This document shows, in pieces, positions 1-64,000 of a stretch of DNA of 64,000 nt. Within the stretch, counting starts at the first letter, position 1. Each line of letters opens with the position of its first letter. The notes beneath the pieces were generated by a model, which had not been told where the DNA came from, did no database searches, and was given only the letters and a program-made list of their open reading frames with translations. Location of the stretch: IMG/VR virus record IMGVR_UViG_3300042520_000860, positions 1 to 64,000 of that record; one strand, 5' to 3'. The position numbers were made by a program, and so were the translations under genes. Origin of the DNA: a virus.

Positions 1-42
1 TTTGAAATTTCTTTGCTCATAGTTTTTTTTTGTTGTTTGGGT

Positions 43-531
43 TTATGCTCTGTCCATATCGACTAGCTCATCATAGCTGAGGCCGAACTCTTCTTCAGCA
101 AAGCGGTAAATGTCCTCACTGGTTTGATTGATGTCAGAATCAGAGGTGAGGCCGTTTGTAATATGTGCAACTCCGGCAAACATACAGCCAAGCTCCAAGT
201 AGTGCAGGACAAACTTATCGTTTGGAAACTGCTCAGACAGCTCGGCGATTGCTTGCAAGGGTGGAGACCACGCAGTATCAAACTCGGCGGTGAAGTCGGC
301 TGACTCAGACAAAAGCATGTCGGCAACTTCGCGTTGTTCTTTTTCGTCAATGTCCCATTTGGTTCCCCATTCATTGACGCGCCAACCATACCACGACCCT
401 TTTTCGTCGTTCATCATTTCCGGCGGCGTTGGTTTAATCTTCTCGAAGGACAAGCCTTCGGTTTTCAAGTATTCAGCGAGTTCGGGCGAGCAATCCTCAA
501 TCCGAAGTTTATTGTTACACCAGTTTGGCAT
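43..531 (-). CDS. DUF1281/YubB ferredoxin-like domain protein
   Basis: MPNWCNN start; WYGWRVNEWGTKWD and FDTAWSPP motifs typical of the family. Confidence 0.75.
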   Translation of the reverse strand: MPNWCNNKLRIEDCSPELAEYLKTEGLSFEKIKPTPPEMMNDEKGSWYGWRVNEWGTKWDIDEKEQREVADMLLSESADFTAEFDTAWSPPLQAIAELSEQFPNDKFVLHYLELGCMFAGVAHITNGLTSDSDINQTSEDIYRFAEEEFGLSYDELVDMDRA

Positions 532-548
532 GATCGTAGGTGGTTAAG

Positions 549-941
549 TTATTTAGCCTTGACTGTTACATTTTCTGCGGTGCGCCCTTCAATCGAGCAC
601 ATGCTGGCAACTGCGGAACCCGCAACCTTTTCAACGGTCGTCACGCTCGCGGTGACGCAATCCAGAAGAGTTTCAAGCGGTATCGCTCGCGCAAGTTTGC
701 GCACGTCGATTTCGCTACGAGGTTTGGACTCAATGACCGCGCTGAGGGTTGTTGGCGATCCTTCGATCTCGACCAAAGCCTCGAAGGAGGTAAGGCCGGA
801 TGCTTTCATATCTGCGAAGAGCTTCTTGCGCGCCGCATCATGCTGGCGCTTCAGCTCATTCATCTTTTTGTTGTACTCGTACACCGCCGAAGCGAGTACG
901 TTAAGCTCAGCTTGTTTTTTGCTTGTGCGTTGTGTTTTCAT
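549..941 (-). CDS. hypothetical protein
   Basis: ORF with coiled-coil N-terminus; ATG at 941 after an A/C-rich leader preferred to TTG at 968. Confidence 0.6.
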   Translation of the reverse strand: MKTQRTSKKQAELNVLASAVYEYNKKMNELKRQHDAARKKLFADMKASGLTSFEALVEIEGSPTTLSAVIESKPRSEIDVRKLARAIPLETLLDCVTASVTTVEKVAGSAVASMCSIEGRTAENVTVKAK

Positions 942-964
942 TTTTGGTCTGGGTGGTTTATTGT

Positions 965-1222
965 TCAATTCTCAAGAGTTGGTACTAGGCGAGACTCAAA
1001 GCAGTGCTGCTTGTCAAGCTGGCGTTGGAGTATTCTGCCAAGCGAGTTGACAGAGCGGTTGTGGATGCCGTTATGCGGAGCCTGAAGCTCAACAACGATC
1101 TTGAACTCGCTCACGACCAGTAGCTTGATTGGGAATGTACGGCGGAGCATCCATCCGCGAATTGACTTGGCCGCCGAGGCAACGTCCATCGGGGTATCGC
1201 TTGTGAAGGTAAAGATACTCAT
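965..1222 (-). CDS. hypothetical protein
   Basis: GAAAGGAG SD and ATGA overlap with the upstream gene. Confidence 0.6.
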   Translation of the reverse strand: MSIFTFTSDTPMDVASAAKSIRGWMLRRTFPIKLLVVSEFKIVVELQAPHNGIHNRSVNSLGRILQRQLDKQHCFESRLVPTLEN

Positions 1223-1380
1223 GGCGCACTCCTTTCCATGGAACGGATTACGCGAACGTACTCCGAAACATTTTCCCTTGGTGTAAACCTTCCGCCTTTG
1301 AACGAATGACGATTCTTGAACTCAAAGCGAACAGCCTGCCTAGCAGCCCTTGCCATTGTGATCGTAGCCTCAGCCTTCAT
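1219..1380 (-). CDS. small hypothetical protein (MKAEAT...)
   Basis: Fits the overlapping gene string; start trimmed to ATG 1380. Confidence 0.45.
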   Translation of the reverse strand: MKAEATITMARAARQAVRFEFKNRHSFKGGRFTPRENVSEYVRVIRSMERSAP

Positions 1381-1534
1381 ACGAGACCCTTTCTGTTGGT
1401 TCACTTGCGCGGATGCGTGAATCGATGTCAGACGGCCCTCCGAAGGTGCCAGAGGTGACTGCAATCCCAAGCAGGATTGCGGCGAGGCCAAGGGCAAGCA
1501 GTAGCCAATGGCGGATGGTCATTGAGTCATTCAT
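1370..1534 (-). CDS. small membrane protein
   Basis: WLLLALGLAAILLGIAV transmembrane segment; SD and ATGA overlap at 1531-1534. Confidence 0.55.
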   Translation of the reverse strand: MNDSMTIRHWLLLALGLAAILLGIAVTSGTFGGPSDIDSRIRASEPTERVSYEG

Positions 1535-1800
1535 GCCGATGCTCCTTTCAATAGGTTGAGGATGTCTTGGCGAAGAAGTTCCTCGCCGCACTCTTGAAAG
1601 GCGATCCCACCTCCAAAGTCACTGCCGCGATAGCGACGGCCTCCGATCTTTTTCGAACGCGCAAGCGCTCGCTCGAACAGCCACGGTATGCGCCCTTGCT
1701 CAGGAGAGGCGGATCGTTCCTCATGTGTGACTAGGTCTAGGAAGTGGACGACGAAGCGTCCGTTGCCGTTAATGTCGTTTTTGATTCTAGTAAGTTGCAT
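1531..1800 (-). CDS. conserved phage hypothetical protein
   Basis: NDINGNGRFVVHFL...KIGGRRY...GGGIAFQ pattern recalled from small phage early proteins. Confidence 0.65.
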   Translation of the reverse strand: MQLTRIKNDINGNGRFVVHFLDLVTHEERSASPEQGRIPWLFERALARSKKIGGRRYRGSDFGGGIAFQECGEELLRQDILNLLKGASA

Positions 1801-1818
1801 GGTTCGTTTTGATTGGTT

Positions 1819-2103
1819 TTAGTTTTTGGATTTGGCTTTCAAGCTCTTGCGTGCTTGTGACGCTTGATTGATTTCCTGAAGGACGAGGCCACGGGCCTCG
1901 CGGAATAGGCGGCTCGATTGCTTGTTCAGGCTCCTTAGACGATCGCGGTCAGCTTTTGACCAGCGCGCCGGATTTGATCCGAACTCGCTGACCAGCTTAT
2001 CCGCTAAAGCATCAGCATCTTCGAGTATTTGTTTTGCTAAGCCGAGAACGGCTTCGTGGGATTGTGTATTGGTCATGGACTTGTTGTCAGTAGTATTGTT
2101 CAT
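1819..2103 (-). CDS. hypothetical protein
   Basis: ORF in the early-gene string. Confidence 0.55.
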   Translation of the reverse strand: MNNTTDNKSMTNTQSHEAVLGLAKQILEDADALADKLVSEFGSNPARWSKADRDRLRSLNKQSSRLFREARGLVLQEINQASQARKSLKAKSKN

Positions 2104-2146
2104 GTCTATTGGTTGGATTTAGTTGTGCCTCTGTTTCAATAGTTGG

Positions 2147-2533
2147 TTAGTGCTTGCTGAAATACTTGCTGATAAGGTCACGAGCGCGGATAAGTTGGCC
2201 ATCACGGTAAGACCTAACGCTGTCATTGGTTCTGCCGGAATAAGTGTCACTTGGGGACTCGGTGAGCAGATTGATCAGGCACTCATGGCCATAGCCGCCC
2301 GCTTCCTCAGCAGCGATGAACTTGGCCAAGCAATCGATTTTTCCCTCTTTTTCGTAAAGCCCTCTGGGGTGCATACGCATGTCGGTGATACGGGCCTCGC
2401 CAGCGGCGACCTTGGTCAGCGATTCGATATGCTTCAGCACGTCGTCGCGGTAATGGGCTTTGGAATAGTCTAGTTCCTTTTTGAGTCTGTCCATTTGGAC
2501 TTCGGTCAAGGCGGCGGTTGATGTAGTGGTCAT
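2147..2533 (-). CDS. hypothetical protein, first gene after promoter repeat A
   Basis: ORF with AACC-rich leader ending GACCATG. Confidence 0.65.
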   Translation of the reverse strand: MTTTSTAALTEVQMDRLKKELDYSKAHYRDDVLKHIESLTKVAAGEARITDMRMHPRGLYEKEGKIDCLAKFIAAEEAGGYGHECLINLLTESPSDTYSGRTNDSVRSYRDGQLIRARDLISKYFSKH

Positions 2534-2738
2534 GGTCGTTATTTTCTATTTGTTTGGTTTGGTTTGGTTTATTGCCTATTTGCTGGCAACGAAATCAACC
2601 TACCTTATGCCCTTTCGTTTTGCAAACTTTTTCTCGTAAATCTTTAAAATCCTTGTGTTTATGCGCCCTCTAGCTCCTAAATAGTTGCAAACTATTTGCA
2701 AACTATTTGCAAAACGTGCAAATTTTCCTCATCTTTTC
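2534..2738 (-). repeat. promoter module repeat copy A (5' truncated)
   Basis: Near-identical to 14266-14503 and 63390-63631. Confidence 0.9.
2597..2625 (-). promoter_or_regulatory. sigma70-type early promoter TTGCAA-N17-TAGGTT
   Basis: 17-bp spacing, AT-rich upstream sequence, conserved in three copies. Confidence 0.7.
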
Positions 2739-2754
2739 CGGGAAATTTGCCCTT

Positions 2755-5493
2755 TCAATCTTTAGCCCATTGCGGGCGTACCGCCTTCACATCGGGACGC
2801 TCGTTTAATGCAGCAAGCGTATCACCTACCGAAACGTCAGACGCAATCGGCAAAGGCGGAGTGATGTCGAACAGATCCTCCAACGGATTGTTTTGCATGT
2901 ACCATTTCAAAGCTGACGCAGCTTCGTCGATTGAATCTTTGCGTGCTTCAATGACCACTGCGTCATGAATGAAAGCAACCGCGCGCATTCGGTCACGTGG
3001 GCAGTCTCGATCAAATCTTGCGAGCGCAAGTACTCCTAAGTCGGAAGCGAATCGTTGCACGGGTGAGTTGACCGCTTGGCGCTCAGTCTCTTGCTTGATC
3101 TTGTCCTCATTCGATTTGATCGATGGCAAGCGGCGCAATGCACCATGCAACGCTCGTACATAACCATGCTCGCGCACGAATGCTTTCATGGTCTTGTGCC
3201 AACTCTCCAACGAGGGGTAGAGAGTGAAGAACCGCGTGCGGATTGCCTCGGCTTGCTTTGGCGTGAAAGTGACACCGTAGTCAGTCTTGGCGTAGTCCAT
3301 GAACTTCGTCCACCACATGCCGTAGAGGAATCCGAAGTTGATTGCCTTGGCCTTTTGTCGGTCTTCCTTTTTCACGTCCTCAATCGGGATGTTCATCACG
3401 CCAGCCGCAGTCGCCGCATGAATGTCACCACCATCTTGGTAAATCTTCAGCATCTTTTTATCATTGGCCATCCACGCCGCAATCCGCAACTCAGCTTGTG
3501 ACAAGTCAGCTTCAATGAATACAAAGCCATCGGTAGGAATGAAGATCCGACGAAAGTCCTTGGCGGTTTGCCCCCGCTTAGGGAAGTTCTGCGCGTTGGG
3601 GTTTTGCGATGAGGTGCGGCCTGTCACGGTATTGTCCAAGCGGAACGACGGATGCACACGCCCGCCTTGCAAGTATTGCCAAAAGCCAGAGGCAGGCTTT
3701 TCTTTGGCCTTGAATACTTGGCCGTTCTCATCAACGCGCAGCGGCCCGACTTCAATCAAGGTGCCTTGCGGCTGAATCATTTCGTCAATCGGTTGCGTAT
3801 TCTCCGCGAGAAATACGCTGGCTTGATTGAGTAGCTTTTCAACCGCAAGCGGCAACCGCCCGCTTTTCAATCGCTTAACCACTTGATAATCAACGCCACC
3901 GCGCTCGCCGATGTAAGTACTGCGCATCTTTTGCAGCTTCTTGTACTCAATCAACTTCGCCACGAATGGAACATGGTCAAAGAACGGCAGGTGCTGCTTG
4001 CTACTGACCGATGGAATACGCTCCGACTTTTTACCGCCGGAGCTGCCCTTGGTAAAGACCACAGGCTCCAAACCAAACCCATCCTTTGAAAAGAGAAGAT
4101 CGGCCACAAATGAATCGCGCGAGAATGAAAGTCCCTTGTCTTCATGCCTTCGCATTACGGCGGGGGCTTTCTGAGCTGACAATTTCAAAAGCTCCTCATA
4201 CGACACTTTTTCTTTGACGGAGTAGTTTGCGCCCAAGTCTTCCAGCGCCGGAACATCAATGCCAATGCCAGTGGCTTCCATGTTGACGAATGCACGAAGG
4301 CCAGCCATTTGAATGTGCATGAAGGTATTCCACTGCCGATCATCCTTTCGACATTCTTTTGCCAGCGCAATCATCAAGCGAAAGCACGCATCGGTATCAC
4401 CACCCGCATAACGGATCATCTGGTCATGCGGCACCAAGTCCATACGACTTTTGCCTTGATGAACTTCTGCTGAATTGAACGCATCCGCATAGCCAGCCAT
4501 CTCAGGCACCCAGCGGCGCGTACATTCATCAAGACTCTTACGCTCCATGTTCTCATCCACTGCAAACGCCAACTGCATGGTATCAGCATACCAGTTAGAA
4601 ACTTTCACGCCGTGGTTGCGCAAATGATGCAAATCAAACTTGAGGTTGTGGCCAACCACGCGGCATTCGGAGTCACCAAGCAACTGGTTCAGTTGATTGA
4701 CAAGTTTTGCAAGGTTTGCAGAGGTGAGCTGTGGCAGGTGCTTTGATGAGTCACCGCGCAACGCCGGATTATTAAAGTAGCCCAAGGATAGCGGCACAAT
4801 CAACGCGTGGCCTTGCTTGTAAGAGAGTTGCAGAGTCAAGATGCGAGGCTCACCATGCGCCCATTCAAAGCCAAGAGTTTCGGTATCGAGCGTCAAGCAA
4901 TCGGGTTGATGGTCAATCAACGGTTGCAAGTCCAAGCACCATTCGTAATGCGCCTCGTCCGCCACACTTTCAAAGATGGTCGAATCCCATGCGGCATCTT
5001 TGAGCGAACCGATTTGCAAAAAGTCACCCTCAACGATTGGTAGAATCTCAGGACGGCGTAGCGCGTGCGCGGGCGATAGTAGTGGAAGTAGTTTGACGCC
5101 AGCGCGAGCGGCGCAATCAACAAGCGTGCCTCGCGCTTCGGTGATCTTAACCGAACGCCCTACCACTTGTCGCAGGGCGGTCTTGCCAAGCGTAACCACC
5201 AAGCGAAGATTCGGCATTGATTGAATGACTGTCAGCAACTCGTCGCGATAGTCAGCCAAAAACTCACCGACCTTGCGCTCACTATGTGCAATGTCTTCAG
5301 GAATTGGCGGGCATGGCGTAACCATGCGTATCTCGCTGCCTTTGATGCCGTTTGATTCAACCAAGCGGCGCATCAGCGTCATTTGCGCGCTGCTCATCAC
5401 TTGGTCAAGACCATAGTCCTTTGCGCTGGGCGCATCGGTCACGAATAAGATCACGGCGTCTTCATTGCCGAGTGCGTTTAATTTGTTTTCCAT
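2755..5493 (-). CDS. polA: family A DNA polymerase with N-terminal UDG-like domain and 3'-5' exonuclease
   Basis: Exonuclease motifs DTET, HNLKFD, YAGGD; motif A DLSQAELR, motif B KAINFGFLYG, motif C IHDA; N-terminal VVTLGKTA...ITEARG UDG-like segment. Confidence 0.92.
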   Translation of the reverse strand: MENKLNALGNEDAVILFVTDAPSAKDYGLDQVMSSAQMTLMRRLVESNGIKGSEIRMVTPCPPIPEDIAHSERKVGEFLADYRDELLTVIQSMPNLRLVVTLGKTALRQVVGRSVKITEARGTLVDCAARAGVKLLPLLSPAHALRRPEILPIVEGDFLQIGSLKDAAWDSTIFESVADEAHYEWCLDLQPLIDHQPDCLTLDTETLGFEWAHGEPRILTLQLSYKQGHALIVPLSLGYFNNPALRGDSSKHLPQLTSANLAKLVNQLNQLLGDSECRVVGHNLKFDLHHLRNHGVKVSNWYADTMQLAFAVDENMERKSLDECTRRWVPEMAGYADAFNSAEVHQGKSRMDLVPHDQMIRYAGGDTDACFRLMIALAKECRKDDRQWNTFMHIQMAGLRAFVNMEATGIGIDVPALEDLGANYSVKEKVSYEELLKLSAQKAPAVMRRHEDKGLSFSRDSFVADLLFSKDGFGLEPVVFTKGSSGGKKSERIPSVSSKQHLPFFDHVPFVAKLIEYKKLQKMRSTYIGERGGVDYQVVKRLKSGRLPLAVEKLLNQASVFLAENTQPIDEMIQPQGTLIEVGPLRVDENGQVFKAKEKPASGFWQYLQGGRVHPSFRLDNTVTGRTSSQNPNAQNFPKRGQTAKDFRRIFIPTDGFVFIEADLSQAELRIAAWMANDKKMLKIYQDGGDIHAATAAGVMNIPIEDVKKEDRQKAKAINFGFLYGMWWTKFMDYAKTDYGVTFTPKQAEAIRTRFFTLYPSLESWHKTMKAFVREHGYVRALHGALRRLPSIKSNEDKIKQETERQAVNSPVQRFASDLGVLALARFDRDCPRDRMRAVAFIHDAVVIEARKDSIDEAASALKWYMQNNPLEDLFDITPPLPIASDVSVGDTLAALNERPDVKAVRPQWAKD

Positions 5494-5506
5494 TGTTGAC
5501 TAGTAG

Positions 5507-6793
5507 TTAAAGCATCCATGAAGTGTCAACGATGGGCAAATCCTCGCCATCGTCATCAAGCATGATCTCGTCAAAATTGACAGGGTTAAAGCGAAAGTTG
5601 ATACCAAAGCTCGGTACTTCACCTTCGCGGTTTTTCATTACGTGCACCATGCGCCGCGTTTCACCGAACGGCGGCTTCCATGGCGAAAGCCCCAGCACAA
5701 TACTGGCATCCTGCGGAATCGAATCCGATCCGGCAATGTCACTGAGGTCTGGAATTTCAGAGCCACTTTTTTTCGATGAACGGTTCTTCTGATTGCGGTT
5801 GAACTGCACCGATACGATCACGGGCCTATCTTTATGCAAGGCCAGTTGTTTGAGTTCACGAATAACATCGCTGATTGCCTCCCACCGCGATACTGAGCCA
5901 CTTTTTCGAGCGGCGGGTGAAAGCAAGTAAGCGGCATCGACATAAAGCACATCGGGCTCAAACTCATCCATCATCTGTGCAATGCCTGCGACATTCTTTT
6001 TCATGTCGCCACGGAATAAGTGAACTGGCGCAGAAGTGGAAAGCTCGGCCACGCGTTGCAGCATTTCAGTTTCTGACCAGTGCGCAAGATTACCAGCGCG
6101 GATGTCATTTGGATTGATACCAGTCAGTCCACCGATCCAGCGGCGAGCAATTTGCGTCAAGCTCATCTCCATCGAAGCGAAGGCAATCGAACGGCCTTTG
6201 CGGTGCGCATCGAGCGCCAGCTCCAACATCGCCCAAGACTTGCCCATACCGGGACGCCCCGCGATGACAATCAAGTCACCGCCCATCGCGCCATTGGTCG
6301 CTTGATTGAGCGTGTCCCAGCGCAAACCCACTCCACGCAAGCCGGGATGCGCCTTAGCAAAGTTGTAATCATCCAGTACGCGTTGCGCTTCCGTTGCAAG
6401 CGCCGAGTAGTTGCTAGCTTCAACTTTACCAGCGGCCTCGCTCAGCATCTCGCGCAATACGACCAAGGCTTGATCCATGTTGCGGTTGCGCAGTGATTCC
6501 GCAAGCAAGGGATGGCGGCTATTGACCGCGTTGTACGCTGCGCGCCTGCGCAACTGAGCCGCATAGTAAGCACACGGCTCTGGATCAGCGTTGCCGCCAA
6601 TGGTAATTCCATCTATTTGCAAAGTCTGCAAACTTGGAAGCTGACCATAACTGGCGACATGGGTGGCCACTGCTTCAAACGCCGAGCGCTCTTCTTCAAG
6701 GTACAAGTCGCGGTCGCTATGATTGCGGAATAACGCCACCGCATTCTGCGCAATCGCAGTGCGAAGGAATCGAAAGCCTAGGGATGAACTCAT
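5507..6793 (-). CDS. dnaB: DnaB-like replicative helicase
   Basis: Walker A GRPGMGKS, SMEMS, YVDAAY, QFNR, KNREG. Confidence 0.9.
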   Translation of the reverse strand: MSSSLGFRFLRTAIAQNAVALFRNHSDRDLYLEEERSAFEAVATHVASYGQLPSLQTLQIDGITIGGNADPEPCAYYAAQLRRRAAYNAVNSRHPLLAESLRNRNMDQALVVLREMLSEAAGKVEASNYSALATEAQRVLDDYNFAKAHPGLRGVGLRWDTLNQATNGAMGGDLIVIAGRPGMGKSWAMLELALDAHRKGRSIAFASMEMSLTQIARRWIGGLTGINPNDIRAGNLAHWSETEMLQRVAELSTSAPVHLFRGDMKKNVAGIAQMMDEFEPDVLYVDAAYLLSPAARKSGSVSRWEAISDVIRELKQLALHKDRPVIVSVQFNRNQKNRSSKKSGSEIPDLSDIAGSDSIPQDASIVLGLSPWKPPFGETRRMVHVMKNREGEVPSFGINFRFNPVNFDEIMLDDDGEDLPIVDTSWML

Positions 6794-7413
6794 GCGGCTC
6801 CTTTCGTTGCGAGGGTTGTCAGACTTCCTTTGGTCAAGCGAATCGGGCCGCCATCAAAAGTCAGCACCTTGCGATCATTAAATAGACTGCGGAAGCCAGC
6901 CGACCACCAATCACAAAGGTCAAGACTACCGTCGCCTTGAAAGAAAAGCGACTTGTTGTTGAGCATCCAAGTACGGAGCATCCATTCAATCTCAAAAGAC
7001 AATGGGTTTTCATACGGGTTGCTGCCTTTGCCAATCGCGCCAATCACGAATAGGTATTCACGCTCGACCAAGTCCTCAAGCGCCTCGACACTGCGAGGCT
7101 CAGCTTTGGTTCTGAGCAGGGAGGCCAAGCGCGTCAGTGGAAATACCGTCACGCTATGCCCTTTGAGTACCAAGGCGCGCGCAAGCAAGTAGCTGATGTT
7201 CATACCATCTATGCCGTCCAAGCGGCATTCCAAGGTTTTGCCAAGCGCGGCATCAGTCCGTGCATTGGGCAACCAGCCCTCGGCCAACTGCCGTGAAGGA
7301 TCGGGCAAGTTTTTGAGGCTGCTGGTTTTATTGTGATAAGCCGCTGGAATGTTTGCAGACCAGAGGGCTTTGACTACTTCTTCATCGGTTAATAGCGGGT
7401 GTTCTATGTGCAT
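6790..7413 (-). CDS. putative degenerate DnaC/IstB-like helicase loader
   Basis: Lies between initiator and helicase; ANIPAAY start and AAA-like strand pattern, but no intact Walker A. Confidence 0.4.
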   Translation of the reverse strand: MHIEHPLLTDEEVVKALWSANIPAAYHNKTSSLKNLPDPSRQLAEGWLPNARTDAALGKTLECRLDGIDGMNISYLLARALVLKGHSVTVFPLTRLASLLRTKAEPRSVEALEDLVEREYLFVIGAIGKGSNPYENPLSFEIEWMLRTWMLNNKSLFFQGDGSLDLCDWWSAGFRSLFNDRKVLTFDGGPIRLTKGSLTTLATKGAA

Positions 7414-7472
7414 TGTTCGGGTGGGTGAGCATAAAATAAAAGTTTGAGAAGGTTAAGCAAAAAGAATGTAAA

Positions 7473-8906
7473 TCATTCCCATTGCTCAAAGGTGCCATCA
7501 GTGGCGGTGGGTTGAGTTTGCCGTACCTTGCGCCACGTAGCATTTCGCTCGGCAGCGGCGGTATGGTCAGCCTTGGCATTTTCAAAGGCGGCCTGTTGGC
7601 GTTTGAGTTGATTAGCGGCGGCCTCAGCATCTTGCTTGGCCTTGAGCAATCCAAGGCGCTCGTCGACCTCACGCTCGGCGGTAGAGCGGTCAGTGCCTTT
7701 GCGAATGCGCATCTCAATTTCGCGATCGCGAGTAGATAGACCCGCCATGCGCTCAAGCGACTGTCGACCAGCCCATGCTTGCTCGAAGCGATCGGAAAAT
7801 TTCACAAGGAAACGAATAGACGGTACAGACGGAGAGCTGGCCTTCATCCATGCGAACTGAGCCTCGCGAATCGTATGCCAGCGCTCAATCAACCATGACA
7901 AGTAGTCAAGCCACTCGGTATTGGTTCTGGCTTTCGATGCCGCAACGAATCGCTTGCCATACTTGTGAAGGATTAAGCAATCGGTTTTTGTCACCGCCAA
8001 GTGATTGGCATCTGGATGAAGTGAAAGGCATAAGCCATGCCACGCTTTATTTACGGAATTAAAACGCCACGCGTTGATTTTGCCTTGGCGTTGATTTGCA
8101 GACTTGCGGCTAACGGAGTCCATCAACTGTGCAACAGCAAGCAAGCCCTCGCCCTGCGAAGCGGGGCCGCTGAGCGAAGCGCTCGGTGTAGTTTCTTCTT
8201 TTGCGTAGCATTTATCTTTTCTTTTCTTATGTAAACGTAAAGAAATTTTACAATCCTCTGTAAAATTATTTTCCATTTCTGGTTTTTTTGTAAAATTATT
8301 TTCCATTTCAGAGGATTCAACTTTTTGCACAGTTTGCAAATGTTGCAATCTTTTTGGCTTAGCTAGTGGCATATCTTGCAGAGTTTGAGTTTCATCGGGG
8401 TTCCATTCATAATTTAATGCGTAGGCTTTCCGCCGTGCATCTTTGCGCAAGCGAAGCGCACCGCGCGAAATCAAAGCGTTCAGGCACTTAGAAAGCGTTG
8501 GTCGGGTAATGACTAGGCCCGTAGAATAAATTTTGCCATCAGCGCCGACTACGCCATTGATGAAATGATCAGTCCGAATCACTTCCCATTCTTTTCCCCA
8601 GCCTGCGGTGCGATCAAATACGAACTGCGCAACAAGGAACTCATTCGGTGATAAGTGGGGACGCCAAACGCGAAACAGTATCTTGAACCATTCGCGGAAC
8701 TCAATCGGATTTTTCATTGACCCATCACCAAAAAAATTGATTGACGAGTCAGCGTCCGATGCTAAGTTGGCGGTGCGTTCATGGTCTGGGCGCGTTCTAT
8801 TTGTATTGTTCATTAGCTTGACCCGCCTCCCTTTAACAGGAGGCGGGTCTTCTTTTGCAACTCCAGACGGCAGACCAATGCCGATAGGAAATTCAGTCGA
8901 AGACAT
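7473..8906 (-). CDS. putative replication initiator (lambda O-like organisation)
   Basis: N-terminal winged-HTH-like region (ITRPTLSKCLNALISRG); internal AT-rich repeats; upstream of loader and helicase; start codon uncertain. Confidence 0.6.
   Translation of the reverse strand: MSSTEFPIGIGLPSGVAKEDPPPVKGRRVKLMNNTNRTRPDHERTANLASDADSSINFFGDGSMKNPIEFREWFKILFRVWRPHLSPNEFLVAQFVFDRTAGWGKEWEVIRTDHFINGVVGADGKIYSTGLVITRPTLSKCLNALISRGALRLRKDARRKAYALNYEWNPDETQTLQDMPLAKPKRLQHLQTVQKVESSEMENNFTKKPEMENNFTEDCKISLRLHKKRKDKCYAKEETTPSASLSGPASQGEGLLAVAQLMDSVSRKSANQRQGKINAWRFNSVNKAWHGLCLSLHPDANHLAVTKTDCLILHKYGKRFVAASKARTNTEWLDYLSWLIERWHTIREAQFAWMKASSPSVPSIRFLVKFSDRFEQAWAGRQSLERMAGLSTRDREIEMRIRKGTDRSTAEREVDERLGLLKAKQDAEAAANQLKRQQAAFENAKADHTAAAERNATWRKVRQTQPTATDGTFEQWE
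8200..8350. other. putative replication origin inside the initiator gene
   Basis: 21-bp direct repeat TGTAAAATTATTTTCCATTTC at 8259-8279 and 8289-8309; inverted half-copy at 8244-8252; AT-rich; triple TTGCAA-type array at 8325-8348. Confidence 0.55.
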
Positions 8907-9252
8907 AGAAGTCCTTTCCACCTTTGACAGCCGCTTGAATTAAATCGACCTCAGTCGCAACGGCGGAGTCATAGTCTTTGAAAAGTAATAAGCCGCCGCC
9001 GTCAACCGCCACATGGTCGCAACCTTGCGTTAGGAAAGCACATAAGAAGCGGTCAGCATAGCGGTTGCGCAATCGACCTTGCAGGAAACGAATCTTCCAT
9101 TGCTGAGCGTCTTCGCACCATTCAATGTCCGTGACTCGTTTGATTGACGCGTTACCAAAGTCCCTAAGGTCAAGGCCGTCAGTTTTGAATTGAAGACCCT
9201 TGATTGAACCATCGGTTTTGACGCTTATGACTTGCGTGGTGAGCTTTGTCAT
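8893..9252 (-). CDS. hypothetical protein of the AAA/DUF1257/DUF2997 module
   Basis: LDLRDFGNASIKRVTDIEW motif; gene context. Confidence 0.6.
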   Translation of the reverse strand: MTKLTTQVISVKTDGSIKGLQFKTDGLDLRDFGNASIKRVTDIEWCEDAQQWKIRFLQGRLRNRYADRFLCAFLTQGCDHVAVDGGGLLLFKDYDSAVATEVDLIQAAVKGGKDFYVFD

Positions 9253-9267
9253 TGTCTGGTGGGTAGG

Positions 9268-9459
9268 TTAGAGCGTGAGCTGGTTGCCGTCCTCAGATTC
9301 AGCTTGTAGGAACATCTCTGGCTTATCTACGCGAACGGTCTCAGCGCCGAGCGCATCTTCGATTGGCTTTGTGAATTTAAGACAGTCGCCACCACTGAAG
9401 CCGTGCGCTTCGATGACTGGCTTGCCGTCCTTGTCGATTGTTATGGTTATGGTTTTCAT
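9268..9459 (-). CDS. DUF2997 family protein
   Basis: ITITIDKDG...EAHGFSGGDC...TKPIEDALG signature. Confidence 0.8.
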   Translation of the reverse strand: MKTITITIDKDGKPVIEAHGFSGGDCLKFTKPIEDALGAETVRVDKPEMFLQAESEDGNQLTL

Positions 9460-9463
9460 GAAG

Positions 9464-9916
9464 TTAGATTGAGATTTCAAGATGAACATTGCCTTGGTCG
9501 TCAGTGGTCACGCCAAGCACGGAGTATCCGGCAAGCGTAGCGGCGTTGATCGTTGCATGTTTGGAGTAGGCTTGCATCAGTTTGCCAGCATCAGAGCCGA
9601 TCAATCCTTCAAGCACTTTGCCGTCATGCGTTCCGCCGCTGCCCCAGAAGTCGAATAACGGAAACAATCCATCCTCGCCTTTAATTTGCGCGAAGCCGAC
9701 CTCGTAGTTGACACCTTCGAACTTGGCCGCACACTCGCACTTGCCTAAGTCGTCAACCGTCATTCCGACAGGAAGCGGGTAGTCACCAACATGGCGACCG
9801 AACCACTTGTAGGTTTTTTGGTCTAGGTGAAGTACGCCGCCTAATTCAGCGACGGCGCTTTGAAGCGCGTTCAAGTCCTTGATCGGCACGTTCTTAATTG
9901 CAGTTACATGGCTCAT
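9464..9916 (-). CDS. DUF1257 (Ycf35-like) protein
   Basis: MSHVTAIK...IKDLNALQSAVAELG start; YEVGF; DFWG; QAYS. Confidence 0.75.
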   Translation of the reverse strand: MSHVTAIKNVPIKDLNALQSAVAELGGVLHLDQKTYKWFGRHVGDYPLPVGMTVDDLGKCECAAKFEGVNYEVGFAQIKGEDGLFPLFDFWGSGGTHDGKVLEGLIGSDAGKLMQAYSKHATINAATLAGYSVLGVTTDDQGNVHLEISI

Positions 9917-9945
9917 ACTTTTGTTTTGTTCTATTGGTTGTGGGG

Positions 9946-10581
9946 TTAGATTGGTTTGATGAAGCGGCGGCGTTTCTGAACGGTCACAAGCGCAGTTGAA
10001 CCGTCATCTTTTTGAATGGTCTCAATCTTAGCTTTCTCAGCGTCGATCATTCGCGTAGCGAAGAGGTACTCAACGGAGGACGGGTGAAACATTTTATCGA
10101 ATTGAAGAAGCGCCTTAATACCTAGTGACTTGGCTTCCTCCAAAGAAATCAGATCGAATCTACCAATCACCTTGGCAAATGGCGCAGTCACGTTTGGGTC
10201 TGAAAGCAATCGCACAGTAACTTCAGTCAGCGCAGCGGTATCGCGCACGCGAAGGAATTGACAGGCTGAGATAGTCATTTTTCCAGCACCAGCACGGCGT
10301 TGGCCGAATACTTTCAGTATCTCTCCGTTGGCGACCTCATACGTCATTCGAGTCATCTTACCACCGATTTCAGGCGAGTAGCCAGAGACGGATGGCGTAA
10401 CGGTTGGGAATGGTGAGATGCGGCGGACAACGTGCGCGGTCTGAGGTGACTTGGCAGCGATGCCCAAGTGCATCTCATTAACGCCAGTGTTTACGAACTG
10501 GCGGGGCGAATGGAAAACGAAAGCCTTGGCGCTTCCGTAGCGGAGGTTAATCTCTCCTGTGAGCGTTTCTATCGGGGTCAT
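9946..10581 (-). CDS. hypothetical protein
   Basis: 211 aa ORF; possible promoter TTGCAA-N17-TAGAAC at 10608-10636. Confidence 0.65.
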   Translation of the reverse strand: MTPIETLTGEINLRYGSAKAFVFHSPRQFVNTGVNEMHLGIAAKSPQTAHVVRRISPFPTVTPSVSGYSPEIGGKMTRMTYEVANGEILKVFGQRRAGAGKMTISACQFLRVRDTAALTEVTVRLLSDPNVTAPFAKVIGRFDLISLEEAKSLGIKALLQFDKMFHPSSVEYLFATRMIDAEKAKIETIQKDDGSTALVTVQKRRRFIKPI

Positions 10582-10654
10582 GGTTGGTCTGGGGTTGCAT
10601 TAGTAGTGTTCTATCAAATACTTATTTGCTTTGCAAACATAAAGTTTAGAAAGA

Positions 10655-10711
10655 GAGGGCGGCTGGCGACCATGTTCGGAAGAAACCAATACTTCCTAGC
10701 CAACCGCCCTC
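10655..10711 (-). terminator. long bulged hairpin (terminator or processing site)
   Basis: GAGGGCGGCTGGC/GCCAACCGCCCTC arms with inner GGAAG/CTTCC stem, just past the ATPase stop. Confidence 0.45.
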
Positions 10712-10718
10712 AAATCTT

Positions 10719-12362
10719 TCACATGCCAATCCTCCTTCGACGGGTTTGGGATTGTCGTGTTGCGGGAACTTTCAATAAGGTCTTGTCAGATTTTGACTCA
10801 GGCGTCGAAGCGAGGCGCGCGTTGTTTTCAGCCCACGAGCGCATTGCCTCAAAGTCATCCGCAAAGGCCACGCTGATTGGTTTCATGTTCTTGAGCTGAT
10901 CGGCAATCGCTTGACCAGTCACCTTGTCGCCTGAGTTGAACGACTCGATCACGGTTTCTTTTACTGCGGCCTCGATCTCTGCGCTCACGTAACCCTCCGA
11001 GTATTTGATCGCCTCAGCAAGGTCTTCAATCGTATCAGGATCTTGCTTGCGAGACTTGAGGTGAATACGCAAGATTTCTTCCCGCTCGACTGAGTTAGGT
11101 GGAAGTACAGCGAACACTTCATCCAACCTACCCTTGCGCAGTAGCTCGGAGGGGAGTCCTGCAACGCGGTTGGCAGTGAAGAGCCAAAAGATCGGCGCGG
11201 GGCTTTCCTGCATGAAGGTCAGGATACTGCCTAGCACTCGCGTGGAGGTGCCTGAGTCATTTGTAGCGCCGCTGCTTAGGCCCGCCTTGTCGATCTCATC
11301 GATAAAGGCCACGCAAGGGGCCATCGCTTCGAGTTGCTTGAGGGCGGCACGGACGCGGCCTTCAGATTGACCTACTAAAGAACCAAAGACACGAGAGACA
11401 TCAAATCGGATCAGAGGTTGGCCTAAAGTTGCGGCAATCGCTTTCGCACTGATTGACTTCCCTGTTCCGGGCGGGCCGATCAACGCGATGCCTTTCGGTT
11501 TATCCGCGCCGAAGTCCTCAGCATCCTTACTGAAGCACGCCTTGCGGATCGCCATCCATGCTTTGAGTTGATCCAGACCGCCGACGTCCTCAATTCTGCC
11601 TGCTTTCATCAGTTCCAAGACTTCCGAGCGTTTGACGACATCGGTCTTGGTGGAAAGGACGATGCGGTTGAAATCAGTGAACGGAACTTCGGGGAATGAA
11701 TCCAAGTTGCGAACGATTGCTTGAGCGAAGGCCGACTCCGCTTCCAAGCGGGTCATGCCAGACGCACTTGATACGAGCGCTTCTTTTTCGGAAGCGGTGA
11801 ACACCTCCATAGGCTCGTGATTGGTTGGGAACGCGCCTTCGATCACCTCATCCAAGATTGACGCGATCTCATCACGGTCTGGCAATTCGTAGTCTATGAC
11901 GGGGATGTCATGTTGAAGTTCGGCTGGAAGGACAAACGACTCAGGCGTGACAATCACCAGCCGCTTTTCGGAGGTGGCAAATTGATAAGCGTACTGCCGC
12001 AGCATTGCGACCATCACGGGGTCAGGCTTTTCACCAAGGAACGGATGCAAGCCGTCCATGGCGTAAATTCCATCGGGCCACGCATTTGACCCGTCGCCGT
12101 CAAGGTCTCCGATCTTTTTCAGCGCCGCTTGCGGATTGATTGTTTTATCACGCGCCGAGGGCTGGTCGCTAGACAGCTCATTGGAGTATTCATGCCAGCC
12201 GCCGACTACATTCCACATCTTGTAAGGGAGCGACGCTTGAGTGGAAGACTCTTTAAGGGCGGATAAAACCCTGAACGGTTCGCGAGCACGGGTTAGGATC
12301 ACACCCGTGCCAGCGGCACTAAGGATTTTGATTTCTTTTAAGTAGTTTAGTTTTGCTTTCAT
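10719..12362 (-). CDS. Ycf46-like AAA+ ATPase
   Basis: DVGGLDQLK, Walker A GPPGTGKS, Walker B FIDEIDK, TAN...LPSELLRKGRLDE; degenerate first AAA domain; ATG 12362 lies after the promoter. Confidence 0.85.
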   Translation of the reverse strand: MKAKLNYLKEIKILSAAGTGVILTRAREPFRVLSALKESSTQASLPYKMWNVVGGWHEYSNELSSDQPSARDKTINPQAALKKIGDLDGDGSNAWPDGIYAMDGLHPFLGEKPDPVMVAMLRQYAYQFATSEKRLVIVTPESFVLPAELQHDIPVIDYELPDRDEIASILDEVIEGAFPTNHEPMEVFTASEKEALVSSASGMTRLEAESAFAQAIVRNLDSFPEVPFTDFNRIVLSTKTDVVKRSEVLELMKAGRIEDVGGLDQLKAWMAIRKACFSKDAEDFGADKPKGIALIGPPGTGKSISAKAIAATLGQPLIRFDVSRVFGSLVGQSEGRVRAALKQLEAMAPCVAFIDEIDKAGLSSGATNDSGTSTRVLGSILTFMQESPAPIFWLFTANRVAGLPSELLRKGRLDEVFAVLPPNSVEREEILRIHLKSRKQDPDTIEDLAEAIKYSEGYVSAEIEAAVKETVIESFNSGDKVTGQAIADQLKNMKPISVAFADDFEAMRSWAENNARLASTPESKSDKTLLKVPATRQSQTRRRRIGM

Positions 12363-12372
12363 GGTCTTGGAT

Positions 12373-12401
12373 AAGTTAATAAATACGAATCGGCTTTGCA
12401 A
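12373..12401 (-). promoter_or_regulatory. promoter TTGCAA-N17-TAACTT
   Basis: Same -35 as the early promoters; perfect TTGCAA-N3-TTGCAA upstream at 12424-12438. Confidence 0.55.
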
Positions 12402-12440
12402 TCTTATTTTGTAGAAAATTGATTTGCAACGTTTGCAAAT

Positions 12441-12668
12441 TTAGTCGCGGTCATCGACGCAGTCCTCGTAGTGAGGGTTTTCAGTGCTGCCAGATTCGAT
12501 AAAAGTGCGGCGCTCACCAACGGGCTCCCATTGGTCGGGTGGCGGCAGCTCTTCTTCTTGGGCAAAGCGAAGCGCCTCATCATCGCTATGCGCTTCGATG
12601 TTGACAAAACACTCGACCTCGAAGGTCAGGCGAATTTGATACGATTTTTGGTTTCTGGGGTCTCTCAT
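12441..12668 (-). CDS. hypothetical protein
   Basis: ORF with GACCATG leader. Confidence 0.55.
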   Translation of the reverse strand: MRDPRNQKSYQIRLTFEVECFVNIEAHSDDEALRFAQEEELPPPDQWEPVGERRTFIESGSTENPHYEDCVDDRD

Positions 12669-12687
12669 GGTCTTGGTTCTGTTTTGG

Positions 12688-12930
12688 TTATTTCTGTTTG
12701 CGGATGTTCGCCACATGACGAACAAGGTTGTCTAAATTTGACTCGAACACTTCGCGAGCATCTTCAATGCGTGATTGCAAGTCCTCCTCGAATTGCACTC
12801 GCAACGCTGCCTTGGTGATGTTCGGGCAGTTGCAATCAACGTCGAGTACGAACTCGCTGAAGCTCAGGCCGTCGATAAGGCTCAGGCCGATTTGCCATGA
12901 GTCCAAGTCGATGTTTTTCCAGTCGGTCAT
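12688..12930 (-). CDS. hypothetical protein
   Basis: ORF in early island. Confidence 0.6.
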   Translation of the reverse strand: MTDWKNIDLDSWQIGLSLIDGLSFSEFVLDVDCNCPNITKAALRVQFEEDLQSRIEDAREVFESNLDNLVRHVANIRKQK

Positions 12931-12935
12931 AGGGG

Positions 12936-13100
12936 TTAGATAAGGTCAAAGATATAGTCAGGCTCTAAGCCTTCTTCGTAGAGGACTTCTTCGGGGTCTG
13001 CGCCGTCTTCGTAAACGCGGCGTCTCATCTCGTGGATGACCTCAGCGGCTTCAGAGGCCGACAGGTCTTGCCCGTTCATCAGTGCTTGTTTTAATTTCAT
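12936..13100 (-). CDS. small acidic phage protein
   Basis: DPEEVLYEEGLEPDYIFDL C-terminus; ATGA overlap. Confidence 0.6.
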   Translation of the reverse strand: MKLKQALMNGQDLSASEAAEVIHEMRRRVYEDGADPEEVLYEEGLEPDYIFDLI

Positions 13101-13390
13101 GGTCTTTGGAGTTGGTTTTGGTTGGTTGGTTGGTTCTGGTTGGTTCTGGTTGGTGGTGACTCGATGATCTGATTCAAGTGCGAAATAAGCTGTGGCCAAG
13201 AATCAGGCATAAAACTTTTGTATTTTTCAGAGCGGCTTCCCACAAAATAACTGGTTGTTGACTGGCCGAAAAATGAACCCTTTTCTTTATCAATGATAAA
13301 TAAGGAGTTTCCGTTCAAATCGTCGACATAAGATCGACGATTGCGATGTGATCCAAAGATAATGAACTTATCGTAAGTTGTGGATTTCAT
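13097..13390 (-). CDS. hypothetical protein
   Basis: ORF, more AT-rich than its neighbours. Confidence 0.5.
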   Translation of the reverse strand: MKSTTYDKFIIFGSHRNRRSYVDDLNGNSLFIIDKEKGSFFGQSTTSYFVGSRSEKYKSFMPDSWPQLISHLNQIIESPPTRTNQNQPTNQNQLQRP

Positions 13391-13414
13391 GTCGGTCGGT
13401 CTTGGTTCTGGTTT

Positions 13415-13609
13415 CTAGTTTTCGATGGGAACAATGCAGTCGACCCGTGTGGCCGCAAGTGCCTCAGCTAAGGTATCGAATCCCATCACACCGCAGCTTG
13501 GGTCAATTTCAAAGGCGAGCCCCGGTTGAAGGGTGATGATAATGCCATTACCTATGCCGCGCTCGTCATCGACGAACTCGATCCAGTTTCGTTTTTTCAA
13601 TGTTTTCAT
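13415..13609 (-). CDS. hypothetical protein
   Basis: GACCATG leader. Confidence 0.55.
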   Translation of the reverse strand: MKTLKKRNWIEFVDDERGIGNGIIITLQPGLAFEIDPSCGVMGFDTLAEALAATRVDCIVPIEN

Positions 13610-13628
13610 GGTCGTTTGTTTGGTTTAG

Positions 13629-13979
13629 TTAAGCAAAGCGAAGGCGCTCGCGTTCGATTGCGGGAAGGTAGCTCCACGAGGCACTGACCCTGCGGAAATT
13701 CTTGTCCTTTGGGTCAACGCCTCGCCTGATGATTTCAGCTTCGATTTCGTCGATGCCGTAGTTAGTGCGGAGGCGCTCGCGGTACTCAGCCTCTTCGCGT
13801 CGTTTTTGCGCGTAGGGAATGAAGCGGTTGTCGCGATAGCGTTGGCCGAAGCCGTTGTCGTTGCCTTCGAAATTCGAGAAGTACGAGCGCCACGCATGAG
13901 CGCGAGCGGATAGTAGTTCATCGAGTGAAGCATCACAAAGGTCTGTGAATCCGGCGGTAGTATTGAGTCCGTTGTTCAT
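13629..13979 (-). CDS. hypothetical protein
   Basis: AACC-rich leader ending GACCATG at 13979. Confidence 0.55.
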   Translation of the reverse strand: MNNGLNTTAGFTDLCDASLDELLSARAHAWRSYFSNFEGNDNGFGQRYRDNRFIPYAQKRREEAEYRERLRTNYGIDEIEAEIIRRGVDPKDKNFRRVSASWSYLPAIERERLRFA

Positions 13980-14001
13980 GGTCTTGGTTGGTTTGGTTTG
14001 G

Positions 14002-14265
14002 TTAGAGAATGTAGGCGTTGACCTCGTAGCGGCCGGTTTCACTGCGCCAGATGTTGATGTGGCCGAACTTTCGCGTTGGCTTGCCCTTGAAGGCGGTCAG
14101 CTCAAAGTGGGCATCTTTGTTGGTGCCGTAGGCGACTCCCCCGAAAGTGAAGGGGTTGTCGAGCCGAAGCGCGGAATCGAACTCAGCGCGGCGAGCTTCG
14201 AGGTAGTCGAATGCAGCAGAGACTGCCGAGCCGAGCGTGTCGTGGAATGGTTCAAGCGTGTGCAT
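14002..14265 (-). CDS. phage early protein, first gene after promoter repeat B
   Basis: HINIWRSETGRYEVNAY C-terminus; GACCATG leader. Confidence 0.65.
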   Translation of the reverse strand: MHTLEPFHDTLGSAVSAAFDYLEARRAEFDSALRLDNPFTFGGVAYGTNKDAHFELTAFKGKPTRKFGHINIWRSETGRYEVNAYIL

Positions 14266-14503
14266 GGTCGTTATTTGGTTTTGGTTTATTGCCTATTTGC
14301 TGGCAACGAAATCAATCTACGTTATGCCCTTTCGTTTTGCAAACTTTTTCTCGTAAATCTTTAAAATCCCTGTGTTTATGCGCCCTGTAGCTCCTTAAAA
14401 ATTGCAAACTATTTGCAAAACGTGCAAATTTTCCTCATCTTTTTGCCCTCTTTTCCTTTGTGTGTATTTTTTGAATACACTTTGGCAAATCCTCTTCCTC
14501 TTC
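14266..14503 (-). repeat. promoter module repeat copy B (promoter TTGCAA-N17-TAGATT at 14314-14342)
   Basis: Near-identical to copies A and C. Confidence 0.9.
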
Positions 14504-14513
14504 GCTAGTCAAC

Positions 14514-14915
14514 TCACGCGCTCAACTCGGCGCGGATGCGACGCACGTCAGCAATCTTCGCTGAGACTGCTTTGGAGATCAAGCGATCATCCTTAGATGG
14601 GCTGCGCTCAATCGCTTGGCGAATCTTTTCGTCCAAGTCACTTGTTGGAGCGGCCTTCGCTTTCGGCGCAGGCTTTTCAGTATCGCCACCAACGCGGTAG
14701 CAAACCACGCGCACGGTCATGCGCCGCGCGCTATCCCAGACAGGAAAATCTTTGCGCTCAAAGTCGCCCGACTGCAATCCGGGTTTAAGCAGGTCGGCAA
14801 CTCGATCAGGATCACACTGCAACTCCACTGCGACTTGCTCGCGTGTCTGCCATCCGGCAGGAATTTGAAAACGATTGGAGTTGATTCGGTTGATTGTTTT
14901 TAACCACTTGGACAT
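14514..14915 (-). CDS. putative HTH DNA-binding protein
   Basis: TREQVAVELQCDPDRVADLL and DDRLISKAVSAKIADVRRIR HTH-like segments. Confidence 0.45.
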   Translation of the reverse strand: MSKWLKTINRINSNRFQIPAGWQTREQVAVELQCDPDRVADLLKPGLQSGDFERKDFPVWDSARRMTVRVVCYRVGGDTEKPAPKAKAAPTSDLDEKIRQAIERSPSKDDRLISKAVSAKIADVRRIRAELSA

Positions 14916-14920
14916 AATGT

Positions 14921-15925
14921 TTATTCTAAAAAGATGGGGAAGGTGCCTGTCCGTCCGTAGCTAGGGTCGAACAGGAAATATGTCTGGGTAGGAGATTCGT
15001 AAGGAGCCTTGATCGCAACGCTGTACGCGTTATGACCAATCAGCGAGCCGTTGCAGATCCACTTCGGATTCTGCTGCGACTGGTGCCAGTGGCCGAAGAT
15101 GTCGAGGTCGGCGGTGATGCCTTTGTTCCAAGCCGAGATTGCTTTCTCGACGGGAATCGTCAGGCCGCCGATGCCGCCTTGGTACTTTAGGCCATCGCCG
15201 TGATGGACGCGGAGCGTTTTGCCATAAAGCTCCATCAAGAGATGGTAGCCGTCGCTCACGTGCCACTCGGCCTTATCGGCAAGCTGCTTGGCCATGATAT
15301 GATAAAGCATCCACTCGTAGCTATTCGCCGCGCCAGTCGCATGGCGGGGCTTGCGGGTAGTGCGGCCATGGTTGCCATAGACGCAAGGAATGACGATTTC
15401 GGAGAAGTGCTTGCTAAGTAGGTCAAGCCCACCAGCAATTCGATCCTGAAGCCAAAGAACGGTTTCGGTGGGCGACAGCGCGTTCTGCTCCTGAAGCTCC
15501 TCGTGGATGTAGCCAGTCATCAAGTCGCCGCCAAGGATCAGCATCAAGCGGTCAATCTTCGCGCCTTGTCGCTGGATCTCAGTCAACTTGACGATGTTTG
15601 TGAAGAACTTGTTGATTCTTTCCTCCGCGATTTGAAGAGAGAAGGCGTTGAGGCCATTGACGGTTTTCTTATCGACGGTTTCTTCCACGTGCCAATCAGA
15701 TGCAACCGCAACGGCGGTCACCTCGTTCTTTTTGGCTGGCGGCAACACGATCTTCGACGCCTTGGGATGATGTGCGGTCAGCGCAAGTGCAGCATCGAGC
15801 TGCGAGTCCTTGTCGTCCAAAATCGCAATCAACCGCTTGCGCTCGTTCTCAAGCTCATCAACGGTCTTGCGGTGACGCTTTTCTGTCACTTCATGAATTG
15901 CAGTACTCCAGTCTTTGTCGCTCAT
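14921..15925 (-). CDS. calcineurin-like metallophosphoesterase
   Basis: SDWH, GGD, GNHG, HHGD, GHWH motifs. Confidence 0.85.
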   Translation of the reverse strand: MSDKDWSTAIHEVTEKRHRKTVDELENERKRLIAILDDKDSQLDAALALTAHHPKASKIVLPPAKKNEVTAVAVASDWHVEETVDKKTVNGLNAFSLQIAEERINKFFTNIVKLTEIQRQGAKIDRLMLILGGDLMTGYIHEELQEQNALSPTETVLWLQDRIAGGLDLLSKHFSEIVIPCVYGNHGRTTRKPRHATGAANSYEWMLYHIMAKQLADKAEWHVSDGYHLLMELYGKTLRVHHGDGLKYQGGIGGLTIPVEKAISAWNKGITADLDIFGHWHQSQQNPKWICNGSLIGHNAYSVAIKAPYESPTQTYFLFDPSYGRTGTFPIFLE

Positions 15926-15936
15926 TTTTTTAGTGG

Positions 15937-16449
15937 TTAGATCATGAAGCGAATCCTTGACCTGATTGCCAAGATGCTTCGCCTTTTGCGGTAGACGCCA
16001 TCGCCTTCGCGAGACCCTGCGCTGTTAGTGTTTCCTTCGATGGTTTCGATGACGCCGTCTTTGTCGGGCGAACTCAGCGCAATGCCGATGTGGGAGAATT
16101 TGAAGATCACCAAGTCGCCTCGCTTGATGTCGCCGTCATGTGGTTTCTTGAGGATTGCGGTTCGATCAACTTTCTTGCACCAGTTTTCAAAGTCCCATGC
16201 ACCGGGTGTTCGCGGTCTTTTGAACGTGGCAGTCTCTTTGATGTCAGCCTCTTCAAGCGCCCTCTTAACTGCCCAACAGACGAATGCGGCGCACCATGCG
16301 TAGCCGTCATCTCCGGGTTTCGATCCGTTCGGGTCATACCAATCGGATTCAAAGAACTCTTTAAGGCCAGCGCCTTTGTTCGGGCCGCCTTGCTCACGGA
16401 CGCCAACCTTGCTTAATGCAAAACTTGCAATTTTTTCGGGTAAGATCAT
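15937..16449 (-). CDS. CHAP-domain endolysin
   Basis: AWCAAFV, SHIGI, IEGNT catalytic motifs. Confidence 0.85.
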   Translation of the reverse strand: MILPEKIASFALSKVGVREQGGPNKGAGLKEFFESDWYDPNGSKPGDDGYAWCAAFVCWAVKRALEEADIKETATFKRPRTPGAWDFENWCKKVDRTAILKKPHDGDIKRGDLVIFKFSHIGIALSSPDKDGVIETIEGNTNSAGSREGDGVYRKRRSILAIRSRIRFMI

Positions 16450-16643
16450 CTGTTTTTCCACATGCAGTTGTCCACACCGCAGCCCTTTGACATGCGCACG
16501 ATGTCGGCTCTCATTGAGTCAATGATTCGGTCTTGCGCCTCAAGCCGAGTACGCATCGTTGTCCACAGCAACGCGGCCAAGGAACCGATGATGCCGCCAA
16601 GTGAAAGGAACACAGTCAAAATCCAGTCAACGGGGATGCTCAT
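16446..16643 (-). CDS. membrane protein, holin- or i-spanin-like
   Basis: N-terminal TM, coiled coil, C-terminal cysteines; in lysis cassette. Confidence 0.5.
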   Translation of the reverse strand: MSIPVDWILTVFLSLGGIIGSLAALLWTTMRTRLEAQDRIIDSMRADIVRMSKGCGVDNCMWKNR

Positions 16644-16792
16644 TTGTTCGGGATGACAACAGGCTTCGGATAGATTGACACTTCGCCGCTTTTTGAGGAA
16701 GACAAGTCAACCCAAGGAGTTTTCAGCTCGAAGGGGACGCCAGCGCACCCAACTAAAAGAGAACAAAGCGCAGCGAGAAGGAAGATTTTCAT
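16640..16792 (-). CDS. 50 aa lipoprotein, putative o-spanin (absent from the ORF track)
   Basis: MKIFLLAALCSLLVG-CAGVP lipobox; overlaps both neighbours (TAATG and ATGA). Confidence 0.7.
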   Translation of the reverse strand: MKIFLLAALCSLLVGCAGVPFELKTPWVDLSSSKSGEVSIYPKPVVIPNK

Positions 16793-17001
16793 TAGAACGA
16801 GTTGTTGCGTTTTCCGTCATCGACGAGGTCGCCAATGACCACGGAGATTTCCTTGACCGCAAGTGCGGCAGCGGAGCCGCCGAGGATGTAGACGGCGATG
16901 TCGGGTGGCATGATTGAGATGAAGCCGCCGAGGTTAAGCGTAGCGACGGCGGATGCCGCAGCGCCGACGGCAGTGAGTGTACGAAGGATGTTTGTTTTCA
17001 T
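16792..17001 (-). CDS. putative holin
   Basis: Two hydrophobic segments, charged C-terminus, in lysis cassette. Confidence 0.5.
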   Translation of the reverse strand: MKTNILRTLTAVGAAASAVATLNLGGFISIMPPDIAVYILGGSAAALAVKEISVVIGDLVDDGKRNNSF

Positions 17002-17106
17002 AAGTCGTTCTTCAGTTATTCACAGCCGCGCCATTCGACGCGGTGATGGGCATGAGGCTGAAGCATTTACGCCGACTAGTCAAGTCGGCAATGCCGGACG
17101 AACTAC

Positions 17107-17352
17107 TTACCAATTACTAATCGGGCAACTTTCAGTACCTAGCCGAAGTTTTGCCGGAATGATGCAGCCGCATTCCAAGCATCCGCCAAGACCTTTGTAG
17201 CCGTCGGCATCGTAGCGTTTGCAAGGCTTGCAAATTGCCAATCGGCGTTCGTATTCGCTTTCAGACGCCAACGGACAGCCGCCTTTCAACCAACCAATCG
17301 CGGCCTTCGCGACGGTAGCAGTTTTTTGCGGCAAAGACGGTGACGCGGACAT
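17107..17352 (-). CDS. Cys-rich DUF6171-like protein
   Basis: RRLAICKPC...CLECGC...K...SCP..W. Confidence 0.6.
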   Translation of the reverse strand: MSASPSLPQKTATVAKAAIGWLKGGCPLASESEYERRLAICKPCKRYDADGYKGLGGCLECGCIIPAKLRLGTESCPISNW

Positions 17353-17363
17353 AAGGAATGCGT

Positions 17364-17969
17364 TTAGATAGGATCGGCGGGCGGAACCACGACCTCGAAA
17401 GAAACACTGCCGCTGGTTGACGGCAAGGGTTTGTTTATGCCTTCGCCAGTAGGCTGGATTGCCGCGCTGAGCCAAAGAACTAAAGGGCAAATCGTGGCGG
17501 GTAAAAGAATAGTCTCAGTGGCGGAAGAGTTCTCAGGGGTAAGCAGCTTAGCCGTCGTATCAACAAAGCTCGTTACCAAGTCCCCTTTCAGCGTACTGTA
17601 AAGGCCAGCGCCAAGTTTGATGTTATCGTTATCAAGCGTAAACGCAGTTGACACTGACAAGGCTATGTTAGCCGAAAAAGGCTCGCTGGCAACGTATGCA
17701 AACATGCCGCGAACTACGGTCTGCCCAAGCGTTGACGAGTCTTGCACGGTGAACACAGGCGCACTCCGAGCATAACCATTCGACGACGTCAAAAGCGGCG
17801 CTTTGGTGTTGAGCGTCTTTGTCCAGAAATAGTTCCACGGCCATACGTCGGAATCATGGTCGGCGCAATTCACAAACAGCTTTCTTTGCGCCCCCACGGG
17901 GGTGATGTAATCGACCTGACAACCAAGCCGAAGAATCGGTGGCGGGCGAAGATCAGCGATAAGGGACAT
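17364..17969 (-). CDS. putative tail-associated protein
   Basis: Beta-rich ORF at the end of the tail module. Confidence 0.5.
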   Translation of the reverse strand: MSLIADLRPPPILRLGCQVDYITPVGAQRKLFVNCADHDSDVWPWNYFWTKTLNTKAPLLTSSNGYARSAPVFTVQDSSTLGQTVVRGMFAYVASEPFSANIALSVSTAFTLDNDNIKLGAGLYSTLKGDLVTSFVDTTAKLLTPENSSATETILLPATICPLVLWLSAAIQPTGEGINKPLPSTSGSVSFEVVVPPADPI

Positions 17970-17980
17970 AGCGGTTAATC

Positions 17981-18439
17981 TTATGCTTCCAAGAACAAAA
18001 CCTTGCCAGTCTTAGGCTCATTGTTCAAACAAAGAGTGACTTCTACCTCCTCGAATCGTTTCCATTCAAGGATGTCGGGGACGCCTTTAACACCAGTCAG
18101 CACAAAAACGCCGTCGCCCGTAATCGGCGGTAGCTCAAACTTTTCATCTATGGCAGGCCCGCCAGTGGAGCTTGGCCAAGTCACCACAATACCGGGCTTA
18201 ACCTTTACCTTGGGATCATCGGGATTTTCAAGTTTAGTCTCATCACCAGCATCCGCCCCATCGGTACTTATCGGGTCGTTTTTGCCTGAAGATAACAACC
18301 CCGTTACTTTGGAAAGTATCTCGGCTTCACCAGTACTCGCAAGCGTATCTGCATTTTTAAGGATTAGCTCAGTAATGAGCTTCGCTTGCGTCAGCATAAC
18401 GTTAAGCTCACCTGATTGAGTCGTGGTTGTGTCTTCCAT
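17981..18439 (-). CDS. hypothetical tail-region protein
   Basis: ORF and context. Confidence 0.5.
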   Translation of the reverse strand: MEDTTTTQSGELNVMLTQAKLITELILKNADTLASTGEAEILSKVTGLLSSGKNDPISTDGADAGDETKLENPDDPKVKVKPGIVVTWPSSTGGPAIDEKFELPPITGDGVFVLTGVKGVPDILEWKRFEEVEVTLCLNNEPKTGKVLFLEA

Positions 18440-18444
18440 AGCGG

Positions 18445-21400
18445 TTAGCGGTTCACATCAAGGTCTAGGCCAACGGGGAAGGTCGCGGAGCTGTAGCTCT
18501 TACCGTTTTTCACCCATTCAATTTCACCGACACACGCGAGAGGCGCGGCAATCTTAGGCTGCGAAGTGGCGGTGGTCGTAGCTTGTTGCGAAATGATCCA
18601 GTCCTCCACTATGCTCATTGACTCAGTTGAAGAATCGACGCCCCGAACGGATGCGAGTTCGTAGTACGGGGTGTCCTCTTCAGTGACGACGGTAGGAGAG
18701 TCAACTGATTCAAAGATCAATGGATCGTCCACGTTGTTGATTGCGCGAATCGTCAAACGAATGCGAGTCGGAGCGATGGCAAAAGACTGCTCGTCGCCGT
18801 CGATGAAGAACACTCCGAATCTCAAATCGTCGCCAATCTTAAAGGCGAGCGAATCAACCATCAAACTACTCTGCACTAAACGCGTGCGGGCATTGATTTG
18901 AAGATCAATCAAGTCCCACTTCGCGGCAAGCCACGGGAAGCGTGCGATTGCCTCGCCAGCGCCTTTCTCTTGAACCTTGGCAGCGGTAGTCGGATCGACA
19001 ATGAAGTCAACAATCAGCGGCAAACTAGCAGCGCGGCCAATCGCCGTAGCCGTCACTTGCGTCAGGTAGGTTCCTGCGGTCGTCACGGTTCCAGTGATTG
19101 TCCCAGTCTCTCTATCAATTTTTAATCCGGGTGGTAGCCCATCGGCAGCCCACTCGGCTGGCGCTGGATCAGACTTGAATGCGATCTTCACTTTATCACC
19201 AATCAACAGTGGCTTATCGCTGGTGTATGATTTGAGATTCGACGGGGTCACAATCACGGTCGGCATTTCAGACGGATCGAGAAAGTCAGTCGAAAGAACC
19301 GATAGCGTGTAAGTCACATCGACGAAGCGAGTCGGGGTGTAGTTCTTTTGCGTAGCGCGAAGAACGATGCTGTACGAGCCAGTCGCCGCCACTGAGCCTA
19401 CAAGATAAGGAGTCCCAACAGAGTCAGTGATGATCGAAACGCCAGCGGGTGCGCCAGAAACAATCGTCCAAGTAGAGTCTCTGCTCGCTTCGAGTTTTTG
19501 ACGGATGTAGCGATTGACGATTGCGCGGATTGATTTCGGGTCGGAATAGAAGTCACGAACGGTAACGGTAAGCGACTGACTCGAAGTGCCTTTTCTATTA
19601 CTGGCGGTGATAGGAATTACCTGAATGCCAGCCGATGTGAAAATGCCCTCAATCATTCCGCTTTCGGTATTCAGATAGAACTCAGGAAGATTGGTCAACG
19701 TTGCGCCAAACGAGGCCGCGCCGAGCGCAACAATCTGGTACTGGAAAGTTGTCCCAACGTCGGCAAATACTGATAGCTGGCTGGTAATAGACGGTGGTTG
19801 AAGTCCGCGATAGTAGTATTCAAACCCAACTGAAGCCGTCGCATTGTTTGCAGCAGCCGACCAAACTTTTTTACCACTTGACTCAGTGACAACAGTTAAA
19901 GAACCAGCTAGTGAGTAGCGGGCCTCAGCAAAGTACCTTCCTCCATCTTTGAGTCCGTAGACTTGTTGAAGGGTAGTAAATTGCAGACTGCTTTTTGGAA
20001 TGCTAGTCATGCTAGCGTCAATCTTTTCAAAAATCTTCCAAGTGCTTGGAGGCGGCGCGGTGCTAGAAATCTGCGGCGTGGTCAATGCGTCAGCGGTGAA
20101 GGTTACTAGCCCAACCGTGGTATCAAATTCACTAGAGACTTGCGCCAAGTCGAATGACGGCAAGTTGATGTTTCCAACGTCGTCATAGGCTAGTTGTCCA
20201 GTGAGCTTTCCAGCCTGAGAGGTAGAAACTCCGTAGCTTCCTAAGCCAGCATTAGACGTTGAGTAGTCCCCTACGACATAAACCTTCAAAGAAAAAGATT
20301 TTGACTCAAATTCCGTAGACGCATTCCAACTACCGATAAGAATCGAAGTAGTTTTTTGGCTACTCTTTGGAAATGAAGTGGACAAGGTAACCCCCGTTTC
20401 GTTGTCGTATCTATCGACCTTAACAGAGTGATTTTTAGTCTCATTGTTTAACCACTCAATGACCCCGTAATAGCTAACAGTAGTCTTATCAGATGACAGT
20501 ACGCGCCTAACACTCGTAGCCCTAACGGATAGAGGCTGGTCCAAGTCTCTAACACTGATACTTATGGTAAAGTCATCACTTACAACGGGGCTTGAGCCAG
20601 TCAACGTTGCTCGGATAGTAGCAGTGTATGAACCAGCAAACCTAAGAACTCCATTTAAGCGTCCGCTTACTATTGTCAACGCTCCAGTAGGTACTTCGGC
20701 GCTTGTACTTACTAGGGTAAAAGTCGCTGGCGATGACGCGCTTAACGCAAGGTCAATAGGCTCGCTAGGGCTTAGTTCGATAGAGGTATCATTACCTACA
20801 AATGCCGCTGCCGTAAACTTAACTGATCCAGTTGATGTGCCTACCGCATTTGTCGCAAAAACTTGCAGCGTGTAAGTACCAGCGGCAGTCATAGTAGCCG
20901 TGATAGTTCCAGTAGGGTCAATCGTCGCGGTTAAACCAGTGGGGATAGTGCCAAGGCTAAAGCTAGCTGCTCCTGCTGCGGCAGCCGTTACCGTTCCACC
21001 AGACACGGATTTTACTACATAGGTAAAAGGCTGACCAACTACTGTTCTAATCACAGGGGTTGAGGTAGTCTCAATAGAGGGCAAAGAAAATATCTCATAC
21101 TTGACATCAGCGTTGCTTTTGAATTTTTGTGAAAGCTGGCTAAATAACCGAACTGTAGAAGTTGAATTTCCAGTTAAGGTCATGTAAAAGTAATAAAGAG
21201 CCAGTGTAGCTTTGCCTTGGATTGCGCTTGATAAGTAATTACCAGCCCATGCTTGGACGTTTTGAAATCTTGTAAGTGAGTGGGAGGGTGTAATTTTTTC
21301 AGGTAAAAGATCAACGGTGGCATCCAAGCCGCTGCCATAAGTTATTTCAGTAGATACGGTGTAAAAACGACCGGGGGTCATAAATGGGCTAACAACGCTT

Positions 21401-22188
21401 TGGTTTATCACCTCAACGTAAGGAGACCTAACCAACCTATTTTCGATAGGACTTGCGGTGTCGAGTAGACGTGCAGTATCTACGACTGAATCAGACTCTG
21501 TAACAAAAGCAGGGTCAATAAACCTAGTACTAATAGAGCCGTTAGCCCCAAGCTGCGGAGTTAAAGGGCCATCCAAAACAACGGAGTCGCCTAAACTGAT
21601 AGTTTTCGTTAAAACTGAGGTTTTAGTTTCTTGAGTATCTGTAACGCGGATCTCAACTGTAACAATCGTTGATTGAGATGAGAACGAGGTATTAGGGTCT
21701 AAGTCACTCAAGTAAAAGGTACACCCTGCAACTTTGGCCCTGTTTAATCTCCCCCCTCCAACATAGGAGGAGCTTGATTCATTTTGAGCGTAGTAAATCT
21801 GCTGGGATTGCCTTGCAATACCAGTAGCAAAGCATAGCTTATGTGCATAGACTTCGGCTTGTGCAGCCGTAACGTTGTTTTGGTTTAAGGACAACACCTC
21901 ATTAGCAAGATTAGTGTAGTACACTTCAGTCAGCACGCGCTTCATTCCAACCTCATAAACGGTGACAGTGGTGTAATGGCTGTCCGTGTTTGGATTTACC
22001 CAAGAAATGTCTAGCTCATACCTTACGTTATGCTTACCGACTGGTAAAGCGTAGGAAAGTCCAGTATTTAGTAAATTTTGGTCAAAGAACGTTGGAAAAA
22101 ACCTACCGTTGCTTTTAGGGAAGTGACCGTCGTCTATTGACCGTGTGATTTTGTCAATCTTTAACCCTGTGACTGCTGTAAGTGCCAT
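18445..22188 (-). CDS. large Ig-like (He_PIG repeat) tail fibre or adhesin
   Basis: GLPPGLKIDRETGTITGT, IPTGLTATIDPTGTIT and LPEFYLNTESGMIEG repeats; S/T-rich. Confidence 0.7.
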   Translation of the reverse strand: MALTAVTGLKIDKITRSIDDGHFPKSNGRFFPTFFDQNLLNTGLSYALPVGKHNVRYELDISWVNPNTDSHYTTVTVYEVGMKRVLTEVYYTNLANEVLSLNQNNVTAAQAEVYAHKLCFATGIARQSQQIYYAQNESSSSYVGGGRLNRAKVAGCTFYLSDLDPNTSFSSQSTIVTVEIRVTDTQETKTSVLTKTISLGDSVVLDGPLTPQLGANGSISTRFIDPAFVTESDSVVDTARLLDTASPIENRLVRSPYVEVINQSVVSPFMTPGRFYTVSTEITYGSGLDATVDLLPEKITPSHSLTRFQNVQAWAGNYLSSAIQGKATLALYYFYMTLTGNSTSTVRLFSQLSQKFKSNADVKYEIFSLPSIETTSTPVIRTVVGQPFTYVVKSVSGGTVTAAAAGAASFSLGTIPTGLTATIDPTGTITATMTAAGTYTLQVFATNAVGTSTGSVKFTAAAFVGNDTSIELSPSEPIDLALSASSPATFTLVSTSAEVPTGALTIVSGRLNGVLRFAGSYTATIRATLTGSSPVVSDDFTISISVRDLDQPLSVRATSVRRVLSSDKTTVSYYGVIEWLNNETKNHSVKVDRYDNETGVTLSTSFPKSSQKTTSILIGSWNASTEFESKSFSLKVYVVGDYSTSNAGLGSYGVSTSQAGKLTGQLAYDDVGNINLPSFDLAQVSSEFDTTVGLVTFTADALTTPQISSTAPPPSTWKIFEKIDASMTSIPKSSLQFTTLQQVYGLKDGGRYFAEARYSLAGSLTVVTESSGKKVWSAAANNATASVGFEYYYRGLQPPSITSQLSVFADVGTTFQYQIVALGAASFGATLTNLPEFYLNTESGMIEGIFTSAGIQVIPITASNRKGTSSQSLTVTVRDFYSDPKSIRAIVNRYIRQKLEASRDSTWTIVSGAPAGVSIITDSVGTPYLVGSVAATGSYSIVLRATQKNYTPTRFVDVTYTLSVLSTDFLDPSEMPTVIVTPSNLKSYTSDKPLLIGDKVKIAFKSDPAPAEWAADGLPPGLKIDRETGTITGTVTTAGTYLTQVTATAIGRAASLPLIVDFIVDPTTAAKVQEKGAGEAIARFPWLAAKWDLIDLQINARTRLVQSSLMVDSLAFKIGDDLRFGVFFIDGDEQSFAIAPTRIRLTIRAINNVDDPLIFESVDSPTVVTEEDTPYYELASVRGVDSSTESMSIVEDWIISQQATTTATSQPKIAAPLACVGEIEWVKNGKSYSSATFPVGLDLDVNR

Positions 22189-22207
22189 GATTTTGTAATT
22201 CTAAAAG

Positions 22208-24625
22208 TTATGATGCTGAGTAAGGCGTAATTTTTGCGAAGCCGTAAACGTCTGCCGTAGTATCGCCTTCGATCTTCACGTTGAGGCCATTGATAGCCAC
22301 AAGCCCGCGAGGGTCAGTTTCATTGTTGCCAGTATCGAATCTCGCCAGCCTACCGCGAACGATGAAGTTCGGACTAGTAAGCACCGTGGTGGTTGTCTCG
22401 TAGCCGCCATAGAGTTTCTTTTCGACAATGAAGCTGTCTTGAAGGTTCGCGATTGTTCGGGCAATCTTGATTCCGAATGTGTGCGTACTGGCGACTTCAG
22501 TGAGAAGGAAAGAGTAATCAAGCGACGGCGCGAGGAAGGTAACGTCATCAAGGTTGCTCGGATTGCTCGGACTCTTTGTTGGAATGCCGATGTCGATGAC
22601 AATACCCCAGTGAACTGGCGTGCTGGATTTGAAGACTGCGGCAACTATTCCAAGATCCAAAATGAACTGGTTGCCAGTGCGGAGCTGACGGTCATTGACT
22701 GGTACGCGGAATAGCTCACGGGTAAAGTCAGACGGGTAATAGACGCTCTCGCCGCTATTGACTCGCTCGACTTGGTAGAAGCCACGGCCATCCCATGCGT
22801 AGAAGGCGGGGGCTTTGACTTTCTTCAGCTTGCGCCCAAGATAACCGGGGATACTGAGTTCTTTGGAAGTGTCGGTGTATTGGTAGACCGCCGACAATGA
22901 AGGCGCGGTCGGAAGCGTGTTTGCAACCGTGACCGCTCCTTGCAGATACTTCGCGGGTAACAAGCCACCGCCGCGAGGAAGCGAGCTTGGAATGATTGAC
23001 GCGACGCCTTGTTCTCCACCTCCGCCAGCTTCAAGCACGGGCTGAGTGCGTAGCGGGAAAATCTCGAAGAAAGAAGGAAGAGTCCACGCGGCGACGCCTT
23101 GTACCTTACTGGACGAGCTGACATTGGCGTTTGGAATGTAAGTTTCCAATGCCTCGACGCGCTCGCCCAAGTCCTCTAACAAAAAGCCCAAGCCATTGAT
23201 CTGCGCAATCGTATGGGTGTGGTTGACGAATGCCGATTTTGGCCCTGCCGTGGTAATAACCACGCGAAATTGATTGTCAGTTGCAAGGTTTGCAAACTTA
23301 ACGGAAAGCACGTCGTCACTTTCATGAAAAACATCTTCAGGGTAAATGAGCTTACCTCCGTCTAACTGATCGAAGACCGACACGTGCAGGTCGGTCGTTC
23401 CAAGATTGTGTGAAACTTTGTAGCATCCTTCTTGAGCGTCGTAATCGCTTGAACTAAGCGTCAATGAGTAATGCTGTGATCCGAAAATCACTTGATCGCG
23501 GGTGAACGGAACGTAAGTCTCACCAATCGGCGGGCGAAGCCAGTCAACGTTTGAGGCAGCTTCGAGCCCCTCCCAGTTCAGTTCACGCTCGATGGTAATC
23601 GGCATCTTGCAAAGCGACATCGTTGTGAGCGTTTCATCCGCTTCCTCAAAGGTGGCTTCGATCTCTAAAAAGGATTTTACATCAGGCGCGGAGCGAAGAG
23701 CCTCGGCAACCTCAATAGTATTAGTGTCAAGCGTCAGGGTAGGATCGCCGACGTCGTTGGAAGTCACAGTAACCTCTATCAACTCTTGCGAAACCCCTTC
23801 CATCGAGCCTTTGAATGTAATGTGGGCAAAGTTGTTTCGCGGGTTTGTCACCTCAAAGTTACCGCCTTCATCAGCAAGTTTTACGATAGCGGCTTTGATT
23901 TCGTCTGGCCCGTCCTCGATTGAAAGCTCATCGGTTCGTTTGTAGCCACGCTTTAGCACGTAAGTGCCACGGAAGGATGGAAGAACCTTTAGGCTTTGAA
24001 TTTCTGGCCACTTGGTGAATGCGTCTTCGCCACCCTCTTGAACTCGCTTCACTTCCGGCATATCTGGAAGAATCGGCACGAAATCCACCGTTGACGCCAA
24101 CGGAGACTGAATGAGGCGAATGTCATAGTGGTAGGCATCGTTAAACCTCATTTCCCTTACCCGAACGAAGGATAGTGGTTTCAAAGATTCGACAAGTCCA
24201 GAGACTGAAGTTCCAGCCAATCCTGTGATTCGCTGTCCTTCATTAGAGATGATCCACGAACCATCAGTATTGACAACCGTCACGCCGCCAAGCCCGATTT
24301 CTGCTAGTGCGCTTTGAACGGCCCGCGAAGTTGCATTGAAAGCGATTGCGGGCGTTTGATTCTCTCCTTCCACATACGGGCCGTTGCCTTTCCGTAGCAC
24401 GAAATGGCCTGATTCGGGTCTTGAATCGTATGCACCGATTGATGCCCTAATAGATACAAGGTTCTTGGTAACTTCAGATGACGATCCGTTGACAGACGAA
24501 AGAAAGCGAAGCCCGATTCTCAGCTTATCGCCTTGTGTAATAGCCGGAAAGGTAAAGCCAGAACCGCCAGACGCTGTTTCGGTAAGCGTTTTTTTGTTTA
24601 AGTCAGCGTAGAGAACCAGTTGCAT
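22208..24625 (-). CDS. tail or baseplate structural protein
   Basis: N-terminal ITQGDKLRIGLRFL BppU-like motif; VSHNLGT motif; context. Confidence 0.55.
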   Translation of the reverse strand: MQLVLYADLNKKTLTETASGGSGFTFPAITQGDKLRIGLRFLSSVNGSSSEVTKNLVSIRASIGAYDSRPESGHFVLRKGNGPYVEGENQTPAIAFNATSRAVQSALAEIGLGGVTVVNTDGSWIISNEGQRITGLAGTSVSGLVESLKPLSFVRVREMRFNDAYHYDIRLIQSPLASTVDFVPILPDMPEVKRVQEGGEDAFTKWPEIQSLKVLPSFRGTYVLKRGYKRTDELSIEDGPDEIKAAIVKLADEGGNFEVTNPRNNFAHITFKGSMEGVSQELIEVTVTSNDVGDPTLTLDTNTIEVAEALRSAPDVKSFLEIEATFEEADETLTTMSLCKMPITIERELNWEGLEAASNVDWLRPPIGETYVPFTRDQVIFGSQHYSLTLSSSDYDAQEGCYKVSHNLGTTDLHVSVFDQLDGGKLIYPEDVFHESDDVLSVKFANLATDNQFRVVITTAGPKSAFVNHTHTIAQINGLGFLLEDLGERVEALETYIPNANVSSSSKVQGVAAWTLPSFFEIFPLRTQPVLEAGGGGEQGVASIIPSSLPRGGGLLPAKYLQGAVTVANTLPTAPSLSAVYQYTDTSKELSIPGYLGRKLKKVKAPAFYAWDGRGFYQVERVNSGESVYYPSDFTRELFRVPVNDRQLRTGNQFILDLGIVAAVFKSSTPVHWGIVIDIGIPTKSPSNPSNLDDVTFLAPSLDYSFLLTEVASTHTFGIKIARTIANLQDSFIVEKKLYGGYETTTTVLTSPNFIVRGRLARFDTGNNETDPRGLVAINGLNVKIEGDTTADVYGFAKITPYSAS

Positions 24626-24629
24626 TTGT

Positions 24630-24848
24630 TTAGGAGGATATTCTTTCGGAGCTAACGTTAAGCAGTTGTTGTGGAATCAAAGGGATAATTCTGTAAGGAA
24701 AAGACGGATTGATGATTAGCTCAAAGCGTGGTGAGTATTGCTCAATCTGCTTCTGGTTGTCAAGCCGCGCTCGCTTATTCAAGCCAAGGCCGTCTTTTTT
24801 ACCAATATCTAGGGCGTTAGCGCCGAATGAAATAGTGCTATCACTCAT
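24630..24848 (-). CDS. hypothetical tail protein
   Basis: ORF with ATGA overlap. Confidence 0.5.
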   Translation of the reverse strand: MSDSTISFGANALDIGKKDGLGLNKRARLDNQKQIEQYSPRFELIINPSFPYRIIPLIPQQLLNVSSERISS

Positions 24849-26080
24849 GTCGTCCAGAAAATTCCTTTTTGACGCTTGGATCGCAACGCCGCCATGTATC
24901 GTGAGACCATGTCATTTATCGGCGCTAGTAGTGCGTTAAAGAATCCGCCTAGAATTGCGAATCCGGGGCTGGGGGGCAAGAAAATCCTAAGAGGGTCGGG
25001 GTTCATAATTGGCGGAATCTCGGCGGGCATGTAGCATAGGTTCCAAAAAACCTCATTCTTGACTTCTACCTGCCAATGCTTCCCTATTGGGTCTTTTGGA
25101 TCGGTACCAAACGGTGAAATGAAGTACACCGTCGCCAGTTTTAAGTAGTCAAACTCTTGGTCTCCGGCACTGTCGCTAAGCCCTGCTAGCGTTAGCGCCT
25201 CATAGTCCAGTTCGATGGGTGGCTTAAAAGGGCCAGAATCAACAAAAACCATTGCGTATCTTCGCGTTTTTGAAAGCCGCGCATATCGCGGGGTGACCAG
25301 CTCGTTGTAGCCATCCAAGAATGGGTTTCCTTTTGTGACGTCATACTTTAGCGAGGCCCGTTCAACTCTCAAAACAACGTCCACCGCTTTTAAGATTCTG
25401 ATTTGTTTTAGGTCTGGATCTTTTATCTCTTCCGTAAACTTTATGCCAGCCCCAGTGATCTTACGCTTTTCATTTGACTCTTCCACGCCCATCATTTTGA
25501 ACGCTTCGGGTACTGGTTCATAAGCAAAGTCTATCTGCCCTTGTTTTAATGTAAGTTGCGACTGTGATCCAAACCCTATGGTTCTTGCGCCTAAAGGAGA
25601 GATTTCGTAAAAAGGGAACTCGCTAAGAGGAACGTCAATTATCTCTTTATCTTCGGGAGCTTTCGCTTCCTCGCCTGTTTCCTCCGAGGCTTTTTCCCTT
25701 TCCTTTTTTACTCTGTCTCGGCTAACCTGCGAGGCATTTTTCGCCTTAACCATAACTCTAGGCGGAGTACCGTTTACAAAACCGGGCGTGATTTGAAGAT
25801 GCCATGCGTAGTTTTTTTCGTCATCGTCCTTGTTACTTGATCCAACATAGGAATCCAGTTCGAGTTTATTGTTTACCTCTGTATCATTACGCATCCATGC
25901 GGCGGTGACGCTAAAAGGATGAAGAAACACAGGGGGCTTTTCGTTAATCGTGAGCCTTGACTCTTCGATCTTACCTTGTAGCACGTCAAGCGCCTTACGG
26001 CTGACAGCAGGAAGCTTTACAATACGTGGCCTTGTAACAACAGTAGACGCGCTGACTGCGTGTGGTTGGGCTTTTTTCAT
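24845..26080 (-). CDS. hypothetical tail-tip protein
   Basis: HPFSV...ITPGFVNG resembles HPFRV...SAGTVNG of the neighbouring gene. Confidence 0.55.
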   Translation of the reverse strand: MKKAQPHAVSASTVVTRPRIVKLPAVSRKALDVLQGKIEESRLTINEKPPVFLHPFSVTAAWMRNDTEVNNKLELDSYVGSSNKDDDEKNYAWHLQITPGFVNGTPPRVMVKAKNASQVSRDRVKKEREKASEETGEEAKAPEDKEIIDVPLSEFPFYEISPLGARTIGFGSQSQLTLKQGQIDFAYEPVPEAFKMMGVEESNEKRKITGAGIKFTEEIKDPDLKQIRILKAVDVVLRVERASLKYDVTKGNPFLDGYNELVTPRYARLSKTRRYAMVFVDSGPFKPPIELDYEALTLAGLSDSAGDQEFDYLKLATVYFISPFGTDPKDPIGKHWQVEVKNEVFWNLCYMPAEIPPIMNPDPLRIFLPPSPGFAILGGFFNALLAPINDMVSRYMAALRSKRQKGIFWTT

Positions 26081-26796
26081 TAGATTTGATAAAATACGTG
26101 CCTTCCGATTGTCAGCCGTTTTGGGTTATCAATAATCTCCGCTAAAGTTGCGCGACGATCTTGAAAAGAATAGCGAAGGTTAAAGTGAGTGACTTGCAAG
26201 ACGGTTAAAACCGACAGTTTATCATCGCTAAACTGGACAAACCCAAGGGGGTGGTATCCAAATTCATCGTTCTCGCCCGCAACAGGCCCCTCAAACTCTT
26301 TTTCAAGAACAATTTGTAAGTCCTCTGGGTTTGTGGTGGTGCCTTTTTCTTCGTCTATTTTGGTTCCGAAGTCGCCCGTCGTTTTATTTCTTTTGACCCT
26401 TACCAGAATGTAGAGGCCCCCGTCGTCATTGATTTTGCTCATGTCCATTGTACCAACGGGCAGGCTTGTCGTCTCGTAGTCAAACTCTCCCTTCTGATTG
26501 TAGCCATTCAACCTCAGGAACTCTCCCCCAGTCGCTGACTTGATGTAGGGTATGATACCGTTTACAGTCCCTGCGCTGACGCTAAAATAAGAATCGTTTG
26601 CGGCCACGCGAAATGGATGATCCCAAAAATCTTGCTTGAATAACTTAACTAAAGTCCCTTGGGGCGTAATCGTTCGATTGATACTAGGGGCAGACACCAA
26701 GCGCGGCGGGTTAAGATCCATGCTGCGTTGGAGTCTCTTAAACGCAAGGCTAACAGGCTCGCCAAGCCTGCTTTTATTGAACATCGACGGTCTCAT
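26080..26796 (-). CDS. hypothetical tail-tip protein
   Basis: TPQGT...HPFRV...AGTVNG; context. Confidence 0.55.
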   Translation of the reverse strand: MRPSMFNKSRLGEPVSLAFKRLQRSMDLNPPRLVSAPSINRTITPQGTLVKLFKQDFWDHPFRVAANDSYFSVSAGTVNGIIPYIKSATGGEFLRLNGYNQKGEFDYETTSLPVGTMDMSKINDDGGLYILVRVKRNKTTGDFGTKIDEEKGTTTNPEDLQIVLEKEFEGPVAGENDEFGYHPLGFVQFSDDKLSVLTVLQVTHFNLRYSFQDRRATLAEIIDNPKRLTIGRHVFYQI

Positions 26797-26826
26797 ATTT
26801 TTTATTTTCTATTAAGGTTTGACACC

Positions 26827-27618
26827 TCAGACGGCTTTCTCAAACACGTCTTCGGGCCACTTTTTACCGGGCGCAGATAGAAGCCACTCTACTTGGACTC
26901 TAAAAAAAATACCGTTCTTTTCCAATTTTGGAGGAAGTTGAAGCCAGTTCCTACCCTTGAAATCGCCTTTATCTGATAACGTTGCGTCTGGTATTTTGTC
27001 CCGTATCTTACCAGCGTCTGACACGTATTTCATCCACCTGTCCTTTGTCCCGAAAACTTTCGAGAACCTAGCCTGTAATGCAGGATAGGTTTTCATTCCG
27101 TACAGCGGGTTGATGTCGCCGCCAGCCCCGCCAAACTCACTAAGTCCACTACCCTTTTCAGCGGCGGCTGGCCTAGTAGCGGGGAAGTCATATGTGCCAT
27201 CTGACCTTGGAACGCCACCGTACTTTTTAGCGAGTGCTTTAATGTTTGGATGCGCTTCAAGCGGCTCTTCGCTGTAGTTGTAGTCCATGGTTTCAACAAC
27301 GCCAAACTCACCCTCGTAGTCGCCCTCTCCTTTAACTTGGTAGAGCGTCTTGTAAACAGCCGTGACAATGAAGTGGCCGCCAGAATCGTTCAGTGCCTCG
27401 GCGGACAGTGAATCAAGAACAAACTCAGTGTACCCCCCAAACTCAGGAACTTTTTTAGGGGTACCAGCTATCTCAGCCTCTTTCCTTAAAAAGCGAAGTG
27501 TTAGCGTTACGATGTTGTTTTCGTCACAACTTACAGTTTCACCATCTAGGATCTGATTTGGAGGTACAGCCCCTAGGAGGTTAGTTTTAGTGCATGTTTC
27601 TATTGTTGCGTTTGACAT
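26827..27618 (-). CDS. putative distal tail or hub protein
   Basis: Directly after the tape measure gene; EEPLEAHP and RNWL motifs. Confidence 0.5.
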   Translation of the reverse strand: MSNATIETCTKTNLLGAVPPNQILDGETVSCDENNIVTLTLRFLRKEAEIAGTPKKVPEFGGYTEFVLDSLSAEALNDSGGHFIVTAVYKTLYQVKGEGDYEGEFGVVETMDYNYSEEPLEAHPNIKALAKKYGGVPRSDGTYDFPATRPAAAEKGSGLSEFGGAGGDINPLYGMKTYPALQARFSKVFGTKDRWMKYVSDAGKIRDKIPDATLSDKGDFKGRNWLQLPPKLEKNGIFFRVQVEWLLSAPGKKWPEDVFEKAV

Positions 27619-30600
27619 TATGCTACTGTTGCTACGTATTTAATACTTTCTTTGATTTTTGCAAGTTCGACAAGTGTCTTCAGGTAACCGTTCTGCTCCT
27701 TAGCCGCTTCAAGCAAGCCACTATTGGATGATCTGCCGAAAAGCTGGTTCATAGCGGTTGCGCCGCTGCCTAGTTGACGAGGCTTACCAGCGAGCGGGTT
27801 CATCTCTTCGTTCTTCTCGTTTAGGGAAATCCCTAGATTTGCTGATACTTTTCTTTTAGCAAGCTCACGTGCCTGCGCTTGTCCTTCTTTGCCTGTTAGC
27901 TTCATTGCCGCCGCAATGGCCGCTTGCTCTTTGGCTATCTCATTCTGTATCCCTTTTCCGTCACCTTCGGTAAACGCCAACGAAGGGTTGGCGTTAAGCC
28001 TACTAGCTACTGAAGCCACGTCATTCTGGCCATTAAGGCTAGGCGCAGCGTCGAGCCCTGCCGCTGCTTGGAGCCCTGCCGCGCTTTGTAAACTACCGCC
28101 AGCTTTATTGAGGTTTTGAGCGGCGCGGGTAAGCGCATCCTCCCATGGGAATTTACCGCTTTTCTCCTTTGCTTCAAGAATTTCAATTTCTCGCATTTGC
28201 GAGTCTTTAGACTCTTTTTCTTTTAGCGCGTCGTCATACTTTTTATTTGCGGCACCGACTTTATCCAGCAAAGAGATAAGATCATTGAATGGCTTTTGAG
28301 TGAGTATGTCACTGAGGCCTCGTTTTTTTAGCTCCTCTGCAACTTTTGCGTAATACGCCGCAATGTCTTCAGCATTTTTAAGCTCAACGCTTGGATCAAT
28401 AAGCGGCTTTATGCCGTTTTGGGATAGGATTTCGTCAATCTTTTTACGCGTTTCATTGGCATCCTTAATAGCCGAGTCATCATCTGCGGAGGCTATGCTC
28501 ATACGCTGACCCTCTGGTAGAAGGATGTTTACGCGAATGTCTCGTTGCTCAAGTGCTTGACGAATTTTATTTCCAGCCTCTATGCTTGCTTTAACTGCTT
28601 CATCAAGTTGCTTCAAAAAAGGCTCTACCGTGGCCTGAAGTTTTACATTTCCAGATTTTTTAGCCTCTTCAAGCACCTTGTGATAGTACTTTGCAACAGA
28701 CTCTACGTCGGTTAATGCCTCATCCTTATCAAAAGTTAATTGTAGCTTAGAAGGTGTTAGACGGTCAACTGCGCTTTTTGCCTCTGCTAACTTAGGATCA
28801 GAGTTGACGACATCCATGAAGGATTTTCCGTCGGTAGAAGGGGAGTTTGGCTTTACGCGTTTGTCCTTAGCCAAATCTTTGGTTAAATCGGAGCCTAACT
28901 CCGACTGAGGGGACACCGCAAACTTTGCAGCCGCATCAAGTTCTTTTCTTATTCCAGCTACTTTATCACGAGCCTCGGAAAACTTTTTGCCCTGTGCGTC
29001 TAATGCGTCAGCGTCACTTAACCCACCTATCGCAACGTCGAGCCTTTGGCCATAAGCTGCGTTAAACTCTTTGGCAGCCTCTGCCTGTAGTTTAAGGTTT
29101 TGTGCAATCTGGGCTGACATCTTGACGCGCATCTCCTCTATCGCCAGTGCGTTTGCATTATGGTCTTTAATCTCTTGCTCGGTTCTTAGCTGAGCCTGCC
29201 TTTTGGCATTTAGCTCGACTGACTTATCAAGCAGTCTATTTAAGTAAGCCTCCGTAGCTTTCAGGTTTTCTAACTGGGCTTCATTCGGCTTCTGCTTACC
29301 AATGAGGGCTAGCTTTTCAAATAAAGTGCTTCCTGCATTTACGTCTTTTTGGGCTTGATACCTTAATTTTTCAATAGCGAGAATGTCTGCTTGCAGTTGT
29401 TTCTGTGCTTTTGCCAAAGCCACGCCGTCTTTTGCCTCGGCGATGTTCCTTGTCGCGTTTGAGGTCATCTGGTTGCCAGTCTCATTTACAGTGTCGGCCC
29501 CTTCAAATTTTTCAGAGGCTAACTTATCAAACTGCGTAATCGCATAAGCCGCTGCGGCAGCTATCGGGGTACGTGTTGCTAATCTAATCTGTACAGGGAC
29601 GCTGGCTAACTCTTTTGCCATGACTATCCTCGCACCACTTGCCCAGTAGCCAGCATTCTTTAACAAAGCTGGCCCGCCAAACGAGGTAAACGCTTTTCCG
29701 AGTCCAGCTGCAATTCCTTTGCCTATGGCATTCGCTACCACCATGGCTCCAATAACATACGCAGTGGTTTCTAATCCACTAGCATCCTCAGGGGCTATCT
29801 CCATCCCTATCGCTGCGCCAGCTACTGTTCCAACGTTACCCCCTATTGCTTTTAGTCTAGCGGAGGCATTGGTGGTTAGCGCAGTAGTGTTTGCTTGAAC
29901 CATTTTTGTCTCAAATGCCCATCTTGCTGCGCTTGCGACAAGATGCCCAATAAGTGATGCAGCCTGAACTGCTTTGTAGGCAATGACTACTTGCGCAAGC
30001 ACAAGAGCGATATTCCCTACCTCTCGTATGTTCTCAACAATAGCGTCGCGATTGTCATTTAGGTATTTAGTGAAGTCTTCAATGTCTCCCCTAAACTTTT
30101 CATAGAAGTCTGAGGCAAGTGCAATGCGCAACGCATCGAAAGCCGCACCAAGCTCATCCAAGTCGCCAGTAAGGTTATCCATTCGCGTTTCGGCCATCTT
30201 CTTTGCAGCGATGTTAGCGTCATTCATGGCCTGCTTCATACCATCAAACGAAGCAGCGTTTCGACCTAGTATGCTTGAAATGTCGATGTTCTCGACGCCA
30301 AATAATTTTGAAAGGGTAGGGATGTCTAGGGTAGCCAACTTATTCAGTGAGTTTTCAACTCCTACAATCTGTGGGTTGATCTCTGATGCAGATACTCCAA
30401 CGGCACGCAATGCTTCCACAGCGTCTTTTGTTGGACCTGCTAGCTTGACCATCACGGAAGTTAGGCCGCGTCCAGCCATGCCGCCACGAATGCCATTATT
30501 TGCAAGGATTGCAAGTAGTGCGCTAGTCTCATCCAAGGGAATGTTCATGGCTTTGGCAACGGGGGCCACGTACTTGAGTGCCTCACCCATATCATCAATG

Positions 30601-31403
30601 CTGGCAGTGGAGGCATTTGCAGCACGCGCAAGCGTGTCAACAAAATTAGTGGACTCTGAGACGCTAAGTCCCATTGCTTGCATACCAGCCACAACAATCT
30701 CACTAGCACGAACCAGCGACATATTTTCAGTCGAGGCAAGATTTAGCGTATCGCCAAGAATCTTTGTAGCATCTGTGGTTTTGTAGCCAGCAGCCACAAG
30801 TTCTTTCAGGCCATCAGCCGCCTCAGCGGAAGTGTACCTAGTAGCGGCACCCATTTCAACCACGACACCCGTGAGACGTTGAAACTCAGCACTTGTTTTA
30901 TCAAGGCCGCCGACTGAGGCAACCGCACTCATCGCATAGTCCAAATCAGCGACTGCCATTACGGCTTTTCGTATTTCATTGCCAAGTGCGGCCATGCCAA
31001 CCGTGAGGCCGGTAAACGCAGCCGCTTGCGCGGCAAGCCCTGCAATCGAGCTACCAAGACTACTAACCTCGTTTTGTGCGACGCTAGTGTTAAGAGGAAT
31101 CTGGATTGGTGTGCGTGCTCTCTGCTGAAATCCAGCTAAGGCAGCCGAGAGTCTGTCAATGTCTTGAAGTCCGCCATTAGCACCACCGCCAGACCCCGTG
31201 GAAGACTGATTAGGGGTAGTGACACGCTGATTTCTAGTATCGAAGTTGCCTGCTGATACGCGAGACGAGCCGCCCTTGAACGTAGCCTGAACTGATTTGT
31301 ACTGCGCCTCAACAGCTTTGAGCGACGCAATAAGTGCGTTATTCGCTTGGATTGACTTATCGACGTCGCTGCTAAAGTTGATGGATACGCTTTGATCTGC
31401 CAT
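27618..31403 (-). CDS. tape measure protein (TP901 family)
   Basis: MGAATRYTSAEAADG, ALKYVAPVA, LANNGIRGGMAGRGL, RMDNLTGD. Confidence 0.92.
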   Translation of the reverse strand: MADQSVSINFSSDVDKSIQANNALIASLKAVEAQYKSVQATFKGGSSRVSAGNFDTRNQRVTTPNQSSTGSGGGANGGLQDIDRLSAALAGFQQRARTPIQIPLNTSVAQNEVSSLGSSIAGLAAQAAAFTGLTVGMAALGNEIRKAVMAVADLDYAMSAVASVGGLDKTSAEFQRLTGVVVEMGAATRYTSAEAADGLKELVAAGYKTTDATKILGDTLNLASTENMSLVRASEIVVAGMQAMGLSVSESTNFVDTLARAANASTASIDDMGEALKYVAPVAKAMNIPLDETSALLAILANNGIRGGMAGRGLTSVMVKLAGPTKDAVEALRAVGVSASEINPQIVGVENSLNKLATLDIPTLSKLFGVENIDISSILGRNAASFDGMKQAMNDANIAAKKMAETRMDNLTGDLDELGAAFDALRIALASDFYEKFRGDIEDFTKYLNDNRDAIVENIREVGNIALVLAQVVIAYKAVQAASLIGHLVASAARWAFETKMVQANTTALTTNASARLKAIGGNVGTVAGAAIGMEIAPEDASGLETTAYVIGAMVVANAIGKGIAAGLGKAFTSFGGPALLKNAGYWASGARIVMAKELASVPVQIRLATRTPIAAAAAYAITQFDKLASEKFEGADTVNETGNQMTSNATRNIAEAKDGVALAKAQKQLQADILAIEKLRYQAQKDVNAGSTLFEKLALIGKQKPNEAQLENLKATEAYLNRLLDKSVELNAKRQAQLRTEQEIKDHNANALAIEEMRVKMSAQIAQNLKLQAEAAKEFNAAYGQRLDVAIGGLSDADALDAQGKKFSEARDKVAGIRKELDAAAKFAVSPQSELGSDLTKDLAKDKRVKPNSPSTDGKSFMDVVNSDPKLAEAKSAVDRLTPSKLQLTFDKDEALTDVESVAKYYHKVLEEAKKSGNVKLQATVEPFLKQLDEAVKASIEAGNKIRQALEQRDIRVNILLPEGQRMSIASADDDSAIKDANETRKKIDEILSQNGIKPLIDPSVELKNAEDIAAYYAKVAEELKKRGLSDILTQKPFNDLISLLDKVGAANKKYDDALKEKESKDSQMREIEILEAKEKSGKFPWEDALTRAAQNLNKAGGSLQSAAGLQAAAGLDAAPSLNGQNDVASVASRLNANPSLAFTEGDGKGIQNEIAKEQAAIAAAMKLTGKEGQAQARELAKRKVSANLGISLNEKNEEMNPLAGKPRQLGSGATAMNQLFGRSSNSGLLEAAKEQNGYLKTLVELAKIKESIKYVATVA

Positions 31404-31429
31404 GGCTAAGTAAGGTCAGGCCAACGCTA

Positions 31430-31630
31430 TCAGTCATTGAGCAAATCCTCAAGCGTTTTGTCCATGTCGCCCAAGGTGCAAACCATGCCCTGCTTGGCCA
31501 GCGTCATGTGCTCGCATGAGAATAGAATCTTTAGCGAGAGAGTCCTGAACGCATCCATAGCGTTTACGTTCAGTATCTCTGTCGCCGCCGCCAGTAGCCT
31601 AATCGGCCAAGGCGGCGCTATTCGTTTCCC
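31430..31630 (-). CDS. -1 frameshift extension of the tail assembly chaperone (gpGT-like)
   Basis: Slippery G GGA AAC at 31624-31630; the -1 frame stays open for about 65 codons to TGA at 31430. Confidence 0.75.
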   Translation of the reverse strand, partial: GKRIAPPWPIRLLAAATEILNVNAMDAFRTLSLKILFSCEHMTLAKQGMVCTLGDMDKTLEDLLND

Positions 31631-32169
31631 ATGTCATCGTCTTTCACGCCGTTTTTTAGGCTTGCGGGAAGCTCGGCATTGACTCGCGTGGAAGTAGCAT
31701 CATTGATGTAGGCGATAACGTCAAGAATCAGGGAATCGCTAGGTTTAATGAATGCGCAGAATGTGATGACGCTTTTCTTGAACTCATCACGGCGATTGAA
31801 AACCAAGTCGGTCATTTCATCGAGGGATGCTTCGGCGTTGCACGCGAAGAGGAACTCGCCAGCGGCGAGCAGTGGGTTGGTCATTTCGCCGACTCGTTTA
31901 CCCAGCATGATCTCGTTGCCGACTTCATGCAGGAGCATCACCATGGCGAGCGATAGTGGTCGAAGCTCAACGCCGCAAACTACAGGGCCTTTGCCCATCA
32001 GTTCGCGAGTAATTGAGTGGTCGAGTTTTGTTTGATCATCGAAGGAACTCTCTCCATCAGCGAGGAACTTATCCAAAAAGTCATCGGACGGGTCATTCTT
32101 AGGAGGCGAGGTACGCGGGCTCTTTGCTGGGCGGCCAACGGCAATGTCATCTGGTGTATTTTTTTTCAT
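31618..32169 (-). CDS. tail assembly chaperone (gpG-like)
   Basis: Upstream of tape measure; ELRPLSL motif; slippery site at the 3' end. Confidence 0.7.
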   Translation of the reverse strand: MKKNTPDDIAVGRPAKSPRTSPPKNDPSDDFLDKFLADGESSFDDQTKLDHSITRELMGKGPVVCGVELRPLSLAMVMLLHEVGNEIMLGKRVGEMTNPLLAAGEFLFACNAEASLDEMTDLVFNRRDEFKKSVITFCAFIKPSDSLILDVIAYINDATSTRVNAELPASLKNGVKDDDMGNE

Positions 32170-32190
32170 AATTCTGGTGGTTGGAGGTTA

Positions 32191-32610
32191 TTAGTCGGGT
32201 TTCAATCCCTTTGCAATCAACTTATGGTACTTTTCACTATTCTTTTTTATCAGGAATGTCATACCATTTTTTAGCTTAAATCTAACCGTAGGCTCAATGC
32301 GGTCAATTAGTCCTTGCATCTCTATGTAGTTGCGAACCGCCACATAAGCGTAGCCAAACGGGTGGTCAGGGTTATCTATGAACCATTTCTCAGGGTCTTT
32401 GAGTGCCTTTGATATGCGAGAGAACTCTGATGGAGCAACAACACCCTCCGGGTTCATTCCCCATACCACACGCTCAGTCCCGTTGATTTCTGAGTAGCTA
32501 CACGGTTCAGAAAAGTCCGTAAACTTAACGCCTAGCGCAACTAAAGCGGCGGCAAAAGGGGTGTCTGCGACTAGTGTTATCTTGGTTCCTTTTTGTAGTC
32601 CTTCACTCAT
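32191..32610 (-). CDS. hypothetical protein (start MSEGLQ)
   Basis: The upstream extension in the ORF track is intergenic and tandem-repeat sequence. Confidence 0.6.
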   Translation of the reverse strand: MSEGLQKGTKITLVADTPFAAALVALGVKFTDFSEPCSYSEINGTERVVWGMNPEGVVAPSEFSRISKALKDPEKWFIDNPDHPFGYAYVAVRNYIEMQGLIDRIEPTVRFKLKNGMTFLIKKNSEKYHKLIAKGLKPD

Positions 32611-32644
32611 CTGGTTGTCTGGTTGTCTGGTTGTCTGGTTGTCT
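32611..32644. repeat. 8-bp tandem repeat (CTGGTTGT)x4
   Basis: Seen directly, immediately upstream of a start codon. Confidence 0.9.
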
Positions 32645-32749
32645 AGGTAAATAAGCAGCTTCGCCGCCGCAAAAACTGCCCCCCAGACTAAGGCATGATG
32701 AATCACAGCGACGAAGCAAAATAAATAGTCTGGGTAAGCAGGAAAACTA

Positions 32750-33172
32750 TTAGGAGTCGTTCCCCGCATAGGCAACCGCTTTGACGGTCGTTTTAGTAGC
32801 CTCAGTGTTTGACTGTTCAGTAGTCACTTCTTCAAGGTAAACGGTAGTAATGCCCTCAATGAAATCATTTGCGGCTTCAGTAAAACTAGACCCAATCCCG
32901 AACGGAACAATAGTTGCACCGCCTCCAATGCTTTCTGCAGCCTTCGGAAGGCCGAAGTGAGTGTATTCGATGTCGAGAGCCCTCTTAGAAAACACGACAG
33001 CTTTTACGGTTCCACAAGATCCACGAATTTCTTGTTTGTCCGCTTTTGCAGTTAATTTTACGTTTTGGATGTAGCTTCCAAACTGGGCTTCAGGGGCGGT
33101 CTCTTCTTGAATACCGAACTTGACTCCCGACGCTGGTTCCTCAAAGATGGTTGCAATTGATGTACAGGCCAT
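32750..33172 (-). CDS. putative tail tube protein, paralog 2
   Basis: NVKLTAKADKQEIRGSCGTV...EEVTTEQSN; beta-rich; position. Confidence 0.55.
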   Translation of the reverse strand: MACTSIATIFEEPASGVKFGIQEETAPEAQFGSYIQNVKLTAKADKQEIRGSCGTVKAVVFSKRALDIEYTHFGLPKAAESIGGGATIVPFGIGSSFTEAANDFIEGITTVYLEEVTTEQSNTEATKTTVKAVAYAGNDS

Positions 33173-33177
33173 AATAG

Positions 33178-33230
33178 TGTTAGTTAAAAGGTTAGTTAAA
33201 AGGTTAGTTAAAAGGTTAGTTAAAAGGTTA
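33178..33230. repeat. 12-bp tandem repeat (GTTAGTTAAAAG)x4
   Basis: Seen directly; fills the gap between the two tube paralogs. Confidence 0.9.
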
Positions 33231-33620
33231 AGTGAGGTCTTCGTAGCAAGTGAGCTTGAGCGTTGTCTTATTGAAGTCCTCGTTTGACTCTTCGTAGGTC
33301 ACTTCATCAACAATCATACTTCCAATTTTAATGGGTTGTTGTGCTAAATCACTTGCGCTGAGTGAAATTTTCGTCCCTACCTTAGCAGTCGCTTTGCCAT
33401 TTCCGCTGATTTCAACTTCGCTATGACGATTGTAGTAGTGCATAGCGATTACGGTTCCGCAAGAACCGACAAGTTCTTTTTTGTCGATCTTGTTTGTCAC
33501 TTTTACATTCGTGACCATGATGTTGTTAACGGGTGTTTGAAGTGCGCTGCCGTAGCCAAATTGTATTTCGGTGTCAGCGGATGGTGGTTGAATTCTTGCG
33601 AGACTAGTACACGTGGACAT
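33228..33620 (-). CDS. putative tail tube protein, paralog 1
   Basis: NVKVTNKIDKKELVGSCGTV...DEVTYEESN; position. Confidence 0.55.
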   Translation of the reverse strand: MSTCTSLARIQPPSADTEIQFGYGSALQTPVNNIMVTNVKVTNKIDKKELVGSCGTVIAMHYYNRHSEVEISGNGKATAKVGTKISLSASDLAQQPIKIGSMIVDEVTYEESNEDFNKTTLKLTCYEDLT

Positions 33621-33713
33621 AAATTTTGGTGGTTAGAGTTGCTTTACGGTTTTAAGACTACGACGAACTTTGAGTACTCGTCAAGTGTCGAATCGTTTAA
33701 GTAAAAAAACTTC

Positions 33714-34268
33714 TTACGCAAACGGACAGGCGCGTTGGCCACGGCGCTGAAGGTGCGTATCAATCCGAATGTCAATTACAGACGAAATCGTAAGCTCTTG
33801 GATCTCTATGTCCTTCATCGTCGCCTTGATCGGGCGTAGCAAGGTTCCGTCCAGCCGCGAGTCAACTCGCTCGTCCTCGGCGGTCTCAAGCGCGTCCATA
33901 ACCAGCGCAGACCATTCCATGTGGCCTTTGCGCTCTGTTGGTACATCGGGGTTTCGACGCAGGAACCCATGTTTGCTGTCGGTGCTCAGTTCGAGCTTCA
34001 GCTGGAACGAACTAACGAAGGGCGTATTGGCCTCCTTGTCGGCGGCGTTGTAGACGGGGAAGTTGCCGCCCGCGAAATAGTCCATGTCCTGCTCAATCGA
34101 ATAAGGCTGAAGCAAGGGCAGTTTATCAGTTTGCAAGTTTTGCAAACCTCCCTCGCGGCTCCACTTCAAGCCTTGCAGCATCCCGCCAGTCTGGCAGTGA
34201 AATTCGATTCGCTTGAAGAGAGTCCAAACGGCGGCGGTAAACTGATAGCAGTCTGACAAGTTGCTCAT
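33714..34268 (-). CDS. putative tail terminator or completion protein
   Basis: Position between neck and tube genes. Confidence 0.45.
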   Translation of the reverse strand: MSNLSDCYQFTAAVWTLFKRIEFHCQTGGMLQGLKWSREGGLQNLQTDKLPLLQPYSIEQDMDYFAGGNFPVYNAADKEANTPFVSSFQLKLELSTDSKHGFLRRNPDVPTERKGHMEWSALVMDALETAEDERVDSRLDGTLLRPIKATMKDIEIQELTISSVIDIRIDTHLQRRGQRACPFA

Positions 34269-34276
34269 GACGACGC

Positions 34277-34305
34277 ACTCTGCAACAAATCATCGCGCAT
34301 TGCAA
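34277..34305 (-). promoter_or_regulatory. promoter TTGCAA-N17-CAGAGT (near-leaderless)
   Basis: 8 nt before ATG 34268; same pattern at 17055, 41872 and 43398. Confidence 0.45.
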
Positions 34306-34321
34306 GCCTACGGAAGAGCTT

Positions 34322-34900
34322 TCACAAAGCACCACGAAGGGTTTTCACAAGATGCTGAACCATAAGCATCCTGCACGTAGTGTTAGCAAATGACCGCGCA
34401 TTCTTGACGATGTTCATGGCGCGGATGCCGCGAACGCGTTTTGCGAAAACGAAGTCAACGCCTACCACAAATGGAAGTTTCTTTTTCTTGGTCTTTTTGC
34501 CAGCGGCTGCTGAGCCATAGTTTGACCATTGACTCTGCGCTGCCGCAGCCTTATTAGCTGAAATCACCCCACGCGGGCCAGCAAGGAAAGCGCGTTTCGT
34601 AAGCGGTACGAACAAACGCTTCGCTCGTTTCGGGCCGTGCGCCCTTGTCCCGTCTTCAAGGAATTTCATTACCTTGGAAGTATTAGTCAGAACGACACCG
34701 TCGCCACCTGTCCTTTGTATGACCCATGACCTGCGGGTCTGGCCAGTCCAGCGTTTCGGCGTCTGACGAATCATTCTACCGCGAACGACCTCAGCGGCCT
34801 TTTGATGAACCGCCAAGCGATTGGGGGTAGACATCGCCGAGGTGACTTTTTTAATAAGATTAGTCGTCGGCTTGAAGTTGAATTTGATGTCGATGTTCAT
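34322..34900 (-). CDS. HK97 gp10-like neck or tail-completion protein
   Basis: TPKRWTGQTRRSW, FLEDGTRAH. Confidence 0.7.
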   Translation of the reverse strand: MNIDIKFNFKPTTNLIKKVTSAMSTPNRLAVHQKAAEVVRGRMIRQTPKRWTGQTRRSWVIQRTGGDGVVLTNTSKVMKFLEDGTRAHGPKRAKRLFVPLTKRAFLAGPRGVISANKAAAAQSQWSNYGSAAAGKKTKKKKLPFVVGVDFVFAKRVRGIRAMNIVKNARSFANTTCRMLMVQHLVKTLRGAL

Positions 34901-34915
34901 TGGCGCGGGATTCGG

Positions 34916-35794
34916 TTAGAATCCTACCGCACGACCGCGCTGAATCCAAGGTTTAACCAATTCGTTCACCTCACTAGGAACCTTGGTCTCAAGTAGGCTT
35001 TCGCGGCTGCCGTCAAAGGCAACACGCTCCCTGCGCCACTCGCTACTGAAGGCACACGCAGTCAGAATCGTTGCGCGGCGGATACTAGCAGGGATAAACG
35101 TGGGTGATCCAATAAACGATTTCGTAATGGTTATCGTGCCGCCTCCCTGTTCACTAGTCCCTGGATTCCAGCTTGTTACCAGTTCGGGAGAAGCAACATT
35201 TTGAAAAGAATACCAAGAAGCGTAAGTTGGGTTGGTGTCATCGTAACGCATAACCCATGCATTTCCGGGGGTTTCCCAATAACAAACACTATTGCCTGAT
35301 CTGTAGCTCGGTTTTCCATTTAGAATGCCTTCATAGTGGAGAATGGGAAAGGTAATCGCCTCTCGCGGAATCGCGCTAGTCAATGACCCCGTCACACGAA
35401 TTGAAGGACTCGCCGTAAAACCAAACGTTCCTTTGATTGCAAGCTCGCCAGTGAAAGGAATAGAACCGAAGTTGGAAGAGTATTCAAAGAAGGTATCACC
35501 CTCAGCATAACTCAAGCTGGCGAGGTCAATTTCTACGCCGTCGAGTTTTACTTCCGTCAACGAATTGATTTCAAAAGGAAGCATCACCACGTTGCCAATC
35601 ACGCGACGCCTTGGCACGATGTACGGGTCAATCGAATGATTGTGAAAATTGAAGTCCCTGCCGCAAATCTCATCAATGCGACGAGACGCAAGCTCGATAG
35701 ATTCAATGAAGATGTCGCTAACCTCTGGCTCGGAGTTGCCAGCGGCCTGAACCACGTCGTCCAGCGAGCAGTATGGTTGGTAAAGCGTTGCCAT
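34916..35794 (-). CDS. head-tail adaptor with inserted domain
   Basis: YCSLDDV...ASRRIDEICGRDF, GTFGF, PASIRRAT, V..LVKPW. Confidence 0.75.
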   Translation of the reverse strand: MATLYQPYCSLDDVVQAAGNSEPEVSDIFIESIELASRRIDEICGRDFNFHNHSIDPYIVPRRRVIGNVVMLPFEINSLTEVKLDGVEIDLASLSYAEGDTFFEYSSNFGSIPFTGELAIKGTFGFTASPSIRVTGSLTSAIPREAITFPILHYEGILNGKPSYRSGNSVCYWETPGNAWVMRYDDTNPTYASWYSFQNVASPELVTSWNPGTSEQGGGTITITKSFIGSPTFIPASIRRATILTACAFSSEWRRERVAFDGSRESLLETKVPSEVNELVKPWIQRGRAVGF

Positions 35795-35995
35795 TTATGC
35801 AAAGTTTGCAATTTTTCCAAGTTTGGTTTGTGGGCGAGCAAGCAGTGAGTCGCCACGCAAACGACGAAACTCATCCACTCGATCCTCAGCCTTGTCGCAT
35901 TTCTTGAAACGAGCAACAGCGGCCTTTACCGATTTGTCATCGGTCAGGGTTCGCTGCGCTTCGCGTTGAAAGGTGGCTAGGTTGATGTCGAGCAT
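35795..35995 (-). CDS. hypothetical protein
   Basis: ORF in head module. Confidence 0.55.
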   Translation of the reverse strand: MLDINLATFQREAQRTLTDDKSVKAAVARFKKCDKAEDRVDEFRRLRGDSLLARPQTKLGKIANFA

Positions 35996-36003
35996 AAGGT
36001 GAG

Positions 36004-36555
36004 TTAGCGGCGACGGCGCTTGGTTGAAGTGGACTCCTCTTCCTCAGACGCATCATCTTCGTCGGCAGACGCGACTGGCGCAGGAGCCTTAACCGCTTTG
36101 GCGGCTACATTGGCATCCTTGGCTCCCTTGACGGCTGCCGTATCAGCAGTGCCAAGCGCCAGTCGCGTTTCTTTACCCAACTTATCCCATCCAAGCTGTA
36201 CCGCCTCGGCGTAAATCGCGTCAGCAATTAGATCATCGTTGTCATGTTCGGTGACAACCAGTTCGCCGCCAATAAAGTTGATTGCTTCCGCAATGTTTTT
36301 AAGCGTGGACTTGCCACTCGCGATCAACTCATTTTGGAGATTCTTGTGCGACCAATCAACAAGGCGGAGGTCGAAGTAAGGAGTTCCAAGCGGTGAAAGG
36401 TCTTCGCGGATTTTGCGGCGCGACAAAAGCGTGAAGCGCGAATCATCGGAAATACCAGAGTATTCAGCTTCAGTAAGTTGGAGGGTAGCACCATCATCAA
36501 CAGTGCCGAAGCGTCCAAGTGCAATCGTCGGGCCAGAGTAAGATACGGTTTTCAT
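36004..36555 (-). CDS. hypothetical head-associated protein
   Basis: Follows the major capsid gene; low-complexity tail ending KRRRR. Confidence 0.55.
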   Translation of the reverse strand: MKTVSYSGPTIALGRFGTVDDGATLQLTEAEYSGISDDSRFTLLSRRKIREDLSPLGTPYFDLRLVDWSHKNLQNELIASGKSTLKNIAEAINFIGGELVVTEHDNDDLIADAIYAEAVQLGWDKLGKETRLALGTADTAAVKGAKDANVAAKAVKAPAPVASADEDDASEEEESTSTKRRRR

Positions 36556-36621
36556 AGAGTAGATTGTTAGCGAACGACGCAAACCATACCGATGATTTTG
36601 AAAGTGCGCAAGCCTTTAATG

Positions 36622-36657
36622 AAAAAGCCCCCGCTCCAATTACGAAGCGAGGGCTTT
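36622..36657 (-). terminator. rho-independent terminator after the major capsid gene
   Basis: AAAGCCCTCGCTTC-loop-GGAGCGGGGGCTTTTT on the - strand. Confidence 0.8.
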
Positions 36658-36688
36658 AACGAGTTAGGCGGCTAAAGCCACCGTTAGC

Positions 36689-38344
36689 TTACGAGTTGTA
36701 GTTGTAGCCAACGATTGCAGAAGGCACAGTGGCAAGCGATTCCTTAGCCTTGAAGTCGCGGCGGAAGGAAGCGATGACATAGTTGACTTGTTGCAAGCGG
36801 TTGACGTCCACTTCGACGGTGAAGCCACGGCGAACACCGACAACCCAAGACGGACGATGGATGAGGAACACCGAACCTTTGGTGGTGGTGGTTCCGTCAT
36901 ACACGCCAGTGGCGTTGAGGTCTTCACGAACAGCGTCGCTGACGATGATCGGGATACCGTAGATGGAAGCTGCGGTACCGCTGAGGATACGAGCTGCATC
37001 AGGGTTGCCGACCTTGTCGAAGGTAAGCGTTTCGCTGAGGCTCACCAAGTCGTTGTAGGCTTTAGGCCCAACCACGAGAGCGAGGTCACGAGGACGCACA
37101 CCGTACACACCCATTTGCTTGCGCATTGCGGCGATGTTTGCAGCGGAGATTCCACCAGTTGCAAGATCACGCTTGGTACCTGCATTGGCGAGCGCAAGAG
37201 TGCGAACACCGTTGAAGGACTTGGCAGCGTGGCCAGCGATGGCTTCGATGTCGGAGTCTTGGTGCGCACCAGTTGAATCACCGCTAAGAACGGCTTGCTC
37301 AAAGGTGAATGCAGCGCCAGAGGCCATGTCTTCCTGAAGCATTGGAAGAATCGCAATGATCGAATCTTCGTCGGCTTCGTAGGAGTACTCAGCAACACCA
37401 ATCATCTTGGTGGAGTCGAGCGTGATGGAACCAGTACCGGGATTCGAGCTGGTTGGGTTCGAGCCGGGAGCTTCGCTGCCTTTGTAGAACTGCGTGCGGG
37501 TCGTCTTCAGCGGGAGCTTGAACGGATCGCTCGGCATGTCGATTTCAGAAGCGATAAGCGCGGCAGCAAGTTGCGAGTCAAGGTACATGCGCATTTGCAG
37601 GTCGCTCGACAGGTCAGAAGGGATCAATTCAGCACCGTTGCCAGCGCCGCCAGTGGTAAGAGCCTTACCATAGGCAATCTGATCGCGAAGACCTTTGATA
37701 GCACGAGTGCCGACTTCTTTGGCGCGGACAAGATCCGACTCGCGGATACCGTCGTTGAGGCCAGAAGGACGCTTAGTGCCAGTGCGCTCAAGAGCTTCAC
37801 CGCTCACATTGCCAAGGCAGATGTTGAGGAGTTGCTTTTGCGCGACGCTCATGTTGCCCGAACGATGCTCAACAGGGAAGTTGCCACCGAAGGTTGCAAA
37901 CTGATGCTTGCTTTCTTGGCGCAGTCCCTTGCTGAAGGAATCAAGCGAGGCTTCAAGGTCAGCCTTGGTCACGCCAGCGGCGGGAAGGCTTTTCTTGATC
38001 TCGGCAACGAGTGCGTCCTTGTCGAGTTTCGATGCGTCGAGGTGCTTGGCAACCGCTGCTTCGATGTCAGCAAGTTTCACGCCTTCGCCGCTCTTCTTGA
38101 CTTCGTCAAGGATGGCTGCGGTGTCAACGCCTTTGCCTTCGAGTGCCTTGCTAACTGCCTTAGTGACGGCAGCCTCAAGTTCACCTTCAGTCACGGTGGT
38201 GGATTCTTCAGTACCGCCTTCTTCGGCTTCGCCTTCGATGGCTTTGAGGCCAGCGAACTCGACGCGCTCCGAATCGGTGAGGGTGTCAGCGGCTTTGGCG
38301 AGCAAAGCGGCGAGACGACTTTTTTGTTCTTCAGTCAATTTCAT
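36689..38344 (-). CDS. major capsid protein (HK97 fold) with N-terminal scaffold (delta) domain
   Basis: KALTT..AGNGAELIP, SYEADEDS, AVLSGD, IYGIPIIVSD; coiled-coil N-terminus. Confidence 0.88.
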   Translation of the reverse strand: MKLTEEQKSRLAALLAKAADTLTDSERVEFAGLKAIEGEAEEGGTEESTTVTEGELEAAVTKAVSKALEGKGVDTAAILDEVKKSGEGVKLADIEAAVAKHLDASKLDKDALVAEIKKSLPAAGVTKADLEASLDSFSKGLRQESKHQFATFGGNFPVEHRSGNMSVAQKQLLNICLGNVSGEALERTGTKRPSGLNDGIRESDLVRAKEVGTRAIKGLRDQIAYGKALTTGGAGNGAELIPSDLSSDLQMRMYLDSQLAAALIASEIDMPSDPFKLPLKTTRTQFYKGSEAPGSNPTSSNPGTGSITLDSTKMIGVAEYSYEADEDSIIAILPMLQEDMASGAAFTFEQAVLSGDSTGAHQDSDIEAIAGHAAKSFNGVRTLALANAGTKRDLATGGISAANIAAMRKQMGVYGVRPRDLALVVGPKAYNDLVSLSETLTFDKVGNPDAARILSGTAASIYGIPIIVSDAVREDLNATGVYDGTTTTKGSVFLIHRPSWVVGVRRGFTVEVDVNRLQQVNYVIASFRRDFKAKESLATVPSAIVGYNYNS

Positions 38345-38520
38345 AAGAGATTTTGTGTGTTAGTGTTAGAATGCTATCGGTCTTTGTTTCCCGTACTTGT
38401 TTGACGCTACTTCCATTTGGGTTCGCCCTCACGCGCTTGGTCATTTTTGACTTGAGCGCGATTTAACGATCACTTTGGTTAGCTGTCAATCACTATTTTG
38501 CAAGGATTGCAAATGAGTAG

Positions 38521-38592
38521 TCAGCCATTCATCACGACAACAATCGTCAGCCAGATTGCAATCGCGGCCACAATCGCAAACAACAGGGGCAT
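38521..38592 (-). CDS. 23 aa hydrophobic peptide (absent from the ORF track)
   Basis: MPLLFAIVAAIAIWLTIVVVMNG, one TM helix. Confidence 0.35.
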   Translation of the reverse strand: MPLLFAIVAAIAIWLTIVVVMNG

Positions 38593-38606
38593 AGTATCTT
38601 CCTGCA

Positions 38607-38972
38607 TCAGGCTTCAGGTTCAGGCGTAGGCTCTGGCGGAGCCACGTACTCATAAGTGCTGCCGTTAAAGACAATGTCTTGGCGGCCAGCGGAGACTGGT
38701 GCGCGGGTAGAGAACTGAGGCAATGCAAGCTGATCCAAAAGTCCGTTGATCATAATCCCAACGGAGGTGTTTACCTCAAACGTAGCCTGTGTGGTCGGCA
38801 CGTCGTGGTTAAGGACAGCGAGCAAACGGTCGGTCGGCAATGACCAGAAATGTTCGTTCTCGTTGCGGAGGGTGGCGGCTAGATGATGCACGGCTTCAGC
38901 GCACCGGATAACGGATGCGTCTTTGACTGCGAGATCAATCTCGATCTGTGGTTTTTGTGTGAGTAGTGACAT
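38607..38972 (-). CDS. hypothetical protein, possible fibre-associated chaperone
   Basis: Follows the fibre-like gene; PEPTPEPE tail. Confidence 0.55.
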   Translation of the reverse strand: MSLLTQKPQIEIDLAVKDASVIRCAEAVHHLAATLRNENEHFWSLPTDRLLAVLNHDVPTTQATFEVNTSVGIMINGLLDQLALPQFSTRAPVSAGRQDIVFNGSTYEYVAPPEPTPEPEA

Positions 38973-38978
38973 AAGGTG

Positions 38979-41843
38979 TTAAGCTATTTTTCTGGCAATG
39001 AGGTGCGCCCTTTTTCTCGTGCTAAGCGTAATAGGCGCGGCTGGAAGCGCGGGTTGTGTAATGAGAGTGGCTTGTGAAAACTCAATAGACAAAACCGTAC
39101 TAGCGGTAAGCACTTCAACAATACCAGTAATCTGCCTTCTTTGGTTCATGGTAGTGCTGCCTGTCACAGACCGTGAGAAAGTTTGAACGCTTTCAGAGCT
39201 GCTAACATTTCCCGTAGTAAGGTTTGATCCGTCAGCAGCGTAGTGCTCTACTAGCCCAAAGTGAACATTTGCAGATGCCCTAAGCGTGAATAGATAACCG
39301 CCGTGTCCAGTGGCGGAGGCAGTAGCTGCAATCAATGAATCAATTTGATAAGTGCCAACGGGAAGCGTGACGGAGGCTAGTGTGACGGGGGTAGTATTAG
39401 CCGAAACAACGTTATTGATATTAACGCTGGAGAAGGTGTTGCCTACTGTCCCAAGCCCATAACGAGCATCTCCTAACGCTCTAGTCATCACGCTTGTACC
39501 ATTAGTCGCAGCTTGGCCACTAAGCTCCATTTGACCGCTGAACGATTTATTACCACCAATAGAGGTTTGGTCTCCAGTCAGCATGACCGCTGAGTTATTC
39601 GTTGCAATGGTTCCACCAGTCGTCGGAAGGGTGAATGTCTGTGTGCTGGTCAGGCCGGACGGCGGATCAACTTGAGCGTGGAAAGAGTTGCCGCTTTGCT
39701 TTAGTCGCAAACCACCGTTAAACACATGTGTACCGAAAAACGTGGATGTTACGCCTGTTGTGCTAGTGCCAAAATTATTGTCGCCAGTGAACGTTTGGTC
39801 TCCGGCTCGCCGTGCAACGTTCGAGTTACAGGAAAGAGTGTTTGTTGCGGTGTTAAACGCCAAACCGTCCCCATTGACAAACGGAAGATGTGCAACCCAA
39901 ACCGCAGCGGTAGCCGTGGCGGCAGTGCATTCATAAGATGTTCCGTCATCTAAAACCCAAAGAGATCCGATAACAAAACCTTTTGTGCTGTCGTCAGTAG
40001 CCGTCGGTGCGATGTTCCGGCAACGGTCAACACGGCGAATGGTGAAGCCGTCCTGCTCCATTGTGTAAAGGCGACCGGCTTCCCACTTGAGTTCGTAGTC
40101 TAGCGAACATTTAAGAGCTACGCCTTTGTTGCCGTCAGCAGCGGTGGTTCCTTTCCTGACGCTTGCGGTGTTGTCGAATGTGAGCGCATCGCCTGAAAGG
40201 TGTGCTGAATTGGCTGTGATTGTTTCGGCGTGGAAGCCATTAGGCTCGACATACGCGTTTAAGCCCGTGTTTACGCCATCTTCTTTCTGTTGAACACCAA
40301 AGCCCCAGCCGCCGACCTCTGCGTCTGTGCTGAAGTCGTTGACATCAGGAGCTATGTCGAGCGTAATAACGGCACCAGTGTTCATTGCGCCGCCAGTAAG
40401 TGGCAGTTTGTCGTCGGCTGGCGTCGTGTTCTTCCATAACCCGTTAACCGAATCGTAAGTCAGGACTTGATTGTTCGACGGGCTTGAAATTTGCACGTTG
40501 TGCAATTCCTCAAGCTCGAAACCATTCTGCACTTTGACATAAATGCCATTGAGCGTGTTGCCATCAACCTTAGTCACATAGCCAATGAAGACCATGTGGT
40601 TCGGCGCGGCGGGTTTGTTCGCAACTTTGAAAACCATTGCGCCAGCCACGGTAGGAGAGAGCCATATTGGATCGCCTTCGATAATTCCGTGGCCACTTGT
40701 CAAAGCAATGCCAAGCCCAGTGATGCTTCCCTCAGTCAGTACATATCCAAAACCATTTGCGGCAAGAGATTGAATCGCCACGCCGATGGTCTTGCTTGAA
40801 GTCGCTTCACTGTTTGCAAGCGCAGGAGAGATGATTTTGTTTTCTCCAGCCGCGCCAGAGATGTAAACGACTGCGCCCTTTGTGATTGCTGTAGCGGCCT
40901 TCGCGTAAATTTCGATGTTCGACGCAGTAAGCGAACCATTCGCACCGCGAAGCGCAACAGTATCAGCGGCCACTCCAGTTGAACCAAGGCGTGCTTTTAC
41001 ATCGCCGCTTTCACCATACAAGAATCCTTCCATTGTAGTCTGCGTCGTGTCGCCGATGAGGTTAGGGCCACCGCTGATTTCACTGACTTCAAGGGTAGTT
41101 TCGATCCATTCCGCAGCACCAGCGGTGCTCGCTACACAACGATACGCCTCTTTGCCGATAACGTCGATCCAGAGTGAGCCGGGAGAATAACCAAGCAGTG
41201 TACCATCGTTTACATTCGGTGCGCGGTTACCATCCCACCTAGCTTTCGGAAAGCCTATGTTTTGCTGGGCGCGTTGTTGTTGTGAGAGACTGAGTGTTTG
41301 TGGAGTGTCGTAGCGGACAGCTCGCGTATTGAGCCAGCTTTCTGGCGAAGGGAGATTGATTGGCGTCGCTTCGTTGCCGCGAATCACATCATTGTTGACG
41401 ACAAAAAGGGCCTCGTTTTGAGTCGAGGCATAAGTAGTTCCGCCATCCCGCGTCCATGTGAGTTCCAGCATGCCGCTTACAGAGGCCACGTCAGCCTCAA
41501 GCGGAGCATTTACGCGCAACGCATCGTACAAGTCGAGGCCGTTGAGAGTGAAGTCAAGATTGTAACCATCAGCCGCCAACTGACTATTGACGTTCAGGGT
41601 TGCGTAAGCGTAAAGGAGTTGCGAGTCGTATTCGTTTATCGGCTTAACAGCCATCGTTAATACCGTGCCATTAGGAAGGGTGACTGGTAGACTAGCCGAA
41701 TCAAGAAATACCACGTTGAGTCTAACCGAATCACCGCGTTTGAAAGACAACCCGCTTCCAGATAACTGAAAGCCAGCGGTATCGGTAGTTGAAGAACCAA
41801 GTACCCCGTTAGCGTTTACATAGACTGTTTTTTTGATAATCAT
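38979..41843 (-). CDS. mosaic fibre-like structural protein
   Basis: BppU-like FKRGDS N-terminus; QQQRAQQNIG; two AP..DD..G(Y/F)..GSLW repeats; KLPLTGG; GDQT repeats. Confidence 0.7.
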   Translation of the reverse strand: MIIKKTVYVNANGVLGSSTTDTAGFQLSGSGLSFKRGDSVRLNVVFLDSASLPVTLPNGTVLTMAVKPINEYDSQLLYAYATLNVNSQLAADGYNLDFTLNGLDLYDALRVNAPLEADVASVSGMLELTWTRDGGTTYASTQNEALFVVNNDVIRGNEATPINLPSPESWLNTRAVRYDTPQTLSLSQQQRAQQNIGFPKARWDGNRAPNVNDGTLLGYSPGSLWIDVIGKEAYRCVASTAGAAEWIETTLEVSEISGGPNLIGDTTQTTMEGFLYGESGDVKARLGSTGVAADTVALRGANGSLTASNIEIYAKAATAITKGAVVYISGAAGENKIISPALANSEATSSKTIGVAIQSLAANGFGYVLTEGSITGLGIALTSGHGIIEGDPIWLSPTVAGAMVFKVANKPAAPNHMVFIGYVTKVDGNTLNGIYVKVQNGFELEELHNVQISSPSNNQVLTYDSVNGLWKNTTPADDKLPLTGGAMNTGAVITLDIAPDVNDFSTDAEVGGWGFGVQQKEDGVNTGLNAYVEPNGFHAETITANSAHLSGDALTFDNTASVRKGTTAADGNKGVALKCSLDYELKWEAGRLYTMEQDGFTIRRVDRCRNIAPTATDDSTKGFVIGSLWVLDDGTSYECTAATATAAVWVAHLPFVNGDGLAFNTATNTLSCNSNVARRAGDQTFTGDNNFGTSTTGVTSTFFGTHVFNGGLRLKQSGNSFHAQVDPPSGLTSTQTFTLPTTGGTIATNNSAVMLTGDQTSIGGNKSFSGQMELSGQAATNGTSVMTRALGDARYGLGTVGNTFSSVNINNVVSANTTPVTLASVTLPVGTYQIDSLIAATASATGHGGYLFTLRASANVHFGLVEHYAADGSNLTTGNVSSSESVQTFSRSVTGSTTMNQRRQITGIVEVLTASTVLSIEFSQATLITQPALPAAPITLSTRKRAHLIARKIA

Positions 41844-41871
41844 TGGAGCCGTGCCGCATCAAGGCACCGCA

Positions 41872-41900
41872 ACGCTGCCAAAGCATCCTCGACTTGTCAA
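41872..41900 (-). promoter_or_regulatory. promoter TTGACA-N17-CAGCGT
   Basis: Consensus -35, intergenic. Confidence 0.5.
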
Positions 41901-41909
41901 GATTAGCCA

Positions 41910-42257
41910 TTAACCTTTGCGCCGAATCTCGTCTGCGAGAGAACGAAACTCAGATGTTTGTTGCTCGGTGGCACGAATCAAACGCTCCCTGCTTTCTTGG
42001 ATGTTAGCGACCAGCTTATCCATCCGCGACTCATGTTCATCGCGATCCTTGATGCGGTCGGACATGCTTTGCTTGTAGGCGTTGTGAATAGAAACAAGCG
42101 CATACATTACCGCAATCAAAAACGCAACGGGCAGCCCCAGCGACGAAACCCACTCAGGCAATCCGGGCAAGGTAGCCGTGTCAGCCAGCAAAGTTGTGCC
42201 AGCGCAGACAATCGCTGCAATAGGCTTTCCAAAGTCTATGAGCATTTCCGATTGCAT
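41910..42257 (-). CDS. membrane protein with coiled coil (holin-like)
   Basis: SLGLPVAFLIAVMYAL TM segment followed by a coiled coil. Confidence 0.55.
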   Translation of the reverse strand: MQSEMLIDFGKPIAAIVCAGTTLLADTATLPGLPEWVSSLGLPVAFLIAVMYALVSIHNAYKQSMSDRIKDRDEHESRMDKLVANIQESRERLIRATEQQTSEFRSLADEIRRKG

Positions 42258-42262
42258 GAAGG

Positions 42263-43390
42263 TCAGGCGTTAATGGTCAACTGCTTGGCCGAGTGACGCT
42301 TGAACAATTTTGAGGCACTGCCCAAGTCGAGCGAGCGTGCTTGGAAAATCGCGTCAGGATTTGCAGGGATTGCAACTAGGCTGATCTCAAACAGATAGAC
42401 CTTTTCAATCGTGTGGCCATCGGGGCCGTAAAGGAACACCCCGCCCATGCTCAGAGTTTTGAGGTGGCCTTCCATAATCAGGAAGCGAATCGCGCGCAAC
42501 TCAGGCGCATTGCTTACCTTGCCGACCACGCGCAAGCCAATGTCGTCTTGCATCACTTCGGTGTAGCTCCCTGCGATGTTAGCCACGCTGTTTTTGTGGT
42601 CGGTCAGCATCACGGGGTTGCGCTTGAACTCACGAATTGTTTCGGTAAACGCACCGGGCATTACGGTATCACCATCGCGGTCTTTGGCAGTGACATTGGC
42701 AAAGGTCGAACCATAGCCCGCAATCATCACGTCTGAGTAGTCCACTACGCGGTTGGATTGATCCTTCACCGCCACGCCCTTGGTTCCGTCCTGAAGTAAC
42801 GCCTCATTGGTTTGCCAAGCGGACATCTTGCGTTCGACATACGGCGCATCGAAAGGGGTGAGGCGGTCAGCGGCAAGCTCAACCGTAGAATCGCTGGCCA
42901 GTAGCAAACCATTTTCATCGGGAATAGCCAAGCGGACTGAAGCCACGTCATTTGCAAGGTTTGCAATTACGCCAGCGACTTTGACGCCGTCGTGCTCAAA
43001 CATCACTGCTTTGCCCTCGGCCAGCGCAGGAGTAAGTGCGGCTTGATTGGTTTGGGCAATCGCGGGAGAATCGACCTTGGTCAGCCCAGCAAGGTAGAAA
43101 CCAAGAGCTTGGCCAGTGAAGCCCCCGTCTTTCCATACCGAAACCAAGGCCACGGGATTGTCAGGCGCTGCGTCGAGCTTGGTATCGCCAAAGTTGAGCG
43201 TTCCTTCAGGCATGATGTGGTCAATGCGACCAATCAACTCATCGCCCCACGACACGAAATCGCCTTCTTTCAAGGGCGCGGCGGGTGGCGGCTCGATAAG
43301 CAGATCCTTTTGGCGCGGCGATTCGCGTTGCTTTACAAGATTGAACTTGAAAGCTGGGGCTGGTTTGTCGGCGAGAAACTTGAACGGCAT
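42263..43390 (-). CDS. HK97-family prohead protease with N-terminal extension
   Basis: IAGYGSTF, DRDGD, PVMLTDH, LSMGG, LFEISLVAIPANPDA. Confidence 0.9.
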   Translation of the reverse strand: MPFKFLADKPAPAFKFNLVKQRESPRQKDLLIEPPPAAPLKEGDFVSWGDELIGRIDHIMPEGTLNFGDTKLDAAPDNPVALVSVWKDGGFTGQALGFYLAGLTKVDSPAIAQTNQAALTPALAEGKAVMFEHDGVKVAGVIANLANDVASVRLAIPDENGLLLASDSTVELAADRLTPFDAPYVERKMSAWQTNEALLQDGTKGVAVKDQSNRVVDYSDVMIAGYGSTFANVTAKDRDGDTVMPGAFTETIREFKRNPVMLTDHKNSVANIAGSYTEVMQDDIGLRVVGKVSNAPELRAIRFLIMEGHLKTLSMGGVFLYGPDGHTIEKVYLFEISLVAIPANPDAIFQARSLDLGSASKLFKRHSAKQLTINA

Positions 43391-43397
43391 GCCGCAA

Positions 43398-43426
43398 ACA
43401 CTGGCAGCTCAATCGGCTGATGTCAA
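43398..43426 (-). promoter_or_regulatory. promoter TTGACA-N17-CAGTGT (leaderless)
   Basis: 7 nt before ATG 43390. Confidence 0.5.
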
Positions 43427-43434
43427 GCCAAGGT

Positions 43435-43731
43435 CTAGCCTAGCTCGTCGTCGGGCAACTCTTCAGGCGTTACGTCTGGTTCGATCTCTTTGACGTCAAA
43501 CACCGAGCTTTCTTGCAAACCAAGTTCATGCGCAAGTCCACGTACTACGTCGATTGAGAATCCATTCTTCGTGCGTCTACGATTGACCGCGCCCGAAATG
43601 AACTCAACGGCGATCATTCGGTCTTCTTCGGTCGCCCCATGAACATGCAAGAACTCACAAACGTCGGGTGCCACGCGAATGTGCGCTATTCCAGCAACCT
43701 TACATTCTACGATTCCATAGTTTATGTTCAT
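43435..43731 (-). CDS. small acidic protein, candidate immunity protein for the MuF toxin
   Basis: ATGA-coupled directly behind the toxin gene. Confidence 0.4.
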   Translation of the reverse strand: MNINYGIVECKVAGIAHIRVAPDVCEFLHVHGATEEDRMIAVEFISGAVNRRRTKNGFSIDVVRGLAHELGLQESSVFDVKEIEPDVTPEELPDDELG

Positions 43732-46712
43732 TTCAAGTTATTGAGGTGTTTCAAAACGTGCGCAAAATGCTCTGGGTCATCTCTCAGGAACGAAGATGGC
43801 TGGTGAAGCATACGCTCTATGCCCATCGTAAGGATTTCATTTGATAACCGACCATAATCTCGACCGGTGTAAATGTGTCCACCTCGCTTTTCCCATTCAT
43901 CCTTGAAGTACCGCTCAGTACCGCGACCTTTTCGTGTCACAGACTGTTTTCCGCCAGCCCGTTTGTACAGATACCTGCTTCCCTCTGCTTTAATATCCAT
44001 AAATGTATTTTCTAGTGCATGTCCCAATTCGTGCATGATTGTCGTTCCGGGAGCCGCCCCATCTGCGGCAATTTTTATCATTCTAGTATCATTGTTGTAA
44101 CTACCTCGTTTAATAGAACTCGACACCTGAACAGTAATTCCTCGCGCACTCATTTTATCAAGAGCAGCTTGCGGAATCATTCGCTCAAACAATTCCACTC
44201 CTTTCTTGATTTCATCTAAAGTAGATTGCCTGACACCTTTAGCGTTTAAAGTGAAGCGCAACTTCTTGTCCGCTGCGACTGGAGGTCTGAATAGCTGCTC
44301 ACGAATTAAATCATCTGTCGAAGGAGTGGGATTGTAAGGCGCGGAGGCATACCCCGCCATGGATACTTCTCCCGCGCCTTGACGTATTTTTGACTCTGCC
44401 AGCATAAGCGACTTATTCTTTGCCTGATAAGCATCAAACGCGGAGATGACCTCCTTAGGCGTTTCAGGCTTCCAATCACGAGTGTCATAGTCGAAGTATT
44501 GCATCAGTTTTGCAGGTTCATACTCTCGATCCAGTGCTTGAATCGCTTCGCGAACGTCGTTTGCGTTTTTGAACACTGCGCGCTCAGTTGTGGCAGTGGC
44601 TTGAACCGTTATTGGTTGATTGACGAGGGTATTCAGCTTATTGATTGTCTCGTCTATTGACAAGCCTCTAGCGACTACTGGGTTATCGTTAACTTTAACG
44701 GCGGGAACTTTTGATACCCTGACATACTTAACAGCTGGTCGAGTAGGCTTAGGCGCAACGGCTGGCTTTGGAGCGGGTAGTGCGGCAGGGGCTGGTACTG
44801 GGTCTGGAACGATAGGCGCAGGAATGACTGCCACATCATCCACCTCTACGCGAAGTTTTACTACGTCCCCTTCTTTGCCAAGAAACACGAACCTCCGACC
44901 CCGTGGCAGAAGAACTTCCTTTTGATAGGCGAAGTAGCCCTCGCCTTGTGCCCATAGCGGCAGTCCCGACATCCCTTCGCCCATTTCTATCTCTAACACC
45001 ACAGGCTTGAGATTCCTCTCGGCAAGCTCATCTATCAAAGCGTCGCGAGCAGCTGCAGTTGACGAGGTTGAAACGAATCCTTTGTCAACCCACTCATTCT
45101 TGCCACTGTAGAAACTCTCAAAGTCGTCCTCGTCAATAACTCGATAGACCTTAGTGCCCTTCGGTATGGCGGGTGCTTTGGCAAAGATGTTGTCGAGGTC
45201 GTCGATAAGTTCCGCGTCTACCGACCGAAGCGGCGTGCCGCGCCTGAGGGGGTCGTTCACCATGCGTGAATCACCGACATAATCTTGAAGCGCATCCTTT
45301 TGCTTCTGGGTCAACGATTTGTTGAACTCGTCAACATCACTCCATGTACTCCAAGCGGGGCTTGGGCTTGGCGTAGGTGAAGAATCGGCAATCGACGCAA
45401 CAGGCGGTGCAAAGGGAGTCGCGGGTACTGGATCGGGAATGATAGGCGCAAGTACTGGCGTTGGAGCAATAGCGGGCACTGGATCAACAACCGCAGGGAT
45501 CGGCACTGGCGCGGGCGTTGGCTTTGGCGCGACTACTGGTTTTGGTTTTGGCGTTGGCTTTGGTTTGACTGGAACCATTGGCGCGGCAGCGGGAAGCGGT
45601 GGCGTAGGCGGCAAAGGCTTCGGTGCAATCGGCGCGGCGGGTGGTTGCGGTGGCTCAGGCGGTTTCGGTGGTTTGGGCGGGCCGCCATCGGAAACAAACG
45701 CAGGCACAGGACGACCGCGATCTTCCCATGTACCAATACCTTCGCCGCCTTTCAACGGTAGCGATGGCGTGCTTCCATTCTCTTGACGGAAGCCACTGGC
45801 CGTAAGAGCGCCCGTGTGATTGATGTGGAACTGCAAGTCGCCTGAGTATTCAATCGGCACGTTCTTGATGTTGCAGGTAGGAGTGCCACGAAAGGTGGGG
45901 ATTCCTTGCTCGATTGCTTCGCATCCTGACACGCTAACATGCGTCACGGTTCCGCTGTCCTTCATAGAACGAATCGCTGCTCTATCTGCGGCGCGACCAA
46001 GCTCAGTGCGAACGATGGTCGGGACACGGTTAGTCGCAATCTGAGGGATCTTTGTGCGAATCTCTTCCATCAACTCACCGGGACTTTTGCCGCCGTCAAT
46101 GCCCTTTGAAATCAGCCTAGCGAGTCTGCTTTGCGTGGTCTTGTTGATACCAGACACATCCTTGGCGATTTCGCTGATGGATTGTTGCATGACGCGCTTT
46201 GCTGGCACGGAGGGTTTTCCGCCAGTAAGGAGCATGGTTGATTTTTCATGGATGTCGTCAGCGACAGATTGCATCACTGGCTGAATTGTAGCCTCGGCAT
46301 CTTTGCCGAGAATGCGGAACGCTTGGTTTAACGCTTGCACCCACAACTCGGAGTGCTGATCTGCCTGAACGGTAATGGTAACCGCTTTGGCTTGTCGCGT
46401 TGCCGAAACGCCAGCCATCCGAATCAATGACGACTCGAATAGTTCAAGAACCTTCTCCACTTGGCGGCGCATCACTACGGTGAGTGATTTGGTAAGCAGA
46501 CGGGTGCCTTTGATCTTGGCGGCACGTTGGACATTGAGCAGGTCTTTGGTCAGTTGCACGCCATTGCGCGTCATGAAAGACTCCATCGTCCATCCGCCAT
46601 CAGGTAGCTTGCTTTTTGCAACTTTTGCAAATAACTTAGACGGCGAAACAAAGTGCCTGCAACCGCAAGTCGGCTTCGTCCGCGTCAAAGGCAAGGTGCG
46701 TTGATACCTCAT
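43728..46712 (-). CDS. MuF minor head protein fused to ADP-ribosyltransferase and HExxH metallopeptidase domains
   Basis: TIVRTELGRA and HINHT MuF motifs; Pro-rich linkers; YR...GFVSTS...QKEVLLPRG; MHELGHALE...EILTMG. Confidence 0.8.
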   Translation of the reverse strand: MRYQRTLPLTRTKPTCGCRHFVSPSKLFAKVAKSKLPDGGWTMESFMTRNGVQLTKDLLNVQRAAKIKGTRLLTKSLTVVMRRQVEKVLELFESSLIRMAGVSATRQAKAVTITVQADQHSELWVQALNQAFRILGKDAEATIQPVMQSVADDIHEKSTMLLTGGKPSVPAKRVMQQSISEIAKDVSGINKTTQSRLARLISKGIDGGKSPGELMEEIRTKIPQIATNRVPTIVRTELGRAADRAAIRSMKDSGTVTHVSVSGCEAIEQGIPTFRGTPTCNIKNVPIEYSGDLQFHINHTGALTASGFRQENGSTPSLPLKGGEGIGTWEDRGRPVPAFVSDGGPPKPPKPPEPPQPPAAPIAPKPLPPTPPLPAAAPMVPVKPKPTPKPKPVVAPKPTPAPVPIPAVVDPVPAIAPTPVLAPIIPDPVPATPFAPPVASIADSSPTPSPSPAWSTWSDVDEFNKSLTQKQKDALQDYVGDSRMVNDPLRRGTPLRSVDAELIDDLDNIFAKAPAIPKGTKVYRVIDEDDFESFYSGKNEWVDKGFVSTSSTAAARDALIDELAERNLKPVVLEIEMGEGMSGLPLWAQGEGYFAYQKEVLLPRGRRFVFLGKEGDVVKLRVEVDDVAVIPAPIVPDPVPAPAALPAPKPAVAPKPTRPAVKYVRVSKVPAVKVNDNPVVARGLSIDETINKLNTLVNQPITVQATATTERAVFKNANDVREAIQALDREYEPAKLMQYFDYDTRDWKPETPKEVISAFDAYQAKNKSLMLAESKIRQGAGEVSMAGYASAPYNPTPSTDDLIREQLFRPPVAADKKLRFTLNAKGVRQSTLDEIKKGVELFERMIPQAALDKMSARGITVQVSSSIKRGSYNNDTRMIKIAADGAAPGTTIMHELGHALENTFMDIKAEGSRYLYKRAGGKQSVTRKGRGTERYFKDEWEKRGGHIYTGRDYGRLSNEILTMGIERMLHQPSSFLRDDPEHFAHVLKHLNNLK

Positions 46713-46715
46713 AGG

Positions 46716-48035
46716 TCATAGCGACTGCGGCGACTCAGCGGTTCCATTCATGCCAGCAACCGCCAGCGGAACCAGCCCACTCTCGATAAAGAATTGATCC
46801 AAGTAAGGGTCGTCAATCCGTTGCAATCCAGCTTTCTCACGAAGTTCGTTCGGGGTCATTGCGCCGATCTTAACCATCGGGCCGTAATCCTTGAGCGTCT
46901 GCTCAACGTCGATCAGGCCAGACATGCTGTAATCGTAGCACAGGTTTTCTCCGTAGGCTTTAGCAATTCCGCCAGCCATGTTGATGCGGCCAATCAATAA
47001 GTCAAGCAACGGCACGCACTCGTACTTGCGGAAGTTGATGTCATCCTGCCTAGCGGTTGCGTAGTTTGCCGCGCCAGCAATACCAGCAACAGAAAGCGGA
47101 ACGCCGTGGATGAGGAAGATTTGTTCAACCGTCCATTTCTCACGCTCAATCGCTTGCATCTCCTGCATCGTCAGGCCGAGCTTATGGTATGACCAGTCTC
47201 CGTTCAGGAAAGCAGTCTTACCTGCGTTGCGACGACCACCGTATTCCGAGTTGAACTTTTGTCGAAACGCTTTCCATGCGCCTTCATCTTCAACAACGTC
47301 TTTCTTAGTCAGAATACCAGACGGCATTGCGCCATTCTCAAGGAACTTTTCATCCAGAGCATTGCGGTTGATGTAGGCCGAGAGCGTGTCCTGCGATGGT
47401 TCGACGTCGCCAAGTCCCATGATGAGATTGTTAGGATGCGGGCGTCGGAACTGGAGGATTTCCTCAGGCTTTAACGCAATCGTTTGGCCGTTGATCTTGT
47501 ACTTCCAACCCTTGATTTTGATCTTTGGGTCAGGGTCTGCCTCGATGTACTGAGGAAGTAAGGGGAAGATTGCTTTTGGTTGGCCAGCGCCATTAGGCTC
47601 GTCTTTCAGCCAATAGGCAGTACCCGTCAACTTCATGTGGAATGTCCACATGTAAATCAATTCTTCCCATGAGTCGAATGGGTTAGGCGTTGACAGGAAC
47701 ATTGCCAACGGGTGCGTATCAGGCAGGAGCTGGTCTTCGGACTCACCCACCCCAAGTTGAATTGCTTGGACTTTTGCGGAGACGAGGACGTTGGCGACCA
47801 AGTGACAAGCGCGGAACGAAGCCCAGACCTTTTTGCTACCGACGTCGAGGAAGGATTGGAAGTCGGCTAACTTGGAAATAGTGACGCCTACGCGTTGTTC
47901 AATGAAGTTGCGCTCCTTTACATTCGGGATGCGAGAGAGGACAGTTTTCTCGGCAACGCTGAACAACTCTTTTCGATCATTGTAGCTGAGGTCTGAGAGT
48001 TTGGCTGGCGTATTCTTAAAGATCCAGAATGGCAT
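46716..48035 (-). CDS. portal protein, HK97 family
   Basis: PNPF, LTGTAY, FLENGAMPSGIL, NAGKT, MTPNELR. Confidence 0.92.
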   Translation of the reverse strand: MPFWIFKNTPAKLSDLSYNDRKELFSVAEKTVLSRIPNVKERNFIEQRVGVTISKLADFQSFLDVGSKKVWASFRACHLVANVLVSAKVQAIQLGVGESEDQLLPDTHPLAMFLSTPNPFDSWEELIYMWTFHMKLTGTAYWLKDEPNGAGQPKAIFPLLPQYIEADPDPKIKIKGWKYKINGQTIALKPEEILQFRRPHPNNLIMGLGDVEPSQDTLSAYINRNALDEKFLENGAMPSGILTKKDVVEDEGAWKAFRQKFNSEYGGRRNAGKTAFLNGDWSYHKLGLTMQEMQAIEREKWTVEQIFLIHGVPLSVAGIAGAANYATARQDDINFRKYECVPLLDLLIGRINMAGGIAKAYGENLCYDYSMSGLIDVEQTLKDYGPMVKIGAMTPNELREKAGLQRIDDPYLDQFFIESGLVPLAVAGMNGTAESPQSL

Positions 48036-48078
48036 TGCGCGAAATGGTTAAGGTCGTTTTTCAACTATCAGTAGTTTC

Positions 48079-48846
48079 TCAGTCCTTTGGGAAGGCAACG
48101 TCCTCAACTGGCTTGGCAGCGGGAACGGTTTTCTTTCCGCAGCCACCGCATCCACCGCCTTCAGCAGTTCGGGTTAGATTTGGTTCTCGCGTCCACACGG
48201 GTTGAGTCTTGAGTCGGTTGACATCTTCAATCAGCAATTCGGTAAGCGGCGCTTTGAACTCATTAGCGACGTAGCGAACCTCACGAGACCGAATCATATC
48301 GAAGTTGAGTGCATTCAACCCGCGCTCAAAGTTCTTATGAGCGTTGGCGAACTCGGCAAGCGTCGTAAACGCAACGACAAGGTCAGGGTCACCGCTCAAG
48401 TAGTCGATCTGAGACTTGAAGATTGTCGGCCATTCGTTAGCAGTTTTGAACCATTCAATCGCTCCTTCGGTTGCGCTGGTTAGCGTATTGAAGTCAGACA
48501 AGTAAATTGCCAAGTCCTCAAATGCGCTGCCGCCATAGTCGGCAATCTCTTGCTTGGTAAATTCATCGAATGACTTGCTGATAGTGAGACTGATTGCACT
48601 CACGAATCGCTCCAACGGATTACGAACCGCTACCATTACCGAATAACCTTCGAACTGCGGGGGCAACGCGCCTTCGCTTTTCAAATCGGCGGCGGTTGCA
48701 AACCTTGCAAAACCTTCAATCGGCTCTGCTTGCAACATGTCGGCCACGGAGAAGTTGGCACAACGCGGGTTCTCTATGAGAATGAGCTTATGTAAGTGAC
48801 TTACTTGCATGGACGTGACGGTGACAGGATTCTCAGGAAGTTGCAA
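48079..48846 (-). CDS. sulfotransferase family 2-like protein (degenerate 5'-PSB loop)
   Basis: KLILIENPRCANFSV and VRNPLERFVSA motifs. Confidence 0.55.
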   Translation of the reverse strand: MQLPENPVTVTSMQVSHLHKLILIENPRCANFSVADMLQAEPIEGFARFATAADLKSEGALPPQFEGYSVMVAVRNPLERFVSAISLTISKSFDEFTKQEIADYGGSAFEDLAIYLSDFNTLTSATEGAIEWFKTANEWPTIFKSQIDYLSGDPDLVVAFTTLAEFANAHKNFERGLNALNFDMIRSREVRYVANEFKAPLTELLIEDVNRLKTQPVWTREPNLTRTAEGGGCGGCGKKTVPAAKPVEDVAFPKD

Positions 48847-48849
48847 GTA

Positions 48850-49107
48850 TTACTTGACGATTGACGCCCGCTCGCGCTTTCGGTGAGTCGCAGCGATCAG
48901 GAACTCAATCGCGGCGTCCGTATTGTCAATCTTGGTGATTTTCAATACATTGCCGATTCTCTTAAACGCGAACAGCGCCTCAGCGTTGGGTTGCTGGATT
49001 GCGGCGAAAAGTTGCCCAAGGTTGAGTTTGACGCCGTCGATTTCAACTACCGAGTTTAGCGGGATGTGGACGGCAACCCCAGTGGGGATCTTGACGGTTC
49101 GGGCCAT
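48850..49107 (-). CDS. hypothetical protein (start MARTVK)
   Basis: ORF downstream of GroES. Confidence 0.5.
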   Translation of the reverse strand: MARTVKIPTGVAVHIPLNSVVEIDGVKLNLGQLFAAIQQPNAEALFAFKRIGNVLKITKIDNTDAAIEFLIAATHRKRERASIVK

Positions 49108-49111
49108 CCGC

Positions 49112-49378
49112 TTACTCTGCCTCGCGTTTCGCCAACAGCTTGCTTTCTTGAATGAGGATGTAGTCGATTCCCTGCAAGACAACATGAGTCCCAAGGTGGG
49201 CTGGGACATACACGCTATCACCATCGGAAACCATTTCGCAGGTATGGCCAGCCTTTTGCACGGTTCCCCATGTTTCGGTGGTTTGAGAGATTTGCGGCAG
49301 GGCAATGCCTCCAGCGGTCTCAGTTTTGCGGTCGTCCATGCAGACGAGGACTAGGTCGTTAATAGGGGTCAGGGTCAT
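49112..49378 (-). CDS. groES: co-chaperonin GroES (Cpn10)
   Basis: LTPINDLVLV...TETAGGIALP...GTVQKAG...GDSV...YILIQESKLLA. Confidence 0.85.
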   Translation of the reverse strand: MTLTPINDLVLVCMDDRKTETAGGIALPQISQTTETWGTVQKAGHTCEMVSDGDSVYVPAHLGTHVVLQGIDYILIQESKLLAKREAE

Positions 49379-49430
49379 AGGTGGGCAGAACTTAGCGTCT
49401 GAAGGAAATTTCGCAATCACTTTTTGCAAC

Positions 49431-50918
49431 TTATGCAATTAGTAGTTTCGGAAGAGGCGTCGTCAACTCCTCATGCGCAATCGAAACGGCATCGACTTGG
49501 TCGTCATGTATCCCTTCTGGGAATTGCTCAAGCTCTTCGACGAACTCTTTTGTCCATAGGCCGCGAACGATAGTCACGCGTCCGGCCTCGATCAAATTTA
49601 ACCACGGCTGCGCACGCAAGAGTTTTCCGCCTCTAGGTGGGTTGCGTTTGTGGACTGCGATGTTGCCGAGCAAGGATGCTTTGACGTCTTGGTAAATGGC
49701 ATCGAAACCTCCCACGCCTTCGACCGCAATCCGCAAAACGTTCATCTTCTCACGGTCACGGAGCGCCTGTTCAATCATCTGGCCGCGAACTTTCGCCCAC
49801 GCCCACTGTCGTTTGAATATGTCCACGATGTAAAACTGGTCGCCATCCCACCCGCATAGCGCGCCAGCGGTAAAGTCTGCGGATTGCTTTTCAGTAATGG
49901 CCAAGTCCCATCCTCGCGTCAGGGTTAAGCCATCTGGTAATTCTGATCGCTCAATGTACCGCAACTTCGATAAATCCGCCTGTCCCGATGATGCGGTTCG
50001 AGGCGTACCCTCGTACTGACTCGACCACTCATAGGCGGGCAGCGCCGCCTTCAATCCAAGCAAGAAGGACAACGGTCGCTCTTGAGGGAATAGCGGGTCT
50101 CCCTCGCCGCGCATCAATGGATCATTTGAATCTGCGATGGCTTTAAGGTTGGTCACTTCAAACGCAGACGAGCCTTGGCCCTCAGCCTTGAGTTGCGCAA
50201 CGTAGTCTTCACTTGTCAAGTGACCGATTAAGTCATTTGGATGCCAGCGCGTTCCGATAATGAACACCTTAGCGTTTCGGCTAAGTCGAGTTGCGCAGTC
50301 GGCGAAGTACCATTCGATCACTCGACGACGTTGCAAAGATGACTCGGCCTCTGCACGTCCCGCGTGCGCATCGTCAATAATAAGCCAGTCAACTTTGCGT
50401 CCAGTCAACTTAGACCCAGCCGATTTTGCAATGATCGACGACCCATTAGAAAAGTAAACACTATCCGCGCGGTCGCGTCCAAACACTGGGGCAATGTTCG
50501 GAAAGATCCGCGCATAGGCCGGTAAACCCATAATGTTTTTAATCTCACGAATGAAATCAGTTAGCAGCGAATGAGAGAACCCGGTAATAGCGACGCTAAT
50601 TCCGGGCTTGCTTCCGACCAACCATGCCACGGCACGAACTGCAAGCAGGCGACTCTTACCATGCTGAGGAGGAACGCTCACTGCTTGGCGTGGTGCACAC
50701 TGGCCTGTTATTACGCCTTGAACTTTAGTGGCAAGAAACTGGTGAAGCTCGCCGATCACATAGCTGGCTGAGTCATTCTGAGGAAACATTACGTGCAGAA
50801 ACGAGAGAAAATCCTCTTGAGCAACTGCTGTCAGACGTTTGTACAAGACCAAGAACGCCGCATCATCGAGATCAGGCGCAGTCTCAGTCTCATCAAGCGA
50901 TGGTTTTTTTCTTGGCAT
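49431..50918 (-). CDS. terL: terminase large subunit
   Basis: PPQHGKS, LIIDD, GTRWH, GWDLA, FPEGIHDDQVDA. Confidence 0.93.
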   Translation of the reverse strand: MPRKKPSLDETETAPDLDDAAFLVLYKRLTAVAQEDFLSFLHVMFPQNDSASYVIGELHQFLATKVQGVITGQCAPRQAVSVPPQHGKSRLLAVRAVAWLVGSKPGISVAITGFSHSLLTDFIREIKNIMGLPAYARIFPNIAPVFGRDRADSVYFSNGSSIIAKSAGSKLTGRKVDWLIIDDAHAGRAEAESSLQRRRVIEWYFADCATRLSRNAKVFIIGTRWHPNDLIGHLTSEDYVAQLKAEGQGSSAFEVTNLKAIADSNDPLMRGEGDPLFPQERPLSFLLGLKAALPAYEWSSQYEGTPRTASSGQADLSKLRYIERSELPDGLTLTRGWDLAITEKQSADFTAGALCGWDGDQFYIVDIFKRQWAWAKVRGQMIEQALRDREKMNVLRIAVEGVGGFDAIYQDVKASLLGNIAVHKRNPPRGGKLLRAQPWLNLIEAGRVTIVRGLWTKEFVEELEQFPEGIHDDQVDAVSIAHEELTTPLPKLLIA

Positions 50919-50924
50919 TCAAGA

Positions 50925-51479
50925 TTACTTCAGATCGACGTCCTTGTTATTTGCCGCTATTCGTGAGGCGTCCGTAAAGGCCGATGGGAACGCGCGCATG
51001 GCCGCTTGCAGGGCTTTGCCCAAGGCATTGCCACTCATCTCTTCTCTAGCGTCACCTACGATTGAGACCTCACCTTTAAGTGGCTGGTCGGCAGGGGTGG
51101 TCAATTCAACCCGCGTCGAATAACCACGACCGCGTCCTTTAGTAGATAAGTAAAAGGTAATCGCCCGCGTATCGTTGTTCTTGACGTTCTCCAGCAACTT
51201 GCGTTCGACGAAATCAAGTTGCTTGTGGTCAATTTCTTTTACCTTGCGCTGGAAGTCTAGGTCTTGCTCCATCCATTCGTAGATAGTGCGGCGAGGAATA
51301 CCTACCTGCTGAGCAGCATAGGAAATGATTCCGAGGTGCTCATCTAGCATGACAAGGAACTTCTGCTTATCACTGGCCTTCTTTTTCTCACGCTGCTCAG
51401 CCAATGAAACTGTATTCTTTTCTTCATTGATAATTAAACGTCTGCGCCGAGGCGCTGCTTTTTGTTTCGGTTCTTTCAT
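50925..51479 (-). CDS. terS: terminase small subunit (HTH)
   Basis: GIISYAAQQVGIPRRTIYEW, AITFYLSTKGRGRGY; upstream of terL. Confidence 0.75.
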   Translation of the reverse strand: MKEPKQKAAPRRRRLIINEEKNTVSLAEQREKKKASDKQKFLVMLDEHLGIISYAAQQVGIPRRTIYEWMEQDLDFQRKVKEIDHKQLDFVERKLLENVKNNDTRAITFYLSTKGRGRGYSTRVELTTPADQPLKGEVSIVGDAREEMSGNALGKALQAAMRAFPSAFTDASRIAANNKDVDLK

Positions 51480-51492
51480 AAGCTATTTAGAT

Positions 51493-52620
51493 TTAGTGCG
51501 ACGGAATAAGGCGGCTTGCTTCAGCAAGGGCCATCCCGACAACCTGATCCATGTTGTAGTAACGATAAGTCGCAAGTCTGCCAATAAAAGAGACATTCTT
51601 TTCAGAATCGGAAAGCTCCTTGTATTTTTTGTAAATGACCGAGGACTCAACTGACGGTACGGGATAGTACGCCTCTTTTCCTAAGGAAAAATCATCGGGA
51701 TATTCACGAACCACCGTCGTATTCTCACATGTTTGACCCGTTATGTGCTTTACCTCAACAGTTCTGGTAAAGGGAATTGACTCACTAGGGTAATTAACTT
51801 GTACGGCTGGTTGATAAAAACTTCCCCCAAGCTCCTTTTCAGAAAAGGATTCATGCTCAAATCGTAACGAGCGGTAAGGCAACGCACCGAACCTATGGTC
51901 ATAAAAAGAATCAATCGGGCCTGTGTACACCATGTGATTAAACGTTACGTTTTTAACGGTATCGAGATAATCCTCATTTAGGACTACGGTAAGTAGACTA
52001 CCGCATGACGAAATCATCTTTTTGAACATAGCCGTGTACCCTTCCTTCGGCATTGCTTGAAAACTCTCTTGAAGGTAGCGGTCATCGCGGTTCATCCTAA
52101 TTGGGATACGCGCACAAACGCTGGCGTCGAGGTCTTTTGGATGACGCTTCCACTGTTTCATCGTGTAGCCCTTGAAGAATTTTTCATAAAGTTCCCATCC
52201 AACCTGAGAAACCACGACCTCCTCAGAATTTGCAGGGTTTGCAATTTCAATGCGGTGTGTATCGAGCCACTCACTCATCTCCTCACTGGTCGACGGCCTT
52301 CCAATAAACTGCTCGAATGTGTTTAAGTTTATGGGAAAGTTCCAGTAGTCCTCATCTATTTTAGATAGGATTTTGTACTCAACTGGTAGCCATTCAGTAA
52401 AAAGCGAAAGGTAGTCTTTAATCCTAGCAGAGTTGGTTCTAAAGTAATGAGGGCCGTACTTGTGGATTAGCACACCTGCCCCATCGAGCATGTCATAACA
52501 GTTCCCGCCTATGTGCTCGCGGCGGTCAACCACTAGGCACTTGCGCCCAGCGCTGCACGCCCTCTCAGCAAAGGTAAGGCCCGCGATACCCGCGCCGACA
52601 ATCAAGTAATCGTAGTGCAT
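51493..52620 (-). CDS. glf: UDP-galactopyranose mutase
   Basis: IVGAGIAG, HIGGNCYD, HKYGPH, GYTMKQW, LPYRSLRF, YYP, GRLATYRYYNMDQ. Confidence 0.95.
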   Translation of the reverse strand: MHYDYLIVGAGIAGLTFAERACSAGRKCLVVDRREHIGGNCYDMLDGAGVLIHKYGPHYFRTNSARIKDYLSLFTEWLPVEYKILSKIDEDYWNFPINLNTFEQFIGRPSTSEEMSEWLDTHRIEIANPANSEEVVVSQVGWELYEKFFKGYTMKQWKRHPKDLDASVCARIPIRMNRDDRYLQESFQAMPKEGYTAMFKKMISSCGSLLTVVLNEDYLDTVKNVTFNHMVYTGPIDSFYDHRFGALPYRSLRFEHESFSEKELGGSFYQPAVQVNYPSESIPFTRTVEVKHITGQTCENTTVVREYPDDFSLGKEAYYPVPSVESSVIYKKYKELSDSEKNVSFIGRLATYRYYNMDQVVGMALAEASRLIPSH

Positions 52621-52627
52621 GGCTTAT

Positions 52628-53548
52628 TTACGGCTTACGCCACTGTTCAGAAATAAGTCTAGGCACCGCGTTATTCCACATTGTGTTATGGTGAAAGCGG
52701 CGATTAGTTGTCCATAGCTCTGAAACGGTTGTGGATGATGGGTGCTGTATGACCGTGTAGAATGATTTTAGATACGTACCGTTATCCATGTACACCTCTG
52801 TCATGCCACCCGCCGCAGCTTGAGTCGGGACTTGTGTAAGCTGTGCTTGTGTAAGTGTAAAATAAAGATGGCCGCGTGATCCGTTAAGCACTGCCGCGCT
52901 TACATCCTCATTCATGCGACCGCAGAACGTAAAAGGTCGATCTGTCCGACATACCCACGAGTTCATTATCTTGCGAAGTAATCGCCAACCGTTCTTGAAG
53001 TAAGAGTTATCATGCCCGCCGATGTAGTCCCCGCCTTGCGCAATGGCAACGGCTGACGTGGGCGTAGCGTCCATAAATTCCACGAGCGCCGCAAATAGTC
53101 CATCTAACGAAAGTAGTTTCTTTTGCGAGATAAACTCTCCGTTAGCATTTGCACGGTAAGAGAACGTCGTGTAGTCGTCGTCTAGTTGGATAAAATGAGT
53201 AATGCCAAGCTCGGTGGCGATCTCAAAGCAAGCATTCCTAGCATAGACTACAGCCCTACGATCAGTAAAGTTGTCACAGTTAGGATAAGTCTCGGAAATC
53301 TTTTTCTTATCAAAGATCACAACTTCATCCCCGAATTTTTCCTTGTACGCATTTCGTTTCTTGTCCTCGTTATCCACGACAAGAATAATACGCCCCTTGT
53401 ACCCTGCCGTCTTTATGGCATCATACGTTCTTACATTGTCTGGTCTTCCATGCGTAAGAATAAACGCGGCAAAGGTTTCCGGCAAGGTTTGCCAGTTTGC
53501 TTTCGGCGGGCCTGCATTTTGTGTTAGCTTGCTCATCGTAATGGTCAA
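52628..53548 (-). CDS. GT-A glycosyltransferase (GREB1-like/TET-associated type)
   Basis: FILTHGRP, YARNACF, IQLDDD, GRMNEDV, GGMTEVY; start may be 53536. Confidence 0.75.
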   Translation of the reverse strand: MTITMSKLTQNAGPPKANWQTLPETFAAFILTHGRPDNVRTYDAIKTAGYKGRIILVVDNEDKKRNAYKEKFGDEVVIFDKKKISETYPNCDNFTDRRAVVYARNACFEIATELGITHFIQLDDDYTTFSYRANANGEFISQKKLLSLDGLFAALVEFMDATPTSAVAIAQGGDYIGGHDNSYFKNGWRLLRKIMNSWVCRTDRPFTFCGRMNEDVSAAVLNGSRGHLYFTLTQAQLTQVPTQAAAGGMTEVYMDNGTYLKSFYTVIQHPSSTTVSELWTTNRRFHHNTMWNNAVPRLISEQWRKP

Positions 53549-54486
53549 TCGTTAGTGTCCTCAGTGGAAAGCTCATCCGAATGGTCTTGGGCATACAAGG
53601 CTTTGACCCGTTCAGTCAACCTAACATAACCAAGCTCAACGGCCCTATTAAAGTCCACTAGAACCAAGGCACTGTTTTCCATTAAACGCTGAACCTCTTT
53701 CGGCGCATGCGCATAGTACTCGGCGACTTTACCATAATCGAACACGATGTGCCGACTAGCTGCGAATTTAAGAAAATCGGCAACTTCTTGATCGTCTATT
53801 TGAGCACTTTCGATTTCCTCAATAAACTGATTGTACTTTTTAAGCCCTGCAAGCTCAGCCACTTTAGGTTTGTCACCAGTTGGAGTGTAGATAGGGACGA
53901 CAACCTTTCCAGTGTACGCTGATTCAGTATTCTCCGAGGACTCATCCGAATCCCCTTGCATACCAAGTCCATCCTCATCCCCCATAGGAGGAATAGCGCC
54001 ATCAAAGCCAGTGATTTCAAGATCAAACGGAAGCTCCTCTGTTGAAAGCTCCGTAAGTATTTCATTTAAGGCAGGGAAATCCCACTCAGCGCTCCAACGA
54101 TTCGCCGCAATCATCGCCGCCTTTTCTTTTTGATCGTTCCACTTAACTTCACGATAGGCAAAGCGCGTACCCGTGCTGAGGACTACGTAACCGTAGGCAA
54201 GAGTCCCGGCCTCATCCGCACTCGGCAGTATTAACTCAACTGACTTAGTAGCCGCGCTATCTTCCTTGAACTCTGCCAACCTTTTATGACCACCGACTAA
54301 ATGTCCAGAGGTCGTATTGAACACGATACCCGAAAGGTCGCCGAACTCTTTTAGCGATTTTCTGAATGCCTCTCGCTGGTCATCATCTCGCCATTCTTTA
54401 CGAGGGTTTTTAGGGTTAGACGCTAGGGTATCTAAGCCTAGCGAGTCTACGGCATTTACAGCTTTTTCTTTTTTATTGTTTGTCAT
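53545..54486 (-). CDS. ParB-like N-terminal domain fused to a conserved GT-partner domain
   Basis: NPKNPR...SLKEFG...LVGGHKRL; C-terminal YT.KV..PIY...AASRHIVFDY..VAEYYAHA. Confidence 0.7.
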   Translation of the reverse strand: MTNNKKEKAVNAVDSLGLDTLASNPKNPRKEWRDDDQREAFRKSLKEFGDLSGIVFNTTSGHLVGGHKRLAEFKEDSAATKSVELILPSADEAGTLAYGYVVLSTGTRFAYREVKWNDQKEKAAMIAANRWSAEWDFPALNEILTELSTEELPFDLEITGFDGAIPPMGDEDGLGMQGDSDESSENTESAYTGKVVVPIYTPTGDKPKVAELAGLKKYNQFIEEIESAQIDDQEVADFLKFAASRHIVFDYGKVAEYYAHAPKEVQRLMENSALVLVDFNRAVELGYVRLTERVKALYAQDHSDELSTEDTND

Positions 54487-54509
54487 GTGATTAAGTATTT
54501 TGTCGGAGG

Positions 54510-55322
54510 CTATTTTCGAGGAATTTCAATAGCCTTGCCATTATTAAGAATAGGGCGTTGCTTGAACTGAGACCAGCTAGCCCTTCCGCTGGCTTTACCA
54601 AAGTGATTACACGCGACTAGACTTATGTCGTCTGGCCATAATTTTTTGAGATTACGTAGATGATTAAGTCTTCCAGTAGCGCCACCCCTTACATCCTGCA
54701 TACCACCCGCTATGGCATCCGAACTAGCTGAATGTTGAAGATATTGAAAACAAAGTAGCGTTACCCATCCTTGTTTAAGTACTTGAAGAGAATAGTCAGT
54801 GTCTCCGGGAATAACGCGCCACCATGCGTCAACATCTGTGCGAAATAGCCCACAGGTGTAAATCAGCTGGTTCACTAGGAATGGGCGCGGCTCATTAAAC
54901 ACCGCCCCTTGTGCTTTTGGACATGCCGCCGCTACGTTCTTAAACTGTGTAACAAACTCTTGAACGCCCAGTAAGGCATCGAGAGCCTCACACCGTTCGG
55001 CCTTAAATTTTCCATCAATGATTCCAACTCTTCGGCGAAATGAAATAAGATCGTCATCTATTTGCCAGTGCCACTTTGCCCCCATAGTACGGGCATGTCG
55101 CTTACAGAAATTACGAGAAAAGATAATCCCTTGATTATCCTTAGGCAATACGAGAATCCTATCTTCGCCATATTGGTTTGCGTAAGCCTCGCTTTCTTGC
55201 GGCTCCACCACTAAACGAAATGGGATATTGTTCCTCAGAAGTAGCTTGGGAGTAGTAGCGGAGTTTGCCCTTCCCTTTGAGGGCACATAGATAGGGAATA
55301 GATTCTCTAGTTTCGCGCTCAT
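54510..55322 (-). CDS. GT-A glycosyltransferase (GREB1-like type)
   Basis: PIYVPSKGRA, VVEPQE...Y, SRNF, WQIDDD, DTDYSLQVL. Confidence 0.75.
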   Translation of the reverse strand: MSAKLENLFPIYVPSKGRANSATTPKLLLRNNIPFRLVVEPQESEAYANQYGEDRILVLPKDNQGIIFSRNFCKRHARTMGAKWHWQIDDDLISFRRRVGIIDGKFKAERCEALDALLGVQEFVTQFKNVAAACPKAQGAVFNEPRPFLVNQLIYTCGLFRTDVDAWWRVIPGDTDYSLQVLKQGWVTLLCFQYLQHSASSDAIAGGMQDVRGGATGRLNHLRNLKKLWPDDISLVACNHFGKASGRASWSQFKQRPILNNGKAIEIPRK

Positions 55323-55334
55323 GATTATCGGCGA

Positions 55335-56279
55335 TTAGTGACTCTCCCGCAGCGAGGGAACGCTCAGCACTGCCTCCATTGCTTGTGCCCAGCCTGTGTG
55401 TGGGCTAGTCATCCATGGCTCTCTTATTGCAAGAATGTCACGGCGTATCTGCATGGCCACACTGCTAGTGTTCACCGATCCATATGGCGAGATACGAATC
55501 ATAAACGGCTGCTCGAAACGCCTCACCAGATCGCTATGATACTCTAGCGCAGTGCTCCACTCTGCCGCGTGAGGCTTCAGACCGGCAGGAGTAGGTGCTG
55601 ACCTAGATTGAATGATCTGTTTAGCCGTCAACTCTGGATCAATAAACGGCGACTGTATCTTTGTTAAGCACTCTACAAGAGCGTCTTCACTTGAAGTCAT
55701 TAGCTGGTCGAAGTCAAAGACCTCGCAGCCAATTTGAGTGAACGCCCAATCCATCCTCCACCTCATAAGCTGCCAACCCGCCACGGCCTGTCTCCGAAGG
55801 TCAGTAGCCGTTGAGCGTAGAAACTCCTTCAATTCACAATCAACCAACCCATGCGACAGGATTGAATGAAAGCAGGCCACGTACCAGCCGACTACCCTAA
55901 CAGTAAGGGGCGGAAAGGTGTAGGAGATGTTTCTAGTTACGCCAAACGTGTGGAAACGTTTTGAGAATGCCTCCGCACAGAATGAGAAAAATACTTCTTT
56001 GGTAAAGTTGTAGGGCTCCTTATTCCACGACGAATCCAAGATTTTATCCACCGTGTCCGAATCAAGTTCTTTCGGGATATTACCTACGCACGGGTAAAGC
56101 TCACAACCTAAGTATGGCGAAAGCGCCTCATAGTACTTTTGATTTAGTACAGGGTTAAAGAACTCTTTAGGGTACATCGAAATGGACGGATTTGCCTTAG
56201 CGATGCAGTTTGAAAACCAAGTTGAGCCGGAGTTTGGCTGACTCACGAGCAGTAAATTACACTCAGTTTTCGTTTTCAT
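55335..56279 (-). CDS. sulfotransferase-like P-loop protein
   Basis: LLVSQPNSGSTWF 5'-PSB-like loop, KEFFNP, FTKEV. Confidence 0.55.
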   Translation of the reverse strand: MKTKTECNLLLVSQPNSGSTWFSNCIAKANPSISMYPKEFFNPVLNQKYYEALSPYLGCELYPCVGNIPKELDSDTVDKILDSSWNKEPYNFTKEVFFSFCAEAFSKRFHTFGVTRNISYTFPPLTVRVVGWYVACFHSILSHGLVDCELKEFLRSTATDLRRQAVAGWQLMRWRMDWAFTQIGCEVFDFDQLMTSSEDALVECLTKIQSPFIDPELTAKQIIQSRSAPTPAGLKPHAAEWSTALEYHSDLVRRFEQPFMIRISPYGSVNTSSVAMQIRRDILAIREPWMTSPHTGWAQAMEAVLSVPSLRESH

Positions 56280-56410
56280 GGTTTTGACTTGGTGAAGTTT
56301 TCGATCAGCGCAAACGAGCGCGTGCCACTTGGAATGTTCCAAGCGTAAGCGGACGGGTCAAACAAGTAGCGGTTGCCCTTGGTAAATGCTGGTTTGAGTT
56401 CTGGGGTCAC
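56276..56410 (-). CDS. 44 aa hypothetical protein (GTG start)
   Basis: Open frame ending in an ATGA overlap with the sulfotransferase start. Confidence 0.3.
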   Translation of the reverse strand: MTPELKPAFTKGNRYLFDPSAYAWNIPSGTRSFALIENFTKSKP

Positions 56411-56636
56411 AGCGGGTGAGTCACCAGACAATCTTAATCCTCAAATGCTGTCAAGCTATTGGTGTGCAACTTGTGCGAAATAGTTTGTGACAAATCGCAC
56501 AGCTTTTCTGTCACAAAAGAAATTGCAACGTTTGCAATTTTGAAAAGTTGTTACTGGCAAGGACTCCTACGAGTAACAAACCTTTCGCCAACTCATTTGA
56601 CTGGACGCGGTTATCCTATGGCTTATCATGCGCCCG

Positions 56637-56936
56637 ATGCTCAAGAGCGTTTCCATCGCTGGCCACAAGATACCGATACGCGTGAAGAATCTTGAGGATT
56701 GCTACGGGCAGTATTCTCCCGATGCGAAGGTGATCGAACTCGACAGGAAGACGCTCAAGGATAGTAAGCTCCTTCGCGAAACTCTGCGGCATGAGATGGT
56801 CGAAGCCGCATTGTATCTCAGCGGCGTTGCCTACAGCGAAAACTACGAGCAAGAGCCAATCGTCCGTGCACTCGATGAGTTATTCTGGCCAGCTTGGGAC
56901 TCGGCCAGCAAACGGCTGGACAAGCTCACGCAATGA
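56637..56936 (+). CDS. ImmA/IrrE-like zincin-fold protein (HExxE variant)
   Basis: YGQY...IEL...ETLRHEMVEA...EQE; the only credible + strand gene. Confidence 0.65.
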   Translation: MLKSVSIAGHKIPIRVKNLEDCYGQYSPDAKVIELDRKTLKDSKLLRETLRHEMVEAALYLSGVAYSENYEQEPIVRALDELFWPAWDSASKRLDKLTQ

Positions 56937-56959
56937 TTTGCAAGGTTTGCAAACTAATT

Positions 56960-57244
56960 TCAGCAGACTGGCCATGCTCGTAGCTCGTCATAAGTGAAGT
57001 CGTCATTGTCGTGGTCCGCCGACTCAAAGGGATTGTCGTCGTTCGGCCACGTGGGCTTATTCCAGCTCAGGCCGTTCTTTGCCAGTTGCCGCAATTCCTC
57101 TACCGTAGAGTTTTCCGCCGCCGCAATTCTCGACAAGGCCCTTTCCATCATGAATAGCTTTCCGCGCAGCGCGGATTCACGCTCGCCGCTCATTGCCAGC
57201 AGCCGCGCTTGCTCAAGGCATTCGTCGCATTGGCGCTTACTCAT
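56960..57244 (-). CDS. hypothetical protein
   Basis: EQARLLAMSGERE motif shared with 59611..59841. Confidence 0.55.
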   Translation of the reverse strand: MSKRQCDECLEQARLLAMSGERESALRGKLFMMERALSRIAAAENSTVEELRQLAKNGLSWNKPTWPNDDNPFESADHDNDDFTYDELRAWPVC

Positions 57245-57434
57245 CAACGTTCTTTCCGCAGTCAGGGCAGTAATCCCCCATTGGCTCAACCCGTGAGAAG
57301 AATGGATCTTTGTCGCTGCCGCAATGCGGGCACTTAAACGACTTGGCCTCCTTGCGGAAGATGTCGTCGTGGTTGTTCCGAAATACTTCGCCGTTTACGG
57401 GGCGCGGCGCATGGCCTTTTCCTGCTTGGTTCAT
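57237..57434 (-). CDS. small Zn-ribbon protein
   Basis: AGKGHAPRPV; CPHC and CPDC. Confidence 0.6.
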   Translation of the reverse strand: MNQAGKGHAPRPVNGEVFRNNHDDIFRKEAKSFKCPHCGSDKDPFFSRVEPMGDYCPDCGKNVDE

Positions 57435-58060
57435 TTGGATGGTGGTAGTTCCCAGTTAAGCGGTACGAACGTCCTGCATGAAAAGTTGCTAAGACAAGCA
57501 CTTATGGCTTCGTCACACTCTTTGAGCTGATCCTTGAGTTGCATGGCCTCTACTTCAAACAGATTGGCGGCGAGTCGGTAACGTTCAGCGGTTTCTTTTA
57601 GCGCAACAATCTCGCTCTCTAGTTTTGGAATGACCTCATCTGGTGAAACGATTCCATTGTCGTTCGGATGTTTTACCCCGCGAAGTCTAGCATCCATAAT
57701 TAGCGCCTCACTCTTCCAAGCGTCTCGCTCTTCTTTTAGCTCGGCGCACTCGCGTTCATGCTGATCGCCTAGCGTCGCAATCGACAGCAGCGCGTTGTCT
57801 CTTTTCCTTGTCATGCTTTGGAGTTCAGCCAGCGCGTCGTCTAGTTCTTCTTCGAGCTTTTTGACGTTAGATCGCGCCTCAAATAGGTTTTTCTCCATCT
57901 CTAGCGATGCTTGATTGACGTACTTTGCGAACTCCCGCGCTTCGTCCCGCTCTTTTTCGAGCTTACGGGCTAAGTTGGAATGAACGACTGTCACTTCTAG
58001 CCCAGCGCCAACAAAGGTGCTGGCAGGGTATTCATTTGCGTCTGTTTCTGGTGTTTTCAT
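57431..58060 (-). CDS. coiled-coil protein (TPETDA/ERDEAR type)
   Basis: TPETDA...ARKLEKERDEARE. Confidence 0.65.
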   Translation of the reverse strand: MKTPETDANEYPASTFVGAGLEVTVVHSNLARKLEKERDEAREFAKYVNQASLEMEKNLFEARSNVKKLEEELDDALAELQSMTRKRDNALLSIATLGDQHERECAELKEERDAWKSEALIMDARLRGVKHPNDNGIVSPDEVIPKLESEIVALKETAERYRLAANLFEVEAMQLKDQLKECDEAISACLSNFSCRTFVPLNWELPPSK

Positions 58061-58488
58061 CAGTTGTAGTTTTCGTCGCGCATAAGGCGGTTGAGTTTGG
58101 CAACGGCATTGCCTGAATGGATGACATTGATGTCATTGTAGAGTTCAATCAGTAGCCCTCTGTACTCGCCAACCTCTTCGGCAAGTTTTGCGTTGGCTTC
58201 ACGGAGAACCTCTACGTCCTTTGGCAACATTCCTTCTGGAAAGCCAGCCGCCAGCTTATCGGCATAGGCTGTCATTTCGGAAAGCTCGCGTTGCAGCCCG
58301 TCGCGTTGCTCGCGCGCCTCAGCAAGCTCGCATTCGAGCTGGGGTAACTTAGCAATGCGGTTTGCAAGGTCAATCTGTTCGCCAATTGTATTTCCGCCGA
58401 TATTTCCGCAAATCGTGTCATATCCGCTTGTTATGGTGAAGTCATAATCTTCGCGCTCATCCGCTACATACCAGTTCTCTTCACTCAT
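58060..58488 (-). CDS. coiled-coil hypothetical protein
   Basis: LAEAREQRD; SD at gene overlap. Confidence 0.6.
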   Translation of the reverse strand: MSEENWYVADEREDYDFTITSGYDTICGNIGGNTIGEQIDLANRIAKLPQLECELAEAREQRDGLQRELSEMTAYADKLAAGFPEGMLPKDVEVLREANAKLAEEVGEYRGLLIELYNDINVIHSGNAVAKLNRLMRDENYN

Positions 58489-58735
58489 GGCTCCCTCCTT
58501 TCACGGCTTCGATTGCGGCTTCCCAACCATCAATCCATACGTCATGTCCAAGATCACGGATAATCCATATAGCCCAATCTTCGACTGTAAAACTCTCTCC
58601 GCCGTAGCAATGTGCAACAGGCTTCATTTCGTGGACTAGCTTTCCGTCACGGTATATTTGGTAGCCTTCCGCGTAACTACCACCGCAAGTTTCGCAGTCG
58701 TAGTCGTCATGAGTTGTTTTGATTTCGTATCTCAT
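58481..58735 (-). CDS. hypothetical protein
   Basis: DCETCGGSYAEG...AHCY. Confidence 0.6.
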   Translation of the reverse strand: MRYEIKTTHDDYDCETCGGSYAEGYQIYRDGKLVHEMKPVAHCYGGESFTVEDWAIWIIRDLGHDVWIDGWEAAIEAVKGGSHE

Positions 58736-59085
58736 TGATGTTCTCCTTTCACGGCGGCGAGTGCTTTCTCGATTAACTCGTATGCTGCACCTGTTAGTGA
58801 ATAATTATGCCAAAGATCATTGAGCACCTCCGCCAGCCTGTCGCGTTGCTCGATAGCTTCCTCGTAATCTTCTATAGCAGAAAACAGAGCTTTCTGTGCT
58901 GTGTCGCGTTGCCCTTTGGTCTCAAAATAACGGTCTTCATATTTAGATGCTATCACCCTCGCCTCCTCGCGTTGCTTGCGCGCTTCATAAAGTTCGCTTT
59001 CCAATTGGACGATCCATCTCGACTCAAAACTATCATAGCCAAAGGCGGTTATGTCTGGTGTGTCGGTTTCTTGTTGGTCACTCAT
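58732..59085 (-). CDS. coiled-coil hypothetical protein
   Basis: TDTP...EQRDRLAE...ALAAVKG. Confidence 0.6.
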   Translation of the reverse strand: MSDQQETDTPDITAFGYDSFESRWIVQLESELYEARKQREEARVIASKYEDRYFETKGQRDTAQKALFSAIEDYEEAIEQRDRLAEVLNDLWHNYSLTGAAYELIEKALAAVKGEHQ

Positions 59086-59390
59086 TGCTGGTTTCTTTCT
59101 ACTGCAATCGCGAGGGCTTCAAGAGTGTCTGGGTCGATCTCGCCGCCTAGGTTGTAATCAGTCAGTGCGCTATCGACTAGCTTGGTAAGCTCATCCTTTG
59201 TCGCATTTGCAAACATTGCAAATTGGAGTGCGTCGTCTCTGTCGCGTTCCATGCGTCGGATGACTCCTAGGGCGCAAGTCACTTGCTCTTCAAGCAAACC
59301 GATCTGTTCCTTCGCCCAAACCAACTCAGCCCGAAGGTTTGGTGAGTCCTCTGGCGGACTCCACCCTGTTCCGTACTCGTCGCTTATCAT
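59082..59390 (-). CDS. coiled-coil hypothetical protein
   Basis: ATGA overlaps at both ends. Confidence 0.6.
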   Translation of the reverse strand: MISDEYGTGWSPPEDSPNLRAELVWAKEQIGLLEEQVTCALGVIRRMERDRDDALQFAMFANATKDELTKLVDSALTDYNLGGEIDPDTLEALAIAVERNQQ

Positions 59391-59605
59391 TTTGTTTCTG
59401 GGTATTCGAGTTCAAGTAAAAGCTGAAGGCAATGGATTGCCTTTTCGATGTCTTGCCTACCGTTCTTTTCGCGGTGGCGCGTGACATAGCGAATCACGCT
59501 CGACTCGCAGTAGGGGAGGCGGTTGAGCTGGCAGTACTCGGCTGGCTGGATTGCGAGATGCTTGTAATGGGTTCCAGCGACTTGCGTTTTGAGCGGGTCG
59601 TTCAT
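59387..59605 (-). CDS. DUF3310 domain protein
   Basis: QVAGTHY...IQP...IRYVTR..EKNGRQDIEKA. Confidence 0.85.
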   Translation of the reverse strand: MNDPLKTQVAGTHYKHLAIQPAEYCQLNRLPYCESSVIRYVTRHREKNGRQDIEKAIHCLQLLLELEYPETK

Positions 59606-59610
59606 GTGGG

Positions 59611-59841
59611 TTAGATGGATAGGTCTCGCAACGCGTCCTGTCTGGTCACTGCCAACCGCCGCCACTTTTCATTCTCGGCGAGTAGCTCTTCGATCCGTTT
59701 GAGGCTTGAGGCGAGGAGTTTGGATTGCTCAAGGGCCTCAGTCTTCCACGCCTCAAGTTCATGGCGAAGTGAATTGCATTCAGCCTGATACATCCGCTTG
59801 TCGGCAAGGATGCGGTCGATTGCTTCGTCAACGTAGCTCAT
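59611..59841 (-). CDS. coiled-coil hypothetical protein
   Basis: SD and ATGA overlap. Confidence 0.55.
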   Translation of the reverse strand: MSYVDEAIDRILADKRMYQAECNSLRHELEAWKTEALEQSKLLASSLKRIEELLAENEKWRRLAVTRQDALRDLSI

Positions 59842-60128
59842 TGCGCGTCCTCCTTTTCTGCGGCCAAGATGATGAACGCTGGCGTATTCTCGCCAACCCA
59901 TGCGCCTTCAACGTTGTAGGAAAAGTATTCCTCGGCTTCCTCAAGCGTCATGGATTCCATGAGTTGTCGGATGCACGCTTGCTGATCGTAGACTGCAAAT
60001 GGTTTTCCGAACTGCCTCGCAATTCCTAGGAAGCAGGATTCAAAGCCGTCGGCGAGTAGGATCACTTCATCATCACCAAGGCATACTTCAATGGCGTCGG
60101 AGATTCTTTTGTCTGGGTGGTAGGGCAT
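59838..60128 (-). CDS. conserved phage hypothetical protein
   Basis: LADGFE...AVYD...EEAEEYFSYNVEGAWVGENTP. Confidence 0.7.
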   Translation of the reverse strand: MPYHPDKRISDAIEVCLGDDEVILLADGFESCFLGIARQFGKPFAVYDQQACIRQLMESMTLEEAEEYFSYNVEGAWVGENTPAFIILAAEKEDAQ

Positions 60129-60397
60129 TAGTCTAGGCGAGGGTTGAGTATTTCGGAGAGGATTGCTTTTATGCGATGATCGTCCTCAGTCAAGGCGTAA
60201 GCAAGTTGAGTTTTAAGGTTGTGCAGTTGTTCTGAACAATGGCGCAACTGCTTACGAAGCCTAACGACTTCCTCGTTTGAGATGTTCGCCTCAGTTATCG
60301 CAGCTCCGTATTTGTCGAACCAATTACGCGCTGACTCTTGCCAGCGGTCGAGTTCTTTTTGCAGACTTGCGCAGTCAGTGTGGGTGTCAGTATTCAT
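60128..60397 (-). CDS. hypothetical protein
   Basis: ORF with TAATG overlap. Confidence 0.55.
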   Translation of the reverse strand: MNTDTHTDCASLQKELDRWQESARNWFDKYGAAITEANISNEEVVRLRKQLRHCSEQLHNLKTQLAYALTEDDHRIKAILSEILNPRLD

Positions 60398-60409
60398 GTG
60401 GGTTTATGG

Positions 60410-61291
60410 TTAGAGGTCTTCTGGGTGGCGAAAGCCAAGAAACGACGGGATGCGCGGCTTGTCCTTCATACCGATTGACTGATAGCGAAACTTGACGAGC
60501 TTTCCAAGATAGTTTTTGCGGTTGTCCCATATCTCTTTCCTCAGCGCGGCATCAAAGCCAGTGCCTAGGTTGAAGTCGCCGAAGCGTTCATGGCGAAGTA
60601 CTAACGCGCCAAGGGTTCCAAGCGGCGTGAGGTTTTCTTTGTGCGACGAGCGGCGCGTATGACCAAGCTCATTGGTGGTGGCCTCGTTATCATTGCGATG
60701 CTGTTCCTCGAAGTCGATGATCTCGGCCTCGTCGTCCTCGAAAGGTTTGAGTTTAATGAGGTGGCCTTCCTTGAAGGTTGACCTACCGAACTTGTAGACT
60801 CCTCGCGGGGCGCGGATCATTGCGCCCTCGTATCCACGCGTCAAGCATGAGTCCAGATAGTCGTCCAGCTCGATGCGGTCGCGAATGAACTTGGTTTCAA
60901 CCGCCTTCAGGAACGGGTGCTTTTTTGCAAGGTTTGCAATCCTGAAAATGTACTGATTGACCCGTTGCTCATACGGTAGCGCGGGACTGGTGAAGGTATC
61001 AAAGACATGGAAGGCGAAGTCGGGCTTGCCGCCGCGCGTCATAATCCCAGATGTGACATCTTGGAATGATGCGCCATCGCCCACCATCAACTCGCCATCA
61101 AAGCCATCGAACTCAGGCCGTGTCAGCGTCGCGCTGATGTGGCTGTTTGGAATGGGTTTGAGCGAGCGCGTCTTTGGCATGCCGTTAATCACAAGGCAAC
61201 GGATTCCGTCCAGCTTCGGTGAGGCAATCAGCGGAAAGCGCAGCGTGTGCGCCTCAGCATCAAAGGATGCCGCGAGCATGGGCTTAATCAT
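60410..61291 (-). CDS. lig: ATP-dependent DNA ligase
   Basis: KPMLA, SPKLDGIR, FDGEL, FHVFD, YEGAMIR, IKLK, GTGF, PRIP. Confidence 0.92.
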   Translation of the reverse strand: MIKPMLAASFDAEAHTLRFPLIASPKLDGIRCLVINGMPKTRSLKPIPNSHISATLTRPEFDGFDGELMVGDGASFQDVTSGIMTRGGKPDFAFHVFDTFTSPALPYEQRVNQYIFRIANLAKKHPFLKAVETKFIRDRIELDDYLDSCLTRGYEGAMIRAPRGVYKFGRSTFKEGHLIKLKPFEDDEAEIIDFEEQHRNDNEATTNELGHTRRSSHKENLTPLGTLGALVLRHERFGDFNLGTGFDAALRKEIWDNRKNYLGKLVKFRYQSIGMKDKPRIPSFLGFRHPEDL

Positions 61292-61854
61292 TGCGCACCT
61301 CCTTTCTGCTTGAGCGACAAGCGACCAAGCCCAGCGGTGAACCATTTAGGCGGGGAGCAAAACTTCCACTTAGCGAAACTACTTTTATCGTAGATGTAGT
61401 ACAGGCGATACTTTTCAACTGCCGTAAGGCCATCAAACCCTTGATGCTTGCGGCATTGCTGCTGGTCTGAGATGGCGATAGCAAAGTCGGTCAGCCCACC
61501 AAGAGGAACGAGCGAGTCATTGTAGCGCAAGTCGCACCATCGAATAAATTTCTCAGAAAAGTGAGACCCGCCATAGCGGCGCTTTTTTTCATGGCACATA
61601 GACAGCGCGTGAAGGATCAGCCAATCCATGTTTTCAGAAGAGGCCATAACCCACCGCGTGCAAGGGTGGTTTGAGTACCCATGCGAGCGTGGGTTGCCGT
61701 TACTATTGCGGGGACAATCATTCGCGGCAAGGCGTTCCAAGGTAAAGCAGTTAGCCAGCATTTGAGCAGACTCAACAATCATCTTGATGACATGGGCATC
61801 ACATAAGTCCCTCGCCGCTTTTTCTGGATCTTGATCTAAGCAGAATATGTTCAT
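61288..61854 (-). CDS. pyrimidine dimer DNA glycosylase/endonuclease V family protein
   Basis: MNIFCLD..P..AA...CDAHVIKMIVESAQML, NHPCTRW, YRLYY. Confidence 0.8.
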   Translation of the reverse strand: MNIFCLDQDPEKAARDLCDAHVIKMIVESAQMLANCFTLERLAANDCPRNSNGNPRSHGYSNHPCTRWVMASSENMDWLILHALSMCHEKKRRYGGSHFSEKFIRWCDLRYNDSLVPLGGLTDFAIAISDQQQCRKHQGFDGLTAVEKYRLYYIYDKSSFAKWKFCSPPKWFTAGLGRLSLKQKGGAQ

Positions 61855-61857
61855 GGG

Positions 61858-62022
61858 TTAATCTCCTAGTGCGGTTCTATCAACATAGTCCTCGAAGCAA
61901 AGCTCACAAAGGATGCCGATCTTGCTACGGTGCATTCGAATCTCATCGGACTTCATTTGCGCTGGACTGACGACTTGCCCACAATCAGCGCAAGTCAAAG
62001 GTTGGTCATGTATTACAGACAT
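61858..62022 (-). CDS. 54 aa Zn-finger protein (absent from the ORF track)
   Basis: CADC...CELC. Confidence 0.45.
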   Translation of the reverse strand: MSVIHDQPLTCADCGQVVSPAQMKSDEIRMHRSKIGILCELCFEDYVDRTALGD

Positions 62023-62090
62023 AGCGTTAATTTATTTGGTTGGCGAGTTGGTAGTTTAAGAGGCGCGGGGATTGAACCCACGCCGGAAGT

Positions 62091-62960
62091 TTAGGCATCA
62101 GCGGATTCGTTATTGAACTGCACGCCCATTATGAAGTCAGCGGCGCGTTGTGCTTGCGCGGCGGCTTGCACCACCAGCTTAGAATCATCCTTGAGCGCTT
62201 TGAGCCATGAGGCAATGTACGAGGCACTTGTTTTCAAAGTGTTTTCAATGCCCGCTGAGGCGCTCAAGAAGGCCGCGCCCATCTCGGCGACTAACTCTTC
62301 CTTGGCGTAGCACTCATCACCGAAGGCCGCCAGCTCCGTAACGCCAGCGCGGTTTAAGCGCGACTCATGACCCGTGGCGTGGGTTAGCTCATGGAAAAGG
62401 ACTGAGTAGTAATTGCCCTCGGCATCGAATGACTCACGCGGCGGCATCGTCACGCTATCCTCGCAGGGGCGATAAAAAGCACGCCCACCTCCATGATTGA
62501 TGCGGGGGGCCTTTGGCATCTCGGCCACGATCTTTTCCGCCGCCTCAATCGGGTTGAACTCTGGCAGGTTGGCGGGTGCTTCATCGACCGCAAGACCGTC
62601 GCATTGCTCGACATTGAAGACGGTGAAGTATCTCAGGAAAGGAACTTTCTTCGGCGTGCCATCGGCTTTCTTTTCGGTCTTGGAGTCAACCCAGTTCCAG
62701 AAGACAATCGGCGTTCCCTTTTCGCCCTTGCGCACTGAGCCGCCAAGGGAAGTAGCTTGCTTGAAGGTCAGCCAGTAGGGCGAGGCATACGGGGCGAATC
62801 CAAGGAGGAACCAGTTGACGCCGCGATAAGGCTTGCGGCTGATAAAGTTAGCAGGGTTTCCGCCGTTCTCGGCTTTCCACGGCTTGCGCCATGGCACTGT
62901 TCCAGCTTCGAGTTGCGAAATGATTTGCTCGGTGACGATTTCGTAGATGTCTTTTTTCAT
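62091..62960 (-). CDS. ardC: ArdC-like antirestriction ssDNA-binding protein with metallopeptidase domain
   Basis: PWRKPW, YRGVN, WLTFKQA, VRKGEKG, VFNVEQ, FHELTHATGH, YAKEELVAE. Confidence 0.9.
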   Translation of the reverse strand: MKKDIYEIVTEQIISQLEAGTVPWRKPWKAENGGNPANFISRKPYRGVNWFLLGFAPYASPYWLTFKQATSLGGSVRKGEKGTPIVFWNWVDSKTEKKADGTPKKVPFLRYFTVFNVEQCDGLAVDEAPANLPEFNPIEAAEKIVAEMPKAPRINHGGGRAFYRPCEDSVTMPPRESFDAEGNYYSVLFHELTHATGHESRLNRAGVTELAAFGDECYAKEELVAEMGAAFLSASAGIENTLKTSASYIASWLKALKDDSKLVVQAAAQAQRAADFIMGVQFNNESADA

Positions 62961-63029
62961 GGTCGTATTTGGTTTTGGTTTTGGTTTTGGTTGGTTAGGG
63001 TTAGCCGGGGATGGAACCCGGCGGGTTGG

Positions 63030-63389
63030 TTAGATGCGCTTGAAGTGGATCGGGTCGCTGTACTGATCACCGGCTAGGAGGACTTTGAAAGTTTCGCCTT
63101 CGATGATGACGAGTTGTTTGTTGTCGAGAATTACTGAGTCCCTGATTTCTTGGCGCTCTTTTTCAAGCTCTTCGGCTTTTCCTGCGTAGTCAGCGGTAAG
63201 CATGGCTGGCTTTTGATTAGCCCAAGCAGTGTCGTGGCCACGCATTAGGCAATGCTCGTGAGCCTCTTCTGGGTCTGAATTGCATTCGTGGGCATATCCA
63301 CGAGCCGTTCGGACTCTAATCTTTTTGGCGTATTGGCTGAAGCCGAAGCCGCGAACGACTTGGTTGTGGTGGAGTTGGATTGGATTCAT
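63030..63389 (-). CDS. hypothetical protein, first gene after promoter repeat C
   Basis: AACC leader ending GACCATG; GDQYSDPIHF C-terminus. Confidence 0.65.
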   Translation of the reverse strand: MNPIQLHHNQVVRGFGFSQYAKKIRVRTARGYAHECNSDPEEAHEHCLMRGHDTAWANQKPAMLTADYAGKAEELEKERQEIRDSVILDNKQLVIIEGETFKVLLAGDQYSDPIHFKRI

Positions 63390-63631
63390 GGTCGTATTTG
63401 GTTTGGTTTGGTTTATTGCCTATTTGCTGGCAACGAAATCAACCTACCTTATGCCCTTTCGTTTTGCAAACTTTTTCTCGTAAATCTTTAAAATCCTTGT
63501 GTTTATGCGCCCTCTAGCTCCTTAAAAATTGCAAATTAGTTGCAAAACGTGCAAATTTTCCTCATCTTTTTGCCCTCTTTTCCTTTGTGTGTATTTTTTG
63601 AATACACTTTTGGTAAGGGCTCTTCCTCTTC
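63390..63631 (-). repeat. promoter module repeat copy C (promoter at 63441-63469)
   Basis: Near-identical to copy B along its full length. Confidence 0.9.
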
Positions 63632-63655
63632 AATGAGGTAGCCTCACGCAACCCT

Positions 63656-63835
63656 TTACGCAGGTAAGTGCGCTAGAACTCTAGTCGCTTCGTCGAGCGA
63701 GCGTTGCTCCCACTCTTCGCGATGGCTAGACGTCAATCCTTCGAGGTCAGCAGCGCAGCACTTTAAGGCACTGACTAAGTCGTCAAAAGTTTTGCGGTCA
63801 AGGGTTATGCTCTGAGCGGTCTGTTCGTTGTTCAT
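63656..63835 (-). CDS. 59 aa hypothetical protein
   Basis: MNNEQTAQ... ORF below the track cutoff. Confidence 0.45.
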   Translation of the reverse strand: MNNEQTAQSITLDRKTFDDLVSALKCCAADLEGLTSSHREEWEQRSLDEATRVLAHLPA

Positions 63836-63852
63836 TGCTTTTTAGTTTGAGG

Positions 63853-64000
63853 TTAATCTTTGACGAATACGCCGTCAATCATCTTGCCCGTTCGTCCAGC
63901 AATCTCATCGTAGGCTTGCGCAAGGCAATCATGGAAGTTCAAGCCAGCAAGTTCAGCGAGCAGAATCAAGGTCACGGTAGTGTCGCCGATCCCATCCTTC
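63853..64000 (-). CDS. MazG-like nucleotide pyrophosphohydrolase (C-terminal part, cut by window edge)
   Basis: GIGDTTVTLILLA...CLAQAYDEIAGRTGKMIDGVFVKD. Confidence 0.8.
   Translation of the reverse strand, partial: KDGIGDTTVTLILLAELAGLNFHDCLAQAYDEIAGRTGKMIDGVFVKD

Follow-up and report, generated by a model that had tools for sequence, protein, structure and literature searches.

What purpose is served by a 15-base palindrome, TTGCAA-N3-TTGCAA, that recurs about once per 2.5 kb across both the genes and the gaps of an uncultured 78-kb tailed phage? The stretch of DNA analysed here (the window) comprises the first 64,000 positions of the whole phage record, which is 78,298 bp long (G000). All 14 perfect copies that an initial annotation had reported in the window were found at the same positions, and G000 contains 17; the one-mismatch copies, initially put at about 12, number 13 in the window and 15 in G000. 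In 100 dinucleotide shuffles, perfect copies occurred 0.02 times on average and once at most. The half-site TTGCAA was the most over-represented hexamer, with 79 occurrences in the window and 93 in the genome, compared with about 19 expected. When half-site spacings from 0 to 20 bases were compared in the window, 14 pairs were found at N3, four at N5, one each at N16 and N19 and none at any remaining distance, making N3 the sole enriched spacing. The fuller motif in G000 reads tTTGCAA-GGT-TTGCAAat, and the extended dyad consensus is tTTGCAA-N3-TTGCAAa. Perfect and one-mismatch copies of the palindrome together number 32 in G000; its core, TTGCA-N5-TGCAA, is present 28 times (8 copies intergenic and 16 deep in ORFs).

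The initial annotation had proposed that the palindrome is selected at the DNA level, and this holds on two counts. Perfect copies inside genes number 12, whereas 300 synonymous-codon shuffles yielded 0.46 on average and never more than 3. In addition, comparison with relatives at 74-84% DNA identity showed the site cores to be kept at 256 of 260 positions, versus 80% in the flanks. The copies inside genes are translated in differing reading frames (LQNLQ, xANLAx and CKPCK), and the spacer of the perfect copies is biased to NGT, both as first described. These results demonstrate that the palindrome is selected as DNA. Its placement also agreed with the first description: copies are stacked at 8325-8348, lie in the repeated early modules and upstream of the AAA and capsid genes, and flank the only + strand gene on both sides (Table 1).

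Table 1. Palindrome copies and associated features, in G000 coordinates (identical to those of the window up to position 64,000)
Feature	Position	Strand	Remarks
Promoter-like TTGCAA-N17-TAGGTT	2597-2625		early module 1
Triple half-site	2695-2721	-	early module 1 (2558-2766); sense strand TTGCAC-GTT-TTGCAA-ATAGT-TTGCAA
One-mismatch copy	3667-3681	.	within DNA polymerase gene
Further one-/two-mismatch copies	4707, 6617, 16416, 40491, 42361, 52230
Lambda-O-like replication initiator gene	7473-8921	-	universal core gene of the family; rival candidate binder
Perfect copy TTGCAAATGTTGCAA	8334-8348	.	inside O-like initiator gene; overlaps one-mismatch copy 8325-8339
Perfect copy	12424-12438	.	intergenic; 22 nt upstream of AAA ATPase gene 10719-12401 (-)
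Promoter-like element	14314-14342		early module 2
Triple half-site, same as 2695-2721	14401-14427	-	early module 2 (14275-14483)
Hairpin	14462-14480		early module 2
Perfect copy TTGCAAGGCTTGCAA	17219-17233	.
Perfect copy	23281-23295	.	deep within 805-aa gene 22208-24625
Perfect copy	30500-30514	.	within tape-measure gene 27618-31403
Perfect copy	34131-34145	.	within gene 33714-34268; identical copy at the orthologous position of G001
Two overlapping one-mismatch copies	35797-35820	.	end 2 nt upstream of ATG of gene 34916-35794
Capsid-gene promoter	TTGACA 38484-38489, TTAAAT 38461-38466	-
Perfect copy	38498-38512	.	8 nt upstream of capsid-gene promoter -35 box
Perfect copy	42952-42966	.	within head protease gene 42263-43390; kept in G001
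Perfect copy	46616-46630	.	close to 5' end of MuF-like gene 43728-46712; kept in G001, L005, L007, L010
Perfect copy, reversed spacer (ACC on +)	48696-48710	.	gene 48079-48846; site and orientation kept in relatives
Promoter-like TTGCGA-N16-TAAGTT	TTGCGA 49411-49416, TAAGTT 49389-49394		7 nt downstream of copy 49424-49438
One-mismatch copy	49424-49438	.	overlaps TerL stop codon; kept in G001
Perfect copy	56523-56537	.	divergent intergenic region, upstream of only + strand gene
Perfect copy	56938-56952	.	between convergent ends of + strand SprT-like gene 56628-56936 and gene 56960-57289
Perfect copy	59207-59221	.	gene 59082-59390; identical in G001
Perfect copy	60925-60939	.	within ATP-dependent DNA ligase gene 60410-61345
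Triple half-site, same as 2695-2721	63528-63554	-	early module 3 (63402-63610)
336-aa early protein gene	67126-68136		outside window, downstream of fourth early module
Fourth early module	near 69310-69520		outside window

Each of the 10 larger relatives (TerL 45-62% identical) carries a 14-18-bp dyad of its own in 8-45 copies. These dyads include tTTGAAAA-S-TTTTCAAa (45 copies in G006), TTGACCG-T-CGGTCAA (24 in G007), TGCAAC-W-GTTGCA (30-34 in G009 and G010), TGCAAC-NN-GTTGCA (35 in G008) and TTTGCACGATCTTGCAAA (14 in G002). The outer TTG...CAA is conserved across the phage family; variation affects the inner bases of the half-sites and their spacing (N3 or N4). The dispersed palindrome is thus a family trait, with a version that co-evolves in every relative. 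Across the family, the lattice of sites has a density of about one per 2-3.5 kb and consists of single sites, and no clusters were seen in the lattices of the relatives. The spacing is significantly even, with a coefficient of variation of the gaps of 0.40-0.74 versus about 0.95 for random placement. In the relatives, sites are enriched between genes, yet they also lie deep within ORFs; G006 has 28 of its 45 sites between genes, though non-coding DNA makes up only about 10%, and in several genomes the sites are distributed independently of gene boundaries.

The sites are also polar. In G007, 22 of 24 copies have T at the centre and none has A, and on the + strand G is the centre base of 11 of the 17 perfect copies of G000 (10 of 14 in the window); in G009, all 12 copies with a variant half-site have it upstream. 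The inverted repeats depart from symmetry only at the centre bases or through a weaker half-site on one side. The conserved genes all lie on one strand in every genome and site polarity is uniform along each genome. The sites are therefore oriented with transcription, which is inseparable from polarity relative to packaging or replication. A symmetric dimer is by itself insufficient to explain strict centre-base strand polarity. Such polarity would be expected if the arms positioned a nickase or a modification enzyme that introduces strand-specific nicks or base modifications into virion DNA (compare T5, phiKMV and tf), and single, even sites that disregard gene boundaries in several genomes would also fit, as would the ATP-dependent ligase and the DNA-glycosylation cluster with TAGT encoded by G000. 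However, we consider this explanation distinctly unlikely: none of the core genes was recognised as a nickase, the family-wide conservation of the lattice does not extend to the glycosylation cluster, the ligase or the ParB-like gene, several genomes have no centre-base bias (C 26 and G 17 in G006), and nicking would not predict the strong enrichment at promoters and start codons in G006, G012 and G013.

Inverted repeats could instead act as RNA or single-stranded DNA hairpins that process or stabilise RNA, signal to the lagging-strand primase or primosome, or serve as N4-type hairpin promoters. Stems of 6-8 bp with 3-nt loops are possible, the polarity agrees with transcription from a single strand, Okazaki fragments are close in size to the spacing of about 2.6 kb, the core genes include a DnaG-type primase, and many G006 sites lie 2-25 nt upstream of start codons. 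However, such hairpins are predicted to have little stability (-3 to -7 kcal/mol). Furthermore, half-site variants are single and almost never compensated, and one-sided variants that break the stem occur in G012, G013 and G009, where an asymmetric class of 12 copies has a fold energy of 0 kcal/mol. It is the arm sequence that is conserved and not the arm pairing, which argues for a protein site rather than a hairpin. N4-type promoters depend on the hairpin structure (a stem of 5-7 bp and a 3-nt loop) and on a virion RNA polymerase; no gene of that size and no giant RNA-polymerase-like ORF was recognised in G000, whose largest ORFs are the tape measure and unannotated structural-region ORFs. 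We therefore regard functional hairpins as very unlikely. The symmetric dyads, the half-site variants that go uncompensated and the versions that co-evolve in relatives collectively match the behaviour of dispersed sites for a dimeric protein, as initially suggested.

Which protein binds them? The promoters of the early modules use TTGCAA as their -35 box (TTGCAA-N17-TAGATT), and in G000, G006, G007, G012 and G013 some sites immediately precede sigma70-like promoters. A subset stands 4-10 bp ahead of a -35 box or directly in front of a start codon, and the rest are distant from promoters. All the half-sites (TTGCAA, TTGACC, TTGAAA and TTGAAC) resemble -35 boxes, and the outer TTG...CAA is the part that is conserved; a host protein such as sigma-factor region 4 or a regulator of -35-like TTGNNN could thus bind them, with the phage exploiting or titrating this factor. 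Against a host factor, which had been named as a possible binder, no -10 or other promoter element was found at a fixed distance from the G000 sites, and relatives without a particular 336-aa phage protein have no lattice. In addition, where related phages differ in the inner bases of the half-sites and in spacing, a phage protein changes along with them, so that we give a host binder very little probability.

Two of the candidates proposed within the window fared worse, and it is extremely improbable that either is the binder. The N-domain of the ParB-like protein 53545-54486 matches phrog_620 (E 3.9e-31) and ParB proteins bind 16-bp palindromes, but its gene belongs to a glycosyltransferase/TAGT cluster of the kind usual at DNA-modification loci. 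The ORF 14514-14915, taken initially for an HTH protein, has no Pfam or PHROG match. All 10 related genomes carry a lattice, yet none encodes a homologue of either protein.

The third initial candidate, the lambda-O-like initiator, deserves more weight. It is universal in the phage family, and a protein of this type should be a sequence-specific dimer. In PHROGs it has a weak match to O-like initiators (phrog_678, E 4.5e-4); in the ESM Atlas, the clusters closest to it are Phage_rep_O and HTH_36 (0.95). Its gene contains the only stacked copies in G000, as the lambda ori lies inside gene O; the two copies overlap and thus form three half-sites at a 9-bp period. If it bound the sites, they could be dispersed origin-like, initiator-titrating or helicase-loading sites along the genome. 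In 8 of 10 genomes a site lies within the initiator gene, versus 3.3 expected, with an uncorrected P of 0.003 that fails correction for the approximately 24 genes tested. However, outside G000 the gene has at most one site in each genome, and known O-type initiators bind clustered iterons rather than 30-45 single sites. The initiator profile was unmatched at E <= 0.001 in four genomes that bear lattices, namely G015 (108 kb, judged complete), G016, G018 and G019, although this protein evolves fast (14-39% identity), so a match may have been missed in G015 and G016. Binding by the initiator thus stands as an unlikely reading, and it is less likely than binding by the 336-aa protein, which is encoded outside the window.

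This 336-aa protein is one of only five proteins common to all 10 full genomes. Its model consists of an SH3/KOW-like barrel (residues 1-80), a disordered basic linker rich in Lys, Ala and Pro (residues 80-121) and a helical C-domain (pLDDT 89.9). In a fold search with the C-domain, only 9 of 48,161 chains reached Z >= 5: four ParB-family DNA-binding domains, four Raf1 alpha-domains and one 48-residue thioesterase segment. The ParB-family matches were ParB-parS 6s6h_B (Z 8.3, rmsd 7.0, 129 aligned), Spo0J 1vz0_A (Z 7.9, rmsd 3.5, 107 aligned), KorB-operator 1r71_A (Z 6.7, rmsd 3.4, 110/114 aligned) and KorB 8qa8_A (Z 5.5); for a helical domain, Z of 6-8 is moderate, and the Raf1 alpha-domains score as high. 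The protein has no Pfam match to ParB, ParBc, KorB or HTH families and nothing significant by Foldseek. It is predicted to form a homodimer with a score of 0.70 versus 0.00 for the best control; in calibration, 20 of 30 proteins with structures solved as pairs attained this mark, as did 1 of 23 with structures solved as single chains. Contact agreement between runs was at least 56% and the partner pLDDT at least 69, with the interface within the C-domain. KorB, too, has an SH3-like domain, which it uses to dimerise.

The protein and the lattice occur together beyond the family as well. A homologue accompanies a TGCA-type lattice in G015 (28 sites), G016 (49) and G017 (29) and in the MAG contigs L189 and L191, and G020 and G021 have neither; at about half of the more distant homologue loci, no clear lattice was found within 10-20 kb. 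Furthermore, the putative recognition helix varies with the motif: YRKA(M/K/R)YLI pairs with TGCA half-sites, ADYYV with TTGCAC (in G012 and G002), and the remaining deviant helices with TTGAAC, TTGACC and TTGAAA. This link comprises about 19 pairs that are kin to one another, with G018 as one clear exception.

The closest published parallels are the KorB-OB system and the 17-bp repeats of Cluster O mycobacteriophages. KorB of the IncP plasmid RK2 (PMC11790492; PDB 1r71) recognises a short perfect palindrome that, as here, is present in many dispersed single copies on a mobile genome of 60-100 kb, some just ahead of -35 boxes, at 4-10 bp ('OB proximal'), and others distant from promoters. Each relative likewise carries 8-49 copies of a dispersed palindrome of the kind bound by KorB and ParB (13-16 bp), and the likeness may extend to the candidate binder, whose modelled C-domain resembles the KorB DNA-binding fold and which is predicted to form a homodimer. 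In contrast, OB sites number about a dozen, versus 30-45 evenly spaced, strand-polar sites here, and the present genome is that of a tailed phage with direct terminal repeats and not of a plasmid. The 336-aa protein lacks an N-terminal CTPase domain of the ParB/Srx type, having the barrel and linker in its place, so a sliding-clamp mechanism is not to be assumed, and no KorA- or ParA-like partner was seen among the approximately 60 ORFs scanned.

Cluster O phages (Corndog and relatives; PMC4351075) carry the dyad TGTTCGG-N3-CCGAACA, the same 7-3-7 inverted repeat, in > 30 copies genome-wide, about one-third of them in coding regions and most off promoters. G000 likewise combines a 7-3-7 dyad with > 30 copies that lie both between and inside genes and mostly away from promoters. 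These phages are not obviously temperate, and the authors predicted a dimeric DNA-binding protein and described the function of the repeat as unknown (PMC4351075). Since sequence and lineage are unrelated to those of G000, this is a likeness of kind and not homology. Unlike the sites here, Cluster O sites are not oriented in any meaningful way and occur more densely at one end of the genome, and that report describes no binder, even spacing or family-wide co-variation (PMC4351075). The analogies first drawn to stoperators and to ParB-type organisers proved apt. Cluster A stoperators (PMC9283540, PMC6550527) also occur in dozens of copies genome-wide, co-oriented with transcription, and their specificity co-evolves with a phage DNA-binding protein across relatives. 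They are, however, asymmetric 13-14-bp sites for the monomeric immunity repressor of temperate phages, whereas the present sites are dyad-symmetric, and the ORFs scanned included no recognisable integrase or repressor. Several relatives have direct terminal repeats. The 22-bp repeats of the lytic siphoviruses T1 and Citrobacter phage Stevie (PMC4319613; 16-20 copies, role unknown) share the orientation with transcription but are asymmetric and predominantly intergenic.

We propose, with as much confidence for as against, that the sites are docking sites for a phage-encoded homodimer, most likely the 336-aa ParB/KorB-fold protein, with a putative genome-wide role. The palindromes would provide high-affinity docking on double-stranded DNA, probably through a ParB/KorB-type helix-turn-helix in the C-domain. 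Because the two TGCA cores are 9-10 bp apart, they would face the same side of the helix, one core per subunit, and since the sites are single, even and co-oriented with transcription, the protein would be anchored along the whole chromosome. Sites that adjoin promoters would take the position of the 'OB-proximal' operators of KorB. We infer that binding may control or insulate transcription units throughout the genome and/or that the protein may coat and organise the phage DNA through its basic linker.

All 14 perfect copies of the 15-bp palindrome TTGCAA-N3-TTGCAA that the initial annotation had claimed for the window were recovered, position for position, compared to a mean of 0.02 copies (maximum 1) in 100 dinucleotide-preserving shuffles. 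The window is the first 64 kb of a 78,298-bp IMG/VR virus record (G000), which in full contains 17 perfect and 15 one-mismatch copies, 13 of the latter within the window; TTGCAA is the most over-represented hexamer, and the looser core TTGCA-N5-TGCAA occurs 28 times in G000. When TTGCAA pairs were counted at spacings of 0-20, N3 was the only enriched spacing (14 pairs in the window), followed by N5 with 4 and by 0 or 1 at all others. The extended + strand consensus in G000 is tTTGCAA-GGT-TTGCAAat, and the proposed spacer bias was also found (NGT on the + strand, with G as the middle base in 11 of 17 copies). When synonymous codons were permuted inside each gene, leaving protein sequences and per-gene codon usage unchanged, 300 trials gave a mean of 0.46 and a maximum of 3 in-gene copies, compared to the 12 perfect ones observed. 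Furthermore, in seven partial relatives (74-84% nucleotide identity to G000), orthologous sites are retained, their ten core bases TTGCA/TGCAA being identical at 256 of 260 positions, compared to 347 of 432 in the flanks, and the 3-bp spacer varied freely. The codon-shuffle excess and the core conservation therefore uphold the central claim of the annotation, a DNA-level signal that the encoded proteins do not explain.

The sites could in principle act as hairpins, in structured RNA or in single-stranded DNA. This reading was rejected in view of the variants within each genome, which are single and uncompensated at outer or inner half-site positions, and of the weak predicted RNA hairpins (-3 to -7 kcal/mol). 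Apart from A or C being allowed at position 6, compensated double changes are almost absent. The core (TGCA or TGA) is invariant within each genome, and an asymmetric class of 12 copies in relative G009 gives no fold. The two TGCA cores of a site lie 9-10 bp apart, about one helical turn, and this spacing and the variant pattern are characteristic of a dimer that recognises a specific sequence in duplex DNA. We consider it quite probable that the sites form a binding array for a phage-encoded protein.

G000 (CheckV completeness 89%) encodes tape measure, major head, portal, head protease, TerL and TerS proteins, a family A DNA polymerase, a DnaB-like helicase, a DnaG-like primase, a RecA-like protein and an SF2 helicase, together with a Cas4-like exonuclease, a Holliday-junction resolvase, an ATP-dependent ligase and an anti-restriction protein. 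The - strand carries almost all of the genes. A search for tRNA genes found none, and no integrase or repressor was recognised in a non-exhaustive scan of ~60 ORFs. Megablast of 12 kb of G000 against INPHARED gave no match, and tblastn with TerL found no close cultured relative (best identity ≤32%). IMG/VR contains many relatives. Ten of larger size were compared (28-97 kb; TerL identity to G000 or among themselves 45-62%), five of which were judged complete, with direct terminal repeats; in each of the ten, all conserved genes are placed on a single strand. A Shine-Dalgarno sequence was detected near any candidate start in only 11 of 77 G000 genes and the leaders are A/C-rich, which suggests a host with SD-independent translation initiation.

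De novo dyad counting showed that every relative examined has a dispersed inverted repeat of its own. Across the family the outer TTG...CAA is constant. Differences fall on the inner bases of the half-sites and on the distance between hexamers (N3 or N4), the two arms always changing jointly. Two distant TerL relatives (93-95 kb) had no such repeat, their top dyad (2 copies) being at the shuffled level.

Dispersed palindromes in relatives of G000 and at more distant loci encoding homologues of the 336-aa protein
Genome or locus	Motif	Copies	Remarks
G001	TTGCAA-N3-TTGCAA	9 perfect	in 28 kb
G011	TTGCAA-ACC-GTGCAA	28
G012	TTGCAC-N3-GTGCAA	21
G009	TTGCAAC-W-GTTGCAA	34
G010	CTGCAAC-W-GTTGCAG	29
G008	TGCAAC-NN-GTTGCA	35
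G002	TTTGCACGATCTTGCAAA	14	all perfect
G006	tTTGAAAA-S-TTTTCAAa	45
G007	TTGACCG-T-CGGTCAA	24
G013	TTGAACG-N-CGTTCAA	10
G015	TGCAGA-YR-TCTGCA	28	108 kb, judged complete; gap coefficient of variation 0.43; homologue present
G016	TGCAAACGTTTGCA	49	102 kb; homologue present
G017		29	homologue present
L131, L132, L141, L142, L144	TGCA-core lattices		homologue loci

Overlaps shifted by 9 bp in G000 and G001 aside, no two copies lie <150 bp apart in any genome. The copies are more even than chance, their gaps having a coefficient of variation of 0.40-0.74, compared to ~0.95 for random placement (P ≤0.003 in 8 of 11 genomes); the 29 sites of G010, for example, are separated by 1,224-4,978 bp. Polarity is a further property of the arrays. 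In G007, 22 of 24 copies have T as the centre base and none has A, the variant half of a second class in G009 (TTGAAAC-T-GTTGCAA) is upstream in 12 of 12 copies, and variant halves in G012 and G013 are nearly all on one side. Because all genes are on one strand, an orientation with respect to transcription is inseparable here from one with respect to packaging, entry or rolling-circle replication. Unlike these polar arrays, the sites of G002 occur in both orientations (9 forward, 4 reverse complement, 1 other); their centre is almost invariant, asymmetric and contains GATC (TTTGCA-CGATCT-TGCAAA; 14 sites, L017-L020).

Family-wide, sites are over-represented between genes, yet they are also present within them. 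In G006, 28 of 45 sites are intergenic, although non-coding DNA makes up only ~10% of the genome, and many of the sites either precede an ATG by 2-25 nt or immediately precede one of the repeated sigma70-like promoter modules. Sites in G013, G012, G007 and G002 are mostly intergenic or at gene starts, and the majority of those in G000, G008, G009 and G010 are deep within ORFs. A reading of the sites as promoters or terminators was rejected, as no conserved -10/-35 or T-run was found within 45 nt of the G000 sites; a strict sigma70 scan placed a promoter just downstream of a minority of sites only, and the sites in general have no accompanying element at a constant distance. The claim that early promoter modules carry the motif was borne out by four near-identical ~210-bp modules, each with a triple half-site, a hairpin (GTGTATTCAAAAAATACAC) and a promoter-like TTGCAA-N17-TAG(A/G)TT, and each heading an early-gene block. 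Placement among core genes is non-random: certain core genes nearly always contain a site, the replication initiator gene holding one in 8 of 10 genomes (3.3 expected), and the capsid, portal and RecA-like genes hold one in none of the genomes compared.

Features of G000 (window coordinates, except where the record is named)
Feature	Position	Description
Early modules	2558-2766; 14275-14483; 63402-63610; record ~69310-69520	~210 bp each
Initiator	7473-8921	lambda-O-like, 482 aa
AAA ATPase and small conserved upstream genes	8893-12401	560 aa, PF00004; adjoin replication genes; kept in 9 of 10 relatives
A/C-rich leader repeats	13975-14003; 63385-63413 (examples)	AACCAAACCAAACC on sense strand
HTH ORF	14514-14915	earlier binder candidate
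Tandem run	33179-33238	12-bp unit GTTAGTTAAAAG; between two small structural-region genes
Capsid promoter	38461-38489	TTGACA-N17-TTAAAT; site ends 7-8 nt upstream
MuF-like head protein	43728-46712	994 aa; middle part weakly matches ADP-ribosyltransferase families (phrog_802, phrog_3895); possibly a virion-delivered effector
Promoter	49389-49416	TTGCGA-N16-TAAGTT; site ends 7-8 nt upstream
Cluster adjoining terS/terL	51493-56342	phrog_9677 (375 aa), glycosyltransferase (phrog_842), ParB-like N-domain protein, TET-associated glycosyltransferase (PF20691, E 3.5e-31), 335-aa unknown; resembles a DNA-modification locus; not conserved across family
ParB-like protein	53545-54486	earlier binder candidate
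Only clear + strand gene	56628-56936	102 aa; sub-threshold SprT-like metalloprotease match (PF10263, E 8.7e-5); perfect motif copies on both sides, arrangement kept in G001
ATP-dependent DNA ligase	60410-61345	early region; phrog_114, E 1e-68
Anti-restriction protein	62091-62960	early region; phrog_7245, E 6e-86
336-aa protein	record 67126-68136	candidate binder

Since the motif is universal in the family yet changes between members, its binder is expected to be a phage protein that is universal and evolves fast. The ten full genomes have just five proteins in common: DNA polymerase, TerL, the RecA-like protein, the 482-aa initiator and a 336-aa protein encoded outside the window. Two of the in-window binders proposed in the initial annotation do not fit this pattern among these genomes; the HTH ORF and the ParB-like protein both occur only in G000, the latter within the glycosyltransferase/TAGT cluster. 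The alignment of the 336-aa protein, which has no Pfam match, divides it into a short N-terminal domain, an extended linker rich in Lys, Ala, Pro and Glu, and a C-domain marked by the signature F..YVE..LG.KYRKA.YLI.IY....GITE......IGW(S/T)K.KEL. AlphaFold2 predicted an SH3/KOW/Tudor-like barrel for the N-domain and a disordered linker, and the C-domain modelled alone (28 sequences) reached pLDDT 89.9. Exhaustive structural comparison of this model with 48,161 chains left nine at Z ≥ 5: the ParB DNA-binding domain on parS (6s6h_B; Z 8.3, rmsd 7.0, 129 aligned), Spo0J (1vz0_A; Z 7.9, rmsd 3.5, 107 aligned), the KorB DNA-binding domain on its operator (1r71_A; Z 6.7, rmsd 3.4, 110/114 aligned), KorB (8qa8_A; Z 5.5), four Raf1 alpha-domains and one 48-residue thioesterase segment. 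A ParB/KorB-like fold is thus probable rather than certain, because, for a helical domain, Z values of this size are moderate and a Foldseek search with the 336-aa protein gave no significant match. The nearest named ESM Atlas clusters of the C-domain, DUF1016/ParB-HTH and DUF3102 (score 0.87), are at most a lead. A profile search of the PDB with the 336-aa protein gave weak matches to RecA C-domains only, which we did not trust. In addition, a complex predictor scored the 336-aa homodimer at 0.70, compared to 0.00 for the best control, with the interface in the C-domain, at least 56% contact agreement between runs and partner pLDDT of at least 69; of proteins solved as pairs, 20 of 30 attained this mark, and of those solved as single chains, 1 of 23. 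These models support a predicted homodimer formed via the C-domain.

Distant C-domain homologues in IMG/VR (24-44% identity) again lie within TGCA-core lattices, and bacterial MAG contigs (Acidobacteriaceae L189, Proteobacteria L191) carry further homologues amid evenly spread TGCAAT-NN-ATTGCA sites. Both the protein and the lattice are absent from the control genomes G020 and G021, and a clear lattice is absent at about half of the weakest or most distant homologue loci (10-20 kb examined). On an Azospirillum sp. RU38E contig (L190, ~9.2-15.4 kb of the locus), a C-domain homologue is found beside clustered GC-rich palindromes (GGCCGGCGGTCGCCGGCC), with no dispersed lattice. In a small, phylogenetically related sample, the putative recognition helix pairs with the half-site, YRKA(M/K/R)YLI with TGCA(A/G), ADYYV with TTGCAC in both G012 and G002, AAYYV with TTGAAC, AHSLV with TTGACC and AQHYI with TTGAAA, the one exception being G018. 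A simpler one-residue rule (LG or LN before the helix for TTGC or TTGA) fails for G013 and G009.

The initiator is a serious rival as the protein that binds the sites, because O proteins are dimeric and sequence-specific and its own gene is enriched for sites. It is as universal as the 336-aa protein, matches phrog_678 weakly, and has Phage_rep_O and HTH_36 as its nearest ESM Atlas clusters (0.95). However, no initiator-profile match was obtained in four of the more distant homologue genomes (G015, G016, G018 and G019), where a very divergent initiator could have escaped, and the homologues in distant lattices and on MAG contigs and the helix that tracks the half-site favour the 336-aa protein. 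Pairwise identity matrices of the two candidates against TerL and DNA polymerase did not discriminate between them. On this comparative evidence, binding of the sites by the 336-aa protein as a docked, KorB-like homodimer appears to us an even proposition.

Dispersed dyad repeats were previously known from a small number of cultured phages (Cluster O, T1-like), with neither a binder nor a function assigned. Cluster O mycobacteriophages carry more than 30 copies of 17-bp 7-3-7 dyad repeats, a third of them in ORFs; their function is unknown and a dimeric binder was predicted (PMC4351075). T1 and Stevie carry oriented 22-bp repeats (PMC4319613). Cluster A stoperators, in temperate phages, are asymmetric and bound by a monomeric repressor (PMC9283540, PMC6550527). 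KorB on RK2 has OB-proximal operators 4-10 bp upstream of -35 and distal ones 45 bp to >1 kb away (PMC11790492). The suggested analogy with stoperators does not extend to class membership because the sites here are symmetric, and the system is not canonical ParB/KorB because the candidate binder has no CTPase domain. In its proposed working the G000 system would be closest to KorB-OB, and in appearance it is closest to the Cluster O repeats. A limited literature search found no account of the 336-aa protein family, nor of even spacing as a trait of such arrays.

We propose that the sites are docking points for a homodimer of the 336-aa protein, with one dimer anchored about every 2.5 kb genome-wide. 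The protein would be produced early, because its gene is fourth or fifth behind the early module at ~69.4 kb. The consequences of occupancy can be suggested by analogy. A copy that precedes a -35 box by 4-10 bp would act on that promoter directly, as for KorB, and promoter-distant copies would be polar barriers or insulators for the single transcription direction. Alternatively or in addition, the distant copies may nucleate a coating of adjacent DNA by the histone-like basic linker; sliding is not assumed, since there is no CTPase domain. More tentatively, and in our view rather doubtfully, the system may represent a widespread and so far undescribed class of phage chromosome marking, in which a clamp-less ParB/KorB-fold protein, modelled as an SH3-like barrel, a histone-like basic linker and an HTH dimer, would coat, insulate or direct the whole genome from even, polar palindromes every 2-3 kb, site and protein co-evolving into lineage-private codes. 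Possible roles of such marking are setting transcription units, shielding from host nucleases and guiding unidirectional entry or packaging.

In this uncultured family of 70-110-kb siphovirus-like phages, the lattice principle is conserved while its sequence drifts, the copies are more even than chance and of one polarity, and the lattices travel with one conserved protein of probable ParB/KorB-like fold. The outcome is a concrete, testable candidate protein-site pair with natural specificity variants included, and phage contigs from metagenomes can be classified with the private words as strong markers. Should the 336-aa protein prove to organise or silence the genome with no CTPase clamp, it would widen the known repertoire of ParB-like DNA-binding modules.

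Follow-up and report, generated by a model that had tools for sequence, protein, structure and literature searches.

The locus studied here raises the question of what a phage would glycosylate with a set of sugar enzymes encoded directly upstream of its terminase genes. The window, a stretch of 64,000 nucleotides, covers the first part of the linear 78,298-bp virus record IMGVR_UViG_3300042520_000860 and holds a five-gene cassette on the minus strand (51493-56279). An original prediction had described this cassette as a string of sulfotransferase-like protein, GT-A glycosyltransferase (GT), ParB-like fusion, second GT-A enzyme and UDP-galactopyranose mutase, and had suggested that galactofuranose (Galf), possibly sulfated, is attached to the phage DNA or virion. 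Our analysis confirmed the gene string, its positions and its strand (Table 1), and supported its reading as a functional cassette that recurs beside terminase genes, while the overall interpretation was partly supported. We propose, with a probability of about 0.45, that this packaging-linked, ParB-assisted cassette equips phage DNA with a glycan that contains Galf and is probably sulfated, by an acceptor chemistry that is not recognised.

Organization of the cassette and its linkage to packaging genes

In the direction of transcription, the gene order is ORF1, GT1, the ParB-like gene, GT2 and Glf, followed by terS and terL. Neighbours within the cassette are between a 4-nt overlap and a 23-nt gap apart and terS starts 13 nt past Glf, the seven genes from ORF1 to terL being near-contiguous in one orientation. 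The non-coding gap 5' of the cassette, which is presumed to be the control region for the cassette and packaging gene string, contains a single copy of the exact palindrome TTGCAA-N3-TTGCAA (56523-56537); no minus-strand sigma-70 consensus promoter was called in this gap.

Table 1 Features of the cassette and its surroundings in the window
Feature	Position	Strand	Length	Assignment
ORF1	55335..56279	-	314 aa (from ATG)	Divergent sulfotransferase-fold protein (predicted); Pfam/PHROG blank
GT1	54510..55322	-	270 aa	TAGT GT-A; PF20691 3.5e-31 (109 bits), phrog_842 5.8e-32
ParB-like	53545..54486	-	313 aa	ParB-CTPase fold; phrog_620 3.9e-31
GT2	52628..53548	-	306 aa (from TTG)	ParB-linked TAGT GT-A; PF20691 1.5e-35, phrog_842 1.2e-64
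Glf	51493..52620	-	375 aa	UDP-galactopyranose mutase; PF03275 5.4e-70, NAD_binding_8
terS	50925..51479	-		Small terminase subunit (weak: phrog_4044 1.5e-6, phrog_309 1.6e-5, HTH matches)
terL	49431..50918	-		Large terminase subunit; Terminase_6N/6C, phrog_38 1e-77
Portal	46716..48035			Portal
Non-coding gap	56280..56627	.	348 bp	5' of cassette; faces divergent 102-aa ORF (56628-56936, +)

A terL-like ORF also follows in at least 25 of 80 IMG/VR loci with a GT2 homologue (median distance 553 bp), a lower bound since six terL queries were used, and in one locus (L104) the cassette sits between terL and the portal gene.

A galactopyranose mutase and two TAGT-type glycosyltransferases

The mutase proved to be intact, as predicted. 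It passed the NCBIfam equivalog model TIGR00031 (337.8 bits, cutoff 303.75) and aligned over its full length with 13 solved UDP-galactopyranose mutase (UGM) sequences, best with Deinococcus radiodurans UGM 3hdq (2.7e-117), with conserved GxGxxG and C-terminal RLATYRYYNMDQ blocks. By sequence, Glf is thus a genuine UDP-galactopyranose mutase that would supply UDP-galactofuranose.

Both GTs are GT-A enzymes, again as predicted, and fall into the TAGT family; they share only 22% identity with each other. The isolates nearest to GT1 are TAGTs of T4-like and jumbo phages; genes annotated as TAGT in Aeromonas phages 65 and Aeh1, Vibrio phage Kuja and Tenacibaculum phage PTm1 are ~28% identical to it. 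GT2, whose homologues begin to align at about residue 20, is 37-45% identical to genes of Lactobacillus phage c5, E. coli phage vB_EcoS-683R6, Nocardia phage NTR1 and halovirus HHTV-2, and has more than 559 relatives in IMG/VR. The DDD motif is aligned in GT1 and invariant in GT2 (residues 123-125). The archetype of PF20691 is the beta-glucosyl-HMC-alpha-glucosyltransferase of T2/T6, which shares Pfam family and phrog_842 with GT1 and GT2 and adds a second sugar to a DNA-borne sugar, a plausible role for GT1. Indeed, the substrate of this characterised TAGT is a DNA-linked sugar, and 288 of 753 GT-encoding phage genomes carry "solitary" TAGTs of undefined function (PMC13216743). We consider GT1 a candidate second-sugar transferase, possibly for Galf, and GT2 a candidate priming transferase.

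Could these enzymes, together with the sulfotransferase-like protein, instead act on the surface of the infected cell, changing its O-antigen, capsule or teichoic acid for superinfection exclusion or receptor masking? Bacterial Glf is best known from the synthesis of O-antigen, capsule and cell-wall galactan, sulfated polysaccharides exist, and prophage GT operons drive O-antigen diversity. Such a role is nevertheless very improbable, because no membrane protein, flippase, polymerase or Gtr-type component accompanies the cassette, all five products are predicted to be soluble with no TM segments, and both GTs are basic (GT1 pI 9.6) and belong by Pfam to TAGT rather than to polysaccharide GT families. 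Moreover, the cassette forms one co-oriented string with the terminase, one partner has a ParB fold, and the phage is probably virulent (lytic), since the record contains no integrase or resolvase.

The ParB-like protein and GT2 form a conserved pair

The "ParB-like fusion" of the original prediction is indeed ParB-like, but "fusion" is less apt than a division into three parts: an N-domain of the ParB-CTPase fold, which carries a GHxR P-motif and an insert of 25-30 aa; a linker that is acidic and disordered (~160-205); and a helical C-domain that is conserved (~205-306). The protein (pI 4.6) matched Spo0J (PDB 4umk, 1.8e-4), and its AF2 model (pLDDT 73) gave Foldseek probabilities of 1.0 for 6sdk ParB-CDP, pNOB8 ParB-N, Noc and KorB, with sulfiredoxin and serine kinase as lower-ranked matches. 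Its N-domain aligned (hhalign probability 98%) with gp1 of Mycobacterium phage Cooper, encoded ahead of a TET/JBP gene, whereas the C-domains were not alignable.

Of 80 IMG/VR loci with a GT2 homologue, 76 have a ParB-like ORF immediately 5' of it; among the exceptions, three are truncated at the end of a contig and one (L085) is a long stop-to-stop frame, perhaps a fusion. ORFs directly upstream of GT2 homologues are 28-37% identical to the ParB-like protein. The same gene order is common to phage c5, the E. coli phage, NTR1 and HHTV-2, where, as in the window, the pair lies 0-3 kb upstream of the terminase. It is also found in 1,580 of 5,426 complete E. coli genomes, in which the Rac-type prophage gene ynaK (a ParB/Srx N-terminal domain protein) adjoins a hypothetical GT that is 44% identical to GT2 and sits before the terminase; this pair lacks Glf, GT1 and a sulfotransferase-like gene, and we found no paper assigning it a function. 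These data show that ParB+GT2 is a near-obligate pair, in which the ParB-like gene is not incidental, and a conserved two-gene core in hundreds of phages and prophages, to which this phage has added GT1, a genuine Glf and a sulfotransferase-fold protein.

Phage ParB-like proteins are reported to activate 5mYOX enzymes on double-stranded DNA, and no domains are found alongside 5mYOX more often than GT, ParB and terminase (O'Toole et al., PNAS 2026, PMC13229309). As here, the ParB of these phage thymine dioxygenases is a ParB-CTPase-fold protein in which an N-terminal nucleotide-binding domain is combined with a C-terminal one and which lacks an obvious DNA-binding domain; it is encoded beside a DNA-modifying enzyme, often near GT and terminase genes. 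The partner there is a dioxygenase, whereas it is a GT here, and the record lacks 5mYOX; by analogy, the ParB-like protein may activate its partner.

ORF1 resembles sulfotransferases and travels with furanose-forming mutases

ORF1, which may alternatively start at a TTG at 56342, had no Pfam match even at E 10 and none in PHROG. The predicted label "sulfotransferase-like" appears valid at the level of fold only. In a wide structure search (VIA) with its AF2 model (pLDDT 57.7, pTM 0.60), the top 19 chains were all sulfotransferases, including TPST2 (3ap3_A, Z 6.4), and 24 of the 30 nearest ESM Atlas clusters were Sulfotransfer_1/3 (score 0.95). The profile of the ORF1 family (270 representatives at 50% identity) gave weak matches to the PDB, 23 of 27 being sulfotransferases aligned on the PSB loop, and 3 of 59 family members matched Sulfotransfer_3. 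The weak points of this assignment are the low pLDDT, Z scores of at most 6.4, sub-threshold sequence matches and a PSB-like loop (S-G-S-T-W) that lacks the usual catalytic Lys/Arg. In addition, ORF1 carries a C-terminal extension of ~50-60 aa compared with its relatives.

A furanose-forming mutase directly precedes the ORF1 relative in 8 of 9 testable loci, being Glf in six (L008, L009, L011, L014, L015, L103) and an RGP-type mutase in L013 and L104. Five of these eight loci also encode a TAGT-like GT (L013, L014, L015, L103, L104) and four a ParB-like ORF (all of these except L013); the three remaining loci are too short to reveal their flanks. Together with the recurrence of ParB-GT2, this pairing places the grouping of the cassette genes far beyond chance. 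One ORF1 relative is followed by an APS-kinase-like gene with a score under curated cutoffs, which, given its fusion to a nucleotidyltransferase-like domain, could serve another pathway.

Structurally, ORF1 matches protein-tyrosine sulfotransferases best, which would suit a protein target as well and counts against DNA. If the sulfated Galf glycan sat on a protein of the capsid, portal or tail, or on one associated with the terminase, and the ParB-like protein served as adaptor or acceptor, this would agree with these matches, with the embedding of the cassette in the packaging and structural module, with the lack of a DNA-handle enzyme in the record and its ParB-GT2 relatives, and with the occurrence of the ParB/Srx fold in enzymes whose substrates are proteins or small molecules, such as sulfiredoxin and serine kinase. 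Mycobacteriophages O-glycosylate capsid and tail-tube proteins. We still regard this explanation as unlikely, for known virion GTs are generally placed in the Glycos_transf_2 family, which neither GT1 nor GT2 matched in Pfam, whereas the characterised TAGT modifies a sugar linked to DNA. Moreover, the partner's N-domain is homologous to one partnering a DNA dioxygenase. ParB+GT2 is also kept across unrelated capsid and terminase types, from a Lactobacillus phage to a haloarchaeal virus, and therefore a universal substrate such as DNA fits better than one structural protein. DNA is therefore proposed as a likelier target than the virion.

Search for acceptor-making enzymes

We know of no GT acting on unmodified DNA, which weighs against DNA as the target. 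The absence of TET/JBP and hydroxymethylase genes, noted for the window in the original prediction, extends to the whole record, where Tet_JBP, 2OG-FeII_Oxy_2/3 and Thymidylat_synt yielded no candidates at E up to 1 and C5-MTase, N6/N4-MTase and TGT were absent. A search of 37 records with ParB-GT2, of which 15 have a completeness of at least 90%, found neither Tet_JBP nor Thymidylat_synt, and phages c5, NTR1 and HHTV-2 have no TET or ThyA-like genes. That a handle-making enzyme was undetectable in all these records argues against DNA as the target. Many complete phages carry ParB+GT2 without TET/ThyA-like genes, as do E. coli prophages, and this absence therefore probably does not stem from the limits of the window. 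As far as sequence profiles can tell, no recognisable phage enzyme makes a 5-hydroxymethyl or 5-hydroxy pyrimidine that could serve as the acceptor, and the first transfer would therefore occur either directly onto a canonical DNA group or via a handle made by an unrecognised enzyme.

It seems quite unlikely that an ordinary 5hmU/5hmC (or 5-hydroxy-C) sugar pathway operates here, with its handle enzyme encoded in an unsequenced part or being a 5mYOX too divergent for Tet_JBP. Phage-specific 5mYOX profiles did retrieve thousands of contigs with no Pfam TET/JBP annotation (PMC13229309), and in our control the Tet_JBP match of phage Cooper scored 28 bits, under the Pfam cutoff. The record is linear with a CheckV completeness of 89% and contains several unannotated ORFs of 200-340 aa. 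However, its PolA and primase genes lie at opposite ends and are adjacent in Aeromonas phage HJ05, so that the ends probably join and little is missing. The blank searches in the record and in its near-complete relatives also oppose such a pathway, as does the presence of the pair in complete genomes of E. coli, whose DNA is not known to contain hm-pyrimidines.

Proposed pathway and comparison with known systems

In the proposed modification of phage DNA, the cassette would probably be expressed late, jointly with the terminase. By analogy with the ParB proteins of phage thymine dioxygenases, the ParB-like protein may load its cognate GT2 onto double-stranded phage DNA after replication, or hold it there, and GT2 would attach the first sugar. 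Glf would convert host UDP-galactopyranose to UDP-galactofuranose, GT1 would add Galf (or the two GTs may act the other way round), and ORF1 would sulfate the furanose with host PAPS. The modified DNA would be packaged and then shielded from nucleases on entry into the next host.

Post-replicative phage hypermodification clusters consisting of C5-MT, 5mYOX/TET and GT (Burke et al. 2021, PMC8256090; Pyle et al. 2023 preprint, 10.1101/2023.12.21.572611) likewise have GT-A genes adjoining ParB-like and terminase genes, together with secondary GTs and sugar-modifying enzymes, and produce mono- to trisaccharides on DNA. In contrast to the present cassette, they need 5hmC or presumed 5hmU generated by a methyltransferase and a dioxygenase, both absent here, and the Pyle et al. 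preprint mentions neither a mutase nor a furanose. T-even phages synthesize 5hmC before replication by a ThyA-like hydroxymethylase and prime it with an alpha- or beta-GT, none of which is present here. In kinetoplastids, JGT, reportedly described by Iyer et al. in 2013 as a TAGT/GREB1-like GT-A enzyme, is said to glycosylate DNA post-replication to form base J; this system (JBP1/2 + JGT) needs thymine hydroxylation by JBP, which is absent from the record.

The original prediction knew of no Galf or sulfo-sugar on DNA. The second part still stands, as we found no description of phage DNA sulfation or of a sulfo-sugar on DNA in the searchable literature. The first part does not, because a phage Glf that supplies DNA glycosylation has already been proposed in Pootjesviridae and Galf on DNA is not unheard-of: Rhizobium phage RL38J1 contains glycosylated 5-hydroxycytosine and encodes Glf in its DNA-glycosylation cluster, with galactose base-proximal and a proposed route of UDP-Galf supply (NAR 2026, PMC13326640). 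Unlike the present phage, these large myoviruses obtain 5-hydroxy-dCMP from a ThyA-like synthase and use different GTs, with ParB and sulfotransferase not involved.

The cassette and its genome

The five ORFs at 51493-56279 form a real, recurrent cassette, which is a ParB-partnered, hydroxylase-free variant of the phage DNA sugar-hypermodification systems with a furanose and a probable sulfate, and with a putative target and acceptor chemistry. The ORFs are consecutive, with spacing between an overlap of 4 nt and a gap of 23 nt, and the string is continued, with gaps of 13 and 6 nt, by terS, terL and the gene for the portal protein. Cassette and terminase genes are co-oriented on the minus strand, as are nearly all genes of the record.

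Features of the cassette and of the surrounding record
Feature	Position	Strand	Remarks
Glf, UDP-galactopyranose mutase (UGM)	51493-52620	-	
GT2, TAGT-family glycosyltransferase	52628-53548	-	
ParB-like protein	53545-54486	-	
GT1, TAGT-family glycosyltransferase	54510-55322	-	
ORF1, divergent protein of probable sulfotransferase fold	55335-56279	-	
PolA, family A DNA polymerase, 912 aa	2755-5493	-	N-terminal uracil-DNA-glycosylase-superfamily domain (PF03167, 6e-6), then 3'-5' exonuclease and polymerase domains
ATP-dependent DNA ligase	60410-61345	-	
T4 endonuclease-V-type pyrimidine-dimer DNA glycosylase	61288-61854	-	PF03013, 1.5e-10
ArdC-like protein	62091-62960 (L001:91-960)	-	ArdcN (2.6e-37) and zincin-like metallopeptidase (3.9e-41)
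DnaB, primase, RecA, helicase, RuvC			Other genes of the record

Both glycosyltransferases matched the Pfam TAGT family (TET-associated glycosyltransferase, PF20691; cutoff 27.5), GT1 with 109.2 bits (3.5e-31) and GT2 with 123.5 bits (1.5e-35), and both matched phrog_842 (GT2 at 1.2e-64). The acidic DxD of GT-A enzymes is a DDD at residues 123-125 of GT2, which is invariant across five homologues and aligns with a DDD of GT1. The nearest relatives of GT1 are the TAGTs of T4-like phages, which carry ThyA-like hydroxymethylases. GT1 and GT2 are basic, and all five cassette proteins are soluble. Glf scored 337.8 bits over residues 3-372 against TIGR00031, the NCBI equivalog of UGM (cutoff 303.75), and matched PF03275 at 5.4e-70. 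It aligned end to end with solved UGMs, and the alignment with 3hdq (2.7e-117) keeps the FAD-binding GAGIAG (GxGxxG) and the C-terminal substrate-site block RLATYRYYNMDQVV. Since the five ORFs, their Pfam and PHROG matches and the equivalog score of Glf were found as described, the gene list and coordinates of the original prediction are correct.

The IMG/VR virus record, whose first 64 kb make up the window, is linear with a length of 78,298 bp, and its completeness was estimated by CheckV at 89%. PolA has its nearest relatives in phages of Rhizobium, Agrobacterium and Rhodobacter and in Aeromonas phage HJ05. Judged by PolA, HJ05 (79 kb) is the closest isolate, but it has only the replication module in common with this phage and lacks the cassette, and megablast of 49000-57000 against isolated phages returned no match. 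The PolA and primase genes are adjacent in HJ05 but lie at opposite ends of this record, and therefore it is probable that the ends join and that little is missing. Six-frame searches of the whole record found neither a tyrosine integrase (Phage_integrase) nor a serine recombinase (Resolvase), and the phage is probably virulent.

The ParB-like protein is paired with GT2

More than 559 relatives of GT2 were found in IMG/VR, and a homologue of the ParB-like protein is encoded immediately upstream of the GT2 relative in 76 of the 80 best of them. Three of the four exceptions end at a contig edge; the remaining one, L085, consists of a single long frame from stop to stop and may represent a fusion. 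For at least 25 of these 80 loci, a terL-like ORF lies within 3 kb downstream of the pair. The order ParB-GT before the terminase is also annotated in Lactobacillus phage c5, where the pair forms the first two genes after cos, in an E. coli lambdoid phage, in Nocardia phage NTR1 and in halovirus HHTV-2, with identities to the proteins of the window of 32-33% for ParB and 37-45% for GT. The E. coli version, consisting of ynaK and an adjacent "hypothetical protein", was found in 1,580 (about 29%) of 5,426 complete E. coli genomes. Genes for Glf, an RGP-type mutase, an ORF1-like or a GT1-like protein are absent from the 10 kb around all 80 best GT2 loci; the five-gene form is uncommon.

The ParB-like protein matched phrog_620 (3.9e-31) and PDB 4umk (1.8e-4). 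Its AF2 model (pLDDT 73) consists of a ParB-CTPase N-domain, an acidic disordered linker and a confident helical C-domain. Foldseek matched the model to 6sdk, 5k5d, 7ol9, 7bm8 and 8qa9 at probabilities of 0.97-1.0, with the N-domain matching ParB-CDP, Noc, KorB and pNOB8 ParB at probability 1.0. The P-motif (GxxR) is conserved, with G66 invariant and the consensus GHxR. This predicted three-part architecture appears to agree with that published for the phage ParB proteins which activate thymine dioxygenases on dsDNA (PMC13229309). According to the same paper, phage genes for 5mYOX (dioxygenases of the TET type) co-occur most often with GT, ParB and terminase domains (PMC13229309). However, whereas the partner of the dioxygenase-activating ParB proteins is a 5mYOX, the adjoining partner here is GT2, and no Tet_JBP match that could represent a cognate 5mYOX was found in the record. 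The ParB family described here and gp1 of Mycobacterium phage Cooper have homologous N-domains (hhalign probability 98%, E 1e-13), whereas the homology does not extend to their C-domains. We read this as a general design at the head of the packaging genes, which combines a ParB N-domain, a C-domain specific to the partner and an enzyme that modifies DNA; this enzyme may be a methylase, a dioxygenase or, here, a glycosyltransferase.

Genes 1-3 of Cooper (L099/L100) encode a ParB-like protein, a TET/JBP protein and an annotated adenylate kinase, and its ParB-TET/JBP genes lie at the start of the record, like the ParB-GT pair in phages c5 and NTR1. In the IMG/VR contig L060, a 65-kb genome with terminal repeats, a GT2-like gene, ParB and GT2 follow each other at 8705-10837, the same GT-ParB-GT order as in the window. 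L065, also an IMG/VR contig, has two successive pairs at 6272-10864, one of ParB and a protein like GT3 (the TAGT-like glycosyltransferase of the loci of ORF1 relatives) and one of ParB and GT2. Duplication and stacking of ParB-GT pairs seem to be common.

Gene context and fold of ORF1

The gene context of the ORF1 relatives is the strongest new evidence of this analysis. Twelve loci from metagenomes and two additional, new ones from IMG/VR encode these relatives, a third IMG/VR match being on the same contig as L015. In eight of the nine loci with readable upstream sequence, a gene for a furanose-forming nucleotide-sugar mutase lies directly in front of the ORF1-like gene. The mutase is Glf in L008, L009, L011, L014, L015 and L103, and a protein of Pfam RGP, to which the plant UDP-arabinopyranose mutases belong, in L013 and L104. 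Among the loci with long enough flanks, GT3 is present in L013, L014, L015, L103 and L104, and a ParB-like ORF with a weak but significant match is present in L014, L015, L103 and L104. GT3 has no BLAST-detectable relationship to GT1 or GT2. The gene order in L104, a 34-kb viral contig, is terL, ParB-like, GT3, RGP, ORF1-like, AAA_5, other genes and a lambda-type portal. Behind the ORF1-like gene of L015 lies a gene that combines an APS-kinase-like P-loop domain with an adenylyl/cytidylyltransferase-like domain, and its matches fall below the curated cutoffs. These shared neighbours indicate that a cassette of ParB-like protein, TAGT-like glycosyltransferase, furanose mutase and ORF1-like protein recurs in phage packaging modules, and the cluster in the window is one form of it.

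ORF1 itself is divergent. It had no Pfam match even at an E value of 10 and no PHROG match, single-sequence scans of IMG/VR and of genome contigs returned nothing, and only five relatives outside this record were found in an index of 5.8 billion proteins. A protein with 81% identity (P0005) is encoded on a 79,144-bp contig, and the family comprises 270 representatives at 50% identity. The AF2 model of ORF1 (pLDDT 57.7, pTM 0.60) had no significant Foldseek match in the PDB, and a PDB profile search with a six-sequence alignment gave no match. In a wide VIA search, which is independent of Foldseek and covered 48,161 PDB chains, the top 19 matches of the model were all sulfotransferases, with TPST2 as the best and Z scores of only 4.1-6.4. 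Of the 30 ESM Atlas clusters nearest to ORF1, 24 belong to the Sulfotransfer_1/3 families (score 0.95). A profile of 59 family members gave 27 sub-threshold PDB matches (E 0.03-2). Sulfotransferases make up 23 of these, with alignments on the 5'-phosphosulfate-binding (5'-PSB) loop for PAPS, and three of the 59 members matched Sulfotransfer_3 (best 8.9e-4) and one Sulfotransfer_1. The AF2 model, the ESM Atlas, the PDB profile and the Sulfotransfer_3 matches are four weak lines which agree, and we accept a sulfotransferase fold as probable for ORF1.

PAPS sulfotransferases are recognized by a 5'-PSB loop with a catalytic Lys/Arg, such as PKxGTTW or RSGTT. In the ORF1 family, a PSB-like loop S-G-S/T-x-W is conserved (S-G-S-T-W in ORF1; G18 and W21 nearly invariant), and the usual Lys/Arg position is Asn or Ser. 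Across the family, E39 is invariant and K38 and K94 are nearly invariant, and judging from this conservation Glu39, Lys38 and Lys94 could be candidates for the functions of the missing Lys/Arg. The odds that ORF1 has sulfotransferase activity are about even. ORF1 was also considered as a divergent TET/5mYOX supplying the hydroxyl for sugar attachment, which was rejected due to its model, an alpha/beta sulfotransferase-like fold rather than a jelly roll, and the lack of any Tet_JBP candidate.

No enzyme for making a sugar attachment site was detected

To our knowledge, all described DNA sugar modifications hang on a pyrimidine hydroxyl (the handle) that is first installed by another enzyme. Neither a TET/JBP protein nor a hydroxymethylase had been seen in the window, and this holds for the whole 78,298-bp record. 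Six-frame searches of the latter detected no Tet_JBP, 2OG-FeII_Oxy_2, 2OG-FeII_Oxy_3, Thymidylat_synt, C5 DNA methylase, N6/N4 methylase or TGT, whereas the same search recovered the TET/JBP gene of phage Cooper at 4e-8 as a positive control. The genomic association with a TET/JBP protein or another hydroxy(methyl)pyrimidine-making enzyme that characterizes TAGTs was thus not found here. Very probably, the phage has no recognizable enzyme for producing 5hmC, 5hmU or 5-hydroxy-C. Moreover, Tet_JBP and Thymidylat_synt were found in none of 37 records with a ParB-GT2 pair (each at least 20 kb; 15 at least 90% complete), and phages c5, NTR1, HHTV-2 and the E. coli phage also lack a Tet_JBP or ThyA-like gene. 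Therefore, the lack of an acceptor-making enzyme characterizes the ParB-GT2 family in general and is not peculiar to this window. An undetected hydroxylase that makes the handle is, against these searches, a doubtful explanation.

Proposed function of the cassette

We put the probability that the cassette acts on phage DNA at roughly 0.45. In such a pathway, the cassette genes would be expressed late, and the ParB-like protein would load GT2 onto replicated dsDNA, where GT2 may prime with the first sugar. Glf would provide UDP-Galf, from which GT1 would add Galf, and ORF1 may then sulfate the Galf using host PAPS. The sigma-70 promoter scan found none on the minus strand upstream of ORF1, and terminator-like sites were not above shuffled expectation, and thus "late operon" is read from gene order only. 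More specifically, the ParB-GT2 pair might glycosylate unmodified dsDNA directly, at an exocyclic amine, a ring atom or the backbone, without a hydroxymethyl handle, the sugar here being extended with Galf and sulfated; we offer this tentatively as a rather unlikely proposal. It is unlikely, too, that virion proteins are the glycosylated substrate. Modification of the host surface is very unlikely: no 19-residue window in any of the five proteins exceeds a KD value of 1.4, no Phage_integrase or Resolvase is encoded in the record, and the membrane transferase, flippase or polymerase and the temperate lifestyle that mark the prophage systems for O-antigen or surface-glycan conversion (Gtr, Wzy-dependent) were not found. 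The remaining probability belongs to other targets.

Known TAGTs include those of T2/T6, which add a second glucose to glucosyl-5hmC, and "solitary" TAGTs without a defined function were reported in 288 of 753 GT-encoding phage genomes (PMC13216743). The preprint of Pyle et al. describes GT-A enzymes encoded next to terminase and ParB-like genes, always framed by 5mYOX or ThyS. The ParB-GT pair is mentioned neither in the papers of Silas et al. nor in the ParB-CTPase survey. For Rhizobium phage RL38J1, a phage Glf was proposed as the source of UDP-Galf for a galactose-proximal glycan on 5-hydroxycytosine (PMC13326640). Hence, the earlier statement that no Galf modification of DNA had been described is out of date as far as a proposal is concerned, while its counterpart for sulfo-sugars stands, as our literature search found no paper connecting a sulfotransferase with phage DNA modification.

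Which of the restriction, CRISPR and glycosylase defences a phage can escape is decided by the hypermodifications of its DNA, and enzymes for epigenomics came from these. Hundreds of phages without a handle-making enzyme, among them prophages in about 29% of the complete genomes of E. coli, have a TAGT tied to a partner with the ParB fold. Either the DNA acceptor chemistry is new or the "DNA glucosyltransferase" family does something else, and both would correct current annotation. Glf and the sulfotransferase-fold protein, rarer parts that recur together in phage packaging modules, point to an anionic furanose glycan unreported on DNA. If direct glycosylation and sulfation are true, no DNA glycosyltransferase independent of a handle and no sulfated modification of DNA would have preceded them, and the same core would be at work in the ynaK pair of that 29% of E. 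coli genomes. The ynaK pair renders the core question testable in standard strains.

Other features of the genome

The ArdC-like gene suggests, from its domain matches, that the phage may also have a protein-based anti-restriction function. The ligase and pyrimidine-dimer glycosylase genes adjoin each other upstream of the small-gene block preceding the cassette. The G+C content of 50000-56000, the cassette region, is 0.474-0.486, slightly below that of the surrounding genome (about 0.50-0.53), which would fit a horizontal acquisition. Genome-wide, there are 27 copies of the 15-bp palindrome TTGCAA-N3-TTGCAA with at most one mismatch, 14 of them exact, compared with 0.47 expected from shuffles (e.g. 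at 8334, 12424, 17219, 23281, 30500, 34131, 38498, 42952, 46616, 48696, 56523, 56938, 59207 and 60925). Two exact copies flank a plus-strand ORF at 56628-56936, just upstream of the cassette.
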